In this document: positions 1 to 64,000 of the stretch, piece after piece
How positions within the stretch are numbered: position 1 is the first letter of the stretch
Layout of the letters: each line of letters starts with the position of its first letter
IMG/VR virus record: IMGVR_UViG_3300034069_002177
Coordinates: 138,738-202,737 of that record
Source of the DNA: a virus
Lineage: Duplodnaviria; Caudoviricetes
DNA length: 64,000 bases
Strand: one strand, 5' to 3'
Notes under the pieces: model-generated
What the model was told of the DNA's origin: nothing
Database searches by the model: none
Seen by the model: only the letters and a program-made list of their open reading frames with translations
Program-made: the position numbers and the translations under genes

Positions 1-282
1 GAACTGCGGTACGTCATTCCCAAGTCGGTAGCGAAGAAGCTCCAAGACTTGAAAATTCTCGCCGCGCAAGTGAGTAGAAATACCCCCGAAGATGCACCTT
101 CGAGACTAGCTAGCGCCGAGTTGGCTAGGTTGATGTTCGTTGAAAAGAGCAATGGAGCTACCTATCAAGAAATAGCCGAAGCTACCGGTTTGTCATCGTG
201 GGCTTCTGTAAAGTTCCGCCTGGGTCGTCACGGCTATATCAATCTCCCGCCGTCAATGGCGCACGAACGTATTCTCAGTTAG
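1..282 (+). CDS. Helix-turn-helix DNA-binding protein, 5'-truncated by the window edge
   Basis: Frame 1 is open from base 1 (ELRYVIPKSVAKKLQDLKIL...). HTH-like segment GATYQEIAEATGLSSWASVKFRL. Confidence 0.6.
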   Translation, partial: ELRYVIPKSVAKKLQDLKILAAQVSRNTPEDAPSRLASAELARLMFVEKSNGATYQEIAEATGLSSWASVKFRLGRHGYINLPPSMAHERILS

Positions 283-312
283 GAAGCTTTGATAGGGTGT
301 GGCAAATTTCCA

Positions 313-335
313 TGTCAGTGGGTTTGTAGTACACT
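313..335 (+). promoter_or_regulatory. Promoter; PafBC/RecA-NDp-like variant (TGTCAG-N11-TACACT)
   Basis: TGTCAG 313-318 and TACACT 330-335, a spacer one base longer than consensus. An alternative reading is TTTCCA(307-312)-17-TACACT. Confidence 0.4.
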
Positions 336-383
336 TGAATGCAGTAGGAAAGAAGCATCCTAGCGCAAATTGGAGGTGGCGAA

Positions 384-806
384 ATGGCTCAAATGAAATT
401 CGCTGTCAAGTGCCAAATGTGCAAAAACACTACTAAAGATCCTAGCGGTCTTTGCCAGCACCACCGCAATCTCAGTGGTAGCGCGGTTCGCAAGCTGACA
501 TTCGGCTCGGGTTTGACCCCCAAGCAGGAAACGCTGAAAAGTGCCGTGGTAAGTAACACCGAAGACCAGAATCTTTATCTGAGCGCAGCGAGCATCCAAA
601 ACGAGATTGTCAAGGGCATCGCTTACGAATTAGATCTCACAGACGGATACGGCGAAGAATTCGACACTCTGCAATCCGTAGAGGAAGCGGGCAAACCTAA
701 TGAAGGTCTTCTTGCATTCACAACTGTGGGCGGCGTGACAATGTACTTCTCCCCTGAGGAATTCGTAGATGTTCGTCTCGGTGATTCAGCCGTCAACGCC
801 GCTTAG
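384..806 (+). CDS. Hypothetical protein with N-terminal CCCH zinc knuckle
   Basis: GGAGG RBS at 372-376. N-terminus CQMC-x10-CQHH. Confidence 0.75.
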   Translation: MAQMKFAVKCQMCKNTTKDPSGLCQHHRNLSGSAVRKLTFGSGLTPKQETLKSAVVSNTEDQNLYLSAASIQNEIVKGIAYELDLTDGYGEEFDTLQSVEEAGKPNEGLLAFTTVGGVTMYFSPEEFVDVRLGDSAVNAA

Positions 807-1480
807 AGACCGCTAACGGCAATCGAGAAGATAGCCAATACGGGGATGATGATAAGAGCCGCGCCGAAGTACGTCATGTAGCGTCTACCAAATCGACGCG
901 GGGGCTTGCCTGCACCATTGTCAACTATCTTGACGACGCTACCGGTACGCATGAGTCGGAATTTCTCTACTTCGTTGATACCCTGTGGCTTGTATCCCAA
1001 GAGTTTGTCTGAGCGATAATCATTTTCCAAATCAAATGTGTCGATGACCGGGAATTGGTTCGGGAACCACCGGAAGAACCCTTTGACTAGCGCTACAAAA
1101 TCAGATGCAGTGTCTCGACTGTTGTCTACGAGACTCCGTACTTCGTCTTCAAACGTCTGACCATCTTCACGGGACAGAAGCATCTCCTTGACGGACTTAG
1201 GCGTCCCGTCTGGGTGAAGCGTAAGCTGTTCTTTCCACGTCCTACCCGAGACATCTTGCTTCGGTTTGCGAACGGTAGGCTCATCCCGCTGCGTTTCTAG
1301 AATAATGGAATGACCACTCCAGTGAATCTGACCTATCGTGTCGATGAAGAATGGCTGATTGGCGTAGTCGAGCTTGCCTGCCCCATTGGATGAGACAGTG
1401 ACTGTCGTGACGTTACCATCAGAGTTGTTCCTGATGGTGACTCGATCATTGGGCTGTAGTTCTGGGATGCTGAGCGGCAC
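803..1480 (-). CDS. Hypothetical protein with C-terminal membrane anchor, co-transcribed with ligA
   Basis: 225 aa, AAGGA RBS, starts 16 bp after the ligA stop. Hydrophobic C-terminus YFGAALIIIPVLAIFSIAV. Confidence 0.7.
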   Translation of the reverse strand: MPLSIPELQPNDRVTIRNNSDGNVTTVTVSSNGAGKLDYANQPFFIDTIGQIHWSGHSIILETQRDEPTVRKPKQDVSGRTWKEQLTLHPDGTPKSVKEMLLSREDGQTFEDEVRSLVDNSRDTASDFVALVKGFFRWFPNQFPVIDTFDLENDYRSDKLLGYKPQGINEVEKFRLMRTGSVVKIVDNGAGKPPRRFGRRYMTYFGAALIIIPVLAIFSIAVSGL

Positions 1481-1495
1481 TGTTCGTCCTTCGAC

Positions 1496-3469
1496 TTAAT
1501 CAAACAACGCACTGAGCGTGTTATCCGTATTGACTACACTATCATTTGTGTTCGGCTTAGACACCAACTCGCGAGCGGTTGCCTCAAAATCAGCGGCATC
1601 CATCACTTTGATGCCAAGCGATGCAGCCTTCTGCAATTTAGAACCGGCATCTTCACCAGCAACTACGAGGTCCGTGGTCTTGCTGACGCTTGACTGAACA
1701 TTGGCACCCAGTTTCTTAGCCTCGTCCGCAGCCTGCGTGCGACCGAACGTAGGAAACTTTCCCGTCATGACGAGGTTGAGTCCAATGAAAGGACTTGCGT
1801 TAGGTACCACAACACGCTCTGCTTCTACAGGCTTGTACCCGTATCGGACATACAGTTCACGCTCGGTACGCTCGATTCGCTCCTGAGCAGCAATGACACT
1901 CTTTGCCTTGGTACCCCCAAAGCGGGGAATTGCCAGAAGATCTTCTTCGCTTGCCTGAGCGATACCGCCGAGAGTGTGAAACCTTTCCGCAAGCTGGGTA
2001 GCAGTCGAAAGAGATGCGCGAGCAATTCCCAATGCAGCGAACCATTTGGCAACCGTTGCGCCCTTGATGGCATCCTGAATAGCCTTGACAGCCTTATTGG
2101 CGGAAACGGTACCCTGCCGGTCCAGTTCCGTAATCTGAGCAGGTGTGACACCAAGCATGTCCACGAGGTCTTTGACGATGCCTGCGGCAACAAGCTTACC
2201 TACGAGAACGGATGAAACTCCCAGAACCCCAAGCTGTCCAAGCCCATAGGTGATGATCGTGACAGGGTCGCAGCCACCTACAGAGCAAACAATGTCTTTG
2301 TTCTTGAAATAGATGGGCGATCCACAGGTGGGGCAGGCATCGGGAATGGCAATATCTACCGCATCGGGGGAGTGGTCGCCGTTTCGACCAATGACATAAG
2401 GAATAACTTCGTTGCTGCGCTGAACATCAATCGTGTCATTGATTTTGATATCCATTTCCTGAAGGAAAGTTGCATTGTGAAGTGTAGCGCGAGCTACATC
2501 AACGCCAAGCTTGATGGGTTCGAAAACTGCCACCGGAACGATGCGTCCAGTACGCCCAGTGCTCCACTCGACAGCGTGAAGAACAGTCTGCTTGACTTCG
2601 GACTTGAACTTGAAAGCGACAGCCCAGTTAGGAGACGTGGATGATTCACCGAGGGCATCCCTCGTGGGCTGATCTCCTACCTTAATGACTACACCATCGG
2701 AATCAAATCCAAAGTCCTTACGCTCTGTTTCAAGGCGGGTGATGAGAGCCATGATGGAAGCAGCATGGTCTTCCTTGACCGTTTCGAAGAAGTGTTCGAT
2801 AGAAGTGAGAAATCCCTCTTCTTCTAGCTGCCAAGTGGGCAGGTCGCCGCCGTAGGTTACGAAGTCAACGAACTCACCAATACCGGTAACGTTTTTGCGA
2901 CGAATGATTCCGGTGGCAGTGTTTCGCGGGTTCGAGTAGTCGCCACCCAGGGGCGAGTTGTTCAGCTTCTCAAAATTCTCATGAGTGACGATGACTTCAC
3001 CTCGAACTTCCGTCCGAACACGACCGGTGTCGATAGAGTCAGGCAGTTTTCCAGCGGAAATGAGTTCACGAATAGCGGGGGTGATGTCCTCCCCATAGAT
3101 GCCGTTCCCTCGCGTAACGGCGCGCTCGAAGTATCCATCGACACCATAGATGACCGATGCTGCGCCACCGTCGTACTTCAATTCAACGGTGTATTTACGA
3201 GCCTCAGAGTTCTTGACGAATTCCTCGATATCTTCGGCGGCAAAAACTTTACGAAGAGAGAGCATGCGCTCCTTATGGGCAATCTTGCCTTCAGGAACAT
3301 ACCCGTGACCGACGCCCGCTTCTTCCTCGTCCACGCCAAGTGAATCCAACTCAGCAACGATGAGATCGAACTCGTCATCTGAGATGACGGACTCGCCGGA
3401 GTAATAAGCCTGAGAGGCTTCATCTCGCTTGGCGCTCAGCGCGGCGATGCGTTCTTCTTTGTTAGTCAC
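1496..3469 (-). CDS. ligA: NAD-dependent DNA ligase
   Basis: Adenylation motif ELKYDG, TRGNGxxGED, NPRN, DGVVIK, AVAFKF, OB domain (GRTGRIVP), C4 zinc finger CPTC-x12-C-x4-C, HhH repeats, C-terminal BRCT (SVSKTTDLVVAGEDAGSKLQKA). Confidence 0.97.
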   Translation of the reverse strand: MTNKEERIAALSAKRDEASQAYYSGESVISDDEFDLIVAELDSLGVDEEEAGVGHGYVPEGKIAHKERMLSLRKVFAAEDIEEFVKNSEARKYTVELKYDGGAASVIYGVDGYFERAVTRGNGIYGEDITPAIRELISAGKLPDSIDTGRVRTEVRGEVIVTHENFEKLNNSPLGGDYSNPRNTATGIIRRKNVTGIGEFVDFVTYGGDLPTWQLEEEGFLTSIEHFFETVKEDHAASIMALITRLETERKDFGFDSDGVVIKVGDQPTRDALGESSTSPNWAVAFKFKSEVKQTVLHAVEWSTGRTGRIVPVAVFEPIKLGVDVARATLHNATFLQEMDIKINDTIDVQRSNEVIPYVIGRNGDHSPDAVDIAIPDACPTCGSPIYFKNKDIVCSVGGCDPVTIITYGLGQLGVLGVSSVLVGKLVAAGIVKDLVDMLGVTPAQITELDRQGTVSANKAVKAIQDAIKGATVAKWFAALGIARASLSTATQLAERFHTLGGIAQASEEDLLAIPRFGGTKAKSVIAAQERIERTERELYVRYGYKPVEAERVVVPNASPFIGLNLVMTGKFPTFGRTQAADEAKKLGANVQSSVSKTTDLVVAGEDAGSKLQKAASLGIKVMDAADFEATARELVSKPNTNDSVVNTDNTLSALFD

Positions 3470-3493
3470 GATTTCTTCTTTCTTCGATACGTC

Positions 3494-3522
3494 AATCTAC
3501 CACATTGAAAGGGATACCGCAA
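3494..3522 (-). promoter_or_regulatory. Housekeeping-sigma promoter of ligA
   Basis: On the - strand: TTGCGG-17 bp-TAGATT with extended -10 (TGG). Confidence 0.6.
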
Positions 3523-3616
3523 TGCAACTTAGGAAGGGTCCAGACGGACAAGTTTTCGTATTCGGAATGAGTATGCACGTTGTCGTATAGGATGAACCAC
3601 GAATACAGGAGCGTTC

Positions 3617-4396
3617 ATGAAAAGACTTGTCGGACTGGCAGCCATTACGGTTGCAACCGTTGCCTTGCTGACGGGTTGTACCGCCATTCAAAGCAAGCCC
3701 GAAGTCATCCACTACCCCACTTACCCAGAACAGAATGTTTCTGCTCCCAAGTATGACACAAAAGCCGGTAAGGCAACGAAGCAAATTAGCTACAACAGCG
3801 AGTCGGTGCAGACAAGCACGCTCATTCCTAATACCACCATCAGCCCAGATTCCATTCCTCAGGATTTGCAAGATTCCAAGGTATTTGATATCACCCCACC
3901 GGTAGAAAACCAACCATTTATTGTCAAGATCACTTACAGGAGCAACAAGGCTGGATACTTCACAGGGGTGTCATCAACAGGTGATTACACGGACACTATC
4001 AATTCATTCGATTCTCCTGGTACAAAATACGCCATTATTGGCGTGTACGGTAAGTCTCAGACTGAGGGCGTCAAGGTGTTCGGTGACGGGCAATGGACAT
4101 TAGACATCACCCCTATTTCACAGTTGCCTGTTTTCAATGGCAAGAAAATTAGTGGCACAGGAGCTAAGGCGTTTCTTGTCAACGGCAAAACCGTCAACGT
4201 CCTCATCGCGGACGATGGTGCCGGTTTCAATCTTTACTCTTATGGGTACCAGAACCGAGTTCTCGAAAGCAACAACAGCGGGTCGCAGAATCTCAATACG
4301 GCACTACCCGGTAACGGCACAATTGTGATAGTCGATTACGACAAGCCCTGGTCCATCACCAAAGCTAAGAAGGTCGTCAGTGAAGAAGCTAAGTAA
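3617..4396 (+). CDS. Lipoprotein (beta-rich), paralog of the next gene
   Basis: CAGGAG RBS, signal peptide with lipobox LLTGC, GDGQWTLDITP motif. Confidence 0.8.
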   Translation: MKRLVGLAAITVATVALLTGCTAIQSKPEVIHYPTYPEQNVSAPKYDTKAGKATKQISYNSESVQTSTLIPNTTISPDSIPQDLQDSKVFDITPPVENQPFIVKITYRSNKAGYFTGVSSTGDYTDTINSFDSPGTKYAIIGVYGKSQTEGVKVFGDGQWTLDITPISQLPVFNGKKISGTGAKAFLVNGKTVNVLIADDGAGFNLYSYGYQNRVLESNNSGSQNLNTALPGNGTIVIVDYDKPWSITKAKKVVSEEAK

Positions 4397-5132
4397 AGCC
4401 ATCGCGGCAATGATTGCCGTGTCATTTCTACTCACCGCCTGTTCAAGTAGCAAGCCGGAGCCAGTACCGACTGCCACCAAAACAGAGGCGGCAGTCGTGC
4501 GCCCCAATTACGACACTAGTGATAAAGCTTCGATTCCTTTCACCATCAATGGAACTGGCTCACGAGACATCAAAATCAACTTCCCTACTGGCTACAAGGA
4601 ACCGTCTCTAGTGACCCTAAGTAGTAATGGCGCTGTCGATGTAACAGAGCTAAACTATGACGGTGACAGTGTTGCGGATACCGTCAGTATTGATTCCGAC
4701 GAGGGTGGCTCCCAAACAGTCGCCAAATACCCCACAGCAGATACCCCCGCTCGAACTTCCAACTTCCACGTCGATGCCAAGGATGGAGTTGCATGGGCTA
4801 TCAGTGCGCAGTCATTGGGTTCCGTTCAGAAATTGTCCAGCCTCAGCGTTTCAGGTACCGAATCGCAAATCTTTATGCTCGATTCAAAGGCTAACGTTCT
4901 GGACTTCAAAACCATCGGTGATGGTTCGGCAACGGTCTACATCATTCCTCTTAAAGGCGATTCACCGGTATCGCTCGGTGGAGGTCAGGACACGGGCAAC
5001 TACAGAACGCCAGCCTCTTCATCTAACGCCAATCTTAAGAACTATGAAGGCTCGGTATTCGAGATTGTAGCGAACAACCCGGATACGCAGAGCTACCAAT
5101 TGATTTTCACACAGCAAAATCTTGACAACTAG
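4380..5132 (+). CDS. Lipoprotein (beta-rich), paralog of the previous gene
   Basis: Lipobox LLTAC, PNYDT versus PKYDT in the neighbour, DGVAWAISAQ, 17-bp overlap with the upstream gene. Confidence 0.8.
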   Translation: MKKLSKAIAAMIAVSFLLTACSSSKPEPVPTATKTEAAVVRPNYDTSDKASIPFTINGTGSRDIKINFPTGYKEPSLVTLSSNGAVDVTELNYDGDSVADTVSIDSDEGGSQTVAKYPTADTPARTSNFHVDAKDGVAWAISAQSLGSVQKLSSLSVSGTESQIFMLDSKANVLDFKTIGDGSATVYIIPLKGDSPVSLGGGQDTGNYRTPASSSNANLKNYEGSVFEIVANNPDTQSYQLIFTQQNLDN

Positions 5133-5159
5133 CACACAATTGAAGCGATTGCGTAAGAA

Positions 5160-5181
5160 TGTCAGAGGTGTTCGTTATTCT
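5160..5181 (+). promoter_or_regulatory. PafBC/RecA-NDp-type DNA-damage promoter motif
   Basis: TGTCAG(5160-5165)-N10-TATTCT(5176-5181), an exact match to TGTCRG-N10-TAnnnT, 28 bp before the next start. Confidence 0.6.
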
Positions 5182-5209
5182 TTAAACACGAACACAAGGA
5201 GTGACAATC

Positions 5210-6199
5210 GTGCCTAGCAACAAGATCGCTTGCCTCAACCCCGAGGCTCACCACACTCAGACTCATATCGCTGGTTCTGCCGCAGCTATTGCCTGCCAGC
5301 AGACCAACGGACGCAGTACGAAGATGGCTCACATCGTTGTCCCTCCGCGTCAAGTGCATAAGGGTAACAACATCGGAAACGTTTCCGTACTCACCAACAT
5401 CTCCGAGGAAGCCCTGGAGTTCTCTAAGGCGAATATCAAGCGCGAAACCCCTCGTAACGTCGCTTCTCTTATCGAGGTAGCATCAACAAGCTCTGCTCTT
5501 CGTGAACAGTTCAAAGATTTCACCCGTCCTTTCGTCAACTTGGTTCATGACGAAGACTATGCGGATGCTTACGGCGAGAACGCACTACTTCCCAACCCCC
5601 ACGATGTAGGTTTCACCTATACCGAGCCTAACGACCAGACTCAGAAGATCATTGACGCTCAAAAGGCACCTGGGTTCAACGGATTTGTTCAAGCGCTGGC
5701 TACGGAGATGGATACCGACTTCGACCAGGCAGCTTCCGCCTACAAGGTAATTGCCGGTTACTTGGGTGATGAAGACATCGCTAAGGTATATGCCGTTGGT
5801 TGCCTTCGTTCCGAATACCTTGACCGCAAGGACGAGGTTGCAGAGATCAATAAGGGCATCAAAGAACTTGAAGCTCTTTTCAATGAAGAGGTGGACGACG
5901 GAACTAAGGTCGGCAAGCACGGTATCGGTTTTGCTGACGGTGACGGCGTTCAGTTCACCCCTGCTCGTCAGTTCAACTACGATGACGCCGCTCCGCTTCC
6001 CTTGGATGACCTCGAAGGCGATGAGCGTGCTGAGGCTGTCGAATACAACAAGAATCGACTTTCTCAGGACGCCTATAAGAGCATCATTAAGTCTTGGGAG
6101 CCCAAGTATGAGCCCCTAGCTAAGATCGAGAAGACCCTAGAAAAAGAAGACTTTGACAAGTTCGTCACCTTTGGCTCGACCAAATTGACTGTCAAGTAA
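5210..6199 (+). CDS. Hypothetical protein with N-terminal Cys/His cluster (C-x5-HH-x3-H-x9-C)
   Basis: AAGGAG at 5196-5201 favours GTG 5210 over 5201. Long clean ORF followed by a terminator. Confidence 0.8.
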   Translation: MPSNKIACLNPEAHHTQTHIAGSAAAIACQQTNGRSTKMAHIVVPPRQVHKGNNIGNVSVLTNISEEALEFSKANIKRETPRNVASLIEVASTSSALREQFKDFTRPFVNLVHDEDYADAYGENALLPNPHDVGFTYTEPNDQTQKIIDAQKAPGFNGFVQALATEMDTDFDQAASAYKVIAGYLGDEDIAKVYAVGCLRSEYLDRKDEVAEINKGIKELEALFNEEVDDGTKVGKHGIGFADGDGVQFTPARQFNYDDAAPLPLDDLEGDERAEAVEYNKNRLSQDAYKSIIKSWEPKYEPLAKIEKTLEKEDFDKFVTFGSTKLTVK

Positions 6200-6207
6200 G
6201 ACCCTTC

Positions 6208-6250
6208 AACTAAATGGTCCCTGTAGAGATACAGGGACCATTTAGTTTTT
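6208..6250 (+). terminator. Intrinsic terminator
   Basis: Perfect 18-bp stem AACTAAATGGTCCCTGTA-GAGA-TACAGGGACCATTTAGTT followed by a T run. Confidence 0.85.
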
Positions 6251-6252
6251 CC

Positions 6253-6280
6253 TTGTGTTACCTGAGCGAAGTGCTACGAT
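6253..6280 (+). promoter_or_regulatory. Promoter of the conjugation genes (tcpC-like)
   Basis: TTGTGT-16 bp-TACGAT with extended -10 (TGC), directly after the terminator. Confidence 0.55.
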
Positions 6281-6311
6281 GTGCATTCAACACAAGCTGC
6301 TGAGGAAATTG

Positions 6312-7568
6312 ATGGCACAGAGAGATAACCGCGACTTTGGCGAACTCCGCGAAACCGCACCAACAGATCAAGATTTTTACCGTGCTCTAGGTGAAAAGAT
6401 GGGTCGTAGTCGATCCACTACCGGCAAGAGAGTTGCTGCTATCGGCGTGTGGGTGGTCGTCATTGCATTCTTGGCTTTAACGGTTCTGAGCGCATTCCAA
6501 GTGAATACCAACCGCAACGGAACAGTCAAGCTTCAGGGGATGATTACGACTCAGTACAACCCTTCGTTTAAAACGCGCTATTCTGATCTTGGTAAAGAAA
6601 TCATCAATAGCTGGTATGACACCAACGTCTCTCCTGCGCCAGTGCAGCTTGCTGATGGAGTATCCTGGCCGCACACGGGTACGAGCGACCTCACTGATAT
6701 CGAAGCCAACAATCAGGCAATCGCGAGCAAAGCGGACTACACCCCTTCCATCACTGTGCGTAACGTCACTTACATTGGCGGTCGTCAAGAAAAGTCGCCC
6801 ACTGTTGATGGTCAGTTCTATGAAATCGACATGTACTCGGCTTATGTCGATGGAACGCTCAGTAACATTTCCGTTACTCTTACCATCCCAAGCCTAGACG
6901 ACTACACAACCCTTCCCACTTTGATGAACGAGCCGTCTATTCTTCCTAGCACCGCTTCTGTCGGCAAGCCGACCACTAGCGATGCGCCCAACTGGCGTGG
7001 AGTTTCGGCTACTGACAATTTCACCACGCAGCTAGAGTCATGGGCTGCCGCTTACACCGCAAATGATTCATCTGCACTCAAGCAGATTACCGGTGATAAC
7101 AGTGGAAGCTTCTACGTAGGTGCTGTATCCGACAAGACGTGGCAGTACATCAAAGACTCCGCAAAGGTTGTCTGGATCAAGGAAAACAACGGAAACACCA
7201 ATGAAGCTGTTGCTCAGGTTACCTGGCAGATGAAGCTTCCCGACACTACCGTTGATGACCCCAACAGCGACGACAGCAGCGATACTATCACCCAGACTGG
7301 CGCTACTCAGACGCAGCGTCTTGAGATCCTCATCAAGAGCCCCGGTAGTGGTCTTCCGCTTATTGTTGCCTGGGGTCCAGTTGGAAGCTACGCAACTCTT
7401 ACCGAGGACACCAACAAGTTGACCCAGGACGAGTACAACGCGATCACTGGATCTGTCACTTCCGATGGCGGCTCAGACTCTGGGAGCGGTACCGATAGTG
7501 GAACTACCAGTGATAATGGAAGTACACCTGCACCGACCGATTCAAGTACCGGAAAACCTTCGGACTAA
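6312..7568 (+). CDS. Conjugation channel protein, TcpC/VirB8-like
   Basis: GAGGA RBS before ATG 6312. Short cytoplasmic N-terminus, one TM helix, two tandem alpha/beta domains, S/G/T/D tail. Sits directly before a VirB4-like ATPase. Confidence 0.6.
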   Translation: MAQRDNRDFGELRETAPTDQDFYRALGEKMGRSRSTTGKRVAAIGVWVVVIAFLALTVLSAFQVNTNRNGTVKLQGMITTQYNPSFKTRYSDLGKEIINSWYDTNVSPAPVQLADGVSWPHTGTSDLTDIEANNQAIASKADYTPSITVRNVTYIGGRQEKSPTVDGQFYEIDMYSAYVDGTLSNISVTLTIPSLDDYTTLPTLMNEPSILPSTASVGKPTTSDAPNWRGVSATDNFTTQLESWAAAYTANDSSALKQITGDNSGSFYVGAVSDKTWQYIKDSAKVVWIKENNGNTNEAVAQVTWQMKLPDTTVDDPNSDDSSDTITQTGATQTQRLEILIKSPGSGLPLIVAWGPVGSYATLTEDTNKLTQDEYNAITGSVTSDGGSDSGSGTDSGTTSDNGSTPAPTDSSTGKPSD

Positions 7569-7581
7569 CAAAACCATCCCC

Positions 7582-7609
7582 GCCCCGGCTATTGAAAGAT
7601 AGCCGGGGC
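7582..7609 (+). terminator. Stem-loop between tcpC-like and virB4-like genes
   Basis: GCCCCGGCTAT-TGAAAG-ATAGCCGGGGC (11-bp stem) with no U-tract; a weak terminator or mRNA stabiliser. Confidence 0.5.
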
Positions 7610-7657
7610 ACAAGAACCAACACAGCGAACTGCAATTAGGGTAGGATACGAGCAATT

Positions 7658-10420
7658 ATGGCAAACGACGAAGAAGAAAAGAAGAAGAGCCTTGCGAGAG
7701 GCTTCATCGACTACGTAATCAAGAGCAACGAAGAATCATTAGGGCATGGTCCTTATGGTGCCGAGTCCGACAGTCACGTTGACGCGAAACCGTATGTCGA
7801 GTATTACCAGAATGGCATCTTCGAGGGCTATGACGGTTCTATCTGGAAGTATTACAAGTTCCCCGCTGACGTTCAGACGGAGTGGCTGAAGAACCCAGAG
7901 AACATCATCTACAACCAGAAGTTCTTCACTCAGGCAATCACGGAGTTCGGTACGTTCTTGAATGCTCAGTTGGAAAAGACCCGTAATGACATCCGGCGTC
8001 CCTTCCACATCCAAATCACGCAATCCGAGTCAACTGGAATTCGTATCCCCAGTGAGCAGGATGACCGTGAGGGCAAGGTAACCCAGAAGACTCGCGATTA
8101 CCTCAAGCGTATGACGGACGGATACACCCGACCAATCTGGCATCAGTACATGGGAGTTCGCCTTATCCCCGGAACCTTGTTCGGTGACGCATTCGGCATT
8201 ACCGAAAAGGTCCGTCGATACATCGAAATTATGACCAATCCAGGTGAGATCGACCTCGCTTCTATGAGCCGTGACCTTCATGATGTGGACAACATTATGT
8301 ATGGTGCTGGTTTTAGCGAACTGGACTTCATCGCAAACCCCGAAGACTTCGAGCAGCTTACCGCTTGGTATGGCGTCTCGGACTCTCAGTTCAACCTTTC
8401 TCGCTCGCTACAGACGACGCGTATGAAAGAACCTCTGTCAGGTATGTCTGTCATTACTCCCAAGTACCAAGAAATCCAGCTATTTGCGTTGAAGCCCCGC
8501 GAAGGTGTCAACTTGAAGGATCCCCTAGATCCCGATGCAGCATGGGCTAAGCCTTTATACCGACCGACTTCTGAAGTTGTCATGATCAGTATTCGCGGTC
8601 AGATTCGTGCCCCGAAGATTGCTGAGAACCTTCTTGAACTGAAAAACATTCGCAAAAATGAAGCCGGTCGTAAGCTTGGTGACACGTCACGACACGAGGT
8701 TGCAGGAATGATTTCTGACCTTGATGCCATCGAGAGGGCTCGATACGTCATCAATGAATACAAGCTTCCAATGCTCGATAACCTCGAAATTGTTATGGCT
8801 GCTAAGGTTAAGGGCGACGGCATTACGAACCAATTGTTCAATAGCCTAAAGAGCTATGACATGGAGGCTAATCTCCTCGTTGGTCGTCAGCCATTGGGTA
8901 TTATGGCGTCACTTCCGACATATCCTCGTCAGACTCTGCGTGTTCCTCGTGGCAACACTAAGCGTCCAGAACTTTCCAACGTCATGCTTCCAGGAATGCT
9001 CGCTATGAGCGGACTTTTCCGCAGCACCAAGCCTTGTGCCAACTTTGGTATTCTTGTGGGACTTGCAACTGCTGGGCACTCGTATGAGGAAATCATGACC
9101 GAGGTTGATGGCGCAGCTAAAAATAACCGCGTTCCTGGTATGCTCATCACTGGTCGTCCTGGTGCCGGTAAGACGCAGCAGCTTCTCCAAATGTCAATTC
9201 AAATTGCCAACATGGGTCTCCCTGTTGCCTTCTTCAACCCGAAGAAGGAGAGTACGTTGAAGCCGACATTTGATCACATTCACGGAATCACGATTTCGAT
9301 GGAAACCGCTTATCTTGACCAGAACCCCGGTCTTCTTGACCCGGTATTCTTCCTTAAGAACCGTGGTGACGTTGCTGACCTCGTTTCCGATGCCATTCTT
9401 ACGGCTAACCGCATGTATGAAGACCGTGGAGCTTCCGCTTCTCAGCGTCGTACCAAGGTTTCATCTGAAATTCGTGACCGTGCTCTCGACAAGAGAAACA
9501 GAACAACTTTCGACATTTTGTTCGGAAATAAGGCTGTAGGAACCACGGCGATTACTGACACTGACATTCTCGACTTCGTTCGCAGCAAGATCAGCATTAG
9601 TGCGTTCTGGAAGGCATTCATTGCTCCTACCGCAACAAGCTCGGAATTGCAAAAGCAGATTACCAGTGGTCGCTCATTCCTTATGGAATGGGGTAGCTCA
9701 ATGAAGCTTCCTGACGCGTCCAAGGTTCCCAACGACTACACAGACCCCGAGATTGACACCGTTCTTTCTATCAACGTTACATTCAAGTACGCCGCCGAGG
9801 TTGTTGGAGGCGGTCAGGGTGGCGCGATTGTGGTTGACGAGTCGTGGGTATTGAAGCAGTCTCGTGAAGCTATGGCTATCCTCACCAAGGGTGGTCGTGA
9901 ATGGCGTCAGGCTAACATCATGCTTATTATGGGTACACAGCGAATCATTGACTGGATCGATGCTCGGTCTGAGAAATCAAGCGGCAGTGGTGGAGGCGCA
10001 AGCAACATGTCTTCATATTTCGACCGTTACCTCTTCATGGCTATCAACGAAGCTGACGAGAACGAATTGTCGGCGTACTTCGAGTTGACGGGTCTTCCCG
10101 ACACCGATGCGAACCGACGCTGGATTATCGAAGCTGGTCCTCGTAAGGATGGAAAACTTCCTAACGGTTACTACATCGACAACATTTACAACTGGGCTGG
10201 CGGACTCGTTTGTGGACCCTGGCCGCAATATGAACTCGACTTGGGTCGTACTGACAAGGAGGGTCTTGCCATGAAACAAAGAGGCGCGGCTACAAAGGCT
10301 CAACAGTCTTTCGCCAAGGCAGCGTCTTCGGGCGGTTATGGCGGCGCTTTACTTGATGTTATGAGCAATGACAACGATTTGGTTTCTGAGTTCGAAGAAA
10401 AAGAAGACGTAAACGCGTGA
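7658..10420 (+). CDS. VirB4/TcpF-like conjugation ATPase
   Basis: Walker A GRPGAGKT, Walker B IVVDESW, then GGREWRQANIMLIMGTQ. 920 aa, in transfer-gene context. Confidence 0.8.
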   Translation: MANDEEEKKKSLARGFIDYVIKSNEESLGHGPYGAESDSHVDAKPYVEYYQNGIFEGYDGSIWKYYKFPADVQTEWLKNPENIIYNQKFFTQAITEFGTFLNAQLEKTRNDIRRPFHIQITQSESTGIRIPSEQDDREGKVTQKTRDYLKRMTDGYTRPIWHQYMGVRLIPGTLFGDAFGITEKVRRYIEIMTNPGEIDLASMSRDLHDVDNIMYGAGFSELDFIANPEDFEQLTAWYGVSDSQFNLSRSLQTTRMKEPLSGMSVITPKYQEIQLFALKPREGVNLKDPLDPDAAWAKPLYRPTSEVVMISIRGQIRAPKIAENLLELKNIRKNEAGRKLGDTSRHEVAGMISDLDAIERARYVINEYKLPMLDNLEIVMAAKVKGDGITNQLFNSLKSYDMEANLLVGRQPLGIMASLPTYPRQTLRVPRGNTKRPELSNVMLPGMLAMSGLFRSTKPCANFGILVGLATAGHSYEEIMTEVDGAAKNNRVPGMLITGRPGAGKTQQLLQMSIQIANMGLPVAFFNPKKESTLKPTFDHIHGITISMETAYLDQNPGLLDPVFFLKNRGDVADLVSDAILTANRMYEDRGASASQRRTKVSSEIRDRALDKRNRTTFDILFGNKAVGTTAITDTDILDFVRSKISISAFWKAFIAPTATSSELQKQITSGRSFLMEWGSSMKLPDASKVPNDYTDPEIDTVLSINVTFKYAAEVVGGGQGGAIVVDESWVLKQSREAMAILTKGGREWRQANIMLIMGTQRIIDWIDARSEKSSGSGGGASNMSSYFDRYLFMAINEADENELSAYFELTGLPDTDANRRWIIEAGPRKDGKLPNGYYIDNIYNWAGGLVCGPWPQYELDLGRTDKEGLAMKQRGAATKAQQSFAKAASSGGYGGALLDVMSNDNDLVSEFEEKEDVNA

Positions 10421-10506
10421 TAGGTTTACGCCCAAAATGTCTTAGAGGGGTCAAGCGTTTGCTAAGCTTCCGAAAGATGAACGAGAGAATTGGCTAGGTA
10501 AGGGTA

Positions 10507-12774
10507 GTGGCAAAGAAAGTAGCCTTTGTTGGATTTGGGGCAGTACAAGGTACTGACGCCCAGAGAGTGGCGAATGCATTAGGTGTTGAACCTGTTCAGC
10601 AGCTTGGATTCTTCGACTCAATCAACGATGCTGCACAATTCGTTGTAACCAAGGTGGACGGTAAAGTTACCGCCATCACTGGTTCCGAAGTGTATGTATC
10701 GGCTGAAGCTAGCGATGACACCATCTCTAAAGCACGACGTATTCGTTCTGTCGGAGTTGCTGTAAATTTGGACTGGGAGCCATTCAAGAATTCTCCTTAC
10801 TCCGAGAACGCATTGCGTTCATGGATTGATGATGGCGAATGGTCTGATGATTCTGCCAATGTAGACGCTAACACGCAGTTCGTCATGCCTTCGTACGTTG
10901 ATGATTCCGAAGAGCCAGAAAGTTACGTAGATACTCAGTATGCTCCGGTACCTGCTTCGGTTCCCCAAGCAGACCAGAATTACGGTTACGATACCAACGG
11001 CGAAGGTGCTTATGCCGAGCAGGCTGCACCTCAGTTCGAGGCACCTTCTGATGTCGCACCTCTCCCAATCATTCCTGTAGATCAGGGTGGATACACCTCT
11101 CCTGATTATTCACAGGACGGTTATGTTCAGGATGGATATGCCAATCAGAACGAAGAGCCGCAGTTTGACGCTGGAAACTATGTACCTGACTACGCAACCA
11201 ATGAAGTTGCTGCTCCTGATGCTCCCGTTTACGAAGAAGTGCCTATTTTCGATGGTGGGGTTCCTACCCCGGCTGAGGAACCGCGTTATGAACTAGAGGA
11301 TTCGCAGGAGCAAAGTGCCGCACCTGTTCCTATGGCGAGCTTCCTTACTGCTGGTCCGATTCCGGTACAGGAAGAAACGCCATATGAGTCTAATGACGGC
11401 TACTCCAATGACGGCTATGCTCAGCAGCCGGTTCCAGAATACAATCCTGGCAATGAGTACGCTTCGCAGGATTATGCTCAGCAAGAAACTCCTGACTACA
11501 ATCAGTACACTGCTGTCCCTGAAGAGCCCAGCTATGACGCTCCGCAGTATGGTAATGACGGTTATGCTGATGCTAACTCCTATCCTCAGGAGCCTCAGGA
11601 ATACGTTGACTACAATCAACTTCCAGAGCCTTCCTACGAACAGCAGCAGGAACCTCAAAGCTACACCACTCCTGAGCCGACTCCTGTGCCTCAGTACGTA
11701 CCGGAAGAGCGACCCGCATCTGCTCCTTCTGTAGGTGGATACACAGCGCCCACTCCTGGCTCGTCATTCATCCAGCAGTCTCCTACGCCAGCGCCGCCTA
11801 CTTCTCAGTACCAGCGTGAGCGTTCGATGTTTGATCAGGTTCCTGCTGGGGCAAACAATGACTTCGAAAGCCGCACTGGCGGAAAGATTGTCTACGTCAC
11901 CGGCTCGCACGGTGGTGCAGGTAAGACGACCACGGCTTGGACTTTGGCTTCGCTTGTTGCCGTTTCCATGAAGAAAGCTGGCAACGAAGACATCTCGGTA
12001 TGGCTCATCGAGTCTGATTACCGTAACTCGAAGCTCGCGCAGCGTCACAACATCGACCCCAACCGTACTTCCGGGCACCTCGCGTCGATGCTTGAATGGT
12101 TGAACGACCAGTCCGGTATCGTTGATGATCTTCCTGCGAAAAAGGCTCACGCTATTGCTCAGTCCACTCACCGCTTGGAAAATGGACTGAACATCATTGC
12201 CTGTCCTTACGACACAACGAAGCGTGATACCAAGTACATTCAGCAGGCTGTTTTCCAGGCTGCTCAGTACGCAAAGATGCAGGGTGGAATCGTCTTCATC
12301 GACGCCGACACCATCAGCAACGATGACATCATGGATTCTAAGCTTGCTAAGGCTGCCGACCGAGTTGTCATCGTCTCTGACGCTGGTACCGAGCACATTG
12401 ACGACCTCAAGAGGGCTGCACGCATTCTCACTACGCCCGTTATCAACGGCGGTCTTGGCGTATCGATGCCTGCAATTACTGTTCTTCTGAACAAGACCGG
12501 TCCTACCGAGTTCAAAAACGTCGAAGACAGTGGAATTTTGGCACCTTTGGCGCTAGGTGGATACCTACCGTTCATCCCAGAATGGGCAACTGGCTGGGTT
12601 GGTTCTTTGACAAATACTGAGACCTTCCAGAATGCTGTTGTTCTGTTCGCTCGCTTCTTCAATGGAATTGTTCCTTTGCAGGAACTCCACCAATGGCAGA
12701 ACTACCGCGCTACTGGAACCAGCAAGAAGGGCGGCGGAGGTTGGATTCGTCGCATCTTCTCTGGAAGAAAGTGA
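10507..12774 (+). CDS. ParA/MinD/CpaE-family ATPase with a long Tyr/Pro/Gln/Glu-rich linker
   Basis: Deviant Walker A GSHGGAGKTT, WLIESD, VFIDAD, ADRVVIV, VLLNK. Extended -10 TGC-TAAGCT at 10460-10468. Confidence 0.75.
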   Translation: MAKKVAFVGFGAVQGTDAQRVANALGVEPVQQLGFFDSINDAAQFVVTKVDGKVTAITGSEVYVSAEASDDTISKARRIRSVGVAVNLDWEPFKNSPYSENALRSWIDDGEWSDDSANVDANTQFVMPSYVDDSEEPESYVDTQYAPVPASVPQADQNYGYDTNGEGAYAEQAAPQFEAPSDVAPLPIIPVDQGGYTSPDYSQDGYVQDGYANQNEEPQFDAGNYVPDYATNEVAAPDAPVYEEVPIFDGGVPTPAEEPRYELEDSQEQSAAPVPMASFLTAGPIPVQEETPYESNDGYSNDGYAQQPVPEYNPGNEYASQDYAQQETPDYNQYTAVPEEPSYDAPQYGNDGYADANSYPQEPQEYVDYNQLPEPSYEQQQEPQSYTTPEPTPVPQYVPEERPASAPSVGGYTAPTPGSSFIQQSPTPAPPTSQYQRERSMFDQVPAGANNDFESRTGGKIVYVTGSHGGAGKTTTAWTLASLVAVSMKKAGNEDISVWLIESDYRNSKLAQRHNIDPNRTSGHLASMLEWLNDQSGIVDDLPAKKAHAIAQSTHRLENGLNIIACPYDTTKRDTKYIQQAVFQAAQYAKMQGGIVFIDADTISNDDIMDSKLAKAADRVVIVSDAGTEHIDDLKRAARILTTPVINGGLGVSMPAITVLLNKTGPTEFKNVEDSGILAPLALGGYLPFIPEWATGWVGSLTNTETFQNAVVLFARFFNGIVPLQELHQWQNYRATGTSKKGGGGWIRRIFSGRK

Positions 12775-12874
12775 AAATAATTTCACGAGTTTCTCGATAA
12801 TGAGATTCTAACCTGTGAATTTGCCTATAATTATGAATAGTCGTCCTATTGGTCTATTGAAAGGTGTATGACTC

Positions 12875-13210
12875 ATGTCAAATCTACTCGCTGCCGCTAA
12901 TTCTAGCGTAACCTCGTTTGCTGCTACGATCCCCACGTTCACGTGGACCCCTCCCCAGGGTCTCGTTGACGCATGTACAAAGGTTGGCTTCGTGCTTGCT
13001 GTTATTTGGGTGTTGTTCATCCTGTTCCAGTTCGCACTTCCTTCCAAGCAGGGTGGTGGACGTAAGCTTAGCCGTATCGGTGTCATGGGATTCTTGGGTG
13101 CTGGCGCACTCATCCTCTTGCTCTTCAACATTGCTTCTCTGCCAGCAATCATTAACTGGATCATCCAGGTAATCAACTACATCGCTGGTCTGTTCTCTAC
13201 TATTAAGTAA
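12875..13210 (+). CDS. Small two-TM protein, pilin/VirB2/TcpD-like
   Basis: 111 aa with two hydrophobic helices separated by a basic loop. Upstream TATAAT (12826-12831), downstream hairpin, TcpE-like neighbour. Confidence 0.55.
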   Translation: MSNLLAAANSSVTSFAATIPTFTWTPPQGLVDACTKVGFVLAVIWVLFILFQFALPSKQGGGRKLSRIGVMGFLGAGALILLLFNIASLPAIINWIIQVINYIAGLFSTIK

Positions 13211-13243
13211 GCCCTACCCAATTCGCCAATAGTAGAACGAACG

Positions 13244-13282
13244 GAAGGCGGCAATCGGTCAATTCGGCTGGTTGCCGCCTTC
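13244..13282 (+). terminator. Stem-loop after the pilin-like gene
   Basis: GAAGGCGGCAA...TTGCCGCCTTC: 11 Watson-Crick pairs extended by G-U pairs. Confidence 0.65.
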
Positions 13283-13322
13283 TGGTGTTCTACAATGAAC
13301 CAATCACGAGACGAAAGACACA

Positions 13323-13949
13323 ATGGCATCATCATCTTCAACTCCAGAGTCTAGAGCACTCGCAAATGGCGTAATGAGTCTCAACTCTGTATTCGTTGTA
13401 CGCAACAAGAAAAGACGACTCTTCAAACGCTCTACCATCCGGCTCTCGCTTGCTGAAATGGTATGGATTGCCATTTCCACGCTCGGTCTCGGACTCATCA
13501 TCTTCGGTGTTATTCGGGGTGTATCGGGCATCCCTGGTCTTCGATCCGTCATCTCGTATTATCTGATGATCCTTGCACCTATCGGTGGTTTCATTATCGG
13601 TCGTCAAATTGCTCGCACAAGTCCCTACCGGCGATACAGCGGTGAGGGTCTCAACGAATACCTTTGGGTACAGCGTGACAAGATTGGTAAAGAAGTTGGG
13701 CGTGTATTCGGTCGAGGCGTCTCTATCACTCGATCAATGGCAACAGTTGACGGTAGAAAAATTCCCGTGAACTGTGTAGAGTGGCTCGGTACCTCCCGAG
13801 CGACATCTATGCCAAGACCCGTAAACAAGTTTTATTCGCCTTCTAGGAACGAGAAGGCTGACTTCGTGTACCTTAGTCTAGTACCGCGCACCGAGGCAAC
13901 AAATTGGTCTAAGCGTTACCAGCAAAAGCGCGCAAGAAACTGGGAGTGA
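13323..13949 (+). CDS. TcpE/VirB3-like conjugation membrane protein
   Basis: N-terminal SLNSVF..RLF..IRLSL, two TM helices and a basic C-terminus; position between pilin-like and VirB6-like genes. Confidence 0.55.
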   Translation: MASSSSTPESRALANGVMSLNSVFVVRNKKRRLFKRSTIRLSLAEMVWIAISTLGLGLIIFGVIRGVSGIPGLRSVISYYLMILAPIGGFIIGRQIARTSPYRRYSGEGLNEYLWVQRDKIGKEVGRVFGRGVSITRSMATVDGRKIPVNCVEWLGTSRATSMPRPVNKFYSPSRNEKADFVYLSLVPRTEATNWSKRYQQKRARNWE

Positions 13950-13952
13950 TTC

Positions 13953-16900
13953 GTGATTCGTAAGGTCTTAAGCGGAATCAGGCGTCACCGTCTTTTCGTT
14001 TACATGTTCGTGGCAGTAGCCGTTTTGGGTGTTGCCGTATCCGCCAGTCTTACCAGCGATCCCAGTCAATCAATGGCTGTCAACACGCCTGCGACAGTAA
14101 CTTCCGTGAACCATGTTGCCGCTGACTACTACCACAACTCGGTTGCTAATGCTGTTCAAAATGTGCAAGAAACTAGTGCATCCAGCTACAAGCAAGCGGC
14201 GGCATCTGATGGTCAATACAGCAGCGTACCGGCTCTTAAATCTCACCTACAGGGCGCAAACGCAACCAAATTGGACTCGCTCAATTACTTTGCGTTTTCT
14301 CGGTGGGCTACCGTCACGTTACTACCTGTTCCAGCCGTAGGTTTTGCCAATATCGGCTCACTAGTAGTCGCAGCATTTGTCTCTTTGGCTAATCTACTTT
14401 TCACTATCGGAGCTATCGTTCTCCTTGGTGTAGGTCTTTTGATGCTTCTGATTACCAGCATCAATCTTCTTACGGCATTTTTGCCTACCATCGACTGGTT
14501 CTTTGCTCAACTGGGAGGTCAGTGGCTTACCAACCCTAGCGGCGGTGGCGGAACCGGAACCATAGCCAGCAGCTTCCAGGGCGCTTCTCCATTTTTCATT
14601 GCCATATTCCTGATGGTCATTGCCGTCGCAATTCGGCTATCTCCATTAGCTAATAAGGACAGATCTCTTTTAGGTGACATCGTTATCTCTGCTGTAGCAA
14701 TTGCCGCACTCATGACGATTTCTACCGCATCTACAAAAGACTGGAACAACTCAAACAGCAATAAGGTAGACGCTATCAATGGGAATACAGGCTCCTCCAT
14801 CCCACTAGGATCCAATGTCGCCGCCTCACTTTCTGTCGATGGCGGAGATCCGTCTAATTATCAAAAAGCGTCCTTCGGCTGGTTCCTGGCTAATGGAAGC
14901 GATATTGTCGATGGCGCAGTCAACTTCGCTGGTGGTCTTATTACTTCCATTACCTCCGGTTTGGGCGCTATCTCCAATAGCGGCACTACCACCGCGCCTG
15001 CTGGTTCAAGCTGCTACAACTACCTCAACACTGGTATGCATGGCATCGCTTCAGATGTGCTTGAAAACAAAAAGGGTATTGCGTTCATTGGAAAGACCAG
15101 CACTCAATCGATTCTCTCCTTTGATAGCCTCGTTTACACCGTACTTTATCGACCAGCCGCTGAGGCTTCTTACGGAGCGAATGCCTCCGGCGATGCTACA
15201 TGGTGTCGTATGTGGGAATCTGCTCGTGGGTCGGACCCGGTAGATCAAGCTTATATCGCTCGAACTGCAAATATGTACTCAGACGCATTGAGTAACAATA
15301 CTGATGCCAAAGACGGCGGAGATGGCATTCTAAAGGTAGACGGCGGTTGGGCAGATTCTGACGGTGGAAACAATGCCGTGAATGGTCATGCCAAGCTCGC
15401 GGGATTCTTTGGAAACACCCTTTCTACGTCTAAGGGTACGACAGCGTTTAAGTTCTACTGGGCTGCATGTTCGTTTGAAGGCAATGGACGGGTAAAGGTT
15501 TCTTCCGCATTCACTAATGCCCTTGGTACAGCCAAGAAAGATGACGATTCACCAGATGGTAGCAAGGGCGACAAGCTGAGTGATGGTGACTGCCAAACTG
15601 TGCTTCAAACTGCGGATAGCAGCAGCGGCTACATTTTCGGTGCCAAAAACAAAGATAACGACTCCATGAAAAATCTGAGCCCCTTCGCTTGGACTCAGGA
15701 CGACAAATTGTTCACATTGTTCTTTATTGGATTCTCTGTTCCGGCAGATACCAGCACAGAACTCGCAAATGCTGACATGAATGGCTCGGAAGCCATCAAC
15801 TTCTTCAAGATGGTCTACGGTTCAAGCGCAGGAAACGTTTGGCCAGCCGCCATCGTTGCTGTTGTGGGTACCATTATGATGTCTATTGGTCTTCTTCCGA
15901 TGCAGGTTGGTGCATTGATCTTGCAGATGATTTCTGTTCTTTCTCTTATCGCCTTCCCCATTGTTCTGTTGGTGATGATTGTTCCTATCAGAGCGGGAAG
16001 AAAAGCATTCTTTACGATTCTCAAGCTATTCATTTCATCCAAGCTCGTACAGCTAATCTTCGTAACCTTCATCGCTATTGCTATCGCGATCATCAACCTT
16101 TTGACGATTGCGTTCGGTACCGTTCTCAATGTATCTCTCATCGGAGGAAACGCATTTACGGGAGATGGCACGCCACTCGGAACCTTCATTAAGGCTATTT
16201 TGAACGCAGTCGCCATCGGAATCGCTTTCTACGGAACCAAGAAGCTGCTTAGAGATGTCTTTAAGGCTGATGTCACGACCATCAAGGGTGCTATGTCCGT
16301 TGGTCAGAACATGGCTAGTACCGCCGTCAACGGTGGAGGCTTGCGCGAGATGGGTCTTGGGCAACTTAAGTCGCCAGTACGTGGTGGTGCCGCTGGTACG
16401 GGTGGTTTCGGAAATGCTAACCTTCCTGAAGGATTGGGCAAGAACACTGGTGCTGACAACGAGCCGCGTCAGCCTGAAATGCCCAAGCGTCAGGACGAAA
16501 AGCAGGCTCCTGAAGATCCCAAGCAGAAGCCCAATGAAACCGCAGAGGGTGCTGCTGGCTTGGCAGGTGGCATCGCTGGTGTTGCTGGTGGTGCATCAGG
16601 CGGAGCAGGAGGTAGTGCGCTTGGTGATGTCGCTGGTGGCGCAGTGGCTGGCGGGTTTGCAGGCGGCGCTCCTGGCGCTCTCGCGGGCGGTTCTATCGAG
16701 GTTCCTGCCGCCGCATCGAAGTCGATTCAAGGCACCGTTGGTGATGGCATGAAGAACGCTCCTACCGAGGGTCCGAATTCCAGAAACCCTGAAGCTCCCG
16801 TACCTAACGATCAGATGCTCACGGAAGAACAGCGTAAGGAAGCTGCCGAGAAGACTGAGGGTATCCGTAGCGTTTCTGGTATCAAATCCGAGGATGTGTC

Positions 16901-17846
16901 CAACGAGATTGGTAACCGCTCACGCAACACTGCTGCTCTCGAAAGTCAGTTGGATGATGGTGAACTCAACGGTGACGAAGAGCAGGTCCGTGATGCAGTC
17001 AACAAGCTTGGTGGAAGTTCTCACCTTGAAGGTTCGGCTGAGGAAGCCAAGGATTCGCCTGCTATTGAAGCAAGCCGTCGTGATTACTTCGATAACAACG
17101 TGGACAATGAAGAACGTCCCGTTGATCGTGGTGAGAAGGCTGGTGAAGGTAACGTTCATGCTGCAACTCTCGAACGTATTGCTCGGGCTACCGAAGAGCA
17201 GAACGAACGTGATGACAACACCGTTACGCCTGAGGGTTCCGTGCAGGTTGTTCCTGGTGAAGAGGATGGTCAGAATGCTCGCGACCAAGAAGTCCAAGGC
17301 AACAACATTCCCGGACTCGAAAGTACCGACGATGGTCGTGGCAACTCGCAACGCGGCGGTCAGCAGAACAATCAGCAGACCATTATTGCCGGGGCAGAGA
17401 GCGTACAGCCCACTGACACCAATGCAAACAACATTGGTCAGGTGGACAATAACGCCGCTCGTGCTGACAACTACAAGGCTGCAATTGGCTCCGAGTTCGA
17501 AGCTCCCGGAATGGCAGAAGATTCTTCTACCGCCAACTCTGGTAGCGCTGGACTTGGTAGTGAAGGTCTGAACCGCAGGCTGGACAGCCTTCCTGGTGAA
17601 ATTAGCCGTTCCATGCAAAACGTCATGGAGCCCGCCTTCGACCGATTCGATGCACTTGGTCGAACGGTACGCGAGTCGGCTGAGGTTCAAGAGGATGCGC
17701 TTCAGCGCAATACCGAGTCGAACGAACGTATCTCCGAGGCTCAGATTGCAAGCATGGAGAATCTTCAGCAGACAATTGCTAATTGGTTCCCTGACAGGGG
17801 TTCAGATAACAGCCCGAATAACAGCGCTGGTCCTACCTGGCGTTAG
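13953..17846 (+). CDS. VirB6/TcpH-like polytopic conjugation membrane protein with long disordered C-tail
   Basis: 1297 aa; several TM clusters around a large extracytoplasmic domain; Gly/Ala- and Glu/Asn-rich tail of about 500 aa. Confidence 0.65.
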   Translation: MIRKVLSGIRRHRLFVYMFVAVAVLGVAVSASLTSDPSQSMAVNTPATVTSVNHVAADYYHNSVANAVQNVQETSASSYKQAAASDGQYSSVPALKSHLQGANATKLDSLNYFAFSRWATVTLLPVPAVGFANIGSLVVAAFVSLANLLFTIGAIVLLGVGLLMLLITSINLLTAFLPTIDWFFAQLGGQWLTNPSGGGGTGTIASSFQGASPFFIAIFLMVIAVAIRLSPLANKDRSLLGDIVISAVAIAALMTISTASTKDWNNSNSNKVDAINGNTGSSIPLGSNVAASLSVDGGDPSNYQKASFGWFLANGSDIVDGAVNFAGGLITSITSGLGAISNSGTTTAPAGSSCYNYLNTGMHGIASDVLENKKGIAFIGKTSTQSILSFDSLVYTVLYRPAAEASYGANASGDATWCRMWESARGSDPVDQAYIARTANMYSDALSNNTDAKDGGDGILKVDGGWADSDGGNNAVNGHAKLAGFFGNTLSTSKGTTAFKFYWAACSFEGNGRVKVSSAFTNALGTAKKDDDSPDGSKGDKLSDGDCQTVLQTADSSSGYIFGAKNKDNDSMKNLSPFAWTQDDKLFTLFFIGFSVPADTSTELANADMNGSEAINFFKMVYGSSAGNVWPAAIVAVVGTIMMSIGLLPMQVGALILQMISVLSLIAFPIVLLVMIVPIRAGRKAFFTILKLFISSKLVQLIFVTFIAIAIAIINLLTIAFGTVLNVSLIGGNAFTGDGTPLGTFIKAILNAVAIGIAFYGTKKLLRDVFKADVTTIKGAMSVGQNMASTAVNGGGLREMGLGQLKSPVRGGAAGTGGFGNANLPEGLGKNTGADNEPRQPEMPKRQDEKQAPEDPKQKPNETAEGAAGLAGGIAGVAGGASGGAGGSALGDVAGGAVAGGFAGGAPGALAGGSIEVPAAASKSIQGTVGDGMKNAPTEGPNSRNPEAPVPNDQMLTEEQRKEAAEKTEGIRSVSGIKSEDVSNEIGNRSRNTAALESQLDDGELNGDEEQVRDAVNKLGGSSHLEGSAEEAKDSPAIEASRRDYFDNNVDNEERPVDRGEKAGEGNVHAATLERIARATEEQNERDDNTVTPEGSVQVVPGEEDGQNARDQEVQGNNIPGLESTDDGRGNSQRGGQQNNQQTIIAGAESVQPTDTNANNIGQVDNNAARADNYKAAIGSEFEAPGMAEDSSTANSGSAGLGSEGLNRRLDSLPGEISRSMQNVMEPAFDRFDALGRTVRESAEVQEDALQRNTESNERISEAQIASMENLQQTIANWFPDRGSDNSPNNSAGPTWR

Positions 17847-17854
17847 TAAGTCGG

Positions 17855-17883
17855 TTGCAAGTTCTCCTTCGTTGGTGTACCAT
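17855..17883 (+). promoter_or_regulatory. dnaX promoter nested in an inverted repeat
   Basis: TTGCAA(17855-17860)-17 bp-TACCAT(17878-17883). Confidence 0.55.
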
Positions 17884-17911
17884 CAGGTCGCAACGAAGGA
17901 GAACTTGCTTT
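17857..17911 (+). terminator. 18-bp perfect hairpin ending the transfer operon and covering the dnaX RBS
   Basis: GCAAGTTCTCCTTCGTTG(17857-17874), 16-nt loop, CAACGAAGGAGAACTTGC(17891-17908), then TTT. The right arm contains AAGGAG. Confidence 0.75.
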
Positions 17912-19643
17912 GACCAAATTCGCACTTGACGAAGAATCGCTCGATATCGACGATCAGGATGTCAACGAAAACGATTACGATGACACCACTAACGCTGATG
18001 GCACCACCGCTGTCGATGAGTCTGATTACGATGATGGTGATGACGCCGCTACCCAGAACGTAAATGAAGTAGTGGTAGAAATCAAGCCTAAGGTTGTAGA
18101 AGTCAAGAATCCTGTCGATACCGTAAAGGCAACCGAACCAGACTCCCCCTACGTCGTACTCTACCGCCGATTCCGCCCGCACAAGTTCTCTGAAATCATT
18201 GGTCAGGACAGCACGGTAAAGGCACTTCGTTCGGCAGTAATCAATCACAAGGCGGCGAACGTCTACCTGTTCTCAGGTGAGCGGGGCACGGGAAAGACCA
18301 CGACCGCCCGCGTTCTAGCTTCGGCATTGAACTGCCCCTTTGTACGCCCCGATGGCGAGCCTTGCGGGGTATGTGACCTCTGTGTCAATGTTCATGCTGG
18401 TAACGGCTCAGACGGCGTTACAGAGCTTGATGCGGCTAGCAATAGCTCGGTGGATGATGCCCGCCGCATCATCAATGAAATCCAGTTCGCTCATGGCTCC
18501 AAGAAGAACATCTACATCATTGATGAGGTACACCTTCTTTCCAAGCAGGCGAACGGAACGCTGCTGAAGACCCTCGAAGAGCCTCCTGCTAATGTCATCT
18601 TCATCCTGTGCACAACAAACCCCGAGCGTCTCGAACCGGCTGTTCGTTCCCGTGCTACCGCGTTCTCCTTCCACGAACTCGATGACACAACCATGCAGGG
18701 TCTCATCAAAGAGGTTGCTGCGGAAGCTGGCATCGAGGTAACGGACGAACAGATTGCGGGAGTTGTTCGTCGTGGACGAGGTTCGGCACGTGATGCCCTG
18801 AGTGCACTCGAAAGTCTTTCTCTGAACACCGATGTAGTCGTCGAGTACGACAACCATGCTTCGGCAATCACCAAGGCTGTCGGAGACAAGAGCGTATCTG
18901 ACATCATCATCGCAGTAGCCAAGGCAATCGATGGCGGTCTTAGCGTCAGTGAGATCGCTACCTCTCTGCTTGCTTATTGGCGTTCGATGATTCTTGTTCT
19001 GAATGCGCCCGAGATTGTCAAGCTGACCGATGCAGAGTTCGATTCGGTTCTCGACGTTGCTGAGAAAATGGGTACTGACAAAACAATCCACATGCTTCGT
19101 AAGTTAGGTGAAGCTCATGGCTCTTTGCTACAAGGAGATCCGCGAGTCATGATCGAAACCACGCTGATTCAGTTTGTTCTTCCGCACAATGATGCCGCCG
19201 CACTGCGCGACTTGAACCAGAAACTTGATTCGGTTGCTGGCGATGTGAGCGAGTTGCGTAAACGTCCCGCTAGTTCACCTTTCAATTCTGAGCCAGGTAC
19301 GAAAAAAGACAATTGGCTTGATGATTCGGAACCTAAAAAGGACACCAAGAAGGCAGATTCGGTAGTAGAGAATCCAGCAACTAAACCAGAAGAAAAGACG
19401 GCGGTAGCTGCGAGTTCTATCGAAATCATTTCTGACCCAGATGACCTTATCGATGCAATCTTCGAGAACGTTCCTAAGAAGGTACAGCTTTCACTTTCTG
19501 AGTTGGAAGTCGATACGAAGAATACGACTAGGAAACTTCTTGTTCTGAAGAGTCACAAGGGAATTACGGATGACGAATTTGAACTACTTGAAAAGGCAGT
19601 CGCCAAGGTTGATCCCCGCGAATTTGATTTGGATGAAGACTAG
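17910..19643 (+). CDS. dnaX: DNA polymerase III gamma/tau clamp-loader subunit
   Basis: LYRRFRPHKFSEIIGQ, Walker A GERGTGKTT, Zn module C...EPCGVCDLC, ELDAAS, IIDEVH, LLKTLEEP. Acidic N-terminal extension of about 70 aa. Confidence 0.95.
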   Translation: MTKFALDEESLDIDDQDVNENDYDDTTNADGTTAVDESDYDDGDDAATQNVNEVVVEIKPKVVEVKNPVDTVKATEPDSPYVVLYRRFRPHKFSEIIGQDSTVKALRSAVINHKAANVYLFSGERGTGKTTTARVLASALNCPFVRPDGEPCGVCDLCVNVHAGNGSDGVTELDAASNSSVDDARRIINEIQFAHGSKKNIYIIDEVHLLSKQANGTLLKTLEEPPANVIFILCTTNPERLEPAVRSRATAFSFHELDDTTMQGLIKEVAAEAGIEVTDEQIAGVVRRGRGSARDALSALESLSLNTDVVVEYDNHASAITKAVGDKSVSDIIIAVAKAIDGGLSVSEIATSLLAYWRSMILVLNAPEIVKLTDAEFDSVLDVAEKMGTDKTIHMLRKLGEAHGSLLQGDPRVMIETTLIQFVLPHNDAAALRDLNQKLDSVAGDVSELRKRPASSPFNSEPGTKKDNWLDDSEPKKDTKKADSVVENPATKPEEKTAVAASSIEIISDPDDLIDAIFENVPKKVQLSLSELEVDTKNTTRKLLVLKSHKGITDDEFELLEKAVAKVDPREFDLDED

Positions 19644-19726
19644 GGCGATACGAACCTCCGATAATGGGGTTCAAGTTAGTCTAACGAAGTATGATGGTCG
19701 CAAGAACAAACATTTGAGGGGTTTCA

Positions 19727-20866
19727 TTGGTTACGTCGCTTTCCCGTGAGGACAGAATTCTTGGCAGCGTTAAGCCATTCCGGTTGTCTAGCGCTACAGA
19801 GATAGCAACACTTAGACGAGTATTCTCGCGTATTTCCGGTCTGAGCGTTGGTCAGTTCTCTGAGAACGGTTTTGGATTCCCATTCATTCCGTTCCCTGAG
19901 ATTGATCCAACCAACCCCGACAAGACGAAGCTATCTCCAGCTAACACCGCCGAGCGTTTCCTCTTCCACCCCATTTATTGGATTGACCCTCGCCTCACCG
20001 CGCCAACGCAGACGGAACTTACCGATCCTGCTCGGTGGTCGATTCGAATGTTCTACGAGCTTCTTTCGTTTGGGCTTCTCAACCCTGAGACCCTACAGTG
20101 GCTAAACCCCGCTGTGGTCAAGGGTGTTAGCTGGACTCCTGCCGACATTAATAGCCTTCTGAATGATGCCCCTTCTATCTTGGATGATGTCATTTTCCGC
20201 GACGGCGATAGACTTCCCGGCTACTCGTCATCTGATGTTCTTGAGGCATCTGATACTGCATTCGAGCGAATTCGCGCCATTCAGCAGCGTGAGATTACGC
20301 GCATCCGCTCGCTTCGTAAGGTGGCAATGGATGATTCAAACTTGATTCTTAGTGGTCAGGATATTTGGACTCGTTTGTTCCCCCGTTTCGAGAAAGTTGC
20401 TCGTGAGATTGATGAGGCTCGCCAACAAGGTATGCCTCTATCCAGCTTCCTCGATGAGATCTACTCAGTAAAGACCGACATTGCTCGATACCTCGCTTCT
20501 GCTGATGACGCGATTATGGGTTTGACTTACGACATCGCTGATCAGGTTTCGTTCTCCAACGACGCGGTAATGCGCTTCGCTGCGATCTCGGCACTCGTGA
20601 AGCGCGGTCGTGGACTCATCTCTCGCGCCGAAGCAGAAATGGATGAGCAACTAAACGCTATCTTCAGCGGCACCAACGTATCCGCCATGAGAATGGTTGA
20701 GATGGTTTCGAGAATGTACGCCGATATGATTGATAGACTATCGCTCGCGTACCGTAACAACGAACTTGCCACACGCGGCGAGCGAGTCATTCGAAGTATT
20801 GATGAACAGATGTTCGACGAGACGCAGAGGACTCAGCAGGCAAGCGATAGCGATTTCCAGTTCTAG
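19727..20866 (+). CDS. Hypothetical protein upstream of the coupling protein
   Basis: 379-aa ORF with GAGGGG RBS and helical C-half; FHPIYWID and RWSIRMFYEL segments; no family recognised with confidence. Confidence 0.75.
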   Translation: MVTSLSREDRILGSVKPFRLSSATEIATLRRVFSRISGLSVGQFSENGFGFPFIPFPEIDPTNPDKTKLSPANTAERFLFHPIYWIDPRLTAPTQTELTDPARWSIRMFYELLSFGLLNPETLQWLNPAVVKGVSWTPADINSLLNDAPSILDDVIFRDGDRLPGYSSSDVLEASDTAFERIRAIQQREITRIRSLRKVAMDDSNLILSGQDIWTRLFPRFEKVAREIDEARQQGMPLSSFLDEIYSVKTDIARYLASADDAIMGLTYDIADQVSFSNDAVMRFAAISALVKRGRGLISRAEAEMDEQLNAIFSGTNVSAMRMVEMVSRMYADMIDRLSLAYRNNELATRGERVIRSIDEQMFDETQRTQQASDSDFQF

Positions 20867-20899
20867 CATTCGTAGCGGTTTCCTCTATAACAAGGAGGA

Positions 20900-23665
20900 A
20901 TGTTGAACTACTTTCTAATCGCCCTGGTGGCTATTATTGTCCTGCCCTTGCTCATCGGAGCGATTGCAACCAGCGGTAAGTATGTCATTCGCGAACACGC
21001 GCGTGTCAGGCGTGGTCACATCGTCGGAGACCTCATCTGGAATGAAATCGAGTATGAAGGCAACTTCCGTAAATTCGAGGGTGCGAATGATTCTATTCAC
21101 ACGGGAGATCTCGTCGGTCTGGTTACATTGGCTGAATCCATTCGTTCTTCTTTTCCGCATAAAGACCGTGGAGTCATCTCTTACGTTTGGTCACGTTCAT
21201 CTGACACGTCCATTCACCTCTACTTGGGAGTGACAACTGAGCACTATGGTGATGGCTCACAGGTTCGTATTGCCGCGCAGTCTGTAGGAGCGCATGCAAC
21301 TCGACTCGAACAGCAGCCGTACATTCCCGTTCAGGACATCTCTATCGCAATGCGTGGAAAGTCCTCTCCGCTACAGGCAACAAGCCCTGTCAAAGAGGGC
21401 GGTTCGGTAGCCAAGGCTCTTTCGACGGTGCTGGAAAAACTAGACAAGAACATTGCTGCGTCATTCGTTGTTACGACCGAGTTCATGACAGATGGTGAGA
21501 AGCGCCAGCTTGCCGGATTCATCACGGCAGACAACATCGCCTCTGGTGGTGATGCCATGCAGTACGGTATGGGTGTTCAAACTCAGACGATGAGCAATCA
21601 GCCCATCCGCTCTACAATCGTAGCCTCTACTTCCGAGCCAGCACAGGGCAAGCGCTCTTTGTCTTCAGTGCTTCTTAGTAGCGCCGTGAACTCTATCGCT
21701 ACTTCTGGGTGGCAACATGATGTGCGACCTTTCTCCGCTGCTTCTGTGGGGCGCAATGGTGTCGTTCTTTCTGTGATCGGGGCGTTGTTCTCGATTCTTT
21801 TCACTGTCGTTCATGCTGTGCCTATCTTCATTGGTATTCCTCTAATCCTTGCTTCCCTGGCAACCGGTTGGTTTGCCCTCGTCAAGGCGAGCCCAATGTC
21901 ATTGGAGGCTGTGAGAAACAGACTTCTTCAAGGTGAGTTCAATGTGCCACCATACGTATTTTGGTTGTGGAACCCTCGCTGGATTTTCGAGAGCCGTACG
22001 CTCGGTCTTCGTTACGGCGGTAACTCTGTGCAACAGCACGAGGCTTCCCCTTCAACCAAGCGAGTCAACTACCTCAGCCCAATAGCGTTGTTTGAAATCC
22101 TGAGCTTCCCACCGTCATTCAGTCGTGGCGGTGGTGATGTTCACGCCGGAGAATCACTTTCTCGCGGAATTCCAAACTACATGGTTGATACCGAGTTCCC
22201 CATTTACTATGGTCAGAGCGGCTCTGGTCAGTTCGTTTCGCTTGATATCAAAGATTTGCACTACTCGTTGTACACGGCTGGTGCACCTAACTCGGGTAAG
22301 ACAAACTTCCTCCAAGTTATCTACGCGGGCGTTGTGAAGGCTTGCCTTGAACACACTAATGGATTGCAGATTACTCCTATCTGGGCTGAGACTAAGGGTG
22401 AGGGTGCAGCGGATGCATGGGAGATTGCCCGTAAGCACAATCGCGCCGTATTCATCGAGGCTCACAACCCCGCATCAAAATACCGGCTCTCATTAGAAGG
22501 TCGTCGTCTTTCTGAGGGTGCTTCTGTTCCCGAGGTCAAGGCGAACATCGACGTGCTTGTTTCCGGTATGCAGTTCGCATATGGTGATGGCATCCGTGCA
22601 GCTTCTCGTGAGGTATTGCTGAATTCACTGCTTATCTCGATGTTGATGAATCGTAACGATTTCGAATATCTCGGTATGGAGCGGTACGTCAATGCGGACA
22701 AGCCGAACATCATCGAAAGCGCTCGCATCATCCTGAATGGTGAATCTACCATTGACGTAGGAGAGAAGATTCTTCAGCTTCAAGAAGAGATGCGCGTTCG
22801 CGGAACTAACGATGCCCGCGAAGTTGCATTGCAGTCGGCAATCGGTCAACTCAGTCGATTCTTCGACCCTACTCTGCGGCGGTCTTCTCAGAGCGGTACC
22901 GTGCTTGGTCCCGCACTGAACAAGATTTCGTCCATGATGGAAGCTGACGTGTTGTGGTCACCTGATGAGCGTCCGGCTATCGCTGTGTCACAATTCCCGT
23001 TCCATTTCGCTCCCATCGTCCTGAACATGGGTCCGTTCAAGCTTCCTGACGGGAACTACAACTCGACCGTTGGTTCCGCCGCTGCTCAGAAGTTGTTGTT
23101 GGTTACCAATTACATCCTCTGGAACACCATCAAGGCACGCTGCTCGGGGTGGCAAGCACAAGGCAAGCGTATTCCGATGTTCTTCGACGAAGTGAAAGAC
23201 GTTGCTGTTGACTCATCGAATGATGACGTAGCAAACGTTATTGCCGAGGCTGGTAAAGAGGGTCGTTCGCGTGGAGCTTCTTACTTCCTAGGCTCACAGT
23301 CTCCTTCTCAGTTGCCTTTCCAGGCAAAGAGCGCAGTGCTAAGTAGCCGTACTAAGTTCTGGTTCAACCTTCACGAATCGAACGATCTCCGCACCGCCAT
23401 TGCCGAAGTGTCTTCTGCGTCGGAAGAACAGGACATCTACAAAACCAATGACATTCACAGCCTTCCTAATGGTACTGCTGTCGGGGTCATGCAGCGCGGT
23501 GATAAGCCAACTCCACCATTTACACTCCGAGTGCCCTTGGCTACAAAATGGGCAAGTTTCCTGTTGCGTCCAAATACTTCCGTTTCTGATGCAATCGTGG
23601 AATACTACGAGTGGCAGGAGCGCGATAGACGGGCAAAGCTAACAGGTGGTCAGGGTGCTCAGTAA
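20900..23665 (+). CDS. VirD4/TraD-like type IV coupling protein (FtsK/HerA superfamily)
   Basis: AAGGAGG RBS, N-terminal TM helices, Walker A GAPNSGKT, Walker B MFFDEVK, EGRSRG...SQSPSQL. Overlaps the candidate relaxase gene. Confidence 0.8.
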   Translation: MLNYFLIALVAIIVLPLLIGAIATSGKYVIREHARVRRGHIVGDLIWNEIEYEGNFRKFEGANDSIHTGDLVGLVTLAESIRSSFPHKDRGVISYVWSRSSDTSIHLYLGVTTEHYGDGSQVRIAAQSVGAHATRLEQQPYIPVQDISIAMRGKSSPLQATSPVKEGGSVAKALSTVLEKLDKNIAASFVVTTEFMTDGEKRQLAGFITADNIASGGDAMQYGMGVQTQTMSNQPIRSTIVASTSEPAQGKRSLSSVLLSSAVNSIATSGWQHDVRPFSAASVGRNGVVLSVIGALFSILFTVVHAVPIFIGIPLILASLATGWFALVKASPMSLEAVRNRLLQGEFNVPPYVFWLWNPRWIFESRTLGLRYGGNSVQQHEASPSTKRVNYLSPIALFEILSFPPSFSRGGGDVHAGESLSRGIPNYMVDTEFPIYYGQSGSGQFVSLDIKDLHYSLYTAGAPNSGKTNFLQVIYAGVVKACLEHTNGLQITPIWAETKGEGAADAWEIARKHNRAVFIEAHNPASKYRLSLEGRRLSEGASVPEVKANIDVLVSGMQFAYGDGIRAASREVLLNSLLISMLMNRNDFEYLGMERYVNADKPNIIESARIILNGESTIDVGEKILQLQEEMRVRGTNDAREVALQSAIGQLSRFFDPTLRRSSQSGTVLGPALNKISSMMEADVLWSPDERPAIAVSQFPFHFAPIVLNMGPFKLPDGNYNSTVGSAAAQKLLLVTNYILWNTIKARCSGWQAQGKRIPMFFDEVKDVAVDSSNDDVANVIAEAGKEGRSRGASYFLGSQSPSQLPFQAKSAVLSSRTKFWFNLHESNDLRTAIAEVSSASEEQDIYKTNDIHSLPNGTAVGVMQRGDKPTPPFTLRVPLATKWASFLLRPNTSVSDAIVEYYEWQERDRRAKLTGGQGAQ

Positions 23666-24899
23666 CCTCGCGGGTGAAGCGAAGAAGGCGGATGTAAGTC
23701 CGGTCTATCAAACGCGACGGAAAACGTTAGGGATGGTAGACCGATTAGATCCTTTCTACGAAGTGGAATGGATTGATGCGCTGGCGACGAAATGGTCTGT
23801 CGTATCAGCTACCAAGCTCTCGTACAACGTAGACAATCTGGGAACCATCTACCAAAGCAGCGAAAAGGTCTTTGCTCCTATTGATGCCGCTGAGAAGAAA
23901 GTATATACCTCTGTGGGTATACGATGTGTTGCATCATTGGCGCAATTTCATCAACTCACAACATTCCAGTTGGCTTCACTACTTGATGTCAAGGCAGAAG
24001 CTATCAACAGGGCTCTCACCGATCTTTATTCCTATGGTGTTGTCGAAAATGCCGTGCCCGCGTGGTCCAAGAATCCCACTCCTGGTCGGGATAAAAGCGG
24101 TAGTGGTTATCTCTGGCGACTCTCTAACGTGTCTGAGCGTTTAGAGCTATGGATGTCCAGACTGACAGAACTTGAAGCGAAGCTCATAGCTCAGGGTCGT
24201 GATATAGCAGTGGGCACCAATAGCTCTCGAAGCGGTTCGTCTATTCGCCACAACCTTGCCGCCAGCGAGCTAGTTCTTCGAGCAATGGAATCATGTCCCG
24301 CAGTTGTTGGTGCATGGGGAGAAACGGCAACTCTAGGTTCGCTATTCCTCAGTGAGGACATCAAGAAACAGCATGATCTTCGAGAGAATATCGGTGATGC
24401 CGCCATTGTCACTAAAGATGGTGGAATCATCATCTTTGAGACGAGCGGTGCAACCAACCTCGATGACAAGGGTGGCGACAAACTTGAGAGCAAGGCTGCT
24501 GCATGGGCTTCTATTGCCGCACTGAGTGACATGGATATCAAGATCGTTTTCGTCAATATCAATGCGGGTGCTCGAATGAACAGATTCGAGTGGAGAGTGA
24601 TTCAGGGCTTGAACAAAATTGGTAAGTACATCACTAATACTGCGTTGCAGAAGAAAGGTGTGGAGGCTGTTTTCACCGCTAACGCCTACGACTGGTTCCC
24701 GATGCCTTTGACGGTATCGAAGGGGTTCGCATCTCTTCAGGTTTATCACCCCAAAGCGAAACGTTACTACGACCTAGCTCCCGCTCGTACTCAGTTTGAT
24801 GTCGAATCAGATGCTATGGTAAACACCGTCGCAGCACTACATACGCCCAATTGGGTGCTACGTCGCGTTGTAAGCTCTTTGAACACCACAAACAAGTAA
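23646..24899 (+). CDS. Replication-relaxation (Replic_Relax-type) protein, candidate relaxase
   Basis: Winged-helix part (LAQFHQLTTFQLASLL...LTDLYSYGVV), HNLAASEL, and PD-(D/E)XK-like GDAAIV..IIFETS. Translationally linked to the coupling protein. Confidence 0.65.
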   Translation: MVRVLSNLAGEAKKADVSPVYQTRRKTLGMVDRLDPFYEVEWIDALATKWSVVSATKLSYNVDNLGTIYQSSEKVFAPIDAAEKKVYTSVGIRCVASLAQFHQLTTFQLASLLDVKAEAINRALTDLYSYGVVENAVPAWSKNPTPGRDKSGSGYLWRLSNVSERLELWMSRLTELEAKLIAQGRDIAVGTNSSRSGSSIRHNLAASELVLRAMESCPAVVGAWGETATLGSLFLSEDIKKQHDLRENIGDAAIVTKDGGIIIFETSGATNLDDKGGDKLESKAAAWASIAALSDMDIKIVFVNINAGARMNRFEWRVIQGLNKIGKYITNTALQKKGVEAVFTANAYDWFPMPLTVSKGFASLQVYHPKAKRYYDLAPARTQFDVESDAMVNTVAALHTPNWVLRRVVSSLNTTNK

Positions 24900-24912
24900 G
24901 GATGAGTCTCTG

Positions 24913-26967
24913 ATGCTAATAGCTCCAGAAGAGGGATTCCCGTGGAACAAAGTCAATGCCGCTAAGAGGTATCTAACAACAATCAAGCCGTGGTGGGGCA
25001 GATTCCTTGACGAGTTTGTCATTGTACCGGTCGAGGTGATGCCTGATTTCGATGGTGTGCTTCCTTATGGATCTACGACAGCAACAGACCGCGACTTTCG
25101 CATCTACATCGACCGCCTTTTTGCGCTAAGCGTCCCCCTGCATTACCTTGCGGGCGCTATTGAACATGAGTTGCAGCGGCACACCAGAGATAGCTGGCAA
25201 CGGTTCAAGTTCTTGAAGGATGAAGCTTGGCGTGAAGAGGCAGTACCCGCCCTCGATTTGGAAATCAACAGCACTATCGACCGTGAACAGAAGAATCTGT
25301 CAATGGGGATGGTGTGGGGTATCTGCAATGACTCTGCATTGTTCACTGCGCGCGATTTAGAATACTGGAACGTCACAGCACCTCCAGGTTTCGATGATGA
25401 TGGCTGGATCCCACGTGTTCTCGGCATGGAAGACGGGCTGAGCGCCGAACAGTACCACCAAGTCATCAAGAAGCTCATGGAAGAGCCGCCACCGCCTGAG
25501 GAAGACGAGGGTGATACATCCGACAGTGACGATGAAGAAGCCGAAGATGACGCAGAAGGTGACGAAGACAGCCAGGATGAAGCGCAATCCGACAACGGTC
25601 AGAGCGAAGAGTCAGAAGAATCGGAAGATGCCGAGCGTGACGAAAACGGCGAAGAGTCAGAAGATGAAGATTCCGAATCATCTGACTCCAATGAAGAAGA
25701 TGACGGTGATGATCAAGAAGGCGAGGGCGAAGGAGATCAAGAGTCCGATGACGAGCAAGAGGGTGACGGTTCATCAGAAGACGGCGATGCAAAGGGCTCT
25801 TCCGAAGGTTTAGACAACGAAGGCGGCTCGGGAGATGGAGACTCCGAAGAAGGGGATGAAAGTTCTTCCGAGTCAGAGTCCTCAGAATCAAATAACGATT
25901 CTCAAGAAAGCCAAGATGGGGAGCCTTCTGATTCTGAGTCAAGTAGTGAATCATCAGGAAATGGACCGAAAAGTAACGGTCAGGGCGGCGAAGGATCAGG
26001 AAACTCATCCCAGTCGAATAACTCCGAACCGAAAGATCCCTCAGAGATGTCTGACTGGGATAAGGCAGAGGCTGTACGTGAACTACAGAACTCTGAGCTT
26101 GGTCAGATGTGGCAAAACTCCATCGAAAACCCGACCGATCCGATTGATCATCCTGCATGGAAACCTAGCGATAATTTGCCGGAGTACGAGCTACCGGACA
26201 AACCTTCGCAGGGTGAAATGAGTGCTGCATTCGAGAAGCTGAGCGAAGATATCGGTGAGTTCAGTGAAGAAATGGGAGACCTTTACCCAGAGGGAATGAA
26301 TGTTGGTGACGAAGCCGGTAACGCGTTGATGGCATGGCGCGAGAATTACCGTAAAGCTCGGGGCTTGAACTGGGACAGACACTTCATGAAACTTGCTAAC
26401 GCGATGCTGAGCAGTACGCAAATCAAAGGTCAGTCCGACCTTTCATACTCGGTGCGGAATCCAAACCAATCCGCAATTGGTCCTATCCTGCAAGGTCTAC
26501 TTTCGTATTCGCCAACTATCTATGTTCTTCAAGACGTATCCGGTTCGATGCATGCTGGCAAAATGGCTAGGTCCATGTCGGTATTTACCGATCTCTGCAA
26601 GAAGGTATTGGCTAACTACGGCGATAAGGTGACATGGTTCTCTGCCGATACGGCGTTACGTGATGTTGGTACTACATCACGTTGGAATGAGGATGTGCGT
26701 CAAGCGTGGTCATATGGTTTTGGTGGTACGCAAGGTTTCGGTGAAATCATCGATGTGATGATGCGTGGCAAGTTGGTATACAAGGGGAAGAAGTACAAAA
26801 AGCCTGATCTCGTAATCACCTCTACTGATTGTTGCTTCCCGTGGGTAGAAGAACGTCCTCGGTCCGCCGCTAAACTACTCATCGTCAACGTCGGTACAGA
26901 GCAGGACGCGGAAATGTGGGTACCCGAATGGGTGAACAGGCGTAAGGAATTTGTCCAGGTTGATTAA
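24913..26967 (+). CDS. DUF2201-type metallopeptidase-like/vWA protein (MoxR partner) with a long acidic insert
   Basis: ATDRDFRIYID, HELQRH, ALDLEIN, MIDAS motif DVSGS, GFGGT, VITSTD. Confidence 0.8.
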   Translation: MLIAPEEGFPWNKVNAAKRYLTTIKPWWGRFLDEFVIVPVEVMPDFDGVLPYGSTTATDRDFRIYIDRLFALSVPLHYLAGAIEHELQRHTRDSWQRFKFLKDEAWREEAVPALDLEINSTIDREQKNLSMGMVWGICNDSALFTARDLEYWNVTAPPGFDDDGWIPRVLGMEDGLSAEQYHQVIKKLMEEPPPPEEDEGDTSDSDDEEAEDDAEGDEDSQDEAQSDNGQSEESEESEDAERDENGEESEDEDSESSDSNEEDDGDDQEGEGEGDQESDDEQEGDGSSEDGDAKGSSEGLDNEGGSGDGDSEEGDESSSESESSESNNDSQESQDGEPSDSESSSESSGNGPKSNGQGGEGSGNSSQSNNSEPKDPSEMSDWDKAEAVRELQNSELGQMWQNSIENPTDPIDHPAWKPSDNLPEYELPDKPSQGEMSAAFEKLSEDIGEFSEEMGDLYPEGMNVGDEAGNALMAWRENYRKARGLNWDRHFMKLANAMLSSTQIKGQSDLSYSVRNPNQSAIGPILQGLLSYSPTIYVLQDVSGSMHAGKMARSMSVFTDLCKKVLANYGDKVTWFSADTALRDVGTTSRWNEDVRQAWSYGFGGTQGFGEIIDVMMRGKLVYKGKKYKKPDLVITSTDCCFPWVEERPRSAAKLLIVNVGTEQDAEMWVPEWVNRRKEFVQVD

Positions 26968-26988
26968 TGAGATTGCTCATGCTAATCT
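26960..26988 (+). promoter_or_regulatory. Promoter of the initiator-loader-moxR operon, overlapped by an inverted repeat
   Basis: TTGATT-17 bp-TAATCT with extended -10 (TGC). GAGATT(26969-26974)/AATCTC(26984-26989) inverted repeat covers it. Confidence 0.55.
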
Positions 26989-27012
26989 CTCGAACCTAGA
27001 TTGGTGGTGGAA

Positions 27013-27891
27013 ATGACTTCGTTGGTATTGTTCGACGACTGGGAGGGTGATGGAGAAATCACTCATTCCTCATCCTCAAAAGACGCTGCTGCAAAAATCA
27101 TCACCAGATTGTGGAAACTGTGGTGCACGAGGACTCAGCGTGAGGATGGCAAGTCTGCTCATAAGGATTTCTCAAAGGCGGTTCGTAAAGTAGTTCTGGA
27201 AGGAATGAGTGAGCAAGAAATAGAGCGCATTCTTGAAGGTGCTGCTCGTACCGAACCAAGGAATCGCGACCCTCACGACATTCGACGACTTACCACCGCG
27301 ATTACTAATCCAAAGACCCGAAAGTTCGCATTGGCTGCATTGGATGAAAACGCTCCAATCCAACCCAATCCCGCTCATCGGCAAATGATGACGATGACTG
27401 AGGTCGAAAACGTCCTCGAAACCAACCGGGAGGATTGGGGTGAGGAAGACATCGAATCTGCGGTGACGCTCACCGAGCGATATGACGCCGACACCCTTAT
27501 CGAGGTTGCTGACAAGGTAGCGCTCATCGTTGGGCAGGATGCATTGTTCCCTTCTGAGATTTTGCGTCATGCTCGAAAGGTCGAAAGTGGCGTTTCTAAG
27601 GTCAAGCGCAACGACCGCCGAAATTCCTATGCCGCAGGAGCTATGGAGTCTGCACGAGACGAAGACATTGATTTCTATGCGGACAAAGCAGCCGATACCG
27701 CCTTCAACAAAGGTGTCGGTATCAACAAGATTCTCGCGTTCCACAACCTTGCTCCTAAGGGATATTGGGATGAAGTATCAAATCTTCGTAGGGCTAGCAA
27801 AATGCCGCACAATGACATATACTCGTCACTACAAAACAAGTTCGATTGGCACCCAGACAGCCGAGAATCTATTACCAAGGGCAAGAGGTGA
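27013..27891 (+). CDS. Helical hypothetical protein, putative replication initiator or loader partner
   Basis: ATG 27013 after GGTGG. Directly precedes a DnaC-like ATPase, the usual initiator-loader arrangement in phages and plasmids. No family recognised from sequence alone. Confidence 0.5.
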   Translation: MTSLVLFDDWEGDGEITHSSSSKDAAAKIITRLWKLWCTRTQREDGKSAHKDFSKAVRKVVLEGMSEQEIERILEGAARTEPRNRDPHDIRRLTTAITNPKTRKFALAALDENAPIQPNPAHRQMMTMTEVENVLETNREDWGEEDIESAVTLTERYDADTLIEVADKVALIVGQDALFPSEILRHARKVESGVSKVKRNDRRNSYAAGAMESARDEDIDFYADKAADTAFNKGVGINKILAFHNLAPKGYWDEVSNLRRASKMPHNDIYSSLQNKFDWHPDSRESITKGKR

Positions 27892-27893
27892 AC

Positions 27894-28571
27894 ATGGAAC
27901 GCTCATTAGAACGTCTCCGTCAGGCAGTTGGACAGAGCCAGGAAGATTACATCCAGAAACTGGACAATCAGTGGCTTGAAACAATTCCCGACCAGTATCG
28001 CGGACACTCGGTAAAGGAAATCACGGGTGGTGTAGCGAAAGACCTCGTTACCGGTGAGTCCCGCACCTTTGAAGCTGGCTGGGATGGCTCATTGAACGAC
28101 GATGGTATCAACAAGCTCAGTGACTATCTCGATGAGCCCACCAATTTTCTCATCATCCGGGGGACTTCCGGTACCGGTAAGTCAACGCTGTCTGCAACGG
28201 TTGGTCGTAAGGTAATGCATGACAAGCAGCTATCCGCTCGATTTGTCAACTCCGTTTCTCTCATCAGTGAGTTCTCCTTCCGTAATGAGCATGCCGACCC
28301 TGTGAAATACTTTGCGTCGTTTGGTCTTTTGGTCATCGACGACCTCGGTGCTGTCAATGAAGCTCTCACTCCCCATCAGCAGAAATCCCTGTGGAACCTC
28401 ATCGAGGCGCGGTGGAGCAACAATGATCGGTACACGATCATTACAACCAACATGGCAATTCAGGATAACAAGGAAGGTGCTGGTCTATCTTCGTGGATTG
28501 GCGAGTCTGGATGGGATAGAATCGCAAGCGACTTGACCCGCGTAAACATGTCCGGGGAGTCATTCCGCTGA
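27894..28571 (+). CDS. DnaC/IstB-family AAA+ helicase loader
   Basis: GAGGTG RBS, Walker A GTSGTGKS, Walker B LVIDDLG, TIITTN, DRI sensor/arginine region. No IstA transposase nearby. Confidence 0.8.
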   Translation: MERSLERLRQAVGQSQEDYIQKLDNQWLETIPDQYRGHSVKEITGGVAKDLVTGESRTFEAGWDGSLNDDGINKLSDYLDEPTNFLIIRGTSGTGKSTLSATVGRKVMHDKQLSARFVNSVSLISEFSFRNEHADPVKYFASFGLLVIDDLGAVNEALTPHQQKSLWNLIEARWSNNDRYTIITTNMAIQDNKEGAGLSSWIGESGWDRIASDLTRVNMSGESFR

Positions 28572-28576
28572 GTGAA

Positions 28577-29998
28577 TTGGAGACTGCCCCTGTGGACCAC
28601 GATATGAGCGAAACATCGGCACCAACAATCGTCAACCTACCCACCCCGACTTTCATGCCGATTGCCGCATTCAATGGGTTATGGGCATCGCAAGCACTAA
28701 CTGCTGACGAGCTACGGGATAACCCACGTCGGGTTGCCGTAGACATGCTGAAACTGTTTTTGGCGAACAAAACGCCGATTACGCTCTGGGGTCCGGTCGG
28801 AGCACGTAAAACTCGTTCTATTCAGTCGCTCGCTGACCTCAAGGATGAGAATGGCGTTCCTTATCAGGTCATCACTATTCAACCCAGCACGGAAGATCCC
28901 ACGGTTATCCACGGCATGATGTTCACCTCCTTGGATGCTGATAGTGGCGAGACCGTCATGCGCCGTTCGCTCCCCTCTGTCGTAGATCAAATCATCAAGT
29001 ATTGGGAAGAACATCATGGTCTTACCATCTTGTTCATGGATGAGATGACGACATGTTTGCCAGCGCAGCAGCATGCGCTGCTTGGTCTTATGACTCACGG
29101 TCATTACGGTGACAAGAACATCCAGCCTTACATCAGTATTGCGATGGCGGCTAACCCCGAAGGCACAGTGTCTACTGTCAATGAGTTGGGTGAACAGGTC
29201 ATCAACCGTGGTGGTCACATTGCATGGTATGGAGATGTCGATCTATTCCTAGAGGAATGGAGTTCCGGCTTCAATAACCCCACTAATGCACCTAGCTCGA
29301 CCGTTCAGTGGTTCATTAGTGAACTTCTTACGCAGTCAAGTGGTGACGCGTTCCGCAGTAAGAATTGGAGTCCTGACGAACTTGTTCCGTGGGATAGCAT
29401 GGAACACACCGAGCGCTCTGTCACCGAACTAGGTCGCATGATTGAACTCATCGATGATGTTTTCAAAGATGCAAAGCCAGCCATCCGTAAGTTCTACATC
29501 ATCGAAGCGACTCGTGCGTTACTCGGCAAGAAGTGGGCAGACAAGATGAGTGCCATTACCGAGCAAGAAACCAAGCGTTACTCGCCCGAAGATGTAGTGG
29601 AGCGAGTTCGTGAAATGGGATTGTCGATGACGAGTCTTCCGAACGACCCGACTGTTAAGGGTGTGAGAGATGCCATTCACGTTCTAGGAGATGGCAAACT
29701 CATCGACCACGCCGCATCAGTGAAACTTATGGAAGGGTTAATGGCTACGGTTACCAAGCGAGGCTTCTCCATCGACGCCTACCTTGCCGCATGGGCGTTT
29801 GGGACGCTCTCACAGGACGAAGGTTTCTCGATGGGACTGCATCAGTACATCGTGTCCCTAGCCACGCAGATAGGCGCTGAGGGCGTCAAGAGTGGAGCAT
29901 TGCAGAGAGGCGTTAGTGTGGTACCCGTTTTTGTGTCAGATGAAATTAAGAACAACATCCGTGCCAGCATTGAACAGAAAAAGGCTGCGGCGGCATGA
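28577..29998 (+). CDS. MoxR-family AAA+ ATPase
   Basis: Walker A-like GPVGARKT, Walker B ILFMDE, PAQQHALL, MAANP, VINRGGH. A vWA partner gene lies 1.6 kb upstream. Confidence 0.8.
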   Translation: METAPVDHDMSETSAPTIVNLPTPTFMPIAAFNGLWASQALTADELRDNPRRVAVDMLKLFLANKTPITLWGPVGARKTRSIQSLADLKDENGVPYQVITIQPSTEDPTVIHGMMFTSLDADSGETVMRRSLPSVVDQIIKYWEEHHGLTILFMDEMTTCLPAQQHALLGLMTHGHYGDKNIQPYISIAMAANPEGTVSTVNELGEQVINRGGHIAWYGDVDLFLEEWSSGFNNPTNAPSSTVQWFISELLTQSSGDAFRSKNWSPDELVPWDSMEHTERSVTELGRMIELIDDVFKDAKPAIRKFYIIEATRALLGKKWADKMSAITEQETKRYSPEDVVERVREMGLSMTSLPNDPTVKGVRDAIHVLGDGKLIDHAASVKLMEGLMATVTKRGFSIDAYLAAWAFGTLSQDEGFSMGLHQYIVSLATQIGAEGVKSGALQRGVSVVPVFVSDEIKNNIRASIEQKKAAAA

Positions 29999-30261
29999 CG
30001 GATGAACTGCGCTACGATTTGATTCAATCACCTAAAGCTAAGAACTTCCTTATCGAGTGGAGTTCTAACTTCGGAATTGGTGCCGTTTTCATATCCATTT
30101 TGCTGCCTGTCATCGGTGTCATCCTCGCCGTGTATTCCATCATCTTCTCTCTAAAACTCAGAGGCAAGCTGTATCTTTTCCCTTGGCTCGCGTTACTCAT
30201 TTCGGTTGGTCTACTTTTTGTCCACGTTTACGTCTGGTCGAACATTCTGTACTCGATTTAG
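29995..30261 (+). CDS. Small two-TM membrane protein
   Basis: 88 aa, ATGA overlap with the moxR stop, two hydrophobic helices. Confidence 0.65.
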   Translation: MTDELRYDLIQSPKAKNFLIEWSSNFGIGAVFISILLPVIGVILAVYSIIFSLKLRGKLYLFPWLALLISVGLLFVHVYVWSNILYSI

Positions 30262-30276
30262 GGTCTAAGATAGTTG

Positions 30277-30305
30277 TTGTGAGATTGATTGCCGTGTGGT
30301 AATCT
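30277..30305 (+). promoter_or_regulatory. dnaE promoter
   Basis: TTGTGA-17 bp-TAATCT with extended -10 (TGG). Confidence 0.55.
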
Positions 30306-30334
30306 GTCGCCACATAAGACATGAGGTTTACAGA

Positions 30335-33300
30335 TTGACTGACAACAGATTCGTGCATTTGCACACCCACTCCGACTTCTCCCTACTCGATGGCAAGTCG
30401 TCGATTAAGGAAATCGTCGAGCTAGCTGTCAAGTACAACCAGCCGGGTGTTGCCATTACTGATCATGGTTCAATGGCTGGTACCGTACAGCTTCTAGAGC
30501 AGGCGAATGCCTTGAAGAAGGCAGGAACCGACTTCACTCCCATTCCCGGATTAGAAGCCTATTACGTCGAGGATGCCGAGATCATCAAGACTCAGCGCGC
30601 GCAGGGCATTACTCCGAATCGTAATCGTTACCACATGATTCTTCTTGCTGTGAACACCACCGGCTATAAGAACCTCATGAAGATCCAGTCGGTTTCTTCG
30701 ATGGAGAACTACTACTTCAAGCCCTTGGTTGACGATGCACTTTTGGCTGAGAACCATGAGGGCATCGTTGCTACCAGCGGATGCCTTGGTTCCATTGTCA
30801 ACAAGTTGCTCATGGAAGGTGAATTCCAGAAAGCTGTCGCTGTTGCTAGCCGACACCAAGACCTTTTTGGTCGCGACAACTACTTTGTCGAGGTCCAGAA
30901 CCACAACATCCCTGATCAGCTTCAAATTATCCCTGACCAGATTCGTCTTGCAAAAGCTATCGGCGCACCTTTACTTGCAACTCAGGACTCTCACTACAAC
31001 CACAAGCACGAAGCAGAGATGCATGACTCGCTTATCACCATGCAGACCGCTGGTGCCAAGCTGGCAGACGAACACCGTTTCCGCTTCTCGTCGGATGAGA
31101 ACTTCTTCCGCACATCCGAGGAAATGTGGGAGCTTTTTCCTCACAGCGAGTTCCCTGATGCATGCGCCAACACTCTTGTAATCGAAGAACGTGCCAGAGA
31201 TATTGAAATTCCTCTCCACAGTTCGGATAATTACCTCATCCCTACGTTCCCTACAGATGATGGAAAGACTGAGGCGGAGCAGCTTCGCGAAGATGTCATC
31301 ATCGGCGCACGCGAAAGATACGGCGTCGGTAAGGACAAGAAGCTTCCCGAGAACGTTACCGAAAAGATCGACTTTGAGTTGGGCGTTATCAACTCGATGG
31401 GATTCAACGGTTACTTCCTTATGGTTGCTGACCTCATTAAGGCTGCCCAGAACATGGGTTACCTCGTCGGTCCGGGTCGTGGTTCGGCACCCGGTTCAAT
31501 CGTTTCGTACACAACCGGCATTACCAAGGTGGACCCTATCCACTACGGTCTCTACTTCGAGCGGTTCCTCAACCCTGGTCGAAAGTCGATGCCTGATATC
31601 GATATCGACTTCGAGCCTGCAAGCCGCGCTCCGATGGTGAAGTACGTTCAGGAGAAGTATGGTCACGACCGAGTAGCAAAGATTGCTACATACTCCGTTT
31701 TCAAGCCCAAGTCTGCTCTACAGAAAGCCGCGTTTATTCTCGGTCTGAGCAACAAGGTTGGTTCCATCGCTTCTGGTCTCTGGCCGGGGACGATTGATGG
31801 TGTTGAGGCTAAGCTCTGGCAGGTCATGCAAGAGAAAAGCCCACCCGAAGACAGTTCGTACTATCACCACTGGCGAGCAGGTCGAGCACTCCGTGAGTTC
31901 TCTCAGCGTGACGACGAGATTAGAGAAATGTTCCGAGTTGCACTCGGTGTCGAAGGTGTTCACAACAATCACGGTACTCACGCTGCTGCCGTTCTTATCA
32001 CGCCTGAGGCATTGACGAACTTCGTTCCGCTTCACCGTTCTAAGAAGGAAGACGATAACGTTCCTGTCTGTGAATATGACAAGGATGATGCCGAAGCAAT
32101 CGGTGGACTAAAGATGGACTTCCTAGGTCTCATCAACCTTGAAATCATCAAGAAAGCACTTGTCTCGATCAAGCGTGACATGGGCGTCGATGTAGATCTA
32201 GACAAGATTCCTCTTGACGACCCGAAGACGTTCAAGATGCTCGCTTCCGGTGAGACTGATGGTGTATTCCAGCTTACCTCCCCTGGTATGCGAGACCTAC
32301 TTCGACGAGTCAACCCTGACAGCGTGGAAGACCTTTCGGCTGTCATCGCTTTGTACCGTCCGGGTCCGATGGGTACCGACCTTCACTTGGCTTACGCTGA
32401 GGCAAAGAACGGTCGCGCGCGCGTTGAAGTCCCACACGAGTACATGCATGAAATGTTCGCTGATACCTACGGCGTTCTTTGCTACCAAGAGCAGGTCATG
32501 GCGCTCTCCCAGCACTATGCTGGCTATAACGCCACCGAGGCTGACGACTTCCGCAAGGCTGTGGGTAAGAAAGACGCCGTAAAGCTCGCGGCTCAGGAGA
32601 TTCCTTTCAAGGCTGGTGTGATTGAACGAGGCTATGGCGAGCAGGTTGCTAATGACCTCTGGGCTATGATTCCGCCGTTCGCCGCATATGCGTTCAACAA
32701 GGCTCACTCAGTGGTCTATGCATACGTCGCCTACTGGACTGCTTGGCTGAAGGCTAACTACACGGCTCAGTATGCAGCGGCATGTATTGACACTCAGGAC
32801 CGCGACCGCCGTACCGCTCAGGTCGCTTCTGCACGAAAGATGCATGTCAACGTGTTCCCGCCGAACATCAACCAGTCCAACGGCGATTCAACCACTACTA
32901 AGGATGGCATCTGGCTGGGTCTTTCTGGTGTTCGTAACTGTGGTGGTAGCACCCTGACCAATATTTTGGCTGAGCGCAGCCGTGGAGGCGATTTCACTTC
33001 TATCGGTGACTTCATGGTGCGTATGGCTGGTGCTGGTGGTATCAACAAGCAGGCTCTATTCCACCTCACGGCGGCGGGGGCATTCGACACCCTTATCGGT
33101 TCGCGTATGTCGCTGCACGTCAACTTGGAAAAGATGCTCGCTGAAAGCCGAGTGACCTCGAAGTCTACAAAAGCTAAGGTCGGCATGTTCGACTTGTTCG
33201 ATGCGATTGTCGAGGAAGAACCTCTCTCAGAATTCAAACTGAACGGTGATGACTACTCCATTGCTGAGAAAATCGCCGCAGAAATTGAAGCACTTGGATT

Positions 33301-34225
33301 CGCTGCTGGTGACCACCCGTACTCGCTCATCAAGAACATCATTCCCTCATATCAGGCTGATGGAAAAATTGACCCTCGTGCCATTGAAATGGGAGTATTC
33401 GTTCGAGCTATCAGCAAGGTGGATAGCGAAATCGAGAGAAACGAACGTGATGGAATTCGCAGTATTGCGGAAGGTAGCCAGGTGTTCCTTTACGGAACCA
33501 TCACCGCTCACAAGGTAAAGGGTGCCAAAAACGGCAACGGTCGTCCGCAACACAACTTCCTTTTGGAGAATGACAACGGTGATATCGTCGATGTCATTTG
33601 GTATGGCGGAACCGAAGACGCAATTGCCAACGGTCAGTTTGCTGTTGTTGGTGGTACTTATCAGGTTCGTGAACTTTCTGATGCTGACGGTAACCCTTAC
33701 GACAAGGTAGAAATTCGCGCAACCAACGTTTCTTCCAGTTCCATCGATGACATCATCAGTGGAAACAGTGGCGGACTTGTTACGTCGGCTAGCTCTGAGG
33801 ATCTTGCTCGTGCGATGACTAACCGGAAGCGTGCTGAGCGTCGTGGTACTCGCGGTTCGGATGTTGTCGAGGAAACTCCCGCAACTCAGAGTCAAGATGA
33901 CGAATACCAGGCATTGATTGCATCTAGGCGTAACCGTCGTCGTGGTTCTGACGAAACGGATAGTGCTGTCGCCGTCGCGGAGGCTCCTGTTGATGCCGCT
34001 GTCCCAGCAGCTAAGGAAGAGCTAACCGCTGTGACCTTCTTTGCTACAAGTCAGGATGAAGTTCGAGATCTGATGGATGCAATGGAAAGCATGGTCGAGG
34101 GAAGCGTTTTCATAACCATTCTCCACGGTAAGAAAAAGTATGCCGCTGAAGAAGGTTCGAAGATTAGCCTTCGCGGTATCCAGCGTATCGCCAAAATAAC
34201 CGGGGTGGAGTTCGAGCACAAGTGA
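30335..34225 (+). CDS. dnaE: DNA polymerase III alpha subunit (DnaE1-like, PHP domain intact)
   Basis: FVHLHTHS, TDHG, GLEAY, GPGRGSAPGS, catalytic SMPDIDIDF, KMDFLGL, YAFNKAHS, clamp-binding-like MFDLF, OB domain. TTG 30335 follows a GAGG RBS. Confidence 0.97.
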   Translation: MTDNRFVHLHTHSDFSLLDGKSSIKEIVELAVKYNQPGVAITDHGSMAGTVQLLEQANALKKAGTDFTPIPGLEAYYVEDAEIIKTQRAQGITPNRNRYHMILLAVNTTGYKNLMKIQSVSSMENYYFKPLVDDALLAENHEGIVATSGCLGSIVNKLLMEGEFQKAVAVASRHQDLFGRDNYFVEVQNHNIPDQLQIIPDQIRLAKAIGAPLLATQDSHYNHKHEAEMHDSLITMQTAGAKLADEHRFRFSSDENFFRTSEEMWELFPHSEFPDACANTLVIEERARDIEIPLHSSDNYLIPTFPTDDGKTEAEQLREDVIIGARERYGVGKDKKLPENVTEKIDFELGVINSMGFNGYFLMVADLIKAAQNMGYLVGPGRGSAPGSIVSYTTGITKVDPIHYGLYFERFLNPGRKSMPDIDIDFEPASRAPMVKYVQEKYGHDRVAKIATYSVFKPKSALQKAAFILGLSNKVGSIASGLWPGTIDGVEAKLWQVMQEKSPPEDSSYYHHWRAGRALREFSQRDDEIREMFRVALGVEGVHNNHGTHAAAVLITPEALTNFVPLHRSKKEDDNVPVCEYDKDDAEAIGGLKMDFLGLINLEIIKKALVSIKRDMGVDVDLDKIPLDDPKTFKMLASGETDGVFQLTSPGMRDLLRRVNPDSVEDLSAVIALYRPGPMGTDLHLAYAEAKNGRARVEVPHEYMHEMFADTYGVLCYQEQVMALSQHYAGYNATEADDFRKAVGKKDAVKLAAQEIPFKAGVIERGYGEQVANDLWAMIPPFAAYAFNKAHSVVYAYVAYWTAWLKANYTAQYAAACIDTQDRDRRTAQVASARKMHVNVFPPNINQSNGDSTTTKDGIWLGLSGVRNCGGSTLTNILAERSRGGDFTSIGDFMVRMAGAGGINKQALFHLTAAGAFDTLIGSRMSLHVNLEKMLAESRVTSKSTKAKVGMFDLFDAIVEEEPLSEFKLNGDDYSIAEKIAAEIEALGFAAGDHPYSLIKNIIPSYQADGKIDPRAIEMGVFVRAISKVDSEIERNERDGIRSIAEGSQVFLYGTITAHKVKGAKNGNGRPQHNFLLENDNGDIVDVIWYGGTEDAIANGQFAVVGGTYQVRELSDADGNPYDKVEIRATNVSSSSIDDIISGNSGGLVTSASSEDLARAMTNRKRAERRGTRGSDVVEETPATQSQDDEYQALIASRRNRRRGSDETDSAVAVAEAPVDAAVPAAKEELTAVTFFATSQDEVRDLMDAMESMVEGSVFITILHGKKKYAAEEGSKISLRGIQRIAKITGVEFEHK

Positions 34226-34245
34226 GTTAGGTCGAAGAACAAGTG

Positions 34246-34280
34246 AGGGCGGGTAGCTAATAAGCTACCCGCCCTTCTTT
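34246..34280. terminator. Bidirectional terminator between convergent dnaE and dnaB
   Basis: AGGGCGGGTAGCT-AATA-AGCTACCCGCCCT, a perfect 13-bp stem followed by TCTTT. Confidence 0.8.
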
Positions 34281-34303
34281 GGTTCCTCAAACAAGGAGAA
34301 TGA

Positions 34304-35734
34304 TTACTCCTGGTAATCCTCGTGTTCGCTACCACCCTCAGATCCCATGTTCTCTCCCGAAGCCTCACTTGCTTCTGAAAGATCCGTCACGTACTGAATG
34401 GTCGGGTTGTAGTACGCCTGGCATTCACCAGCAACTCCGGTACGAACAAGAGCGAGCCACATGTCCATGATGTAATCGGGCTGAGTCTCGTCCTGTAGTG
34501 CCTTGCGGTTCAACATGATGACGTTATCCGCTGTCTGCTCCAAGTCACCAGATTCACGAAGTTGGTGCGGCTTAGGCATACCATCTTCTTCGTTCTTTCC
34601 CGAGTCACGGTTTACCTGAGCAGCCATGATGACAGGTCCGTCGATTTCCTGAGCGAAGACCTTTAGCTTGCGAGCAACCTGACCGATTTCGGCGGTACGG
34701 TTAGCAACACCCTCGACTAGTAGCTGTGCATAGTCGATATAAAGCACCATCTTCAAATTAGGATGACGCTGCTGTGCCTGCCATGCTGCCGCAATGATGG
34801 TATCAACACCATGAGTGATGTCATTGGTGAAGATGGGGTAAAACATTGCTGCCCTAAGCTCGGCTTCGGCGCGACGCAATTCTTCTCCGTCTTCGGGAGA
34901 GAAGCTGTCTCTATCTCGCTTATTGTCGAGCATGTCAGCGATATCACGCTGAGGTACCATCGACAGGGCGGAAAGTAGTTTGGAGTAAAGCTCTTTGTAA
35001 CCAAGCTCCAACGAAGCAAAGACAACGACGAGACCATCAGCCAGATTAGCCAGAATGGCATTCAGCATGACTGTGGTCTTACCTACCTTAGGTCGGGCTG
35101 CGATGATGGATAGGCTTCCTGCACCAAAACCTCCCTGAAGTCGAAGGTCTAGAGACTTGACGCCAGAGGATGCACGGACAGAAACAGAAAGACCTTCTTC
35201 TGCTTCATGCTTCTCGATCTGCTCACCGAAAGTCTTGATATCTGTAGTCATCATGCTCTGCTCGGAAGCAAGGACTCTCAAACCAGATGCAATCTCGTTG
35301 GGGTTAGGCTGATCTTCACCAGCTATCTTGACGAGTTCACGCATTCCACCCATCAAAGAACGAAGTCGCTGCTTCTCAACGAGCTTCTTTGCCGCCGCCG
35401 AAACGTCGTCTGCCGACCGCAATGTTGCTGAAGTCTGAAGAATCGAAAGGTATCCACTTACGGTAGGAACAAGATTGTTCGACTCGCGGTGGAGGATAAC
35501 CTCATCCGAAACGGTGGTCACTGTAATAGGTGTGCCGCCGTTATAGAGCGCACTGATAGCCTTGGCTACCAACCGGTGATCTGATTCAAAGAACAGGTCG
35601 GAGATTTCGATTCCCTCTGCTGCCTGTTCTACCTTGCGCCACCACACTGCACCTTCTTGCAAGCAGGTACCAAGAATGTCCTGCTCGATTTCCAGGGCGG
35701 AGGGCAAGTCAATGATGTTGTCTTTTTCTGCCAA
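34304..35734 (-). CDS. dnaB: Replicative DNA helicase
   Basis: EIEQDILG, FFESDHRLV, Walker A ARPKVGKT, YIDYAQL, QVNR, LRESGDLEQTAD. TTG 35734 with GAGG RBS is preferred over 35941. Confidence 0.93.
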   Translation of the reverse strand: MAEKDNIIDLPSALEIEQDILGTCLQEGAVWWRKVEQAAEGIEISDLFFESDHRLVAKAISALYNGGTPITVTTVSDEVILHRESNNLVPTVSGYLSILQTSATLRSADDVSAAAKKLVEKQRLRSLMGGMRELVKIAGEDQPNPNEIASGLRVLASEQSMMTTDIKTFGEQIEKHEAEEGLSVSVRASSGVKSLDLRLQGGFGAGSLSIIAARPKVGKTTVMLNAILANLADGLVVVFASLELGYKELYSKLLSALSMVPQRDIADMLDNKRDRDSFSPEDGEELRRAEAELRAAMFYPIFTNDITHGVDTIIAAAWQAQQRHPNLKMVLYIDYAQLLVEGVANRTAEIGQVARKLKVFAQEIDGPVIMAAQVNRDSGKNEEDGMPKPHQLRESGDLEQTADNVIMLNRKALQDETQPDYIMDMWLALVRTGVAGECQAYYNPTIQYVTDLSEASEASGENMGSEGGSEHEDYQE

Positions 35735-35760
35735 CGTATTCCTCTTATCGCTTGGCTGAC

Positions 35761-35851
35761 ACTGTACCAAACAACTTTGCCGAAGTCTACTTCTCGCGAG
35801 CATTAAGTCGTGCCAAAGAACACTGGACAAAAGGGCTGGGTTGTGTATGAT
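35761..35851. promoter_or_regulatory. Divergent promoters for dnaB (-) and the SNF2 helicase (+)
   Basis: - strand: TAGACT-17-TGG.TACAGT (35761-35789). + strand: TGGACA-16-TATGAT (35824-35851). Confidence 0.55.
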
Positions 35852-35876
35852 GGGTGCACTAATATCGAAAGCGTGA

Positions 35877-38108
35877 ATGATGACTGACGAAATCCTAAAG
35901 GTAGTTACGGCAAAGCCGGACTTGATCGAGATTCTCGACAAAGAACTTGCCGAAAAAATCAGCTACCTTCTGACCAAGGATGACGATGTGGATAACCCCG
36001 TCCTTCCCTTCAGCAAGATTGGTAGCGCCAAAGAAGCTCTTCTCTCCCTGAGTTCTCAGGTAAGTTGGATTGCATCTGCTGTAGAAGACGCATTATGGGC
36101 ACGCACTAATCAGTACCTTATCCAGCCTGAGCCGAGTGCTTGGCTGGTCGGAACTTACATGGTAATTCAGGCTCCTTACGCGTTGACACTATCAGACCAA
36201 ATCTCGCAGATTAGTAAGCGGTACTACTACAGCCACTCTCTATCGGGCTGGGTGGTCAACCTGCAAGCGGCGGATCTCGACCAGATCGAGGCGGTTCTTT
36301 TCCTTTACGGGATCTCTGTTTCCGTCAATCTTGCTGACGCCATTGAAGGTCGCTCTGAATGGAAAAGCGTTCTGTCTCAGCTTGTTGAAGACTCTATCAA
36401 GGAGGGCTTCAAAGTCCCCGACCCTGCTATCTTCAGCACTAATCGTGAATACAAGCCTTGGCAAAAGGAATCCATTCTTGCAATGGCATATCAAGGCACT
36501 AGCCTCCTGACCGATCAGGTTGGTCTCGGTAAGGGTGGCTCATTCGTCGGTACATCTCTCGCCATCAATCAGTTCCGTAATGGAACGAATATCAAGCATG
36601 GCGAGTTCCCTGTTGTCATCGCTGTCACCAAATCCATGAAGGACGAGATTGGTGAAGAAGTATTACGGTGGTGGGGTGAAGCCAAAGTAGAGATTATCGG
36701 TGGAGCCAAGGCTGCTCCTATTGAACCCGGCAAGGACTTCTACATCATCAACCACGACATCATCTCGAATCGTGTTGACGACCTGATTGCTCTCAACCCA
36801 GTTGGTTTTATCGCTGATGAGTGCCACGTCTACAAGAACGATCTCGCTAAGCGTGCTCAGGCGGCACACAAGTTGTCTAAGCACATCATCAAGAACGCTG
36901 AAGCCAACGATGTCGAGCCTTTCATCATCATGGCTAGCGGTACTCCGTTCTTAAACGCCCCTATTGAACTATGGAGCCTTTTGGAAATTCTTGGCATCGA
37001 CTACATCTTTGCGAAGTTCGCTCGGTCCAAGTTGACACGAACCACAATGGAGATCAAAAACCCCAAGTTTGATTTCAAGCGTGCCGCCAACAGCAAAAAC
37101 CCTCGCACAATCGAAGTTCCTTTGACCGATAAGGGCGCGTTCGAGTATTACTTCTGCGAAGCAAAGTTTGACAAGTTCCACATTTGGCAGAACAAGGGTG
37201 CGGCTCACGTCAAGGAACTACACAAGCTTCTCATCGACACGGGTATGGTTCGTCGTCGTAAGTCTGATGTTATGCACCCGCTTCCTAAGCTGACCGAAGA
37301 TGTAGTCAAGATTTCTATGACCAGCGAAGCGTGGGCTGAGTACGAACGACTCGACGAGGAATTCCGCGAGTGGGCTATCAACGAAGCTCGTGAACTTGCC
37401 AGGACAGAAAACATCAGTATTCCGAAAGCCATCATGGAGATTACGCGGAAGTTAGATAACGGCGAAGCGATGATGCGTTTGACAAAAATCCGTCAGTGGC
37501 TCGGTATGGGTAAGGTCGATGGAACCGTCGAGTGGATTCATAAGTTCATGGCGAACGACCCCGAAGTTACAGGCGGCGATGAGACTCGACAGAAGCTTAT
37601 TGTGTTCGTCCACCACCAAGACCCACGAAAGGCTCTCATCGAGCACCCCGAGCTACAGCAGTACGGCATTTTGACCATCCTGCCCGGTGGCGACCAAACC
37701 GGTGAAAGCATCCAAAGCCACAAGCGACTCTTCCAAAAGGACGACCGTTACCGACTCATGATTTGCAGCATGGCGGCTCGTGAGGGGCACACGTTGACTG
37801 CGGCTAAGGATGTTTACCTTCACGAAATTCCGTTCGTTCCATCATGGGTTGTGCAGATGGCTGGTCGTTGCTGGGCACGTCTTTCCGAAGACTTCGAGCC
37901 ACACGATGCGAACATTCACTATGCCGTTGTTGACGGCACAGAAGACCCTCGTCTGTTGCAGATGAACCGCATTAAGAAGGCTACCTTCAATGCCGTCATC
38001 GACGGTGAGGGTCAGGATGATTCGATTACTGAGATGAAGGGCGAATCGGTCGAGACTCTGGTTCGTTCCATCCTGCGAAAGACCAAGGAAATCGGAGTTG
38101 CGGCATAA
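35877..38108 (+). CDS. SNF2-family (SF2) helicase/translocase
   Basis: Q motif YKPWQKE, motif I DQVGLGKG, motif II IADECH, motif III SGTPFLN, RRRKSDV, EGHTLTAA, motif VI QMAGRCWAR. Confidence 0.85.
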   Translation: MMTDEILKVVTAKPDLIEILDKELAEKISYLLTKDDDVDNPVLPFSKIGSAKEALLSLSSQVSWIASAVEDALWARTNQYLIQPEPSAWLVGTYMVIQAPYALTLSDQISQISKRYYYSHSLSGWVVNLQAADLDQIEAVLFLYGISVSVNLADAIEGRSEWKSVLSQLVEDSIKEGFKVPDPAIFSTNREYKPWQKESILAMAYQGTSLLTDQVGLGKGGSFVGTSLAINQFRNGTNIKHGEFPVVIAVTKSMKDEIGEEVLRWWGEAKVEIIGGAKAAPIEPGKDFYIINHDIISNRVDDLIALNPVGFIADECHVYKNDLAKRAQAAHKLSKHIIKNAEANDVEPFIIMASGTPFLNAPIELWSLLEILGIDYIFAKFARSKLTRTTMEIKNPKFDFKRAANSKNPRTIEVPLTDKGAFEYYFCEAKFDKFHIWQNKGAAHVKELHKLLIDTGMVRRRKSDVMHPLPKLTEDVVKISMTSEAWAEYERLDEEFREWAINEARELARTENISIPKAIMEITRKLDNGEAMMRLTKIRQWLGMGKVDGTVEWIHKFMANDPEVTGGDETRQKLIVFVHHQDPRKALIEHPELQQYGILTILPGGDQTGESIQSHKRLFQKDDRYRLMICSMAAREGHTLTAAKDVYLHEIPFVPSWVVQMAGRCWARLSEDFEPHDANIHYAVVDGTEDPRLLQMNRIKKATFNAVIDGEGQDDSITEMKGESVETLVRSILRKTKEIGVAA

Positions 38109-38880
38109 CCAAAGGACTACAATTGGTCCTGCCATGAGTGCATCAAATTGGGTACAGCGTATCCGTCACAACAAGGAAATTTCCGACCGCAAACGTTACT
38201 GGGAGAATGTTCTCCCAGATACGAAACTTGCTTCTGTCGAGGTAGAGCCAGGTGTTCTGGGTCTTCATATTGAGACCTTTCAACTACGTGAGGGAACTGA
38301 ATTTGAAGGAGTGCGGGCGCGGCTTCAGCAGATCGAGAAAAAGATAGACACAGATAAGGCTTGTGTCTGTCCCGTCAATCGCGTTGCTGATTCTTGTGAA
38401 GCTGGAGAAGACCGCATAGGCACAGAAGGTTTCCGTATCGTCTGGTCCAAAAGCAGTGAAATCCCATCCATATTCTCAGATGACCTTACACAACGCGAAA
38501 GAGATTTCATTGCACGGCTAGAAATTGTGCCGCTTCTTGAAAGTTTCAAGCGCATCGGTTACTGCCCGCTGCTACACGCACGTCTCGTAACCGATGATGA
38601 CTCATCAGGTAAGGTAATCGTCATCTCTGTCATCAGTCGCTCAGGTGCTCAAATGGAAGATTTCGAAGAAGCTCAGAACTTACTCGCACAGAAGTACGGA
38701 GCGGGACTTGTAGCGTTTTTCAATGAAGGCGAGTTCGATTCGTCTATGATGGTGTCAATCGTTATCAGTGCTAAAGAAAACTCTGCTCAGGAAGGTGATA
38801 TCTCCTTCATCGAGACGGGTACGATTCCCGTTGTCAAGGGAATTAGAAGCGCACAGAAGATAGTCACCAAGGAGATTTAA
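38098..38880 (+). CDS. Motor-less paralog of the central region of the adjacent FtsK-like protein
   Basis: Colinear similarity to the FtsK ORF (GTEGFRIVWS vs GSAGFRVWWT; IGYCPLL vs LGYCTML). TAATG overlap with the FtsK start. Confidence 0.75.
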   Translation: MRHNQRTTIGPAMSASNWVQRIRHNKEISDRKRYWENVLPDTKLASVEVEPGVLGLHIETFQLREGTEFEGVRARLQQIEKKIDTDKACVCPVNRVADSCEAGEDRIGTEGFRIVWSKSSEIPSIFSDDLTQRERDFIARLEIVPLLESFKRIGYCPLLHARLVTDDDSSGKVIVISVISRSGAQMEDFEEAQNLLAQKYGAGLVAFFNEGEFDSSMMVSIVISAKENSAQEGDISFIETGTIPVVKGIRSAQKIVTKEI

Positions 38881-41800
38881 TGCGTGGTCGCGGTATACTC
38901 GGACCCTGGGAACTTTGGCGCAAGATCGCACTCGGTGGTGTCGTTGTTGTAGCAATTTTCTTGTATGTGGCGCTGTCCATTCCCGTGGGTTTCGTATTCC
39001 TCGGAATCCTTTTGGGTGCGGCGTACATCTGGAAAGACCTGTCGATGACAGATGTCAACAAGGGAATGTACATCATGATGACATTCCCCTTCCGACTGGC
39101 TACATTCTTCGTTTCCTACAAAATGAACATGCGTCAACTCCTGACGCTGAACACCGTTGCATTCGGTGCGCCAACAGATGACGAAGACCATGAAGTGGCA
39201 GCGGGTCTTGCTCCGTGGACTCGACTTTCTTCCTATTGGGTCGGATTCGTCTCTGTACTCCTTGGAATCCCGGATATCTTCTTGGTTCATGCTCACTACC
39301 CGATTTGGGGTATGGCGTTCTCTATCCCGTGGTTCATCGGCTACCCACTTAGCGTGGTCGGTTGGTTCATCATGATTCAAACCATCTTCGCCACCCGGAG
39401 AATCCAAGGTGACAAGGAAACCATCGCCGCAGTCGAGCCTCGTCCCGCTGTTCTCATCAACAAAAGCCGTGCAGAACTTCCGTTTATGGAGTTGCTGCCC
39501 AAAGCTCTCATTTACGGAAGCGGTCCGGCGTTCCTCTTACTTCTCATTGGACTTTTTGCCAAGTTACCTATTTGGTTGACTCTCGTTATCGTTCTCGCGG
39601 CGTTTGTCATGGGACTAGCTATCGCAGCAAGTCGAATCATGGCTGGTGCTTATATCGTCGGATGGCAAGCACGAGCCGAGAGGCGTGACTTCTGGACCAA
39701 TGCGTTTGAGTTCATGCGCGACAAAATTCCTGGCTTCAACGTCGAGATGCAGCTTCCTACATTAGAAGAGCATGAGAATACTCAGTTACAGAGACGACTA
39801 GCTCGTGAACGGATTGCTCGCGCACGTCGTAGTGGGGCTGCTCGTAAGGGTGGCGGTGATATCGAGGTTAGTAGTGAAGAAACAGGCGATGAGCCTTACG
39901 ATCCTCAGGTCAAGATTGCTACTTTTGGATACCCTCAGGGTTCTACATTCGATGACTTCAAGGAAGTCGCGCCTCGTATCAGCAACGCACTGGGTGTGGA
40001 TCTTTGTGCCATCTCTCCCATCGGAAACATCACGACTTCCAATGAGGAAGTTCCGGGTACGGTAGGTTCCGCTGGATTCCGCGTATGGTGGACTGAGACC
40101 GACCCGCCGCCCTTGCTATCACCGGATATCGACCTGTGGATGCGCGAGCTTCTCGTGCGCTCCAGAGTCATTCCTGCATTGTCAAAGGTGCGCGGTCTGG
40201 GCTACTGCACGATGTTGACTTGCTCGATGATTACTCGCCCTGAGTCAAAACGTCAAATCATGGAAGTCCGTGTCATTCCTCCCGTTGGCGTCAGCGTCCA
40301 GAGCTTCTTTGCCAACCTCGAAACCATCAAGTCGGCATTGGATGTCGAATGGGTCCGTATCAAGGGCAGCGATGACAAGTCTGCTAACGCTGGTGGTCAG
40401 GCACCTATCTCGCTGTTTATTGGAGATATGCCTACCTTCAATGATCGTACCGAGACAAGCTTCGTTCGTCCCCCCGCCGTTGTTCGTGACATGATCGACA
40501 AGATGGATTGGCAGTATTACTGGTCTGTTTTGAAGCTACAGGGATCTGATGGATTCCCCAAGCTTGCTGACCGCGTTGCAACCACTCCTATCGTGGACAA
40601 GCTAATCTTCTCCATTCCTAGTGGTATGGCATTCGAAGAGTTCCCGACGAAGTTGTCTGCAATCAAGACGACTTCGGGTTATTCGTTCATGGAGATTCAG
40701 CAGGGTAACGAAATCGAAACCAAAGACATGACAGCAGAGGAAGCGCTAGAAGCCGAGCGCGCTCAGCAGTCGATGTTCACCGTTATCGCCAGTCGCGAAG
40801 ATCCGTTGAAGCGCGTGTTCAACTTCATGGACTACAAGGACCAAATTCTTCCTGGTCGTGTTCCAGGCGAAGAGAACATTTCTTGGTCTCCTGGTGTCAT
40901 GGCTGACGATGGACTAGCTGTATACGACTGGGACGCAGAAGAGCCTCACCTGTTGATTGCTGGTGCTTCCGGTAGTGGAAAATCTGTTGTTGCATCAGCA
41001 TTCATCTTGCAGGTCATGCAGAACAATGGACCGGGTGAAGCTAGATTCTGGATGATTGAACCCAAGAACGAAATGCAGGTCTACCGAGATGTAGACGTTG
41101 TAGAGCGCTTCGTTGATTCGTGGACACCTGATGAGGACTTCATCAAGAACGCCGCTGACCTCATGTGGGATGCTCGTGTAGAGATGGACAACCGCAACAA
41201 GATCTTCTCGTCTCACCCCAAGGCACCCAAGAAGCTCTCGAAAGCGCGAGAAATTGCCAAACTGGAATCTCAGCGCAACGGTACGCCGCTAGAAGACCAC
41301 CCGCTCTACCTGCCATACCTGTTCATTATCCTAGAGGAGTGCGCAACGCTGTTTGCCGAGTCCTCTAACGCTGAAGAAAAGAACGAGCAGAAGCGTCTTC
41401 TCACCAACACTGCGGAAATCGCTCGTAAGGCGCGTTCGGCTGGAATCTACCTTGTTGCGCTGACTCAGTACCCGACCAATGCGTCTATCCCTTCGGTTAT
41501 CCGTCAGCAGATGCGTCGTATTGGTTTGAAGTGTCAGAATGACATGGCTTCGCGCGTTGTTATTGAAGAGAACGGTCTCGAAAAGATCAAGACCAAGGGC
41601 GTCGGTATGATTTCACAGAAGGGCAACTACCGTTCCTTCCGTGGATTCTGGGTGAAGGATGGTGACCCTGACGAGGGCAAGCCAAACGACATTCTCGATA
41701 TCCTCGGTGCCCTTCCAAAGAACCGTGGTGCTGGCTTCGGTGGAGGTGGCTCCGGTTCGGCTGCGGCTAAACCAAGGCTCGTTCTTCCTAAGCCAGACCA

Positions 41801-41972
41801 GACAATCTTCAACATCTGGGACTCCAGCTATGGTGGAGCAATCAGCAATGCCGTGGACGAACGCAAGAAAACCAAGGACAAGACTTACACCGACCTCGGT
41901 TATGTTTCACCTCAGGATCCCAAGTCTACTGATGAGGCACTGGAAGACGATGAAGACTTGGTAAGCGTCTGA
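38880..41972 (+). CDS. FtsK/SpoIIIE (TcpA/TraB-like) DNA translocase
   Basis: Multiple N-terminal TMs, PHLLIAGASGSGKS, FWMIEPK, E-x-DNRNKIF, IILEECATL, RKARSAGIYLVALTQYP. No clear gamma winged-helix at the C-end. Confidence 0.85.
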   Translation: MRGRGILGPWELWRKIALGGVVVVAIFLYVALSIPVGFVFLGILLGAAYIWKDLSMTDVNKGMYIMMTFPFRLATFFVSYKMNMRQLLTLNTVAFGAPTDDEDHEVAAGLAPWTRLSSYWVGFVSVLLGIPDIFLVHAHYPIWGMAFSIPWFIGYPLSVVGWFIMIQTIFATRRIQGDKETIAAVEPRPAVLINKSRAELPFMELLPKALIYGSGPAFLLLLIGLFAKLPIWLTLVIVLAAFVMGLAIAASRIMAGAYIVGWQARAERRDFWTNAFEFMRDKIPGFNVEMQLPTLEEHENTQLQRRLARERIARARRSGAARKGGGDIEVSSEETGDEPYDPQVKIATFGYPQGSTFDDFKEVAPRISNALGVDLCAISPIGNITTSNEEVPGTVGSAGFRVWWTETDPPPLLSPDIDLWMRELLVRSRVIPALSKVRGLGYCTMLTCSMITRPESKRQIMEVRVIPPVGVSVQSFFANLETIKSALDVEWVRIKGSDDKSANAGGQAPISLFIGDMPTFNDRTETSFVRPPAVVRDMIDKMDWQYYWSVLKLQGSDGFPKLADRVATTPIVDKLIFSIPSGMAFEEFPTKLSAIKTTSGYSFMEIQQGNEIETKDMTAEEALEAERAQQSMFTVIASREDPLKRVFNFMDYKDQILPGRVPGEENISWSPGVMADDGLAVYDWDAEEPHLLIAGASGSGKSVVASAFILQVMQNNGPGEARFWMIEPKNEMQVYRDVDVVERFVDSWTPDEDFIKNAADLMWDARVEMDNRNKIFSSHPKAPKKLSKAREIAKLESQRNGTPLEDHPLYLPYLFIILEECATLFAESSNAEEKNEQKRLLTNTAEIARKARSAGIYLVALTQYPTNASIPSVIRQQMRRIGLKCQNDMASRVVIEENGLEKIKTKGVGMISQKGNYRSFRGFWVKDGDPDEGKPNDILDILGALPKNRGAGFGGGGSGSAAAKPRLVLPKPDQTIFNIWDSSYGGAISNAVDERKKTKDKTYTDLGYVSPQDPKSTDEALEDDEDLVSV

Positions 41973-41984
41973 AGAAACGGACAG

Positions 41985-42013
41985 TTGTGAGTTCTCGGGT
42001 TGCATGGTATTGT
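41985..42013 (+). promoter_or_regulatory. sbcD promoter
   Basis: TTGTGA-17 bp-TATTGT with extended -10 (TGG); same -35 as dnaE. Confidence 0.5.
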
Positions 42014-42033
42014 GTAACCCGAGAAAGGCAAGA

Positions 42034-43200
42034 ATGATCAAGATTATCGCTATCGCGGACCCGCATGTCGATGCTACCTCTATTGGAGGATTTGATAAGG
42101 ACAAGGGTATTCACTCGAACTGGGTAGAGTCCTTTGCTCGTCTGAATGACGCTATTGACGCAGCTAATGCGTGTGAAGCTCAGTTCTTCGTTGTGGCTGG
42201 TGACTTGTTCGATACCGGTAAGCCAACTGCTGAAGCTGTTGCGCTCGTTCGCGATGCCTTTCGTCGTCTTCATCCTGGTTGTATTGTCGTCATTATCGAC
42301 GGCAATCACGATCAGCAGACGGTCGTGGGTAATCAGCGCACCCCTGTTGCTGCTTACTTTGGAGATCTCAAAAATGTTGTGACTGCTTCCACTCCTGAAC
42401 TCATTGATATCGATGGAATGCAGTTCGCTCTAGCACCGTGGATTCGCGTAGCAGGCAAGTCGAAAGTTCGGAACATTAGCGACGAACTGAAAATGGTCGT
42501 GGAAGGTCTTTCGAACAAAGTAAAACCGGGACCGTCGATGTTCCTCGGTCACCTCGTGGTTGATGAATGCACATTCGACAATGGGATGGATAACCGTGGC
42601 TCTGAAATGAACATGGCTACTACCTTGCTGGAAGCCCACGTTCCCACCGAACTACTCGATGCAGGCGAATGGTCACTAGCGCGGCTGGGTCACATTCACA
42701 AGCGCCAGCAACTTTCGGCAAAAACCGGTTACATCGGTTCGCCCTATAAAGTTTCGTTCGGTGAATATCGCGAGTCGAAGGGTTACGACCTCATCACTAT
42801 TGACGACAAGAACAATTCTACTGTCACGTTCAAGGAACTAAAAGTCCGTAACCTCGTCAAGCTAGACCTCAGTTCAACTGGCGAAGACAGCATCACCGAT
42901 ATCGAAAAGGTGGGCGAACACGACATCGTTCGTCTTGTAGTTGATCACGATGGCGCTGATTCTTTGGACATCAAGAACGCTAAGGCGAGATTGGAGAAGC
43001 TTGGTATCTCTCATCAGATTTCTCGTCTGCCTCGACCCAAGCGTGATGCAATTTCTCGCGTGAATGGTGCCGCTGTTGACACGACCCCGGTCAGCGCACT
43101 GCTGTTGTACTTGGACAGACACGGTGTAACTGAGCTTGATGAGCGCGATGCGCTGGTTCATGAACTCAGTGCCATTCTCAACATGGTCGGGACTAAGTAA
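42034..43200 (+). CDS. sbcD: SbcD/Mre11-family nuclease subunit
   Basis: Metallophosphoesterase motifs ADPH, AGDLFD, GNHD, GH, LGHIH; YIGSP..VSFGE. Confidence 0.9.
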   Translation: MIKIIAIADPHVDATSIGGFDKDKGIHSNWVESFARLNDAIDAANACEAQFFVVAGDLFDTGKPTAEAVALVRDAFRRLHPGCIVVIIDGNHDQQTVVGNQRTPVAAYFGDLKNVVTASTPELIDIDGMQFALAPWIRVAGKSKVRNISDELKMVVEGLSNKVKPGPSMFLGHLVVDECTFDNGMDNRGSEMNMATTLLEAHVPTELLDAGEWSLARLGHIHKRQQLSAKTGYIGSPYKVSFGEYRESKGYDLITIDDKNNSTVTFKELKVRNLVKLDLSSTGEDSITDIEKVGEHDIVRLVVDHDGADSLDIKNAKARLEKLGISHQISRLPRPKRDAISRVNGAAVDTTPVSALLLYLDRHGVTELDERDALVHELSAILNMVGTK

Positions 43201-43755
43201 GTGAGCGATATTGTCTTTGGATTGCTCGTAGAGAACAACCAAAAGTTCCCAGCGGACGAACTGGTGGAAGCATTGGAAGATGCCGGTCGTGATGAAAAAT
43301 GGTCATGGGTTCTCTGGGAACTCAACAGCGCTTACTTCGGCGTAATCAAGGGCTCATTAGGCTTCAAGGGTCGTGTTTCGCAAATCAGGCGCATCGAGGT
43401 TATTTCGCTGGGAGAAGCATTGGACGAAAGTGATGACAGCCGCGCTAAATGGATTGTTCCTGCGAAATCATCCACTGGTTCCGTCCACGAGTTTGCGCAT
43501 CGCAAAATTGCCGGTTATGTTGCTGATGTATATGGCGAGAAGGTAAAGACCGAAGAAGACGCGTTCGTCAAGCCTAAAGAACGCGTTCTTGCACCCCTCA
43601 GTAGTCGCAAGAAGTTCAAGGGTATTATCCCTACAGCAACTGCCCACATGGGCTCTGAAGAAGGCGCAATGCCTGCTTCTGCCAAGCCCAATAATCCAGC
43701 ACCTGCTGCATCTCCGGGTGGGGATATTGCAAGAAAATCTCGTCGCGGTAATTAG
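43201..43755 (+). CDS. Hypothetical protein
   Basis: 184-aa ORF abutting the sbcD stop; no family recognised. Confidence 0.65.
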   Translation: MSDIVFGLLVENNQKFPADELVEALEDAGRDEKWSWVLWELNSAYFGVIKGSLGFKGRVSQIRRIEVISLGEALDESDDSRAKWIVPAKSSTGSVHEFAHRKIAGYVADVYGEKVKTEEDAFVKPKERVLAPLSSRKKFKGIIPTATAHMGSEEGAMPASAKPNNPAPAASPGGDIARKSRRGN

Positions 43756-43864
43756 CTATCCGACACGCCGAATAAACAACATCGTCTTTCAGAGACCATG
43801 TTAGTATTCGCGTAACGCAGGGCGTGAACATCATCCGCCTACACGAGAGAAAGGTCCGTAGTAC

Positions 43865-44545
43865 GTGTCCGATAACTACGACGAGCAGAACAACCAAGGC
43901 GATCAGAACATCACCTGGGGCAACGATAACGAAGGTCAGCAGGACGTTTCTTGGAACGCCCCAAATACCTCTGAGGAAGCCCAGGATGCGCCTCAGGAGG
44001 CGGTCAAGGTCAAGTCGAGCACTGGCTCTAACACGCTTTCCAATGGCGTCAGAAAGGCGCGTAGCGGCGAAGGTGCGGCGAACGTATTAAGTTGGTCAGA
44101 TGTCGGATCCATTTTCGAGTTCACTGGAAAGTTTGAACAGCTAGAGTCAAACACGGCATCTCTCTTTTGTGAGTTATTCGACATCGACGCTGATAGTCAT
44201 GTCATTGACGTAGCTCAGACTCTTTACCCATCTGGGGGAGAAATTGCTGCATTCGGCATTGTCACCGACATTGTTGATATGGTTACCCAAGGTTCTGTTG
44301 GATTCGCAGATGGAATCAAGTTGGTCACTCGAATCGACGCCCTACCAGACCTCACCACCAAAACGGTAGCTCGTCAGATTTCTTCTATTACGGACATTGA
44401 AATCAAGCATCGCAAGAACAGCCGTACAACCGATTTTGTCGCATCAATCCTTGATGCATTGGACAAAACACGAGAAAGCGGTAAACTAGACAAACTGGCT
44501 GAGTTCCATGAACTCTTAGAAGTCTGGCCGGGCAACAAGAAGTAG
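43865..44545 (+). CDS. Hypothetical protein with acidic/Gln-Asn-rich N-terminus
   Basis: GAAAGG RBS, extended -10 TGT-TAGTAT at 43799-43807, 226 aa. Confidence 0.7.
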   Translation: MSDNYDEQNNQGDQNITWGNDNEGQQDVSWNAPNTSEEAQDAPQEAVKVKSSTGSNTLSNGVRKARSGEGAANVLSWSDVGSIFEFTGKFEQLESNTASLFCELFDIDADSHVIDVAQTLYPSGGEIAAFGIVTDIVDMVTQGSVGFADGIKLVTRIDALPDLTTKTVARQISSITDIEIKHRKNSRTTDFVASILDALDKTRESGKLDKLAEFHELLEVWPGNKK

Positions 44546-44550
44546 GAGAA

Positions 44551-45393
44551 ATGACTAAAAAGTCGCTATCGAAGTGGTTCACACGCAACAAGGTATTGCT
44601 GCGCGATGTCCTCGTCTGGGTTATCATCGGTGCCATTGGTGGTACGGCGACAGCGTTCATTCCAAAAGTCTCCGAGCAGAACCGTTTGGGTGTACTTGCT
44701 AACGCAGGGATCGTCACTCTCAACATTCTCGTTTTCTACATTGCATTCGCAGGAGTGGTGAGAAATATCTTCAAGCCGTCGCAGGGTGTAATTGGTGCCG
44801 CTAAATTCATTTTCCGAAAAGACATGACAACAACCCTTTTCGGAGTGATTCTTTTCGGTATCGTCTTTGCGAGCCTTCCGACGATTGCATCCCGAGGGGT
44901 ATTCCCGCTACCTCCTACGGGTCCAATCGTCATTGGGCTACTGGGGGCATGGCTCGTCATCATTTTTGCGATGAAACGTCTATATGCCATTCAGTTCTAC
45001 GAAGAGGTTCTCACGCCCAAAGAGCGCAAAAAATACGAAGCTGATTTGGTAGCGAAACCTGAGAAGGTCGAGAAAAAGGGTATGTTCCTTGTAGACCTCA
45101 ATAACATGATTCGGTCACGCTCGAACAGTATCACCAAAGTCGAGAAGCCTCGTACCCACAAAGTTATTTTCCCAAGCGTGCAGTCGCTATTCGTACTGTT
45201 ATCACCCGCCGTTGTGCTCTCGTGGTCTCTCTACGTATTCCCACTAGAGAGCTACACAATCTTCTCGGCAATCACCGCACCTGCTGTCATTGCGTTAGCG
45301 GGTGCTGCTTGGGGAATCTGGCACGTCAAGGGTGGATTCACCCGTGTGGTTACCAAGCGGGTAGGACGTGTCATGGAGTCCACAAAGTCCTGA
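44551..45393 (+). CDS. Polytopic membrane protein
   Basis: AGGAG RBS; about 6 hydrophobic helices. Confidence 0.75.
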   Translation: MTKKSLSKWFTRNKVLLRDVLVWVIIGAIGGTATAFIPKVSEQNRLGVLANAGIVTLNILVFYIAFAGVVRNIFKPSQGVIGAAKFIFRKDMTTTLFGVILFGIVFASLPTIASRGVFPLPPTGPIVIGLLGAWLVIIFAMKRLYAIQFYEEVLTPKERKKYEADLVAKPEKVEKKGMFLVDLNNMIRSRSNSITKVEKPRTHKVIFPSVQSLFVLLSPAVVLSWSLYVFPLESYTIFSAITAPAVIALAGAAWGIWHVKGGFTRVVTKRVGRVMESTKS

Positions 45394-45435
45394 TTCTTCA
45401 AGGATCTGGACTGTTCCAAAATCGCTTGAAAAAAA

Positions 45436-45477
45436 GTTATCCACAGCCCTTGTGCTCCTGTGCACAACCTGTTAGAT
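45436..45477 (+). promoter_or_regulatory. DnaA-box pair overlapping the whiB-like operon promoter
   Basis: TTATCCACA(45436-45444, perfect) and TGTGCACAA(45458-45466, reverse complement 8/9 to TTGTCCACA). Promoter TTGTGC(45449-45454)-17-TAGATT(45472-45477) with TG extension. Confidence 0.6.
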
Positions 45478-45521
45478 TTACCCCGTTGATCGTTACTGAT
45501 GTGAAGTGGGTTATTTAGCGT

Positions 45522-46205
45522 ATGGGTATACTAGACGTTTCTTGGGATAGTTCGGATTCGAATGAAGAAGGACTGTTCCCAATTTTTGACAATATGGAGA
45601 GCCGCGTAAGGGTTCCTAAAACAGTGAAGTCGTTTGACATCACGATGCGACGCGAAGACCGCGATATCGAGGCAGACTACGTGTTCATCGTATGGCTTGC
45701 TCGTAAAAAGGTCGGCGGCGTTTTCAATGATGGAAGTGGTCAAGCTATTTCTCGCGATGAAGGGCATCTCGCTGTCTGTGCAAAACCAGACCTTTTCCCC
45801 ATCATCAATCCCGAGATTGGACCTCTGGATATCGATGACTTCTTTGCAGAGTTACCTTTTGCCGAAGACTATGACGCAGGCGAGGACAATGAGCAGTACC
45901 AACTCGACTATGTGAGTTCGGCTATCAAGATAATCAATGCGAAGAATGCATGCAAGGCATGCCCCCTTCGTGCCAAGTGTCTTGCTGATTCAATTCTTAT
46001 GGGTGATGAAGATCGTGATTTCGGTGCGAATTCAAACGTTCGACCACTTCCTGGTATCTGGGGAGGGCGTGAGTTGAAAGATCGCAAGAGCGTGGCACGT
46101 CGTTTCAAGGCAATTCGAAATGACTATCTCTCGAACGATATGTCAGCCGACAAGCGTCGTATGTACGAGCGCAAGGCATCGCAGTTTATCGATGACCGAC
46201 CTTAA
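45522..46205 (+). CDS. whiB: WhiB-family Fe-S transcriptional regulator with long insertions
   Basis: C...PDLF, AKNACKACPLRAKC (CxxC-x5-C), GIWGG..KDR. Confidence 0.8.
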   Translation: MGILDVSWDSSDSNEEGLFPIFDNMESRVRVPKTVKSFDITMRREDRDIEADYVFIVWLARKKVGGVFNDGSGQAISRDEGHLAVCAKPDLFPIINPEIGPLDIDDFFAELPFAEDYDAGEDNEQYQLDYVSSAIKIINAKNACKACPLRAKCLADSILMGDEDRDFGANSNVRPLPGIWGGRELKDRKSVARRFKAIRNDYLSNDMSADKRRMYERKASQFIDDRP

Positions 46206-46641
46206 GCAGTACATCAAAGATAATGGTGCAAGAGATATTCCTACCTTGGCATATCTAACTGGCATTGATGAGGAAATTCTTGTGGGTGTTTCCGAGGGCA
46301 GACTGAGCCTTGGCGAGATCCATAAGAAAGCCATCAAGAAAGTATTGCCCGAAATGCCTGACTCATTGATGTCCCCTAAGTATCGTGACTTTCCTTCCGA
46401 CATAGAGACCTCTAAGGGTCAGATTCCTGAGGGTACGATGTTGTTGCAAATTCAAGCAGAAGAAGTACAATTGGGAGACATGCTCCTTGCCGCTCACAAA
46501 ACTTCGGTTGCGGGATCGCACTGGGCTGTTGTATCATCCATCAAGCAACAAGGTAAAAACCTCATCATCAGAATCGGAAACGGTATCGATATAGGGGTGA
46601 GCAAGACCAACTTAGTGAAAGTAGCCAGAAAAAGACAATGA
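46192..46641 (+). CDS. XRE-like HTH protein with SH3-like C-domain
   Basis: DIPTLAYLTGIDEEILVGVSEGR resembles an XRE HTH; AEEVQLGDML..WAVVSSI is beta-barrel-like. Overlaps both the whiB stop and the dinG start. Confidence 0.5.
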   Translation: MTDLKQYIKDNGARDIPTLAYLTGIDEEILVGVSEGRLSLGEIHKKAIKKVLPEMPDSLMSPKYRDFPSDIETSKGQIPEGTMLLQIQAEEVQLGDMLLAAHKTSVAGSHWAVVSSIKQQGKNLIIRIGNGIDIGVSKTNLVKVARKRQ

Positions 46642-49031
46642 CCGAACTTACCCCATCAGAATACGCAGAACCCGATTCGGCTGAAAGCGTAGAACCTGAA
46701 ACTGTCAAGCTCCCCCACGATGGGGTAGAGATTCTTGACGCGGTTCTCGCACATCGAGGATGGGATAGACGAGCCGGTCAGGTGCAGGTAGTTGATGCCA
46801 TCAGCGATGCTGTCAATAAAAGCTACCCAGGGTCCGCAGTAGACATCTCGGCTAATGCTCCCGTTGGAACGGGAAAGTCACTTGCCTACATCATTGCTGG
46901 TCTGGCTGCTGGAAAGCGCATGGTCGTTGCTACGAGCACCAAGTCCCTTCAGGACCAACTAATCAAGGAAGAGCTTCCAAAGCTCAAGGAAGACCTCATG
47001 GCTATCTATGGGTTCGACCTTACCTATGGCATGATGAAAGGTAAGAGCAACTACCCTTGCCTTTCTTCTACTCGCGCCATGCTCGGTAACGGAGATAAGA
47101 ACGACTTGGTTCTTTTCGATGAAATCGAAGAGCCTGACAGTCGTGACATCGAGACCTTGAAAGAAATTCTCACTAGGGCAGAGCATGCGCAGGAGACCCG
47201 AGACGTTCTTTCCTTTGACGCCGAAGCACTCATGGGTCGGCTTCGCCCTGATACGCGCAAACAGATTAGCGGAAGTAAGAACTGCGCCATGCAGCGCGAG
47301 AAGTGGATTGATCCGAACAAGATCAAGAACCTCCCGCTTGACATCGAAGAGGGCGCTCGTGTACAGGACTTTCCGCAGGACTTTCTTGACGAGGTAGCGC
47401 AACTTCCCGCTGAGATCGCTTGCACGAGTCGGTGCATCTACCGTGCAGCCTATGGTCATGCACTGGATTCTCAGATTGTTGTGGTTAACACCACATTGCT
47501 GGCATATGAACTCATCAAGACGGATGGCTACATGTCTGAAGAGTCGCTCAATCCTTATCTTCTCAAGGGTATTGATATGCTCGTCGTGGATGAGGCGCAC
47601 CACCTTTTCCGTATCCTTGCCGAAGCATTCTCTGTTGAACTCAATGTCACGAAGTCGATGGACCTCGTTGATGACATTTCTAAGAAACTGAGCAAGCGCT
47701 ACGGTGACGATCCTATGTTCGACCGATTCCGCAACGACTTCATTGACGCCGAGAACCGTATCAACCACGTTATTGACGGTGATGCCGAGACCGAAAATGA
47801 GTTCCGAAAGGATCTTGCCGAGGCATTGGTACATGTTGCTGGTCGGTCAGAAAGCTTCGTGGGAGAACTACAAACTTTCGCTGCCAACTCAGAGCGCCAA
47901 AACAAGTCGGGTCTTGCTCTGGACCGCAACGGGGTGCCGAAAGTGGTCGCTTCGATGGGTACCCAGATTGCTGAGGACATCGTAGCGAACGCTATCAAGC
48001 TGTCCGAGCAGTTGGAAATGGTTGACAGCCAGAAGCGTCACCAGTTCTCACTCAACTTCTCTGATGCTGGTCAGCCTTTGAACGTGAAGACCGTACCTAT
48101 CGACGTTTCATTCTTCCGCAAGATGGTTACCCGTTCGTCCCAAATGCAGAACATTTACACCGGAGATACCGGTCTTCTGTTCCCGGCTACCCTTGTTCTC
48201 AGTTCGGGAACGATCTCCAGGGGAACGCCGATTACTGTCGGTATGAAGACGGATAACTATGTCGATGTCGAGAGCCCTTTTGACGCGAATCGTGTGCGTG
48301 TTTATGTCCCTAAGGGTCTTGGCATGCCTAAGGGTAGAGATGATCGTCAATGGGCTTACAACGCATGGAACCACATCGAGCCGCATATCGTAAAGCTGAA
48401 TGGTCGTACGCTAATCCTCACCACTAGCCACCAAAAATGTGAAGAGTTCACAACGCTCGCACGTGAAGCACTACCCGCTCATATAGAAGTTCTTTCGCAG
48501 AGCGACCGGTTGGGTAAGGGCGAATTGATTGCCAAGTTCAAGGAAAGCCCCAGCGCTGTTCTGGTAGGAACTACTTCGTTCTGGGAAGGTGTTGACATTC
48601 CTGGCGATGATCTCAATCTTGTAGTCATCGAGAAGCTCCCATTCCCCCAGCCTAATGACCCTATTTTCAAGGCTCGCGAAGAGTTTGTGAAGGAGCGGGG
48701 CGGTAACCCATTCATGGAAGTCGGCGTAGACTATGCAGCAACCATGCTTGCACAGGGTACTGGTCGCCTCATTAGAGCCGTCAAAGACATCGGCGGAATC
48801 ATCATCCTTGATGACCGCGTTCTAACCACTCGTTACGCTGGTGCTGTTGTGAACCTTCTTCCTAAGGGCTGGAAGGTGACTACCGAGCGCGAAGCATTTG
48901 GGAAGTGGATGAGTGCAATCAATCCTGAGACTCGAAAAGAGCCGTTCGTTCCCTCTGCTGCTGACCCATCGATTTGGCGCAACATCGGCGGAAATAATCA
49001 GGGTAAGCGACGTAGCATCTCGCCACACTAG
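46638..49031 (+). CDS. dinG: DinG/YoaA-family Fe-S helicase
   Basis: RRAGQ, APVGTGKSLAY, KGKSNYPC, four Cys for Fe-S, DEAHH, SGT, SFWEGVD, IEKLPF, QGTGRLIR. Confidence 0.9.
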   Translation: MTELTPSEYAEPDSAESVEPETVKLPHDGVEILDAVLAHRGWDRRAGQVQVVDAISDAVNKSYPGSAVDISANAPVGTGKSLAYIIAGLAAGKRMVVATSTKSLQDQLIKEELPKLKEDLMAIYGFDLTYGMMKGKSNYPCLSSTRAMLGNGDKNDLVLFDEIEEPDSRDIETLKEILTRAEHAQETRDVLSFDAEALMGRLRPDTRKQISGSKNCAMQREKWIDPNKIKNLPLDIEEGARVQDFPQDFLDEVAQLPAEIACTSRCIYRAAYGHALDSQIVVVNTTLLAYELIKTDGYMSEESLNPYLLKGIDMLVVDEAHHLFRILAEAFSVELNVTKSMDLVDDISKKLSKRYGDDPMFDRFRNDFIDAENRINHVIDGDAETENEFRKDLAEALVHVAGRSESFVGELQTFAANSERQNKSGLALDRNGVPKVVASMGTQIAEDIVANAIKLSEQLEMVDSQKRHQFSLNFSDAGQPLNVKTVPIDVSFFRKMVTRSSQMQNIYTGDTGLLFPATLVLSSGTISRGTPITVGMKTDNYVDVESPFDANRVRVYVPKGLGMPKGRDDRQWAYNAWNHIEPHIVKLNGRTLILTTSHQKCEEFTTLAREALPAHIEVLSQSDRLGKGELIAKFKESPSAVLVGTTSFWEGVDIPGDDLNLVVIEKLPFPQPNDPIFKAREEFVKERGGNPFMEVGVDYAATMLAQGTGRLIRAVKDIGGIIILDDRVLTTRYAGAVVNLLPKGWKVTTEREAFGKWMSAINPETRKEPFVPSAADPSIWRNIGGNNQGKRRSISPH

Positions 49032-49055
49032 CCTAAACTCACTGTCTTGTCTAAG

Positions 49056-49077
49056 TGTCGGTTCGTACTGATATGAT
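49056..49077 (+). promoter_or_regulatory. PafBC/RecA-NDp-type DNA-damage promoter motif
   Basis: TGTCGG(49056-49061)-N10-TATGAT(49072-49077), an exact consensus match, 32 bp before the next start. Confidence 0.65.
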
Positions 49078-49109
49078 ATGGATTACAAGGCAAATAGTTG
49101 GAGGTTGTC

Positions 49110-50243
49110 GTGGGAGTAGGTTCCGCCAAGTGCAAAAAAGATTCGTGTGCTCGTAGCACAACGGGTCTCTATTGCTGGCAGCACTGGTACCTCAATTACG
49201 CAGATACGGAAGAAAGTGCCCGTTCTGGTCGCCTCGAACGTCTCGCTCAGCAGCGGCATGACAAGGGTTCGCAATCTGATTCAACCGAATTCAAAGAGAC
49301 TCCTTTTTCTGGTGACACCACTCCAACTCAGATTTGGTCAGACACCAAAAAGGTGTTCATGGACATCCAAGATCAAATTGAACCGGAAGGTATCCGCAAC
49401 CAAGTCAGATCGTACGCCGAGGGTATCGCCACTACGGCTTCGCTTCGTTTTGCAAAGGATGAAAGACTCGAAGTAGACACTGATTTGCGAGACCGTCACA
49501 TCGAAGGATTCACTTCTGAAATTGTTGAAGGTCTTGTTCCTACCGGCGAGCTTGTAGCTCAGGAAGACGCTGAGTTCATTAGCGGCTCGGTTCCGGCTGA
49601 CGGGCTAGGTGGTTTTGCCGACTACGACGACGCTCGCGCGATCATTTCCTACGGTATTCGTAAAGAGTGGGAACTAGCTAATGCAGAACGCATCAAAGAA
49701 TCTGCTGATGAAATTCCCTATGACATTCCTTACGACAAGTTTCTTTCTGTCGTCTACAACAACGACATTGCGCCCCACCTCGTCGTAGCGACTCGTCGAG
49801 AAGCGAGCGACTTCCATAACAACGTCGTCATCGCTACAGGCAGCAAGGCGGCTAACCCAGCAGGAGTAAATCCCGTGGGTGCATTGCCGTCCCGTGCTGA
49901 GTCTGAACCGCTACACTCAGCCTACTTCGATGAAGCACGTGAATGGGTTGCTCAGAATCAAGCTGACCGCGATGCGCAAGCCAAGGCGCAAGCGGAAGCA
50001 GAAGCTATTGAAGCGGAACGCATCCAAGCACGCCAGGATGCCGTTGCCGGGGTACTCAATGGTGCGACTAACACAGTCAAGGGCGCGGTCAATCTCATTG
50101 GTACCACCACTGATGTCATGAACAAACTTTTCAAGACTCGACCCGAAGACACTCAAGCTCTTATCGAACGCAGAAACAAGCAAAATAGAGACATCTTCTT
50201 TGATATGGCTACCCGCCGATACCGCGACCGCAGAGGTCTTTGA
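49110..50243 (+). CDS. Hypothetical protein with N-terminal CCCH zinc knuckle
   Basis: GGAGG at 49100-49104 favours GTG 49110. C-x4-C-x8-C-x2-H (CKKDSCARSTTGLYCWQH). Confidence 0.8.
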   Translation: MGVGSAKCKKDSCARSTTGLYCWQHWYLNYADTEESARSGRLERLAQQRHDKGSQSDSTEFKETPFSGDTTPTQIWSDTKKVFMDIQDQIEPEGIRNQVRSYAEGIATTASLRFAKDERLEVDTDLRDRHIEGFTSEIVEGLVPTGELVAQEDAEFISGSVPADGLGGFADYDDARAIISYGIRKEWELANAERIKESADEIPYDIPYDKFLSVVYNNDIAPHLVVATRREASDFHNNVVIATGSKAANPAGVNPVGALPSRAESEPLHSAYFDEAREWVAQNQADRDAQAKAQAEAEAIEAERIQARQDAVAGVLNGATNTVKGAVNLIGTTTDVMNKLFKTRPEDTQALIERRNKQNRDIFFDMATRRYRDRRGL

Positions 50244-50283
50244 CGCCGATTTCAAAGTCGCTCAAAATCTTTCTGTTTGCCTC

Positions 50284-50311
50284 TTGCGTCCGGTTCGATT
50301 TGTGCTATCGT
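50284..50311 (+). promoter_or_regulatory. ssb promoter
   Basis: TTGCGT-16 bp-TATCGT with extended -10 (TGC). Confidence 0.55.
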
Positions 50312-50385
50312 TACCTCACCAATCGGGGCTGACATTCCGCTTGGTGTGACAATTTACCGGATTTAACGAAAAGAAAAGAGAAGAC

Positions 50386-51027
50386 ATGTCACAGGCAGCA
50401 TTCCCAGCAGGAACCATCATCGCAGAGGGTACGCTCTACGCAGACCCCAAGAAGATCAACCGCGACGGCAAGAACGCCACCGTCTCACTGAAGACGAAGC
50501 TGAACTACCGTGAGCAGGAAGGCGACGAACTCGACGCCTTCTTCATCGACATTATCGTGACTGGCAGCACCGCTGAGAACATCTTGGAGTCAGGCTGGAA
50601 GAAGTATGACCGTATTTCCTTCGTTGGCGACTTCAAGGGTCACCGTTGGGAGCGTAAGCTCGATGATGGTATCAATGAAGAGCAGACCATCACGGTCTTC
50701 GCTCGCCAGATCGGTGCATCACCTCGCTTCACCGGAGTTTCGGTAGAGGCTCAGGAGTACAACGGTAATGGCGGCGGCGATGACGACTCGCGTTCTAGCG
50801 GTGGCAGCAGTAGCAGCCGTCGTTCTACTCGCGGTGGCGATGACGAAGAGGCACCTCGTTCCTCGCGTCGTTCGTCTCGCGGAGGCGATGACGATGCACC
50901 CGCAGAAGAGTCGCGTTCTTCGCGTCGCTCATCTCGCGGTAACAGCGATGACACGGCTGATGAGCAGCCTAGCGCTCGTCGTTCCTCGCGTCGTGCTCGT
51001 GACACCACCTATGGTGATGACGACTAA
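50386..51027 (+). CDS. ssb: Single-stranded DNA-binding protein with an atypical repetitive tail
   Basis: OB-fold pattern (IAEGTLYADP..FFIDIIV..AENI..KYDRISFVGDF..IGASPRF) with a disordered C-tail. Confidence 0.85.
   Translation: MSQAAFPAGTIIAEGTLYADPKKINRDGKNATVSLKTKLNYREQEGDELDAFFIDIIVTGSTAENILESGWKKYDRISFVGDFKGHRWERKLDDGINEEQTITVFARQIGASPRFTGVSVEAQEYNGNGGGDDDSRSSGGSSSSRRSTRGGDDEEAPRSSRRSSRGGDDDAPAEESRSSRRSSRGNSDDTADEQPSARRSSRRARDTTYGDDD
50812..51003 (+). repeat. Four imperfect tandem repeats coding alternating RSSRRSSRG and acidic blocks in SSB
   Basis: SSRRSTRGGDDEEAP / RSSRRSSRGGDDDAPAEES / RSSRRSSRGNSDDTADEQP / SARRSSRRARD; DNA unit about CGTTCCTCGCGTCGTTCGTCTCGCGG. Confidence 0.85.
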
Positions 51028-51042
51028 GCACACCTGAAAAGC

Positions 51043-51079
51043 CGGAACCCCCTCGTGTTGTACTTACGAGGGGGTTCCG
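51043..51079 (+). terminator. Terminator-like hairpin after ssb
   Basis: CGGAACCCCCTCGT-9 nt-ACGAGGGGGTTCCG, a perfect 14-bp stem. Confidence 0.75.
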
Positions 51080-51090
51080 TCGTTACGCTA

Positions 51091-51119
51091 TTGATTTTTC
51101 ACCCGAAGCACCCTACAAT
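51091..51119 (+). promoter_or_regulatory. sbcC promoter (near-leaderless transcript)
   Basis: TTGATT-17 bp-TACAAT. The ATG is only 9 nt after the -10 and there is no SD sequence. Confidence 0.55.
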
Positions 51120-51128
51120 GGACCAACC

Positions 51129-53408
51129 ATGACGAAATTCCTAACGCTAAAGCTAACCAACTTCCTTAGCTACAAAACCCTCGATATCAACCTCGACGAC
51201 ATCGCATATGCTTCCGTCGTGGGTGAAAACGGTTCGGGTAAATCCACTATTCCTCAGGGAATCGCATGGCTTCTCTACGGTGCTAGTAGATTCGGCAACA
51301 ACAAAGATTCCGTTGTGAACGATTCTGCGAAGACCGCGTCGGGCATTCTTACGCTTCTGGACAAGGATGGTCAGAAGTGGAAAATCGAACGTAGCTGGAC
51401 GACCGGAAAAGGCGGCGGTGGCGGACTTGCGTTATTCTACGAGGACACGACAGAAGATGACCCGTGGCAGCAGTTCGGCGGTAAGCTGAAGGAAAGTGCT
51501 CAGACACAAATAAACCTCATTATTGGTCTGACACGCGATGCGTTTTACTCGCTTGTCATCATGGATCAAAGCAAATATCCCGGTGGCACCGCATTCACCG
51601 CGAGTGAGTCCAACAAGCGACGAGAAATTCTCACTGGTCTTGTTCCCGAATTAGCAATTTGGAAAGACCTCGAAATGGCTACTCGGGCGAATCTACGCGA
51701 GGCGAACAAAGACTACGATGCTGATCAAGCGAAAATCGATCAGAACATCGAGCAGGTTAGAAAGTCACAAGAACGCGAAAGCTCAATCAAAATCATCCTT
51801 GAAGAGCTTGACGCTGACTCAATTACCGCCGAGCAAAAAGCGGCTGAGAAGAAAGTCTCAGAACTGAATCGGGCTATCGGTGCTGCAAGTGCTGGCGAGG
51901 TGGGCGCTATCCAGTCAAAGATTGATTCGGCAGAAGCTCAGCACCGCCTCGCTCTTAATGAGTTGAACTCCAAGGCTGACAAAATCGATAACCAGCTTGC
52001 CGATAGCTCAGACTTCAGCAAGAGAATCAGTGCGCTCAAATCTAAGAAGTCGGCATTCGAGGAAACTATCGCGGATATCATCGCGGGTGAAGACGACCTC
52101 GTATCTTCAATTAACGAGACCAAGAGCATCATCTCTGAAGAGATCGAAGTAGTGGACCGCATTGCACCTAAAATCGAGTCGGTCAACCGGAGAATCACCG
52201 AAGCGCGTAGTAAAAAGCGTGATATTGACGAACAGCTTGATGCGCTCGGTGACGCTCATGGGGATGGTGTTTGCTGGGTTTGTGGTACGGAACTTTCGGA
52301 AGAGAAGCACGCCAACATCGTTACCAAAGCTGTAAAAGAAAGAGACGAAGCGAACGAAACCATTGAAGAACTTTCCGAAGAACTAGATATTCTCAAGCGG
52401 AAGCTTAGCGACGCCAACAAGGAAATCCAGTCACAAAACGCGGCGCTCGTCAGGCAGAATAATGAGGCGGCGCAGAACGAAAGAGACAAGAAAAACGCGG
52501 CTGTTGATATCGAATCAACCGAAGATGAAATCGATGAGCTAACCGCGAAGATCCTATCCGAAGCGGAAGAAAAGAAGCTTGATGCTGAACTCAAAGCAAT
52601 CGATAAGGACATCGCCAAGCGTGAAAATGAGTTCGAGAAAGTCACCCTCAAGGTTCTTCGTGAGCAGTTGAATTCTGTCAAAAACGACAACAACACCGAT
52701 GAATTGCGCCGTCAACTTGACGCGGTAGAAGATGTCTTGGAAGAGATTCGTTTTCGCAAAACTAAGCTAGAGCGCAACCTTTCTTCGCTGGAAGAGGCAG
52801 AGCGGAACACTGCTGAACTCAACAAGCAGAACAAGCGAATGAACCGCGAAGCGTTAGAGAAAAAGCAGCATATCGACCGTCTCTCCAAGCTTGTACATGC
52901 CACAAGCCCGAAGGGCATTCCGTCGATTCTTCTCGATTCAATTCTGGCTGCAATCGAAGATGAGCAGAACAGAATTCTTTCGTCGCTTTCTGGAAGCAAT
53001 CAGATGACTGTCGAGTTCACACAAGAACGTGAAAATAAGGGCGAAGGTAGCAAGGAAGTTCTCGACATCATTGTTCACACGTCGGACGGAACAAGCAGGC
53101 TATACGAATCTTTCTCGTTCGGTGAGAGGGTGCGTCTTTCTATCAGTAACCTGTTCGCCATGATCAAGGTTTTCAATGAGCGCAGTGGTGGAGTGGTCAG
53201 CACATTGTTCCTTGATGAGCCACTTGGACCGTTGGACAAGAACAAGATTCCTGCGTTCATCGACATTCTTCGGGTTGCTATGAACGAGGGACTTGTTGAT
53301 TCCATTTTCGTCATCACTCACGACGACCGAGTGATCGAAGCGCTCCCTCAGCAAGTCCTAGTGACTATCGACCCTGAAACAAAGACATCTAGCTTGGAGG
53401 TAAGCTAA
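51129..53408 (+). CDS. sbcC: SbcC/Rad50-family SMC ATPase
   Basis: Walker A GENGSGKS, Q-loop IMDQ, coiled coils with zinc hook CWVC, signature FSFGE, Walker B LFLDEPLGPLD, H-loop VITH. Confidence 0.9.
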   Translation: MTKFLTLKLTNFLSYKTLDINLDDIAYASVVGENGSGKSTIPQGIAWLLYGASRFGNNKDSVVNDSAKTASGILTLLDKDGQKWKIERSWTTGKGGGGGLALFYEDTTEDDPWQQFGGKLKESAQTQINLIIGLTRDAFYSLVIMDQSKYPGGTAFTASESNKRREILTGLVPELAIWKDLEMATRANLREANKDYDADQAKIDQNIEQVRKSQERESSIKIILEELDADSITAEQKAAEKKVSELNRAIGAASAGEVGAIQSKIDSAEAQHRLALNELNSKADKIDNQLADSSDFSKRISALKSKKSAFEETIADIIAGEDDLVSSINETKSIISEEIEVVDRIAPKIESVNRRITEARSKKRDIDEQLDALGDAHGDGVCWVCGTELSEEKHANIVTKAVKERDEANETIEELSEELDILKRKLSDANKEIQSQNAALVRQNNEAAQNERDKKNAAVDIESTEDEIDELTAKILSEAEEKKLDAELKAIDKDIAKRENEFEKVTLKVLREQLNSVKNDNNTDELRRQLDAVEDVLEEIRFRKTKLERNLSSLEEAERNTAELNKQNKRMNREALEKKQHIDRLSKLVHATSPKGIPSILLDSILAAIEDEQNRILSSLSGSNQMTVEFTQERENKGEGSKEVLDIIVHTSDGTSRLYESFSFGERVRLSISNLFAMIKVFNERSGGVVSTLFLDEPLGPLDKNKIPAFIDILRVAMNEGLVDSIFVITHDDRVIEALPQQVLVTIDPETKTSSLEVS

Positions 53409-54073
53409 TGGTCCGGTCACATCGAGAAGCCGCCTTATTCGGCACAGAAGTTTCCACCCCCGTTCAAGAAAGCAAAATTTCCGAAGCACAGCCTTCGGCT
53501 AGAACCTCGGCGCGTAAGGCTGCGGCATCTTCTGTTTCTCCCGCTACAGAGTTCCCGGTTTCTGAACTAACAGATGAGCAGATTCATAGCCTAATGAACT
53601 CATTGCAAGTCGAACTTCATGAACGAGCTATGGCTTCTGACGACCCGGAAGTTCTTGGCTTGGAATTGCTTGGTGAACTCAATGGTGGTGACGTGGATAA
53701 GCCCCAGATTTTCGCGGGTAAGTTTGTTGGCTTGGGAGGCATCATCAAGTACAACCCTGCCGCCACGAAACATACTTGTGTCCTCTACAGTATCAACATG
53801 CCTGGAGTAGATCCGTTCTGGGCATGGGAAGATCACGGAACGCTTGCTTACTCACAGTCAGCGCGCATTTCTGAGATGCGCCATTCGGTCGCTGTGCACG
53901 TTGCAGTGAGCGGAATGCAGTTTATTCGCCACACCATGAAACACGACGGAGAGCGCCACACAAGGCTCTCTGAGGATGCCTGGGATTGCATCTGGGCTGA
54001 CAACGGCGAAGGGCAACTGCAAATCGTCAAGTCAAAATCCAAGCCGAGAAACCTGCCGGTACCAAATCACTAA
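53408..54073 (+). CDS. Hypothetical protein
   Basis: TAATG overlap with sbcC; 221 aa; no family recognised. Confidence 0.7.
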   Translation: MVRSHREAALFGTEVSTPVQESKISEAQPSARTSARKAAASSVSPATEFPVSELTDEQIHSLMNSLQVELHERAMASDDPEVLGLELLGELNGGDVDKPQIFAGKFVGLGGIIKYNPAATKHTCVLYSINMPGVDPFWAWEDHGTLAYSQSARISEMRHSVAVHVAVSGMQFIRHTMKHDGERHTRLSEDAWDCIWADNGEGQLQIVKSKSKPRNLPVPNH

Positions 54074-54078
54074 ACCCA

Positions 54079-54107
54079 TTGCGGCAACCAAAATCGTTTG
54101 CTACAGT
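54079..54107 (+). promoter_or_regulatory. dnaN promoter
   Basis: TTGCGG-17 bp-TACAGT with extended -10 (TGC); same -35 as ligA. Confidence 0.6.
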
Positions 54108-54139
54108 ACCTACACCTAAGAAGGATAAAGAGAACAAGA

Positions 54140-55351
54140 ATGAAGATTACAGCAGATCAGCAGGTCATCGATAAGAGCATCAAGGTAGTTGAAACCTATG
54201 CCGCCAAGGAAGGTTCGGGTGGTAGCATCAACAACCTTTCGTCCATCCTCATTAATGCGGATAAGGACACGAACACCGTCACGCTTACCGCCGAGAATGA
54301 ACTCTCTGCAACCCAGTATGTGATTTCCAGTGATGTCACCGTCGAAGAATCTGGTACCATCCTGGTGCCTGCCGCTCGACTAAAGATTGCTGTTTCGAAC
54401 GTAGCCGCAGGTGAAGAGGTCGAGTTGGAGGCAGATAACCTCAACCTCACCATTTCGTCAGGTCAGCGTAAACTTTCGCTTGGTCTTCTTGATGTGCATT
54501 CGACCCTTCTCCCTCGTATTGGTGAGACCGGTGATGCTTCTGCTGTATTCCAGTCTAGCGAGTTCGTCGCAGGCTTCAAGGGTGGTGCTTCGATTGCTGA
54601 TAACGGCAGTTCCAGCGTTTCCAGCAACGTGTACCTCGGTTTCGAGGGTAAGCGAGCACTTTTTGCCACCCGTATCGGTGCTGCTGTCAACCTCAAGTAC
54701 GTGGGCATTGAGAAGCTTGATGGCAGCATCGAGACTCTTGTCAACCGAAGCGCGCTCAACAACGCCATCGAGCAGATTGCTCAAGGGGATACCGTCGAGG
54801 TATCGCTAGCTGAGAACAAGAGTGACGTACATCTCGTTATCAAGGGCGAAGGCATCAATCGCCACATCCGTCTCGCCACTTCGGCGCACGATGTCAAGGC
54901 GTTCCAGGTTGACCTCATCAAGAACAACACCCTTTCCAGCGTCACTAAGTCGGTAGGCATCGTCACCGTCAACAAGCGTGACCTTATCGCCACCTTGCGG
55001 GCTGCTGACGCCATCGCCGCCCTCAACGGCAAGACGGAGGTTCGTGACATCAAGATTGCAGTAGCTAAGGGTGGTATCACCATCAGCGTCAAGGATCGCG
55101 CCGGGTTCGAGGATGTCGTTGATATCAAGAGCCTTGTGGGAGAGCCTGCATCGCTTCTGTTCCGCTGGAATCAGTTCACCAACCTGTTCGAGTCATACCC
55201 CGCAGACCGCGACGAACTCATCATCGCCTTCATCCCGCGTGAGGGTAACATCATCCGTTCTATCGCTCTAATCGATGATGAGAACTTCGCTCCCGGCGAT
55301 GACGCATCTAACCTGACTTATGTTGCTATGGCAGCCGCAAGTCAGCCGTAA
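54140..55351 (+). CDS. dnaN: DNA polymerase III beta sliding clamp (divergent)
   Basis: MKITAD..LSSILINA..VTLTAENEL..VEESGTILVPA; three-domain periodicity; about 400 aa. Confidence 0.85.
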   Translation: MKITADQQVIDKSIKVVETYAAKEGSGGSINNLSSILINADKDTNTVTLTAENELSATQYVISSDVTVEESGTILVPAARLKIAVSNVAAGEEVELEADNLNLTISSGQRKLSLGLLDVHSTLLPRIGETGDASAVFQSSEFVAGFKGGASIADNGSSSVSSNVYLGFEGKRALFATRIGAAVNLKYVGIEKLDGSIETLVNRSALNNAIEQIAQGDTVEVSLAENKSDVHLVIKGEGINRHIRLATSAHDVKAFQVDLIKNNTLSSVTKSVGIVTVNKRDLIATLRAADAIAALNGKTEVRDIKIAVAKGGITISVKDRAGFEDVVDIKSLVGEPASLLFRWNQFTNLFESYPADRDELIIAFIPREGNIIRSIALIDDENFAPGDDASNLTYVAMAAASQP

Positions 55352-55405
55352 AGCCCCTCCGATGCAGTATAATTAGACAAAACCAAAACGAAAGAAAAAA
55401 CGACA

Positions 55406-56299
55406 ATGAGTATTCTAAACAACGTTCCTGCTGCCTTCCGTGGACCTATCATGGGCAACGCAGACGCCATCATCAGCGCAGTAGTTCCTCAGTATGCAGA
55501 CGGCGCATCTGTTGATGATGTTGTCCACTTTATCAGTGGTGCAATTCGTCACCAGGCTCGTATTGCTATCAACAAGGATGGTCAGCCCCTTGGCGAGGGA
55601 AAGAGCAACACATTCAAGGCTGTCATCGACCGCGTAGAGATTTTCGAACGTCGGGGAGACCAGAACTTCCTCGTGGGCAAGAAGGCAAAGATTCACCTGA
55701 AGGCGAAGAATGCTGGTGGTGACACCGAGGACCAGAGCATCGACACTGAGTGGATTGAATACCACGCCGGTCGCCGCGAAGATGAGGTTTTCGGTATTGC
55801 GCTCGCAAACACAATCGTCAAGGTAGCAGAAGCCAATAAGGGCAAGGAAGTCTTTGTTAGCAAGGGATTCATTACCGGTGTAACCACCTCTAAGGGCGGA
55901 AGCTCGGTTCGTTTCTGTGCAAACATCGTTCCTGCTAACGGAGCTACGGGTGGCGGTGAAGATGCTGGTTCTCGCTCTAACTCTTCTTCTGGTTCCAGTT
56001 CATCTTCTTCCAACAGCAAGCCTCTCGCATCCAAGGATGAAATCGCTGATTTCATTGAAGACATCAAGGATGACCGTGATGCCAATAAGCTCTTTGGAAA
56101 GCTCGATGACAAGCAGCAGCGTGAGATTCCCCGCGTTGTTCTTAGTGGACTAGCCGCTGGTAACCCCGTCGCGTACATCAGCAAGGCGTTGGAGACTTTG
56201 GAAATTGAAATTTCTCGCGATGAGATTGCGGACATTATCGACGGCAAAAGCAAGGAAAAGGACTTCGACTTGTTCTTCCTCATCAGTGAGGCTGTCTAA
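55406..56299 (+). CDS. Hypothetical protein, possible OB-fold, co-transcribed with the nuclease
   Basis: TATAAT at 55368-55373. A beta-beta-beta-alpha-beta-beta pattern in the N-half, a Ser/Gly linker and a helical acidic C-domain. Confidence 0.7.
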   Translation: MSILNNVPAAFRGPIMGNADAIISAVVPQYADGASVDDVVHFISGAIRHQARIAINKDGQPLGEGKSNTFKAVIDRVEIFERRGDQNFLVGKKAKIHLKAKNAGGDTEDQSIDTEWIEYHAGRREDEVFGIALANTIVKVAEANKGKEVFVSKGFITGVTTSKGGSSVRFCANIVPANGATGGGEDAGSRSNSSSGSSSSSSNSKPLASKDEIADFIEDIKDDRDANKLFGKLDDKQQREIPRVVLSGLAAGNPVAYISKALETLEIEISRDEIADIIDGKSKEKDFDLFFLISEAV

Positions 56300-56301
56300 T
56301 A

Positions 56302-57354
56302 ATGACCGTTACAATCTCTCGCGAGCAAATCGAAGCAGAGGTTGACAAGGTACTTCCTTCCGAAAGTGCTGGTGTTGTAGTCGAACTTCCCGAAGAGTGG
56401 GTAAAGAGCTTCAACGCCAAATCTCGAAGCGAGAGCCCTTCGTCAATTGTTTCCTACCTACAGTGCCCTTTGCGCTGGTTCGTGGACCGTCACGCGCCGT
56501 TCGAGCGCATCAAGTCTCCTACTCGTTGGACGGTGCTTGGAACGTTCGTGCACCGTGTTCTGGAAGTTTTCTACTCCGAGCCTGCACATCTTCGTAGTCA
56601 GAAATTGCTCATGGAAACTTATGAGTATGCCTATGAACTTCTGGAAAAGAACGACACCGAAGATGGACTCATTGACAAGTCTTTGGCTGAGGACTACCAG
56701 ATTACTTTAGAGAGCGACAAGTATGGACGTGCCAGCGTTCAGAAGTACATGCGTACTCGCTCACGCGAAATTGTAGAGGGGTACCTAGATAACTTCGAGC
56801 CCGACCCCGAAGAAGTCGAAGTCATTTCAAATGAAACATGGGTTCGTGGAGAAATCAACGGCGTCAAGATTCAGGGTAAGATCGACCGCGTTATCCCTGA
56901 TGATGAAGATGGCGAAATCATTGAGGACTACAAGACAGGAAAGACTGTCGGAATCACCTCTGACTTCAAAGGTCCGCGAGTATTCGAAAAGACACTCATC
57001 CCGGCTGGTATCTATGCCTGGCTGCGCATGGAGATGACTCGTAAGGAGCTTCTACCTTCTAAGGTGACTTCCGTACGTTTGCTCTACATCGGCGCGTCTC
57101 CTGAGCCTGAGAGCGTTTCCATCAACGTCAACGACAACACCGTCGAGCGTATCCGTAGCCTTATCAGCGCAATTACGCTGGATATGGATGCTATGGTGAA
57201 CAAGGACAAGGAAATTCTTGCAATCGCGGCTCCCAAGAATGGTGACCGGCGTGGATACTGCGAGTATTGCCCTATCCTCAAGGATTGTCCGGCATGGACA
57301 AACAGTGATTCACTTGATGACATTGTAGCCAACTATACTGTTCTCAAGCGATAA
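56302..57354 (+). CDS. PD-(D/E)XK nuclease of the RecB/AddB/Cas4-like type with an Fe-S staple
   Basis: SPSSI..YLQCP, GTFVHRVLE, GKIDRV..IEDYKTG, C-terminal CEYCPILKDC. Confidence 0.88.
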   Translation: MTVTISREQIEAEVDKVLPSESAGVVVELPEEWVKSFNAKSRSESPSSIVSYLQCPLRWFVDRHAPFERIKSPTRWTVLGTFVHRVLEVFYSEPAHLRSQKLLMETYEYAYELLEKNDTEDGLIDKSLAEDYQITLESDKYGRASVQKYMRTRSREIVEGYLDNFEPDPEEVEVISNETWVRGEINGVKIQGKIDRVIPDDEDGEIIEDYKTGKTVGITSDFKGPRVFEKTLIPAGIYAWLRMEMTRKELLPSKVTSVRLLYIGASPEPESVSINVNDNTVERIRSLISAITLDMDAMVNKDKEILAIAAPKNGDRRGYCEYCPILKDCPAWTNSDSLDDIVANYTVLKR

Positions 57355-57365
57355 GGAGTTTCGGA

Positions 57366-58073
57366 GTGGTTGCAGTACGCACATGTGGTTACAACGGTTG
57401 TGGTAACCCGGTAAGAGAGGGCGAACTACGTTGCTATCGGCACAAGGATGTCGAGGCTCACGCTAGTAACCCTTTGAAGTCTGCAAGCGCTTCTGATTCT
57501 ACTTTCATTCGTGAGCAGTGGCATTCGCTCAAAGAACTTTCCTTCCTCGTGAACCGCAAGGCTCCGGGAGCTATGACGATGAATGAGCGCCAGGCTGAGT
57601 TTCTCGCTGTTGCTTCGAAGATGGATCTAAAAACGGCTGGTCGTGTTGCCGATGCTAGCGAAATCATCAATCAAAGACGCCCGGAACTGAATACTCCCGC
57701 GTTTGTGGCTCAGAATCTGATGGGTCTTATTGGTGAGTTCACCAACGATTTGGAAGAGTCTGGTATCGACCCGAAACGCATCAGTCGGTTGCAGATGTGG
57801 AATGCTACTCGACGTATTGGCAACGGAAGACTTGACAACTCGGCTGATGTAGGGCATGTTGTTCTCGTAATGGACCGGGGCGAACCAAGAGAGTCCACGA
57901 TGGACGTAGGAATTTCGATGTTTGCGCCGGTAGCCGATCCGAATAGACCAGTTGCCGATCAGTACGATACCAAGTATTCCCCGTTTGGTTACGCTCCGCT
58001 GATTAGCACGGTTGATACTTACAAGCAAGAACGGTATCTATGGTTCCAGCACTTCCGGTATTTGGATTCCTAA
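57366..58073 (+). CDS. Hypothetical protein with N-terminal CCCH zinc knuckle
   Basis: AAGGAG RBS; C-x4-C-x10-C-x2-H (CGYNGCGNPVREGELRCYRH). Confidence 0.75.
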   Translation: MVAVRTCGYNGCGNPVREGELRCYRHKDVEAHASNPLKSASASDSTFIREQWHSLKELSFLVNRKAPGAMTMNERQAEFLAVASKMDLKTAGRVADASEIINQRRPELNTPAFVAQNLMGLIGEFTNDLEESGIDPKRISRLQMWNATRRIGNGRLDNSADVGHVVLVMDRGEPRESTMDVGISMFAPVADPNRPVADQYDTKYSPFGYAPLISTVDTYKQERYLWFQHFRYLDS

Positions 58074-58136
58074 GAAATAGAGCCACAGCAGCAAATGGGC
58101 TGCTAGATTAATGAACTGACAAGAAAGAACAAGCAA

Positions 58137-60260
58137 ATGGCAGAACCAACGTATGACGCAAATAGTCTACAAAAGCTCGACCCGATTGACCACATCCGTA
58201 AGCGTCTTCCGATGTACTTGGGAGACAACACGGGAGAGGGCGGACTTTCTACCGCTCTTCGAGAAATCATTGACAACTCTCAGGATGAGTTTCTCAACGG
58301 TCATGGCAAGAAGATTACGATTACGTTCTTCGAAGATGGTTCTGCCGAAGTTCAGGACCAAGGTCGAGGAATTCCAACTGGAATCAACAAGGCTACCGGC
58401 GAAAATGGTATCGTCTTGGCGCTTGCCAACGTTGGTGCGGGTGGAAAGTTCGGCGTTGAAGGTGGCGGCTACGGCGGTGGCTCTGGTGGTCTAAACGGTG
58501 TCGGTACGACAGCCAGTAACGCCATCAGCCAGCGTTTCGATGTTACTGTGTACCAGAACGGAAAAGAACATAAGATTTCATTCCGTCAAGGTAAGCCTGG
58601 TAAGTTCGCTATCGATAACGACCCGTTCTCCAAGTTTTCGCCTTCTAAGGACTTGGTTGTCAAGCCTGACCCTCGCACCGCTAAGGACAAGAAAGAACGT
58701 CCTACGGGCACCACAATCCGTATGTGGGCTGATTCAGACCTATTCATGCCTGTGGAAATCGTCAATGCAGAAGGCGAGACCGTAGAGGTACCTGCATCAT
58801 TCGACGTGGAAACGCTAAAGTTCCGAATGAAGTCAACTGCGTTCCTACTTCCTGGTCTTTGTATCGAATTCAATGACTTCCGCGATCCCAATAATCATGT
58901 CGTTGACGTTTACGAGTTCGACGGCGGTATCGCTGAGATGCTTGAAACAATCACACACGAACAGCCGTTGATGAAGCCCGTCCATTTCATGTCCGAAGGT
59001 AACTTCACAGAAAAGGCTGCAATTGCTGACGCCAACGGCAAGATTACTACCGGTCAGGTTGATCGACATGTAGACATCGATGTTGCGTTCGAATACGTCA
59101 ACGGCTATGACACGATCATGAAGTCATTCGTGAACATCATCAATACCAAGCATGGTGGAACACATGAGTCCGGTTTCTACCGAGCTATGAGTCGTATCAT
59201 TATCGACAACATCAAGAATGGTCGAGGTCTCCTCAAGCCCAAAGAGGAGCCACCGATTCTCGAAGATGTCAAGGATGGTCTAGTCGCAATTGTTTCTATC
59301 AAGTTCCCTGAACCTCAGTTCACTGGTCAGGAGAAGTCGGCGCTCGGAACGACTGCTATTACTTCGCTACTTTCCCAGGAAATCGGAAATCAGCTAAAGT
59401 CGTTCCTAGAAGACAAGAAGAACGCTGCCACAGCTAAGATCATTTACACCAAGGTAATCGAAGCTGCTCGTGTTCGTTTAGCACAGCGTCAACTCAAAGA
59501 GGTAGCGCGCCGTAAAACGGCTCTTGATAGCGCATCAATGCCCGCTAAGCTCACCGACTGTGAGTATGTCGGTGTTGGCTCCGATAGCGAACTTCTCATT
59601 GTAGAAGGTGACTCGGCTGGTGGTCAGATGAAGCTTGCCCGCGACTCGGGACACCAGGCGTTGCTTCCCATTCGAGGTAAGATTCTAAACTCTCAAAAAG
59701 TGTCGATTGCTGACGCTCTCAAGAACAACGAGATTTCCGAGATTATTCAGGTCATTGGTGCAGGTATGGGTAAGAGTTTCGACCCAGCGCTTATGCGTTA
59801 CGACCGAGTTGTCATCGCCGCAGACGCTGACGTGGATGGGTCTCACATCCGAACCCTACTCATCGCATTATTCGCACGATTCATGCGTCCTCTTATCGTA
59901 GAAGGTCGCCTCTATACCGCAGTTCCTCCGTTGTTTGTCGTTAAGACTCTGGGTAAAAATCCAGAGACCATTTACGTACAAAATGACGAGGAACTCGTCA
60001 AGGTACAGAAACGTCTAGCCGTCGAAAAGAAACAGATTCGTATGCCAATCGAACGCTTCAAGGGTCTTGGTGAAATGGAAGACTACGAACTGTGGGATAC
60101 TACGCTCGACCCCGCAAAAAGAACTCTTCGACGCATTACGATGAACGATATCGAGAAGGCGGAGGACATGCTCGACCTAGCAATGGGTAACGATGTCGCA
60201 CCGCGTAAGGACTGGATCATCAATTCCAGTGACAGCTTCGACCGTTCCATCCTCGACTAA
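58137..60260 (+). CDS. parE: Type IIA topoisomerase subunit B (GyrB/ParE family; Topo IV-like)
   Basis: GHKL motifs EIIDNSQDE, DQGRGIP, GGKF, GGLNGVG; TOPRIM motifs EGDSA, PIRGKILN, DADVDG, RFKGLGEM. Extended -10 TGC-TAGATT at 58101-58109. Confidence 0.93.
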   Translation: MAEPTYDANSLQKLDPIDHIRKRLPMYLGDNTGEGGLSTALREIIDNSQDEFLNGHGKKITITFFEDGSAEVQDQGRGIPTGINKATGENGIVLALANVGAGGKFGVEGGGYGGGSGGLNGVGTTASNAISQRFDVTVYQNGKEHKISFRQGKPGKFAIDNDPFSKFSPSKDLVVKPDPRTAKDKKERPTGTTIRMWADSDLFMPVEIVNAEGETVEVPASFDVETLKFRMKSTAFLLPGLCIEFNDFRDPNNHVVDVYEFDGGIAEMLETITHEQPLMKPVHFMSEGNFTEKAAIADANGKITTGQVDRHVDIDVAFEYVNGYDTIMKSFVNIINTKHGGTHESGFYRAMSRIIIDNIKNGRGLLKPKEEPPILEDVKDGLVAIVSIKFPEPQFTGQEKSALGTTAITSLLSQEIGNQLKSFLEDKKNAATAKIIYTKVIEAARVRLAQRQLKEVARRKTALDSASMPAKLTDCEYVGVGSDSELLIVEGDSAGGQMKLARDSGHQALLPIRGKILNSQKVSIADALKNNEISEIIQVIGAGMGKSFDPALMRYDRVVIAADADVDGSHIRTLLIALFARFMRPLIVEGRLYTAVPPLFVVKTLGKNPETIYVQNDEELVKVQKRLAVEKKQIRMPIERFKGLGEMEDYELWDTTLDPAKRTLRRITMNDIEKAEDMLDLAMGNDVAPRKDWIINSSDSFDRSILD

Positions 60261-60285
60261 AACTTCAAGAAAGAGAAAACACAAA

Positions 60286-62733
60286 ATGGCTACACGCAGA
60301 AAACAAACCAAAAAGGAACAAGGCTCCGTTAGCTTCGCTAGCGCCGCCGCTCATATCGATGAGGCTGATGTTGCGGAAGAGATGGAAACATCCTTCCTTG
60401 AATACGCTTACTCCGTCATTACCGACCGCGCTCTCGTGGATGCTCGTGATGGATTGAAGCCAGTTCACCGCCGTATCATTTACAGCATGTTCGACAGTGG
60501 ACTGTACCCTGAGAGAGCCTACGTAAAGGCTGCACAGGTTGTCGGTGAAGTAATGGGTAAGTACCACCCTCACGGCGATTCTTCCATCTATAGCTCTCTT
60601 GTGGGTATCACACAGGACTTCAACATGATGTTGCCTCTTGCTGACGGCAAGGGCAACTGGGGTTCGACCGATGATGGTCCTGCTGCCCCTCGATACACCG
60701 AGACGCGTCTTGATTCCAACGCTATGTTGCTTGCCGGTGAGCTAAAAGAGAAGGTCGTTGACACCGTATTCAACTACGACGGCTCGCGCGAAATCCCTGA
60801 CGTTCTTCCCGTGCAATACCCGAACACACTCATCAATGGTCAGAGTGGAATCGCCGTAGGTATGGCAACAAAGATGCCTACCCACAACCCCGGTGAAGTG
60901 ATGGACGCTGCACGTTGGCTACTCACTCACCCGAATGCAGACCTTGACAAGCTGATGGAATTCATTCCCGGACCAGACTTCCCGACAGGTGGAACTATCG
61001 TTGGTGTTGACAGGATTCGCGAGGCATATGAGACAGGTCGCGGTGCCATTAAGATTCGCGGACACGCTGAAATCGAATCTGGTGATCGTGGTAAGAGCCA
61101 AGTTGTCGTCACTGAGCTTCCTTATGGTGTTGGCGCGGAAAAAATCATTGCTAAAGCCGTCGAGTTAGTACGCGATCAGAAACTTCTCGGCGTCTCGAAC
61201 ATCAAGAACCTCACTGACCGCCGTCAGGGAATGCGTATCGTTTTCGTTGTCAAGGCTGGTGTAAATCCGAACGTTGTTTTGAATGCGCTGTTCTCGATGA
61301 CCGATTTGGAATCGACATTCGCCATCAACAACACGTGTTTGGTGAACGGTCAGCCCCAGACTCTAGGGTTGAAGTCCCTTCTTCAGATCTTCCTCGATCA
61401 CCGCCTTGACGTAGTAATGCGTCGCAGCATTAACCGTCGCTCTGAGCGTGAAAAGAGTCTTCACCGCGTTGAGGGTCTGTTGAAGGCGCTTGTGGACATC
61501 GATAAGGTCATCAAGATTATTCGTAGTGCCGAAGATACCGAGACTGCCAAGACCAATCTTGTCAAGCAGTTCAAAGTGGACGAGATCCAAGCCGAGTACA
61601 TTCTCGGTATCCAGCTACGCTCACTAACTAAGTTCGATCAGATCAAGCTATCTGCTGACCGCGACCGGCTCAAAGGTGAGATTGCAGAACTCACTGAAAT
61701 CATTGACAATGATTCGGTACTTCGCAAGCTTGTCGGTGATGAGCTTACTGCTGCCAAGAAGCTGATTGATCGCCCTCGGTCTTCAGTTATTCTCGGCGGT
61801 AACATTGCTGAGCACATCGAAGAAGCCAAGACTGTTGCTCAGTCTATGACGCTCGAAGTAGAAGACGCTGCTGTAGAGGTCGCTGTATTTGCTGATGGCT
61901 CTGTACGTCGGGTGGATGCCGGTACAAAGATCAAGTCGTTCTCTAAGGGTGGCAAGTTGTCTACCGTCGTAGATACAATTCCAGCCCGCACTCGTGGGAA
62001 AATTGTTCTTGTATCCAACAAGGGTCGGGGCTTCCGTATCGATACTCTCCATGTTGCTGACAAGCCAACTGATGCCAAGTCACTCATCTCCTTGGAAAAG
62101 GATGAACGCATCATCGCTCTGGCTCCTGTGGAGGATAAAGAGGTCGATGCCAATAGCACCTCTGGTATTGGGTTCTTCTTCGCTACCAAAAACGGTACTG
62201 TGAAAATCACCAAGCCTGACTACCCCAAGCGCTCTGATGAGTTCAACCTCTTCCCCGTTGAAAATGGCGATGAGATTGTCACTGCAAGATGGGTTGAAAG
62301 TCTTGAGGGTGCCGAAGTTGCACTTATCACTACCGATTCGTCACTGCTTCGTTTCCCTGCGGAGAAGGTGTCTCGCCAAGGATTCACTGGTGGCGGTGTG
62401 GCTGGTATCAAGCTAGGGGAGGATACACACGTACTAGCAGCTACCCTGCTGACCTCTCTGGAAGTCGAGAAGGCTGTCGTCGTTACTTCTACCGGTCAGT
62501 CCGTCAAGGTTAGTCCGTTCAATCTATATCCACCTAAGGGTAGGGCTACCGGAGGCGTTCGGTCACACCGTTTTGTCAAGGGAGAAGAGTCTCTGTCCGC
62601 TGCGGGAATCGTAGTAGATCCGGTTGTTGTTGATGACAGTGGTAGTAAAATCGAGCTTCCTGCTGTAGACTCAAAACGTGATAACGCGGGTACTAAAATG
62701 GATGTCAAAATCGACTTCATTGGCTGTGCATAA
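60286..62733 (+). CDS. parC: Type IIA topoisomerase subunit A (GyrA/ParC family; no GyrA-box seen, so Topo IV-like)
   Basis: DARDGLKPVHRR, YHPHGD, catalytic APRYTE, GIAVGMAT, GPDFPTGG, C-terminal beta-pinwheel blades (QGFTGGGVAGI, KGRATGGV). ATG 60286. Confidence 0.93.
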   Translation: MATRRKQTKKEQGSVSFASAAAHIDEADVAEEMETSFLEYAYSVITDRALVDARDGLKPVHRRIIYSMFDSGLYPERAYVKAAQVVGEVMGKYHPHGDSSIYSSLVGITQDFNMMLPLADGKGNWGSTDDGPAAPRYTETRLDSNAMLLAGELKEKVVDTVFNYDGSREIPDVLPVQYPNTLINGQSGIAVGMATKMPTHNPGEVMDAARWLLTHPNADLDKLMEFIPGPDFPTGGTIVGVDRIREAYETGRGAIKIRGHAEIESGDRGKSQVVVTELPYGVGAEKIIAKAVELVRDQKLLGVSNIKNLTDRRQGMRIVFVVKAGVNPNVVLNALFSMTDLESTFAINNTCLVNGQPQTLGLKSLLQIFLDHRLDVVMRRSINRRSEREKSLHRVEGLLKALVDIDKVIKIIRSAEDTETAKTNLVKQFKVDEIQAEYILGIQLRSLTKFDQIKLSADRDRLKGEIAELTEIIDNDSVLRKLVGDELTAAKKLIDRPRSSVILGGNIAEHIEEAKTVAQSMTLEVEDAAVEVAVFADGSVRRVDAGTKIKSFSKGGKLSTVVDTIPARTRGKIVLVSNKGRGFRIDTLHVADKPTDAKSLISLEKDERIIALAPVEDKEVDANSTSGIGFFFATKNGTVKITKPDYPKRSDEFNLFPVENGDEIVTARWVESLEGAEVALITTDSSLLRFPAEKVSRQGFTGGGVAGIKLGEDTHVLAATLLTSLEVEKAVVVTSTGQSVKVSPFNLYPPKGRATGGVRSHRFVKGEESLSAAGIVVDPVVVDDSGSKIELPAVDSKRDNAGTKMDVKIDFIGCA

Positions 62734-62763
62734 GCTTGGAATTATCGCTACGTAAAAGCTAGG

Positions 62764-62793
62764 TTGACTTAATCAAAATAGCAGTGGTAAGAT
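62764..62793 (+). promoter_or_regulatory. Housekeeping-sigma promoter
   Basis: TTGACT-18 bp-TAAGAT with extended -10 (TGG). Confidence 0.65.
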
Positions 62794-62817
62794 AGAACCC
62801 TAGCGAAAGAAAGCCAA

Positions 62818-63684
62818 ATGCCTTTTACCCCAGAACCTCTAACCGCCGACGAACAGAAGATTTACGACGAGATTAACATTGGTGCCAATGCTCATCACAA
62901 AACGCATGGCGCGGGCATTGTTGTTGCAAAAGATGACAACAACGTCACCATCGAAATCGTGAACTCCGTGAGTTCGTCAGCTAGCAGTAGAAGTTTCAGG
63001 ACTCTCATCGAGAATGAGGAAGAGCGTGAGCGAGATGTCACTAAAGACCGCGCCAACACAATGGTCATCAAGGTTCCCAAGAAGATCATTGTGGATGAAT
63101 TCGGTGCTTGGAAGATTGATAAGACCTTCGGTCGCGTTCTTCTGAATACCGTCACAAGCTATCTTGAAGAGACACCCTCGTTCGTGAACTTTGATGAGAT
63201 TCCGAATACCATCGAGGTCGGTGCATTCTCTCGTCGTATCAAGGAACTTCGAGCCGTCAACTACAACGACACCGACTCACTCATGCAACATGTTGCTCAG
63301 TGCCTCGATAATGCAGTGTTCACCTGGGCTCGTGAAGTTTCACGAGTGCCGGTCGAAGAGCAGCAGGAAGCATACCAGGAAGCATTAGATCACCTTGGTA
63401 AGGATGCATGGAGAAATATCTTCCACGTCCACGCTCGCAATACGGACTCTGAGCGCCGTGTCGTGGAGAGCATGCTTCTCAACATCACCAATAAATCTGT
63501 CGAGGATATCTTCGACTATCAGGCTCGTCGCCAAGCCGCTATCAAGCTCTCTGACGCCATCGAAAACCGTGCCGCAGTAGTTCTTCGCTCCTACATCGAG
63601 AACCAATTCGAAATCGTTTCTAAAGAAAACGAGCCTCTCGGCATCGACATGAAAACGCAGAAGTCAGAAAAAGCGTATAGCTAA
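62818..63684 (+). CDS. Hypothetical protein with an N-terminal Tudor/SH3-like segment
   Basis: GANAHHKTHGAGIVVAKDDNNVTIEI followed by a helical domain; has its own promoter. Confidence 0.75.
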   Translation: MPFTPEPLTADEQKIYDEINIGANAHHKTHGAGIVVAKDDNNVTIEIVNSVSSSASSRSFRTLIENEEERERDVTKDRANTMVIKVPKKIIVDEFGAWKIDKTFGRVLLNTVTSYLEETPSFVNFDEIPNTIEVGAFSRRIKELRAVNYNDTDSLMQHVAQCLDNAVFTWAREVSRVPVEEQQEAYQEALDHLGKDAWRNIFHVHARNTDSERRVVESMLLNITNKSVEDIFDYQARRQAAIKLSDAIENRAAVVLRSYIENQFEIVSKENEPLGIDMKTQKSEKAYS

Positions 63685-63715
63685 ATCTGTGTGCTAGCAT
63701 ACGGACGAACGTCGA

Positions 63716-64000
63716 ATGGAGAATGAAATGGGTTCAGAACCAGAATGGGGCTTCGGAGGCGAAGCGCCTAAGAAGAAGAGTAATGCCAAGGAAGCTGTTG
63801 CGAATACAGCTTTGCTAGTAGCGGGGTTCCTTTTGTTCCTCGTTTACGGCATCTACAAGCTAGTAGATCCGAGTGCACACATTGGCGAATCGGGCATTAG
63901 CATCTTGCTCAATGTGATCGGGTTTATTGGTCTCGTCACTATCATCGTCGGTCTAGTCCGCATTCGAGCCTACAACCGTCGCAAGACTAGGGGCTATTAA
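63716..64000 (+). CDS. Small two-TM membrane protein
   Basis: 94 aa, two hydrophobic helices, stop at the window end; extended -10 TGC-TAGCAT at 63692-63700. Confidence 0.65.
   Translation: MENEMGSEPEWGFGGEAPKKKSNAKEAVANTALLVAGFLLFLVYGIYKLVDPSAHIGESGISILLNVIGFIGLVTIIVGLVRIRAYNRRKTRGY

What the first reader, a model, noticed from the sequence alone, without database searches (positions are those of the whole stretch)
1..64000. Conjugative element that carries an almost complete bacterial-type replisome of its own
Seen: dnaE, dnaN, dnaX, dnaB, a DnaC-like loader, ssb, ligA, parE/parC-like genes and sbcCD share one contig with VirB4-, VirD4-, TcpC-, TcpE- and VirB6-like genes, and there are no capsid, tail, ribosomal or metabolic genes. 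Known: most plasmids borrow Pol III, helicase and ligase from the host. Inference: this is a replication-autonomous megaplasmid or mini-chromosome of Actinomycetota, possibly able to replicate in non-growing hosts or across a wide host range. Primase and the delta/delta-prime subunits are not in the window.
Basis: partly seen in the sequence, partly recalled or inferred. Interest (0 to 1): 0.8.

Follow-up and report, generated by a model that had tools for sequence, protein, structure and literature searches.

The report
Giant plasmid-like element with own replisome
The window is part of a very large (at least 654 kb; relatives about 0.5 and 0.8 Mb, and probably circular) capsid-less mobile element of likely actinobacterial hosts that mixes a DNA-transfer machine with most of a bacterial DNA-replication machine, a bigger and more complete version of the recently described giant plasmid-like elements.

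Summary
Observation confirmed. Pfam or PHROGs find ligA, dnaX, dnaE (catalytic Asp triad intact), dnaB, a DnaC/IstB-like loader, SSB, a DnaN-type clamp (54098-55351), ParE/ParC-type topoisomerase, SbcC- and SbcD-like genes, a VirB4-like ATPase and a membrane FtsK/TcpA-type ATPase. TcpC-, TcpE- and VirB6-like calls rest on weak leads or membrane topology only.

The main addition is scale. The window's 202.7-kb record is an IMG/VR 'provirus' cut at gene borders from a 654-kb contig. Relatives lie on 805-, 637-, 536- and 495-kb contigs. The 805- and 495-kb contigs are circularly permuted against this record, so the replicon is probably circular.

I found no rRNA primer sites, ribosomal proteins, RNA polymerase, capsid, terminase or portal in the DNA I could read. 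That DNA was this record, 17 kb upstream, the region past its end in an 85% (GyrA identity) relative, and a 322-kb relative. About two thirds of the replicon is unseen.

The transfer-plus-replication backbone is syntenic in the 322-kb relative, which also has DnaG primase. Much of it also occurs in a 37-kb linear element with terminal inverted repeats.

DnaE branches on its own long branch inside actinobacterial DnaE1. ParC is 48-49% identical to actinobacterial topo IV.

Closest known are Inocles, Mycobacterium avium giant linear plasmids, and actinobacterial megaplasmids with dnaE. The scan's sequence look-up found this only in this genome.

The parts
1496..3469 (-). NAD-dependent DNA ligase LigA
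   Evidence: Pfam DNA_ligase_aden E 7e-44, OB, HhH, BRCT. KxDG motif at residue 98.
3617..5132 (+). Two predicted lipoproteins (3617-4396, 4380-5132) at the head of the transfer cluster
   Evidence: Signal peptide followed by Cys. Conserved position in relatives. No family hit.
6255..7568 (+). TcpC/VirB8-like candidate, single membrane segment
   Evidence: Atlas feature search: the set of hits sharing PF12642 TcpC numbers 84 of 100, best score 0.90. Homologues sit next to VirB4 in G001 and G002. No Pfam, PHROG or NCBIfam hit.
7658..10420 (+). VirB4-like transfer ATPase
   Evidence: Pfam AAA_10, 47.6 bits against a cut-off of 27.5. Walker A GRPGAGKT. 0 hits in 50,697 phage records.
10507..12774 (+). 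MinD/ParA-like P-loop ATPase with a long acidic N-terminal region
   Evidence: PHROG 164 ParA-like, E 2e-4. P-loop GSHGGAGKT. The same VirB4, TcpC/VirB8 and MinD-type ATPase trio forms one gene cluster in M. avium plasmids (PMC12803027).
13323..17846 (+). Small two-segment membrane protein (13323-13949) and a 1297-aa polytopic membrane protein (13953-17846). Candidate TcpE/VirB3-like and VirB6/TcpH-like channel parts.
   Evidence: Hydropathy only. Weak homologues in the same position in G001 and G002. No family hit.
17910..19643 (+). DnaX (tau/gamma) clamp-loader ATPase homologue
   Evidence: Pfam DNA_pol3_delta2 E 4e-32. Only match in the 203-kb record. Also present in the 37-kb relative G002.
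19727..20866 (+). Conserved 379-aa helical protein of unknown function. It is not the sliding clamp.
   Evidence: 67 homologues. AF2 pLDDT 89. No PDB or AFDB fold match. Conserved after dnaX in G001 and G002.
20900..23665 (+). Membrane-anchored P-loop protein. Candidate second coupling/translocation ATPase (VirD4-like by topology only).
   Evidence: Membrane segments and Walker A GAPNSGKT at residue 461. 26-32% homologues in G001 and G002. No profile or PDB hit.
23646..24899 (+). Candidate MOB_C-type (Replic_Relax) relaxase: winged helix plus a PD-(D/E)XK-like core
   Evidence: Pfam PF13814 E 4e-4, below the cut-off. AFDB hits to 'Replication-relaxation' clusters, E 9e-6 to 9e-4, on a low-confidence model. 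wHTH Z about 10. Invariant D251/E265/K283.
24913..29998 (+). Backbone block: a 684-aa protein, a 296-aa candidate initiator (27001-27891), a DnaC/IstB-like loader (27846-28571) and an AAA protein (28577-29998)
   Evidence: IstB_IS21 E 2.8e-8 and AAA_22 weak. The 296-aa protein has only weak DnaD/HTH leads. The 296-aa/loader pair lies next to dnaE in G001.
30296..34225 (+). DnaE, Pol III alpha with PHP domain
   Evidence: Pfam PHP, DNA_pol3_alpha, finger, HHH_6. Catalytic Asp triad conserved and an HxH PHP motif present. Tree.
34304..35941 (-). DnaB replicative helicase
   Evidence: Pfam DnaB_C E 1e-39 and DnaB N-terminal domain. Walker A ARPKVGKT.
35877..38108 (+). SNF2-family helicase, a backbone gene
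   Evidence: Pfam SNF2-rel_dom and Helicase_C. Homologues in G001 and G002.
38880..41972 (+). Membrane-anchored FtsK/SpoIIIE (TcpA/TraB-type) DNA translocase. Likely coupling protein.
   Evidence: Pfam FtsK_SpoIIIE E 2e-16. NCBIfam FtsK, EccC and plasmid TraB, all partial. Five membrane segments.
42004..43200 (+). SbcD/Mre11-like metallophosphoesterase
   Evidence: Pfam Metallophos E 1e-9. Homologue at the end of G002.
45522..49031 (+). WhiB-like regulator (45522-46205) and DinG/XPD-like helicase (46638-49031)
   Evidence: Pfam Whib E 2e-5. Pfam Helicase_C_2 E 6e-38.
50386..51027 (+). Single-strand DNA-binding protein
   Evidence: PHROG 44 E 2.7e-8. Pfam SSB E 0.009.
51129..53408 (+). SbcC/Rad50-like ATPase
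   Evidence: Pfam AAA_23, SMC_N, SbcC_Walker_B.
54098..55351 (+). DnaN-type sliding clamp (phage-family processivity factor)
   Evidence: PHROG 947 E 2e-18, profile positions 2-324 of 368. Faint PF00712 on the orthologue in an 85% (GyrA identity) relative. Missed by TIGR00663 and Pfam.
56302..57354 (+). PD-(D/E)XK nuclease
   Evidence: Pfam PDDEXK_1 E 2e-22.
58137..62733 (+). Type IIA topoisomerase pair: ParE/GyrB-like (58137-60260) and ParC/GyrA-like (60193-62733)
   Evidence: Pfam DNA_gyraseB, Toprim, DNA_topoisoIV E 4e-137. Best named hits are actinobacterial gyrase/topo IV subunit A at 48-49%. The RYTE Tyr motif is present.

Best explanation
The window is the core backbone of a giant, plasmid-like extrachromosomal element. 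The element is at least 654 kb here. Relatives are about 0.5 and 0.8 Mb and probably circular. The host is most likely an uncultured member of the Actinomycetota.

Two gene sets are interleaved in the backbone.

(1) A Gram-positive, Tcp/VirB4-type transfer apparatus:
- lipoproteins and a TcpC-like protein
- a VirB4 ATPase and a MinD-like ATPase
- small and large polytopic membrane proteins
- a membrane P-loop protein
- a MOB_C/Replic_Relax-like candidate relaxase
- a membrane FtsK/TcpA-type DNA translocase

(2) Most of a bacterial Pol III replisome:
- a candidate initiator plus a DnaC-like loader, and DnaB
- DnaE with a PHP domain, a DnaN-type clamp, a DnaX clamp-loader ATPase
- SSB, LigA and a topo IV-like enzyme
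- repair and recombination genes

Inferred mechanism: the element loads its own helicase and copies itself with its own polymerase, clamp, ligase and decatenase. It borrows, or encodes elsewhere, primase and the delta/delta-prime subunits. It spreads between cells by conjugation-like DNA transfer.

Shown: gene identities, intact catalytic motifs, conserved synteny across deep divergence, the large replicon size, and the absence of housekeeping and virion genes in the DNA I could read.

Inferred: extrachromosomal state, circularity, that the genes work together as a replisome, and actual transfer.
For: Gene identities and motifs.

The record is a cut from a longer molecule. IMG/VR classes it as a provirus. 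Identical proteins lie on a 654,127-bp contig. The record starts and ends exactly at gene borders inside longer Logan contigs. The 17.3 kb upstream has the same 50.7% GC and the same gene style.

The family lies on giant contigs of 805, 637, 536, 495, 422 and 413 kb.

Circular permutation. On the 805,269-bp contig the T2SSE and VirB4 orthologues are 121,152 bp apart through the contig ends, against 121,821 bp in this record. On the 494,976-bp contig the figure is 104,784 bp.

Not a chromosome. There are no 16S/23S primer-site matches in G000 or G001. tblastn with 33 E. coli ribosomal, RNAP, EF-Tu, SecY/E and NusG proteins found nothing in 757 kb of family DNA, while the DnaE control hit three times.

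Not an evident phage. Capsid, TerL (two families) and portal profiles found nothing in four family records. 40 of the larger proteins scanned by PHROGs gave no clear virion hit; two weak hits are explained below. VirB4 has no hit in 50,697 phage genomes.

Conserved backbone. At 22-38% identity the transfer and replication genes are conserved in the same order in a 322-kb relative, which also has DnaG (E 2.5e-49). Much of the backbone is also in a 37-kb, 61% GC linear element with 255-bp terminal inverted repeats, a typical actinobacterial linear-plasmid layout by general knowledge.

Actinobacterial affinity. DnaE tree, ParC hits, WhiB, and the same VirB4, TcpC/VirB8 and MinD-type ATPase trio as one gene cluster in M. 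avium plasmids (PMC12803027).

Relaxase lead. PF13814 equals MOB_C (PMC5357655). It is also the marker domain of Inocles (PMC12340149).
Against: - About two thirds of the 654-kb parent contig, and most of the 805-kb relative, could not be read. Virion genes, rRNA or housekeeping genes there are not excluded.
- IMG/VR (geNomad) calls the region viral, and CheckV gives 96% 'completeness'.
- Circularly permuted assemblies also arise from headful-packaging phages.
- No canonical relaxase, VirD4 or ParB profile hit. The relaxase call rests on a sub-threshold Pfam hit and a low-confidence model (pLDDT 50).
- No origin, iterons or recognisable initiator in the window.
- Primase, delta and delta-prime were not found in the 203-kb record.
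- The DnaX homologue is also kept by a 37-kb relative without a polymerase, so it may serve the transfer or maintenance backbone.
- No expression, copy-number or host-linkage data.
Confidence: 0.68

Rival explanations
1. It is a huge bacteriophage (a 'megaphage' of 0.5-0.8 Mb). Its virion module lies in the part of the genome that could not be read. The replisome, tRNAs, tmRNA and CRISPR-Cas are typical huge-phage cargo.
For: IMG/VR (geNomad) classes this record and three relatives as viral. The record has 64 tRNAs plus a tmRNA, and NAMPT, a CCA-adding enzyme, RNR and RtcB. The clamp and SSB match phage families better than cellular ones. By general knowledge, huge phages carry many tRNAs and CRISPR systems that lack adaptation genes. 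The circular permutation of the contigs fits headful packaging.
Against: No capsid, terminase or portal profile hit in 203 kb plus 322 kb plus two smaller records. PHROGs gave no clear virion hit among 40 proteins; two weak hits ('terminase' on an intein-like insert and 'minor head protein') are explained in Tried and rejected. The backbone holds VirB4, TcpC-like and FtsK-type membrane translocase genes and a MOB_C-like gene, and a pilus locus lies elsewhere in the record. VirB4 is absent from 50,697 phage genomes. The same backbone sits in a 37-kb linear element with terminal inverted repeats and no virion genes seen by homology. By my recollection, 805 kb would exceed the largest reported phage genome.
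Confidence: 0.14
2. It is an integrated element (a very large ICE or genomic island) or a chromid inside an actinobacterial chromosome. On this reading the 0.5-0.8 Mb contigs are chromosome pieces.
For: IMG/VR labels the record a provirus, which implies flanks scored as non-viral. Contigs of 400-800 kb are also what fragmented chromosomes give. Distant VirB4 homologues lie on contigs of Acidimicrobiales MAGs.
Against: Both flanks continue with the same strand bias, the same GC (50.7%) and the same hypothetical-rich gene style, with no housekeeping genes. Two large contigs are circularly permuted relative to this record at total sizes of only 805 and 495 kb. That fits closed replicons of those sizes, not pieces of multi-Mb chromosomes. 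No close relative is in 185,579 species genomes. No ribosomal or RNAP genes in 757 kb of family DNA.
Confidence: 0.1
3. It is the reduced chromosome of a tiny cellular symbiont, and the replisome genes are simply its housekeeping set.
For: Size of 0.5-0.8 Mb, circular. A tRNA set covering all 20 amino acids plus a tmRNA. Replisome, RecA, RNR, pili and secretion genes.
Against: 220 kb of this replicon and a 322-kb relative contain no rRNA primer sites, ribosomal proteins, RNAP, EF-Tu or SecY. All tRNAs sit in one 14-kb array. Most proteins have no family hit. DnaE sits on a long branch of its own inside, not at the base of, Actinomycetota DnaE1.
Confidence: 0.03

Closest known systems
Inocles: giant circular plasmid-like elements of oral Streptococcus (Kiguchi et al. 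2025, PMC12340149)
   Same: Large circular capsid-less elements overlooked by standard tools. Their single conserved marker, InoC, carries a PF13814 replication-relaxation domain at about 450 aa. They have VirB4. They carry Pol III alpha, gyrase and DinG-type genes, and variable tRNAs.
   Different: Inocles are 245-368 kb on average, 24-32% GC, in Bacillota, with a canonical VirD4. Here the size is 0.5-0.8 Mb, GC is 51% and the affinities are actinobacterial. The replisome set is fuller (DnaN, DnaX, DnaB, loader, SSB, LigA) and is syntenic with the transfer genes. There is a 64-tRNA array and a tmRNA. Sequence homology to InoC was not tested because I had no InoC sequence.
Giant linear plasmids of Mycobacterium avium with a tRNA array unit (pS2b type; PMC12803027)
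   Same: Actinobacterial, over 300 kb, with a tRNA array. VirB4, TcpC/VirB8 and a MinD-type ATPase form one gene cluster. DnaB-type and UvrD-type helicases are present. No classical relaxase and no recognisable initiator. No actinophage similarity.
   Different: Those plasmids are linear with about 415-bp inverted repeats and protein caps. They carry a type VII (ESX) system, and no DnaE, DnaN, DnaX or LigA is reported. This family looks circular at large sizes, is larger, and no ESX genes were seen in the part read. Only the FtsK-type ATPase gives partial EccC matches.
Actinobacterial megaplasmids that carry dnaE, some with ligA (Embleya NZ_CP108786.1 205 kb with both; Euzebya 572 kb; Tsukamurella 360 kb; Rhodococcus 238 kb)
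   Same: Precedent for plasmid-borne Pol III alpha and NAD ligase in the same phylum.
   Different: Their DnaE is only about 37% identical. In the tree it groups with ordinary chromosomal lineages, not with this clade. Around dnaE on the Embleya plasmid there is no clamp, helicase, loader or transfer-gene block. None has a VirB4 like this one.
Tcp conjugation system of Clostridium perfringens pCW3, and FtsK-type (TcpA/TraB) coupling proteins of Gram-positive elements (general knowledge; PMC5357655 for TcpA coupling proteins and MOB_C)
   Same: TcpC-like protein, VirB4/TcpF-type ATPase, a large polytopic TcpH/VirB6-like protein, a small TcpE-like membrane protein and an FtsK-family coupling ATPase.
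   Different: Only VirB4 and the FtsK domain pass profile thresholds. The other parts are matched by topology or weak leads. A MinD-like ATPase and a DnaX homologue are built into the cluster.
Huge phages (over 500 kb) and Borgs (general knowledge; PMC11208441 for Borgs)
   Same: Very large, hypothetical-rich elements with many tRNAs and CRISPR-Cas, flagged as virus-like, with conserved syntenic backbones.
   Different: No virion genes were found here, and a transfer apparatus is present. Borgs are linear and archaeal.

Membership tests
Bacterial Pol III-type replisome (self-sufficient set) | Pol III alpha (DnaE) with an intact active site | tested here: met
   Four Pfam domains. Asp434/436/608 align with E. 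coli D401/D403/D555, and the PHP HxH motif is present.
Bacterial Pol III-type replisome (self-sufficient set) | Beta sliding clamp (DnaN) | tested here: met
   Window 54098-55351: PHROG 947 E 2e-18 over 324 of 368 positions. Faint PF00712 on an orthologue. TIGR00663 and Pfam missed it, so it is a divergent, phage-family clamp.
Bacterial Pol III-type replisome (self-sufficient set) | Clamp loader: DnaX plus delta and delta-prime | tested here: inconclusive
   DnaX is present. PF06144 (delta) found nothing, and PF13177 found only dnaX, in the 203-kb record. Two thirds of the replicon was not searched.
Bacterial Pol III-type replisome (self-sufficient set) | Replicative helicase plus loader | tested here: met
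   DnaB_C E 1e-39 with an intact Walker A. IstB/DnaC-like E 2.8e-8 with Walker A.
Bacterial Pol III-type replisome (self-sufficient set) | Primase (DnaG) | tested here: inconclusive
   TIGR01391 found nothing in the 203-kb record. The 322-kb relative G001 has a DnaG-type gene, E 2.5e-49. The rest of this replicon was not searched.
Bacterial Pol III-type replisome (self-sufficient set) | Initiator protein and origin | tested here: inconclusive
   The 296-aa protein upstream of the loader has only weak DnaD/HTH leads. No iterons and no DnaA-box cluster in the window.
Bacterial Pol III-type replisome (self-sufficient set) | SSB, ligase and a type IIA topoisomerase | tested here: met
   PHROG 44, LigA domains, GyrB/ParE and GyrA/ParC domains.
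Gram-positive/actinobacterial type IV secretion conjugation system | VirB4-family ATPase | tested here: met
   AAA_10, 47.6 bits against a cut-off of 27.5.
Gram-positive/actinobacterial type IV secretion conjugation system | Coupling protein (VirD4- or TcpA/FtsK-type, membrane-anchored) | tested here: met
   The 1030-aa protein has five membrane segments and an FtsK_SpoIIIE domain, E 2e-16. No VirD4 profile hit was obtained.
Gram-positive/actinobacterial type IV secretion conjugation system | Relaxase | tested here: inconclusive
   PF13814 (MOB_C per PMC5357655) E 4e-4, 20.9 bits, below the cut-off of 25.3. AFDB 'Replication-relaxation' clusters E 9e-6 to 9e-4, from a model with pLDDT 50. Conserved acidic and Lys residues. 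No HUH relaxase found.
Gram-positive/actinobacterial type IV secretion conjugation system | TcpC/VirB8-like and VirB6/TcpH-like channel proteins | tested here: inconclusive
   TcpC by Atlas features only. The VirB6-like call rests on membrane topology only. Pfam, PHROGs and NCBIfam were silent.
Gram-positive/actinobacterial type IV secretion conjugation system | Demonstrated transfer | not testable with these tools
   Needs mating assays or population evidence.
Tailed phage (Caudoviricetes, jumbo or huge) | Major capsid protein, large terminase, portal | tested here: not met
   PF05065, PF03354, PF03237 and PF04860 gave no match at E<=1 in G000 (203 kb), G001 (322 kb), G002 and G003. PHROGs gave no clear virion hit for 40 large proteins. 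Caveat: divergent proteins, and the unread two thirds of the replicon, are not covered.
Cellular chromosome or chromid | rRNA operon, ribosomal proteins, RNA polymerase | tested here: not met
   No 16S/23S primer-site matches in G000 or G001. tblastn with 33 E. coli core proteins found nothing in 757 kb of family DNA, with a positive DnaE control. The unread part is not covered.
Inocle family | InoC marker (PF13814 domain protein) plus VirB4/VirD4 on a closed circle over 200 kb in Streptococcus | tested here: inconclusive
   An analogous domain protein (weak) and VirB4 are present, and circularity is inferred. Host and composition differ. Homology to InoC was not tested.

The most novel reading that the evidence does not exclude
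This is a previously undescribed lineage of 0.5-0.8 Mb circular, capsid-less extrachromosomal elements of Actinomycetota. Its conserved backbone welds a Tcp/VirB4 transfer machine to a self-encoded Pol III replisome. It adds translation support (64 tRNAs, tmRNA, CCA-adding enzyme, RtcB), nucleotide supply (RNR, NAMPT) and CRISPR-Cas. It would be an actinobacterial counterpart of Inocles and Borgs that largely replicates itself and may have grown from small linear-plasmid-like ancestors (the 37-kb relative).
Probability: 0.5. Interest if true: 0.85.

Novelty: new variant of a known kind. Interest (0 to 1): 0.72.

Why it matters
If the reading holds, this family would rank among the largest non-chromosomal replicons that lack core housekeeping genes. 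It would exceed, by my recollection, every reported phage genome. It would also be the most complete case I know of a transferable element that brings its own Pol III holoenzyme parts: polymerase, clamp, clamp-loader ATPase, helicase, loader, SSB, ligase and decatenase.

It gives a concrete system for three questions. How far can a plasmid uncouple its replication from the host? How do small linear plasmids grow into near-autonomous giants? Why do virus-detection pipelines misfile such elements as proviruses?

The public contigs named here make the question directly testable.

Tried and rejected
- dnaN right after dnaX: rejected. The 379-aa ORF (19727-20866) has no Pfam, PHROG, NCBIfam or PDB hit. 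A profile of its family hits only helical bundles. Its confident AF2 model is helical and has no PDB or AFDB match.
- The 381-aa ORF at 49098-50243 also has no hit.
- TIGR00663 (dnaN), TIGR01391 (dnaG), PF06144 (delta) and PF02195 (ParB) found nothing in the 203-kb record.
- The Atlas gave nothing for the 379-aa protein and only weak DnaD/HTH leads for the 296-aa candidate initiator.
- PDB phmmer gave nothing useful for the 921-aa membrane P-loop protein or for the clamp.
Relatives cannot be drawn for a virus record.
- No close relative is in 185,579 species genomes. Only 22-25% VirB4 hits turned up, in Acidimicrobiales and other Actinomycetota MAGs.
- PLSDB holds only two 22%-identity VirB4 hits, on Curtobacterium megaplasmids without evident synteny.
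- Sequencing-run search: no RNA holder was listed.
- No Rfam family in the window. No origin-like repeats; the only tandem repeats lie in the SSB tail coding region.
- The weak Phage_TAC_12 hit (E 0.0017, 30 residues) was judged to be noise.
- The PHROG 'terminase' and 'primase' matches on a 1601-aa G001 protein fall on a short insert shared by intein-bearing families and sit beside a strong AAA-protease match. They were not taken as virion evidence. The weak 'minor head protein' hit (E 3e-6, about 85 residues) on another G001 protein was treated the same way.
- Read laying and complex prediction were not used. Only contig-level data exist for the source run, and no binding claim is made.

Full report
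**What the window is**

The window is the last 64 kb of a single 202,737-bp record (G000, 51% GC). The record has no terminal repeats. IMG/VR classes it as a 'provirus', with a CheckV estimate of 96%. Outside the window the record has about 64 tRNA genes for all 20 amino acids and a tmRNA, all in a 14-kb array. The window has no tRNA and no Rfam family.

**Check of the observation**

I scanned all main ORFs of the window with Pfam, and the unexplained ones with PHROGs and NCBIfam.

Firm identifications:
- LigA
- a VirB4-like AAA_10 ATPase
- DnaX
- DnaE (PHP, polymerase, finger and HhH domains)
- DnaB
- an SNF2 helicase
- a membrane-anchored FtsK/SpoIIIE ATPase
- a metallophosphoesterase (SbcD-like)
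- WhiB
- a DinG/XPD-like helicase
- an SbcC-like ATPase
- a PD-(D/E)XK nuclease
- a ParE/GyrB- and ParC/GyrA-like pair

Moderate identifications:
- a DnaC/IstB-like loader
- SSB (PHROG 44, E 2.7e-8)
- a DnaN-type clamp at 54098-55351 (PHROG 947, E 2e-18 over nearly the full profile; its orthologue in a relative has a faint PF00712 hit)

Catalytic motifs are intact. The three polymerase aspartates of DnaE align with E. coli D401/D403/D555. The PHP HxH motif is present, as are the ligase KxDG motif, the Walker A motifs of DnaB, DnaX, VirB4, FtsK and the loader, and the topoisomerase RYTE tyrosine motif.

The 379-aa ORF right after dnaX is not the clamp. It is a confident helical model with no known fold.

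The 'TcpC-like' call has only an Atlas feature lead. The 'TcpE-like' and 'VirB6-like' calls rest on membrane topology. The 'VirD4-like' call rests on membrane segments plus a Walker A motif.

Primase, delta, delta-prime and ParB were not found anywhere in the 203-kb record.

**The record is a fragment of something much larger**

Proteins identical to those of this record lie on a 654,127-bp JGI contig.

The record starts and ends exactly at gene borders inside longer Logan contigs of the same sample. The 17,349 bp upstream has 50.7% GC. It carries the same mostly same-strand, hypothetical-rich genes, including MoxR, DUF58, vWA, GmrSD_C and VKOR.

In a relative whose GyrA is 85% identical, the DNA past the record's end continues with an M23 peptidase, Vsr, NERD and RecA genes. 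So the 'provirus' borders are software cuts, not element ends.

Orthologues of VirB4, a pilus ATPase and GyrA lie on contigs of 805,269, 637,428, 536,346, 494,976, 422,215 and 412,594 bp.

On the 805-kb contig the pilus ATPase gene starts at 31,015 and VirB4 at 715,132, both reversed. The distance through the contig ends is 121,152 bp, against 121,821 bp in this record. On the 495-kb contig the same test gives 104,784 bp.

Two independent large contigs are therefore circularly permuted relative to this record. The simplest reading is closed circles of about 0.8 and 0.5 Mb. Terminal redundancy with permutation is the alternative.

**Chromosome or phage?**

Against a chromosome:
- No 16S/23S primer-site matches in G000 or in the 322-kb relative G001.
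- tblastn with 33 E. coli ribosomal proteins, RNAP subunits, EF-Tu, SecY/E and NusG found nothing in 757 kb of family DNA. That DNA was G000, G001, the flanks, pieces of relatives, G002 and G003. E. coli DnaE, as a control, hit three times.

Against an evident phage:
- Capsid, terminase (two families) and portal profiles found nothing in G000-G003.
- PHROGs gave no clear virion match for 40 large proteins.
- The VirB4-like protein has no match in 50,697 phage genomes.

Other cargo in the rest of the record:
- two T2SSE ATPases and a T2SSF protein (a type IV/Tad-like pilus locus)
- a UvrD-type helicase
- RtcB
- a class Ib RNR large subunit
- a CCA-adding enzyme
- NAMPT

About two thirds of the 654-kb parent could not be read, because the large contigs are not held for searching. 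A phage module or housekeeping genes there are therefore not excluded.

**A conserved backbone**

A 321,819-bp IMG/VR record (G001, 51.3% GC, 19 tRNAs) shares homologues at 22-38% identity. They run in conserved order, with one exception noted below:
- TcpC-like
- VirB4
- MinD-like ATPase
- polytopic membrane protein
- DnaX
- the 379-aa protein
- the 921-aa membrane P-loop protein
- the Replic_Relax-like protein
- the 684-aa protein
- DnaE
- the candidate initiator and loader pair
- DnaB
- SNF2
- FtsK
- the DinG-like helicase
- SbcC

In G001 dnaE lies before the candidate initiator and loader pair, not after it as in this window. G001 also has homologues of the topoisomerase pair and RNR elsewhere on the record, and a DnaG-type primase (E 2.5e-49).

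A 37,243-bp record (G002, 61% GC, 255-bp exact terminal inverted repeats) has this order: TcpC-like, VirB4, MinD-like, small and large membrane proteins, DnaX, the 379-aa protein, the 921-aa protein, Replic_Relax-like, the 684-aa protein, SNF2, FtsK, SbcD-like. It has no DnaE, DnaB or clamp. By general knowledge this is the layout of a small actinobacterial linear plasmid.

Two conclusions follow. The transfer-and-maintenance block is a plasmid backbone. The giants have added polymerase, helicase, loader, clamp, SSB, ligase and topoisomerase to it. It also follows that the DnaX homologue may serve the backbone rather than, or as well as, a self-made replisome.

**Relaxase candidate**

The 417-aa protein at 23646-24899 hits PF13814 below threshold (E 4e-4). 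PF13814 is the MOB_C relaxase superfamily (PMC5357655). It is also the marker domain of Inocles (PMC12340149).

A four-sequence alignment shows invariant acidic and lysine residues. The AF2 model is poor (pLDDT 50). It still shows a winged helix (Z about 10) and an alpha-beta-beta-beta-alpha-beta core. It also finds AFDB 'Replication-relaxation' clusters at E 9e-6 to 9e-4. I rate this a lead, not a demonstration.

**Affinities**

DnaE is 34-44% identical to the first DnaE of all 81 sampled Actinomycetota genomes. It is about 37% identical to plasmid and actinophage DnaE, and about 30% to the second (DnaE2-like) copies.

The tree has 46 rows and 1147 columns (LG+C20, quick search, SH-aLRT). The three element sequences form one clade (99). 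It sits on a long branch inside a starred set of Actinomycetota DnaE1 sequences. It is apart from E. coli, a Bacillota sequence and the DnaE2-like group. It is not nested in any one chromosomal subclade. Long-branch caveats apply.

Two genomes (G055, G008) are unpublished. They count only in the tally '81 of 81' and contribute no row to the tree.

The best named hits of ParC are actinobacterial gyrase/topo IV subunit A at 48-49%. The genes therefore derive from Actinomycetota but are old residents of the element lineage, not recent captures.

**Comparison with what is known**

- Inocles are circular plasmid-like elements of Streptococcus, 245-368 kb on average. They have a PF13814 marker protein, VirB4/VirD4, Pol III alpha, gyrase and DinG.
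- M. avium giant linear plasmids carry a tRNA array, a gene cluster with VirB4, TcpC/VirB8 and a MinD-type ATPase, and DnaB and UvrD helicases. They have no relaxase and no recognisable initiator.
- PLSDB actinobacterial megaplasmids carry dnaE, and one carries ligA too.
- Hodor megaplasmids show that VirB6 and relaxases of giant plasmids are often found only by structure.

The general kind is therefore known. This family is larger, has the fullest replisome set, interleaves it with transfer genes in a conserved backbone, and has no close relative in the phage, plasmid or species-genome collections. I found no paper describing it. The scan's own sequence look-up found it only in this genome.

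**Verdict**

- Observation: confirmed.
- Interpretation: partly supported and enlarged.
- Best explanation: a giant, probably circular and conjugative plasmid-like element of Actinomycetota with a largely self-encoded Pol III replisome (confidence 0.68).
- Main rival: a huge phage whose virion genes lie in the unread part (0.14).
- Other rivals: a large integrated element or chromid (0.10) and a reduced cellular genome (0.03).

Noticed in passing
G000 24,574-29,879 (L002:4574-9876), outside the window: Two T2SSE secretion ATPases and a T2SSF platform protein form a type IV/Tad-like pilus locus. It is conserved in the 805-, 495- and 422-kb relatives. It may serve mating-pair formation or DNA uptake.
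   Followed up: partly
G002 = IMGVR_UViG_3300032031_000261 (L112, L113), whole record: A 37-kb, 61% GC linear element with 255-bp exact terminal inverted repeats. It carries the same transfer backbone, including a DnaX homologue, SNF2, FtsK and SbcD-like genes, but no polymerase. It may be a small ancestor-like relative.
   Followed up: partly
window 19727-20866: A 379-aa protein conserved after dnaX in all relatives, with 67 homologues among 1.8 billion representatives. Its AF2 model is confident (pLDDT 89) and helical, with no PDB or AFDB fold match.
   Followed up: yes
P0022-P0028; G001 183,201-187,043 and 83,658-88,463: Several VirB4 homologues are 1227-1371 aa long, and at least one carries homing-endonuclease (LAGLIDADG/Hom_end) Pfam domains. 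G001's VirB4 is 1280 aa. A 1601-aa AAA protease in G001 has intein-like inserts. Inteins seem common in this lineage.
   Followed up: no
window 384-806, 49098-50243, 57366-58073: Three otherwise unrelated ORFs begin with similar Cys/His-rich N-termini of the CxxC...CxxH type, within about the first 30 residues. This may be a shared zinc-ribbon tag.
   Followed up: no
window 50766-50994: Imperfect 48-60-bp tandem repeats lie inside the C-terminal tail coding region of the SSB gene.
   Followed up: no
L035:13852-22448 (relative with 85% GyrA identity, just past the record's end): Downstream of the topoisomerase pair the relatives encode an 804-aa M23 peptidase (a possible cell-wall hydrolase of the transfer system), a Vsr-like gene, a NERD gene and a 523-aa RecA-domain protein.
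   Followed up: no
NZ_CP126255.1 (L114) and CP018784.1: The only PLSDB records with any VirB4 match (22% identity) are two Curtobacterium megaplasmids of 546 and 567 kb. NZ_CP126255.1 (pS16) is hypothetical-rich and carries a flagellar gene set. No synteny with this element was seen.
   Followed up: partly
G005:C8 (L063, L021): In one Acidimicrobiales MAG the first DnaE copy lies at about 151-154 kb of a contig that is at least 531 kb long. The MAG's distant VirB4 homologue lies at about 115-117 kb of a 592-kb contig. I did not establish whether these are the same contig. In two other MAGs (G004, G007) the two genes are on different contigs.
   Followed up: no
G000 64,899-79,000: About 64 tRNA genes for all 20 amino acids plus a tmRNA (tag ANASRNDFALAA) lie in one array. 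RtcB and a CCA-adding enzyme lie elsewhere in the record. Earlier notes of this scan deal with the array and with a CRISPR system.
   Followed up: no

Follow-up and report, generated by a model that had tools for sequence, protein, structure and literature searches.

A PafBC-type promoter motif precedes genes for N-terminally tagged proteins in a giant conjugative-type mobile DNA element

Related promoter systems

Actinobacterial promoters that depend on PafBC (RecA-NDp promoters) carry the consensus tGTCgg(N10)tA(N3)T, in which the invariant GTC, at −28 to −23, is the triplet that is read out (PMC8635444). PafBC itself is switched on by single-stranded DNA (ssDNA) (PMC11804915). A second way of doing without a −35 element is the sigma appropriation carried out by MotA and AsiA at the middle promoters of phage T4 (PMC8635444). 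A third system fires genes as DNA enters a new cell: the leading-region genes ardA, psiB, and ssb of F and ColIb are expressed on entry from ssDNA promoters termed Frpo (PMC11541004, PMC9849209), and ArdC acts in the recipient (PMC7213743).

Here we analyze a 64,000-nucleotide window, together with the 202,737 bp record (203 kb) that contains it. The record is cut from a 654 kb contig, and its parent is a giant conjugative-type mobile DNA element that is uncultured; related elements sit on contigs of 495 kb and 805 kb, and a search of 185,579 species genomes found no relatives. The putative promoters of the element share with PafBC-dependent promoters (PMC8635444, PMC11804915, PMC5656591) the same consensus, including the invariant GTC at −28 to −23, and they likewise combine a canonical sigma-A −10 element with the lack of a −35 element and are dispersed, many to one regulon. 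Unlike the chromosomal repair regulon of PafBC, they lie on mobile DNA and mostly precede N-terminally tagged proteins. They also depart from the consensus at position 6 of the box, which is G, C, or T in the element whereas the mycobacterial consensus favors GG, and a search of the 203 kb revealed no gene for PafB or PafC.

The other systems offer partial parallels. As at the middle promoters of T4, a box near −30 replaces the −35 element and an adaptor would bridge it to sigma region 4; MotA/AsiA is encoded by the invader, whereas our search of the 203 kb found no factor of this kind. As in the Frpo systems, anti-restriction cargo (ArdC-like and ArdA-like) stands under what we propose to be ssDNA-responsive control, and the proposed purpose, early counter-defense and establishment, is the same. 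Unlike the Frpo hairpin promoter, which lies in the transferred strand, the element promoters are of the duplex −10 type with an upstream box, and whereas Frpo genes are clustered behind oriT, the cassettes of the element lie dispersed across more than 200 kb. The type III effectors of Pseudomonas syringae that belong to the HrpL “hrp-box” regulon share one special promoter and an N-terminal signal. The element resembles this regulon in that unrelated proteins have both kinds of mark in common, but it differs in sigma factor, motif, secretion system, and organisms.

The GTC-box motif in the window and across the element

A preliminary description of the window had proposed three PafBC-type promoters of the form TGTCRG-N10-TAnnnT, and all of its coordinates and patterns proved correct when the sequence was reread. 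The sites at 5160–5181 (+ strand; TGTCAG-N10-TATTCT) and 49056–49077 (+ strand; TGTCGG-N10-TATGAT, with TGA as an extended −10) match the motif exactly. The third, TGTCAG-N11-TACACT at 313–335 (+ strand), lies 48 nt upstream of the start at 384 and is a variant with N11 spacing; its orthologue in a relative, TGTCAG-N10-TACAAT, has the canonical spacing. A sigma-70 scan at the three sites found no −35/−10 promoter. Other promoters of the window do have ordinary −35 boxes, as had been noted: five intergenic regions carry TTGnnn-N16-18-TAnnnT, and the GTC box occurs at the three sites only.

In orthologous intergenic DNA of relatives, conservation is confined to islands at the three sites. At the 5160 site, TGTCAGAGG and TATyCT are kept in two relatives and the upstream DNA diverges. 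Among seven orthologous intergenic regions at the 49056 site, for which the encoded proteins are 53%–100% identical, only TGTC and TGATAnGnT are invariant. At both of these sites, conservation starts abruptly at TGTC. The sequence data thus support the view that all three are genuine conserved promoters, predicted to function without a −35 element.

The motif had also been held to occur more often than chance allows. That claim fails for the window taken alone, in which two matches compare with an expectation of 0.61 and 12 of 100 shuffled sequences contain at least two, and it holds for the whole record, in which eight matches fall on the + strand and none on the − strand. The reversed motif, scanned across the record as a control, gave two matches (+) and zero (−), and spacings of N7–N14 other than N10 gave zero to three matches per strand. 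When the unbiased core GTC-N12-TAnnnT was used, it was found no more than 120 nt upstream of 19 of the 229 genes; with any other spacing from N8 to N16, the core was upstream of only three to five of the same genes. The strand preference of TGTC-N12-TAnnnT recurred in relatives, with + to − counts of 7:0 in 93 kb of syntenic DNA and 11:1 in three further contigs. Along the record, the GTC-box sites range from 2 kb to 188 kb and form no single leading-region cluster.

The matches might be due to chance, or they might be ordinary housekeeping promoters without special regulation. The nonsignificant count in the window is what this explanation would predict, but the specificity for strand, spacing, and position, the footprints at the window sites, and the replication on independent contigs make it exceedingly improbable. 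It is also at odds with the distribution of promoter types, because the GTC box is restricted to accessory cassettes and the operons for replication and transfer have TTGnnn −35 boxes.

A logo built from the 19 element sites reads TGTCG-N11-TAnnAT. The GTC triplet is invariant (19/19), a G stands two bases before the −10 in 14 sites, and in 13 there is an A 7 nt downstream of the −10, about the distance at which transcription would start at promoters of the PafBC class. No information is present in the 20 positions that precede the box, which indicates that there is no −35 element. In many of the tagged genes described below, the ATG follows the −10 by 6 nt, a leaderless layout. Both the logo and the geometry match the published consensus (PMC8635444), which upholds the original assignment of TGTCGG-N10-TAnnnT to the PafBC (RecA-NDp) type.

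Putative zinc-knuckle proteins and the DKNG tag

Four proteins of the window start with a Cys/His module, and their spacings are as first described. The 140-aa protein at 384–806 (+ strand) has a basic N-terminal CCCH knuckle (C10-x2-C13-x10-C24-x2-H27) and a very acidic remainder (pI 4.05). Its gene is monocistronic, because the next gene is convergent, and its orthologue P0011 (60% identity) keeps the CCCH knuckle. The 329-aa protein at 5210–6199 (+ strand) contains C-x5-HH-x3-H-x9-C and is encoded just upstream of a VirB4-like transfer cluster; the cassette is closed by an intrinsic terminator with an 18 bp stem and a T run (6208–6247, + strand). In three orthologues, C8, H14, H19, and C29 are invariant, and the entire first 65 aa are conserved too. 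The 377-aa protein at 49110–50243 (+ strand), whose gene is placed between a DinG-like helicase gene and ssb, has an N-terminal CCCH knuckle (C-x4-C-x8-C-x2-H) that a variable linker joins to a conserved helical body. Its C8, C13, C22, and H25 are invariant in eight sequences, its eight homologues are all metagenomic, and its AlphaFold model is poor (pLDDT 42.8). The starts assumed at 5210 and 49110 are the true ones; the upstream GTG/TTG codons overlap the Shine-Dalgarno sequence. The fourth protein, of 235 aa (57366–58073, + strand), has the knuckle C-x4-C-x10-C-x2-H; C12, C23, and H26 are invariant in its family, and the spacing of the first Cys changes from x4 to x2.

Candidate metal ligands are kept among the orthologues of all four proteins. 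In the 384, 49110, and 57366 families, the ligands are conserved while the neighboring residues vary, a pattern that points to zinc knuckles. Pfam searches returned no curated zinc-finger family (only zf-C2H2 at E = 0.39 for the 384 protein, and nothing for the other three), and none of the four proteins had a match in PHROGs.

The preliminary description saw the knuckle as the defining tag of one effector family, served by a promoter specific to knuckle genes and belonging to a damage response. Several observations are in keeping with this idea. Each of the three GTC-box promoters in the window lies before a gene whose product has conserved N-terminal Cys/His residues (384, 5210, and 49110). 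The knuckle of the 384 protein is modular, being common to a 187-aa protein encoded outside the window at positions 137792–138355 of the record (54% identity over 28 aa, E = 1e-8), the body of which is otherwise unrelated. Moreover, the knuckle proteins resemble the tagged proteins considered below in joining a basic N-terminus to an acidic body. Other results argue against it. The 57366 gene, the fourth of the set, has no promoter: it is separated from the preceding PD-(D/E)XK nuclease gene by 11 nt here and by 3–10 nt in relatives, and is predicted from this layout to be an operon-internal gene without a promoter of its own. The TGTCGG-N10-CATCAT before the 137792 paralogue is not conserved. 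Enrichment of the promoter before knuckle genes was not found, whether the strict motif was compared with CCCH-type N-termini (1/5 with the promoter; Fisher p = 0.35) or a looser Cys/His rule was applied and the N11 site was counted (3/11; p = 0.09). A single homologous family was rejected, since all-against-all BLASTP linked only the 384/137792 pair (others E > 0.5) and the four proteins have no detectable similarity beyond it; nor did any of them match a curated zinc-finger family. Finally, at least 13 of the promoters serve genes for proteins that have a different tag and lack the Cys/His module. We consider it very unlikely that the knuckle defines the family.

The broader idea, that one promoter type serves N-terminally tagged proteins, was right in its general form, but the tag is a different one. 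The DKNG tag (N-terminal IVDKNGKxTTVHK) is an uncurated, alignment-defined family, membership of which calls for a profile match within the first ~45 residues. A DKNG HMM found 19 element proteins (E from 4e-19 to 2.5e-6), and 13 of the 19 tagged genes are preceded by the promoter (Fisher p = 1.2e-12), as are 11 of 15 DKNG genes on three other contigs. Among metagenomic proteins, 720 clusters contain the tag. It has no similarity to the knuckles: the HMM had no match in the 384, 5210, 49110, or 57366 proteins, and when the tag was aligned with the 49110 N-terminus in hhalign, the probability was 0.1. We conclude that the DKNG tag, not the knuckle, is the real partner of the promoter, and that the zinc-knuckle proteins of the window are a small side branch of the promoter-driven cassette set.

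Candidate readers of the box and the proposed role of the cassettes

A WhiB-domain protein encoded at 45522–46205 (+ strand) matches Pfam Whib (E = 2e-5; 25.5 bits against a cut-off of 23.6) and is syntenic and conserved in relatives. By its sequence, it marks a probable actinobacterial setting, in support of which we list the DUF732, DUF3039, and DUF6458 domains present in related elements. It has a 134-aa N-terminal extension, and its gene has its own promoter of the ordinary sigma-70 type (TTGTGC-N17-TAGATT).

On balance, we favor the explanation that the promoters form an establishment regulon that is triggered by ssDNA or DNA damage and is read by host PafBC. The three window sites would be “sigma adaptation” promoters that lack a −35 element and pair a TGTCG box near −26 with a GnTAnnAT −10, and they would be three of at least 19 such promoters across the giant element. 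Each would mostly drive a single gene, the product of which would join a short basic N-terminal module to a different, usually acidic, body; the module would be the DKNG hairpin tag in most cassettes and the Cys/His zinc knuckle in the window. The host PafB-PafC heterodimer, activated by ssDNA, would most likely bridge the box to sigma-A, and the cassettes would fire when ssDNA arises through conjugative entry, element replication, or DNA damage. Transfer of the element as ssDNA is predicted from its VirB4-like AAA_10, FtsK-like, and weak Replic_Relax matches. Two features count against this explanation: the departure from the mycobacterial consensus at position 6 of the box, and the scatter of the promoters along the entire record.

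The TGTCG box could instead be read by a factor that the element encodes, in a timed “middle” class of genes within the program of the element itself, comparable to MotA/AsiA of phage T4 and with no link to ssDNA or damage. The element has its own replisome, gyrase, tRNAs, and tmRNA, and giant elements so equipped often carry their own transcription control. Candidate readers are the WhiB-domain protein and an unrecognized HTH protein elsewhere on the 654 kb contig, about one-third of which (203 kb) was spanned by our search for regulators. Members of the WhiB family bind sigma-A region 4, and the N-terminal extension, sigma-70-type promoter, and synteny of the WhiB-like protein fit such a role, but no WhiB-type protein is known to read a −26 box. 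An element-encoded reader would also make a coincidence of the agreement with the PafBC motif in box, spacing, and invariant GTC. WYL, HTH_PafC, and sigma-70 region 2 had zero matches in the 203 kb record, and so the reader is not obviously element-encoded. We regard this alternative as somewhat unlikely.

Under control by host PafBC, the known cargo would make sense as a set of early functions. Outside the window, a protein with ArdcN (E = 2.6e-10) and zincin domains is encoded at 123480–124523 of the record behind TGTCGT-N10-TAAGAT, and the ArdA-like protein P0019, which scores 26.1 bits, just under the Pfam cut-off of 27, is encoded behind TGTCAC-N10-TACCAT. Further known cargo comprises a CCA-adding/HD enzyme and a GmrSD-type nuclease domain. 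Together, these proteins suggest a role in establishment and counter-defense, and there is precedent for early anti-defense genes that are fired by ssDNA on plasmid entry (PMC11541004, PMC9849209, PMC7213743).

PafBC-type promoters in the window and across the record

In Actinobacteria, PafBC is known as the master regulator that activates DNA-repair genes of the chromosome. The preliminary description had assigned PafBC-type promoters to three window genes, at 384, 5210, and 49110 (sites starting at 313, 5160, and 49056, respectively), and when the sequence was reread, all of its coordinates and spacings were correct, for the promoter sites and for the Cys/His residues. We drew a logo from 19 element sites. 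Its box reads T-G-T-C-G followed by G, C, or T, and its −10 hexamer reads TAnnAT; 14 of the 19 sites have a G two bases ahead of the −10, 13 have an A at 7 nt downstream of it, and there is no sequence information upstream of the box. The published PafBC motif is tGTCgg(N10)tA(N3)T, with the box at −23 to −28, no −35 element, and a GTC triplet that is read out base-specifically by PafB (PMC8635444). The element logo corresponds to this motif, which supports the PafBC-type assignment at the level of sequence. A sigma-70 scan found no −35/−10 pair at 313, 5160, or 49056, and pairs of the form TTGnnn-N16–18-TAnnnT are present in other intergenic regions of the window.

The earlier argument was that two motif matches within a few kb of intergenic DNA are unlikely to arise by chance; over the whole window, the count of 2 is not significant, with 0.61 expected and at least two matches obtained in 12 of 100 shuffles. 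Over the whole record, TGTCRG-N10-TAnnnT occurs eight times on the + strand and never on the − strand (2 and 0 for a reversed control), and the other spacings from N7 to N14 (N10 excluded) give 0–3 matches per strand. When one mismatch was allowed, there were 32 sites on the + strand versus 13 on the − strand, and most of the + strand matches lie in intergenic DNA, which makes up 7.5% of the record. The core GTC-N12-TAnnnT is present no more than 120 nt upstream of 19 of 229 genes, and each other spacing from N8 to N16 is found upstream of 3–5 genes. The strand bias recurs in 93 kb of syntenic relatives, where the ratio for TGTC-N12-TAnnnT is 7:0 (+ to −).

Each of the three window sites has conserved counterparts. 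We compared seven orthologous intergenic regions for the 49056 site, with adjoining proteins that are 53–100% identical, and found that TGTC and TGATAnGnT are the sole invariant columns. At the 5160 site, TGTCAGAGG and TATyCT are kept in two relatives, and the DNA upstream is scrambled. The 313 site has an N11 spacer, and its orthologue on an 805-kb contig reads TGTCAG-N10-TACAAT, so the window copy is a one-base spacer variant of the canonical site. Immediately upstream of the 313 box lies a block at 291–308, TGATAGGGTnTGGCAAAT, in which 17 of 18 positions are kept in the orthologue on a related contig (L027) and the flanks differ; this block is a possible operator or additional regulatory site.

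An N-terminal tag coupled to the promoters, and the zinc knuckles

Most of the genes behind the other promoter sites encode products with the motif x-P-x-I-V-D-K-N-G-K-x-T-T-V-H-K at residues ~6–20. An HMM of this module, here called the DKNG tag, found 19 proteins in the record and matched nothing else. In all of them the hairpin motif is followed by a linker and then an R..AP patch, on bodies that are unrelated. The tagged genes lie in record loci outside the window: L009 (2364–3665, 4909–5409, 8389–10065, 10078–10995, 16600–17295 on the − strand, and 17767–18357), L011 (10648–11301, − strand), L012 (935–1750, 1750–2364, and 3270–4289), L013 (5593–6201, 13095–13568, 14166–15251, and 17583–19103 on the − strand), L014 (6035–6493 and 11664–12578), and L015 (3005–3430, 3480–4523, and 12826–13899).

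A strict promoter is present upstream of 13 of the 19 (Fisher p = 1.2e-12); a further tagged gene has a variant −10, and another abuts an upstream tagged gene. Many tagged genes (on the related contigs L028–L030, and at genome positions 8361 and 63242) have their ATG exactly 6 nt past the −10 hexamer, and leaderless mRNAs are therefore predicted; others have a 19–35 nt leader with a Shine-Dalgarno sequence. The coupling was also observed in three further metagenome contigs: of 15 tagged genes there, 11 are preceded by the box, which lies 6 nt (leaderless) or 21–24 nt ahead of the start codon, and the strand ratio of TGTC-N12-TAnnnT is 11:1.

The tag has no match in Pfam. A profile search found it in 720 representative metagenomic protein clusters, none of them characterized, and among the best 150 of these matches it is almost always located at residues 1–45 of proteins of 52–439 aa, the exceptions being two longer repeat proteins. 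The ten best matches that we looked up are unnamed metagenomic proteins, bar one unrelated repeat protein. Because the synonymous sites of the motif vary freely, selection acts on the tag peptide, and we rejected conservation at the RNA level.

The four knuckle proteins (384, 5210, 49110, and 57366) begin with a Cys/His module whose ligands are kept in the orthologues of all four. A 187-aa protein encoded immediately upstream of the window (genome 137792–138355) has a different body but carries the 28-aa knuckle of 384 at 54% identity, so at least this knuckle is a modular N-terminal unit. This is the sole similarity involving the four proteins, which are otherwise unrelated. None of them matched a Pfam or PHROG family, the 40-aa knuckle of 384 matched only itself in a word-index search, and the 49110 family gave a poor AlphaFold2 model (pLDDT 42.8). 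A candidate promoter for the 187-aa paralogue, TGTCGG-N10-CATCAT, was rejected, as it is not conserved in L027.

The preliminary description had counted the knuckle genes as a promoter-bearing family, and this could not be sustained. The 57366 gene starts 11 nt after the preceding nuclease gene (3–10 nt in relatives) and so lacks its own promoter. Only one of five proteins with a CCCH N-terminus has a strict promoter (p = 0.35), and under a looser Cys/His rule with the N11 site counted, the figure is 3 of 11 (p = 0.09). Because a strong terminator closes 5210 and the gene next to 384 is convergent, the promoter-bearing genes are single-gene cassettes. As judged from their sequences, the knuckles are likely to be real, small metal-binding N-termini, yet they are not the organizing principle of the regulon.

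HMM comparison and hhalign found no sequence relation between tag and knuckles, and gave no support for the 5210 N-terminus (RVPCLNTEAH...) as a degenerate DKNG hairpin or for the knuckle as taking the place of the hairpin within a shared bipartite tag. The only trait common to both groups is a charge pattern, a basic N-terminus on an acidic body: the first 45 aa of tagged proteins have a pI of 9.4–11.5 and the remainder a pI of 4.1–6.1, and in 384 (384–806) and its paralogue (L015:17792–18355) the values are 10 and about 4. Other zinc-type proteins were noted on the record and in a relative, including one that starts CxxC...CxxxC (L013:13565–14098, − strand), a 410-aa protein with four DUF4379 treble-clef repeats (L010:16984–18216, − strand), and a 633-aa DUF4379 protein inserted beside the 57366 orthologue on L019.

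A probable giant conjugative-type element and its cargo

The window is the final 64 kb of a 202,737-bp record (~51% G+C) that carries the label "provirus." HK97 capsid and TerL families are both absent, and despite the label we therefore do not consider the record a phage. It encodes a VirB4-like AAA_10 ATPase, an FtsK/SpoIIIE protein, and a weak Replic_Relax match, and further upstream two T2SSE ATPases and a T2SSF protein. The element itself encodes an almost complete replisome and set of DNA-handling proteins: in the window, LigA (1496–3469, − strand), a clamp loader (17910–19643), DnaE (30296–34225), DnaB (34304–35941, − strand), SSB (50386–51027), an SbcC/Rad50-like protein (51129–53408), a sliding-clamp-like protein (54098–55351), and GyrB (58137–60260), together with GyrA (assigned by synteny), SbcC/Mre11-like proteins, a DinG-like helicase, and a PD-(D/E)XK nuclease. 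In addition, 64 tRNA genes and a tmRNA gene (tag ANASRNDFALAA) are packed into ~17 kb, from L012:4899 to L013:1841 (genome about 64.9–81.8 kb); no Rfam family was found within the window.

The WhiB-domain protein encoded on the element and the DUF732, DUF3039, and DUF6458 proteins that occur in its relatives point to an actinobacterial setting. According to cluster records, the 384 protein of the window lies on a 654-kb contig; the contigs that carry relatives measure 495 kb and 805 kb, the latter being Ga0540634_0000001 of JGI 3300055083. No relatives turned up in two scans of 185,579 species genomes, no close DNA relatives were found among plasmids, and the VirB4-like protein matched only Curtobacterium plasmid proteins of 22% identity, with no phage matches. 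Sequencing runs in which the sequence occurs come from metagenomes of plants, leaf litter, and food. We take the element to be a giant conjugative-type one with a probably actinobacterial host.

Two tagged proteins with a GTC-box promoter upstream resemble known anti-restriction proteins: an ArdC-like protein with an ArdcN domain and a zincin peptidase (L015:3480–4523, + strand), and, in a relative, the ArdA-like P0019 (L031:10001–10693; 26.1 bits, under the Pfam cut-off of 27). Domains recognized in other cargo include the head of a CCA-adding/poly(A) polymerase together with an HD domain, GmrSD_N, and, below the cut-off, a papain-like fold. Conjugative plasmids classically use ArdA and ArdC for establishment, and both proteins act in the recipient (PMC7213743, PMC11541004); on entry, enterobacterial plasmids express such genes from ssDNA promoters (PMC9849209).

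Proposed timing of establishment genes by a host sensor

PafBC is switched on when ssDNA binds to its WYL domains (PMC11804915). We slightly favor the proposal that the promoters serve establishment and anti-restriction timing and are read by ssDNA-activated host PafBC, so that establishment genes would fire with entry-like timing and the 384, 5210, and 49110 cassettes of the window would be additional members of the set. Enterobacterial plasmids solve the same timing problem with ssDNA hairpin promoters, whereas here host PafBC would act on duplex promoters. The 203-kb record has no match to WYL, HTH_PafC, or sigma-70 region 2, and the main rival proposal is that the reader is an element-encoded adaptor, such as the WhiB-like protein or a factor elsewhere on the 654-kb contig; we regard this as unlikely.

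A broader and more speculative version of host PafBC reading, which we hold only tentatively, is that a family of giant mobile elements (0.5–0.8 Mb contigs, from metagenomes only) uses this ssDNA sensor as an "arrival alarm" for establishment and counter-defence proteins marked by a basic module. About 20 duplex promoters with a PafBC box would fire the repertoire, and each protein would carry a short, basic module at its N-terminus, a DKNG hairpin or, in the window, a zinc knuckle. The module might serve as a shared address that directs the proteins, for instance, to load onto the DNA as it enters or to be transferred with it; alternatively, it might allow timed removal by the Pup-proteasome system, which is genetically linked to pafBC. 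The arrangement would then be a functional analogue of ssDNA leading-region promoters, joined to an effector-style promoter-plus-signal code. We found no published report of a mobile element with a whole regulon of PafBC-type promoters.

If host PafBC does read these sites, the cell's own ssDNA alarm would time the establishment and anti-restriction genes of the element. The tight coupling of one promoter type and one N-terminal tag provides a simple two-mark rule by which the effectors of the element can be listed, and this rule renders the function of the tag directly testable.

Follow-up and report, generated by a model that had tools for sequence, protein, structure and literature searches.

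The 64,000-nt stretch of DNA analysed here (the window) forms the final 64 kb of a 202,737-bp IMG/VR record that is labelled ‘provirus’. HK97 capsid and TerL profiles have no match anywhere in the 202-kb record, which encodes a VirB4-like ATPase (AAA_10, 1.6e-12), an FtsK-like protein and a complete replication set (NAD-dependent ligase, DnaE, DnaB and DnaX). For these reasons, the record bears more resemblance to a giant plasmid or a conjugative element. Its host group is apparently actinobacterial.

Within the window, a 63-nt gap (17847-17909) separates the stop codon of a long membrane-protein ORF from the start of a gene that is clearly a true dnaX, encoding DNA polymerase III gamma/tau (Table 1). 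The dnaX product scores 284.4 bits against TIGR02397, the dnaX N-terminal equivalog (curated cut-off, 250), matches Pfam DNA_pol3_delta2 at 3.7e-32 and is extended at its N-terminus by an acidic stretch of about 80 aa. Members of the dnaX family (P0004-P0007) show 50-63% identity, and the MTKF N-terminus and the ribosome-binding site that are kept in relatives support the TTG start.

The original prediction had placed the dnaX junction 10 nt after the stop of a virB6-like gene and had linked it to a conjugation operon. The stop codon and the spacing are exact, as the left arm of the hairpin described below begins 10 nt past that stop, whereas the VirB6 label gains no support from profiles: no Pfam or NCBIfam family was found for the 1,297-aa ORF, and the TrbL/VirB6 profile PF04610 is absent from the record at E <= 1. 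Atlas gives a weak lead from the ORF to a cluster in which TrbL is carried by 42% of the members (score, 0.88). The link to a conjugation operon is partly supported.

Table 1 Features of the dnaX junction and of similar leaders in the same element (window positions, unless marked G000 for the whole record)
Feature	Position	Strand	Details
Upstream multi-pass membrane ORF	13953-17846	+	1,297 aa; stop TAG at 17844-17846
−35-like hexamer TTGCAA	17855-17860	+	Overlaps the start of the left arm by four bases
Left arm	17857-17874	+	GCAAGTTCTCCTTCGTTG; occupies the spacer of the promoter and includes CTCCTT, which is complementary to the ribosome-binding site
Loop	17875-17890	+	16 nt; GTG, −10-like hexamer and 7-nt discriminator
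−10-like hexamer TACCAT	17878-17883	+	TANNNT type; 17 nt after TTGCAA
Predicted transcription start	17889-17891	+	Placed from spacing, about 7 nt past the −10
Right arm	17891-17908	+	CAACGAAGGAGAACTTGC; contains the ribosome-binding site
Ribosome-binding site AAGGAG	17896-17901	+	8 nt before TTG at 17910
dnaX-like clamp-loader gene	17910-19643	+	577 aa; TTG start; TIGR02397 and Pfam matches
SbcD-like gene leader (looser copy)	41985-42036	+	TTGTGA-17-TATTGT; ATG at 42034
DsbA-like gene leader (looser copy)	G000 49779-49838		TTGCTG-17-TACGAT inside a CCTCC...GGAGG hairpin
UvrD-like helicase gene leader	G000 54296-54352		TTGCAA-17-TATGAT; 16-bp perfect stem; gene assigned by Pfam

The gap contains a perfect inverted repeat, the arms of which are complementary at 18 of 18 positions. 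This repeat, and the Shine–Dalgarno sequence in its right arm upstream of the TTG, lie exactly where they had been predicted. All other inverted repeats in the 64-kb window are shorter, and we estimate that over this length about 3e-5 perfect 18-bp repeats with a 3-30-nt loop would be expected by chance. The RNA of 17850-17912 folds at −36.1 kcal/mol (z = −8.0) and the hairpin in a 101-nt context at −43.6 kcal/mol (z = −5.3); in the predicted fold, inner pairs shrink the 16-nt loop to a 4-nt apical loop. Among 190 leaders of the 202-kb record, the dnaX leader is the most structured (−40.2 versus a mean of −13.8; s.d., 5.1). By our estimate, a ribosome terminating at the upstream stop codon would open just the first few pairs of the left arm. 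A search of Rfam returned no family for the hairpin, with chance hairpin matches (E 0.4-0.7) that fall far under the gathering scores. Translational coupling of the upstream ORF and dnaX was also considered, and was rejected because 63 nt lie between stop and start.

A candidate promoter occupies the same bases. From the spacing, its transcripts would start at about 17890, one base before the right arm, with a leader of 20 nt; the same arrangement, in which 7 nt follow the −10 before CAAC, is found at the dnaX of a relative (G001) and at the UvrD-like gene of the same record. The dnaX hexamers match the Escherichia coli consensus at 8 of 12 positions, and a consensus promoter scan did not list them. 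The window has a single match to the pattern TTGCAA-N17-TANNNT where 0.39 would be expected, and one or more turn up in 33 of 100 shuffles, so the promoter is not significant alone; the looser motif TTGNNN-16..18-TANNNT precedes 21 of 175 other genes (12%). What speaks for the TTGCAA-17-TACCAT promoter of the original prediction is its position, the hexamers of G001 and the recurrence at the UvrD-like gene, rather than the statistics of the pattern. An Frpo-like single-stranded-DNA promoter was rejected on geometric grounds, as a stem of 18 bp is too short to accommodate the −35 together with the −10 and as a template-strand hairpin would come without the non-template −10.

Scans of IMG/VR and JGI metagenomes returned a single relative contig, G001 (IMGVR_UViG_3300022924_000103), which is 42 kb long and syntenic with the window. 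A scan of GTDB genomes, together with 401 genomes from the order of an Acidimicrobiaceae MAG (G002), yielded chromosomal dnaX at <=45% identity or nothing, and nothing close was found in PLSDB or INPHARED. In the comparison with this one relative, the DnaX of which has 66% protein identity to that of the window, identity across the junction is uneven. It is high in the −10 hexamer (5/6), in the last five spacer bases taken with the −10 (TGGTGTACYAT; 10/11) and in the leader from CAAC to the start (17/19), and amounts to 4/6 in the −35 hexamer (TTGC is kept; G001 has TTGCGT), to 9/17 in the whole spacer and to 3/7 in the discriminator. This distribution is promoter-like and is the footprint that a promoter combined with a translation-initiation region should leave.

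G001 is unable to form the dnaX stem of the window. Its dnaX junction has a strong hairpin of its own (−36.4 kcal/mol, z −4.6), which ranks fourth in strength among the stems of the 42-kb contig. In this fold, GCGCAA is the pairing partner of the −35 region and an upstream CTCT that of GGAG, whereas the −10 is part of the right arm; a bulge interrupts the stem. Owing to two G-U pairs, the sense RNA of this hairpin is more stable than the antisense by 7.6 kcal/mol (−27.5 versus −19.9 kcal/mol). Different bases thus preserve both the structure and the occluded state of the binding site, which suggests selection on the RNA and argues against a DNA operator.

We modelled the exposure of the ribosome-binding site as its mean unpaired probability, both in a 160-nt read-through RNA and in an RNA begun 7 nt after the −10. 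For dnaX in the window, exposure rises from 0.000 in the read-through RNA to 0.383 in the promoter transcript, in which the binding site is still just 38% unpaired. The corresponding values are 0.182 and 0.656 for dnaX in G001, 0.000 and 0.562 for the UvrD-like gene, 0.110 and 0.785 for the DsbA-like gene, and 0.598 and 0.863 for the SbcD-like gene, the binding site of which is only partly occluded (0.60 to 0.86).

These features suggest how the junction might operate. RNA that reads through from the upstream membrane-protein gene would carry both arms and fold into the 18-bp hairpin, of about 23 bp with the inner pairs, which would bury the dnaX ribosome-binding site and allow little or no DnaX to be made. 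The hairpin, which is followed by UUUG, probably also halts part of transcription. A putative housekeeping-type promoter is overlaid on the same DNA, with the left arm as its spacer and its −10 in the loop; mRNA begun at about 17890 would lack the left arm, carry an open leader of 20 nt and be translatable. We favour reading the dnaX gap as an RNA-level insulator in which three overlapping signals would share 63 nt, and put the probability of this reading slightly above one half (roughly 0.55). The sequence itself shows the layout, the predicted folds, the partial conservation in G001 and the repeated use of the layout in the genome, and we infer that the promoter fires, that its transcripts start at this position, that read-through occurs and that translation is affected.

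The record contains further copies of this arrangement, although the choice of leaders counted as copies was partly made after inspection. The closest, which came from a stem search of the whole record, is at the UvrD-like helicase gene, where the gap from the upstream stop is 61 nt and the leader folds at −35.7 kcal/mol (z −6.4). There, TG precedes the −10, and the consensus scan lists the promoter at 9/12; the stem fills the spacer, the 14-nt loop is made up of the −10 and 7 nt, and the right arm starts with CAAC and holds GGGAG, with a GTG 2 nt past the stem. The UvrD-like gene has no relative in IMG/VR. In the looser DsbA-like copy, the hairpin sits 3′ of a separate canonical terminator. 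The occlusion is thus not simply a consequence of fitting a terminator into little space.

The SbcD-like leader has a stem of 13-15 bp with a G-U pair (41992-42004 with 42013-42025), the right arm of which runs into GAGAAAGG. It folds at −29.6 kcal/mol (z −5.0), with −24.3 for the sense and −15.6 for the antisense RNA. In G001, the SbcD-like leader keeps the promoter without the hairpin, which suggests that the hairpin part is evolutionarily labile and can be lost; a further SbcD relative, L094 (47% identity), has no such promoter-hairpin leader. When structured leaders with a paired binding site were collected using automatic starts, the motif was present in 2 of 12, a count in which the starts of the UvrD-like and SbcD-like genes were mis-picked and from which we claim no enrichment. 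A possible fifth copy at G000 60935 was rejected: its minimum-energy fold pairs GGAGA with TCTCC, yet its binding site is 0.82 unpaired in the ensemble.

The hairpin may instead be the intrinsic terminator of the unit at 13323-17846, which would overlap the promoter and the binding site of dnaX because of the short 63-nt gap, with occlusion of the binding site an incidental effect that would matter little because few transcripts would pass. We regard this main alternative as unlikely, and it accounts for several features of the locus. Junctions in this element usually consist of a terminator and then a −10 box, the stretch from 17846 to dnaX has no further terminator, and the stem (18 bp, 50% G+C, −36 kcal/mol) is as stable and G+C-containing as a terminator stem should be. 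It is followed by UUUG, a tail that becomes UUGCUUUG if the lowest four pairs open, and, as in canonical terminators, the ends of the UvrD-like stem are A-rich and U-rich. The likeness to the canonical terminators of the element (for example, at window positions 6208-6247, 13244-13282 and 34246-34275) extends to a long stable stem straight after a stop codon, with the next promoter or gene a few bases on. However, these terminators have loops of 4-9 nt and A-rich and U-rich flanks and do not contain the next gene's ribosome-binding site, unlike the dnaX hairpin.

The original prediction held that read-through RNA either terminates or hides the ribosome-binding site. The exposure model agrees with hiding, whereas the signs of termination are incomplete: where a terminator would have a short loop and a U tract (>=5/8), the dnaX hairpin has a 16-nt loop and the tail UUUGACCA, which reaches 5/8 if four basal pairs open. 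A terminator scan did not list the hairpin. Among the long stems of the genome, the loops are 16 nt (dnaX) and 14 nt (UvrD-like) compared with 3-12 nt in canonical terminators, a length that we attribute to the room needed for the −10 and discriminator, and the dnaX tail has 5 T in 12 against 6-8 in the other long stems. Moreover, the DsbA-like copy has a canonical terminator plus a separate binding-site hairpin, and the strong stem of G001 ends at least 8 nt before a U run.

Near-perfect double-stranded RNA could also be a site for RNase III, which would split the upstream and dnaX parts of the mRNA and thereby free or destroy the binding site. Processing of this kind by RNase III is known from the intercistronic sites of T7 and from the lambda N leader. 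The position of the hairpin is likewise intercistronic, and its stem, with 18 bp and 5 further inner pairs, comes close to two turns of a helix. Cleavage is nevertheless very unlikely, because the SbcD-like stem of 13-15 bp and the bulged dnaX hairpin of G001 are short for RNase III, and because processing leaves both the conserved hexamers and a start at the boundary of the right arm unexplained.

Highly improbable, finally, is that the inverted repeat acts as DNA, either as an operator at which a dimeric repressor would bind on both sides of the −10 or by closing the promoter through cruciform formation. A perfect palindrome does overlap the promoter, and TnCTCCnnnGTTG is common to the dnaX and UvrD-like left arms, but these shared bases are accounted for by their complementarity to the ribosome-binding site. 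Measured between their centres, the half-sites lie 34 bp from each other, and they are not kept in G001, which pairs other bases in a shifted register and with G-U pairs. Such pairs render the sense RNA 7-9 kcal/mol stabler than the antisense in the dnaX hairpin of G001 and the SbcD-like copy.

The logic of an RNA-level insulator of this kind is already known from T4; the dnaX junction would be another instance of it and opens no long-standing question. A hairpin at the ribosome-binding site with an internal late promoter is found at the T4 genes e (lysozyme), soc, 49, I-TevI/II/III and segB and at mobE of Aeh1; long transcripts sequester the binding site, and RNA from the late promoter, which is without the 5′ strand, is translated (PMC3014915, PMC2988022); for e, soc, 49 and I-TevI, this logic has experimental backing. 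As in T4, the DNA that specifies the 5′ strand of the helix holds the promoter, here a candidate one, and the device is present at several genes per genome, here as predictions. The T4 late promoter, TATAAATA, is read by a phage sigma factor and gives temporal control, whereas the candidate promoter here is of the −35/−10 housekeeping type; TATAAATA (T4 late, gp55) is absent from 17847-17909, and nothing points to temporal switching. The dnaX junction would therefore be an analogue of T4 in mechanism and not a T4-like late regulon. The setting also differs from that of T4, as the device is here known from sequence, in a giant plasmid-like element and at genes for replication, repair and redox functions.

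IS10 and IS200 resemble the dnaX junction in that the own promoter of the gene starts inside the structure, as the candidate promoter of dnaX would. Davis, Simons and Kleckner reportedly described fold-back inhibition for IS10 in 1985, in which read-through RNA occludes the ribosome-binding site. In both insertion sequences, the arms are transposon ends that protect the transposase, whereas here they are the promoter spacer and the leader between co-directional genes. The arms at dnaX are not terminal repeats of a transposable element, and the junction lies between ordinary genes that are syntenic in G001. IS200 is protected against impinging transcription by a stem-loop in which the ribosome-binding site is hidden and by a terminator-like hairpin that stops outside transcripts (PMC3196728).

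The original prediction went on to assign the design a purpose specific to dnaX, that of uncoupling clamp-loader dose from the induction of transfer. We do not retain this purpose, because UvrD-like, DsbA-like and SbcD-like genes share the device and because the genes upstream of dnaX are already split into several terminator-plus-promoter units; the upstream ORF is, in addition, no demonstrated VirB6. The device is plausible and recurrent, and the recurrence at several genes leaves a role peculiar to dnaX unsupported. If the device works, the dnaX, UvrD-like and SbcD-like genes would be shielded from read-through of neighbouring modules, and an uncultured giant mobile element would have arrived independently, by way of ordinary sigma-70-type promoters, at the solution of T4 and IS10.

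A broader possibility, towards which we lean less than not, is that promoter-in-hairpin cassettes are a general and evolvable insulator of this element, perhaps even of its whole family of giant, plasmid-like and apparently actinobacterial replicons. If so, the spacers of housekeeping promoters would have been recruited repeatedly, and in shifting registers, as partners of the binding site, which would amount to a genome-wide design rule. Each gene would then be translated from its own promoter alone, whatever the upstream transcription, unlike the timing of T4 phage. The dnaX junction would also be a compact natural part that suits insulation tests, as its 63 nt would combine a terminator or occluder with a promoter and a ribosome-binding site.

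As a separate observation, the two dnaX hairpins, formed from different bases in the window and in G001, provide a small natural case of a structure conserved through sequence turnover. Two canonical terminators of the element are likewise kept in G001, by means of compensatory changes.

In the leader of the UvrD-like gene, one of the candidate promoter-in-hairpin leaders of the 202,737-bp IMG/VR record (G000), the sequence CCCGAGTTG occurs twice, with one copy lying over the −35 hexamer and the other just 5′ of the −10 box. Because of this duplication, the right arm can pair with either of two left partners, and this choice may be a remnant of the way in which the stem register shifts. In two of the leaders compared (sites in the table), GCAA is the pairing partner of TTGC in the −35 hexamer. 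A further long-loop stem (16 bp, loop of 27 nt; CGGTTGCGGGTTTAGT ... GCTAGACCCGCAACTG) is present at G000 104466–104524, about 50 nt upstream of the gene at 104575, and the GGTTGC/GCAAC ends recur in it.

Coordinates of leaders, terminators and the DnaX extension in the record (G000), its window and the syntenic relative contig (G001; L003 and L092 are stretches of G001 and G000, respectively)
Feature	Window	G000	G001	Remark
UvrD-like leader with repeated CCCGAGTTG		54290–54347		L092:4291–4348
Sites compared among leaders	17891–17894	54332–54335 and 49822–49825	L003 5898–5901	
Canonical terminator hairpins	13244–13282 and 6208–6247		11502–11542 and 4531–4572	
Conserved leader	12775–12874		L003 about 1290–1400	Precedes 111-aa ORF 12875–13210
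DnaX N-terminal extension	17910–18150			Residues 1–80

Canonical terminator hairpins are preserved by compensatory changes across both elements. The hairpin at 13244–13282 carries three double changes (GAAGGCGGCAA/TTGCCGCCTTC versus GAGGGTGGTAA/TTACCACCCTC), and a conserved −10 box comes after each of the two kept terminators. The approximately 100 nt 5′ of the small 111-aa ORF are about 95% identical between the two elements, whereas the surrounding coding DNA has diverged far more (the DnaX proteins share 66% identity). This leader, which contains TTGCCTATAAT, looks like a regulatory leader or a small RNA under strong constraint.

Element-type DnaX proteins (P0001 and P0003–P0007) have in common an acidic N-terminal extension of approximately 80 amino acids, which is probably disordered, and a conserved C-terminal block. 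Chromosomal DnaX proteins of Acidimicrobiales (40–45% identity) have neither the extension nor the block.

IMG/VR labels the record as a provirus; a profile search of the whole record for the HK97 capsid, TerL and TrbL gave no match. The exact DnaX protein is also recorded on a 654-kb contig, and the 202-kb record may therefore be a portion of a larger replicon.
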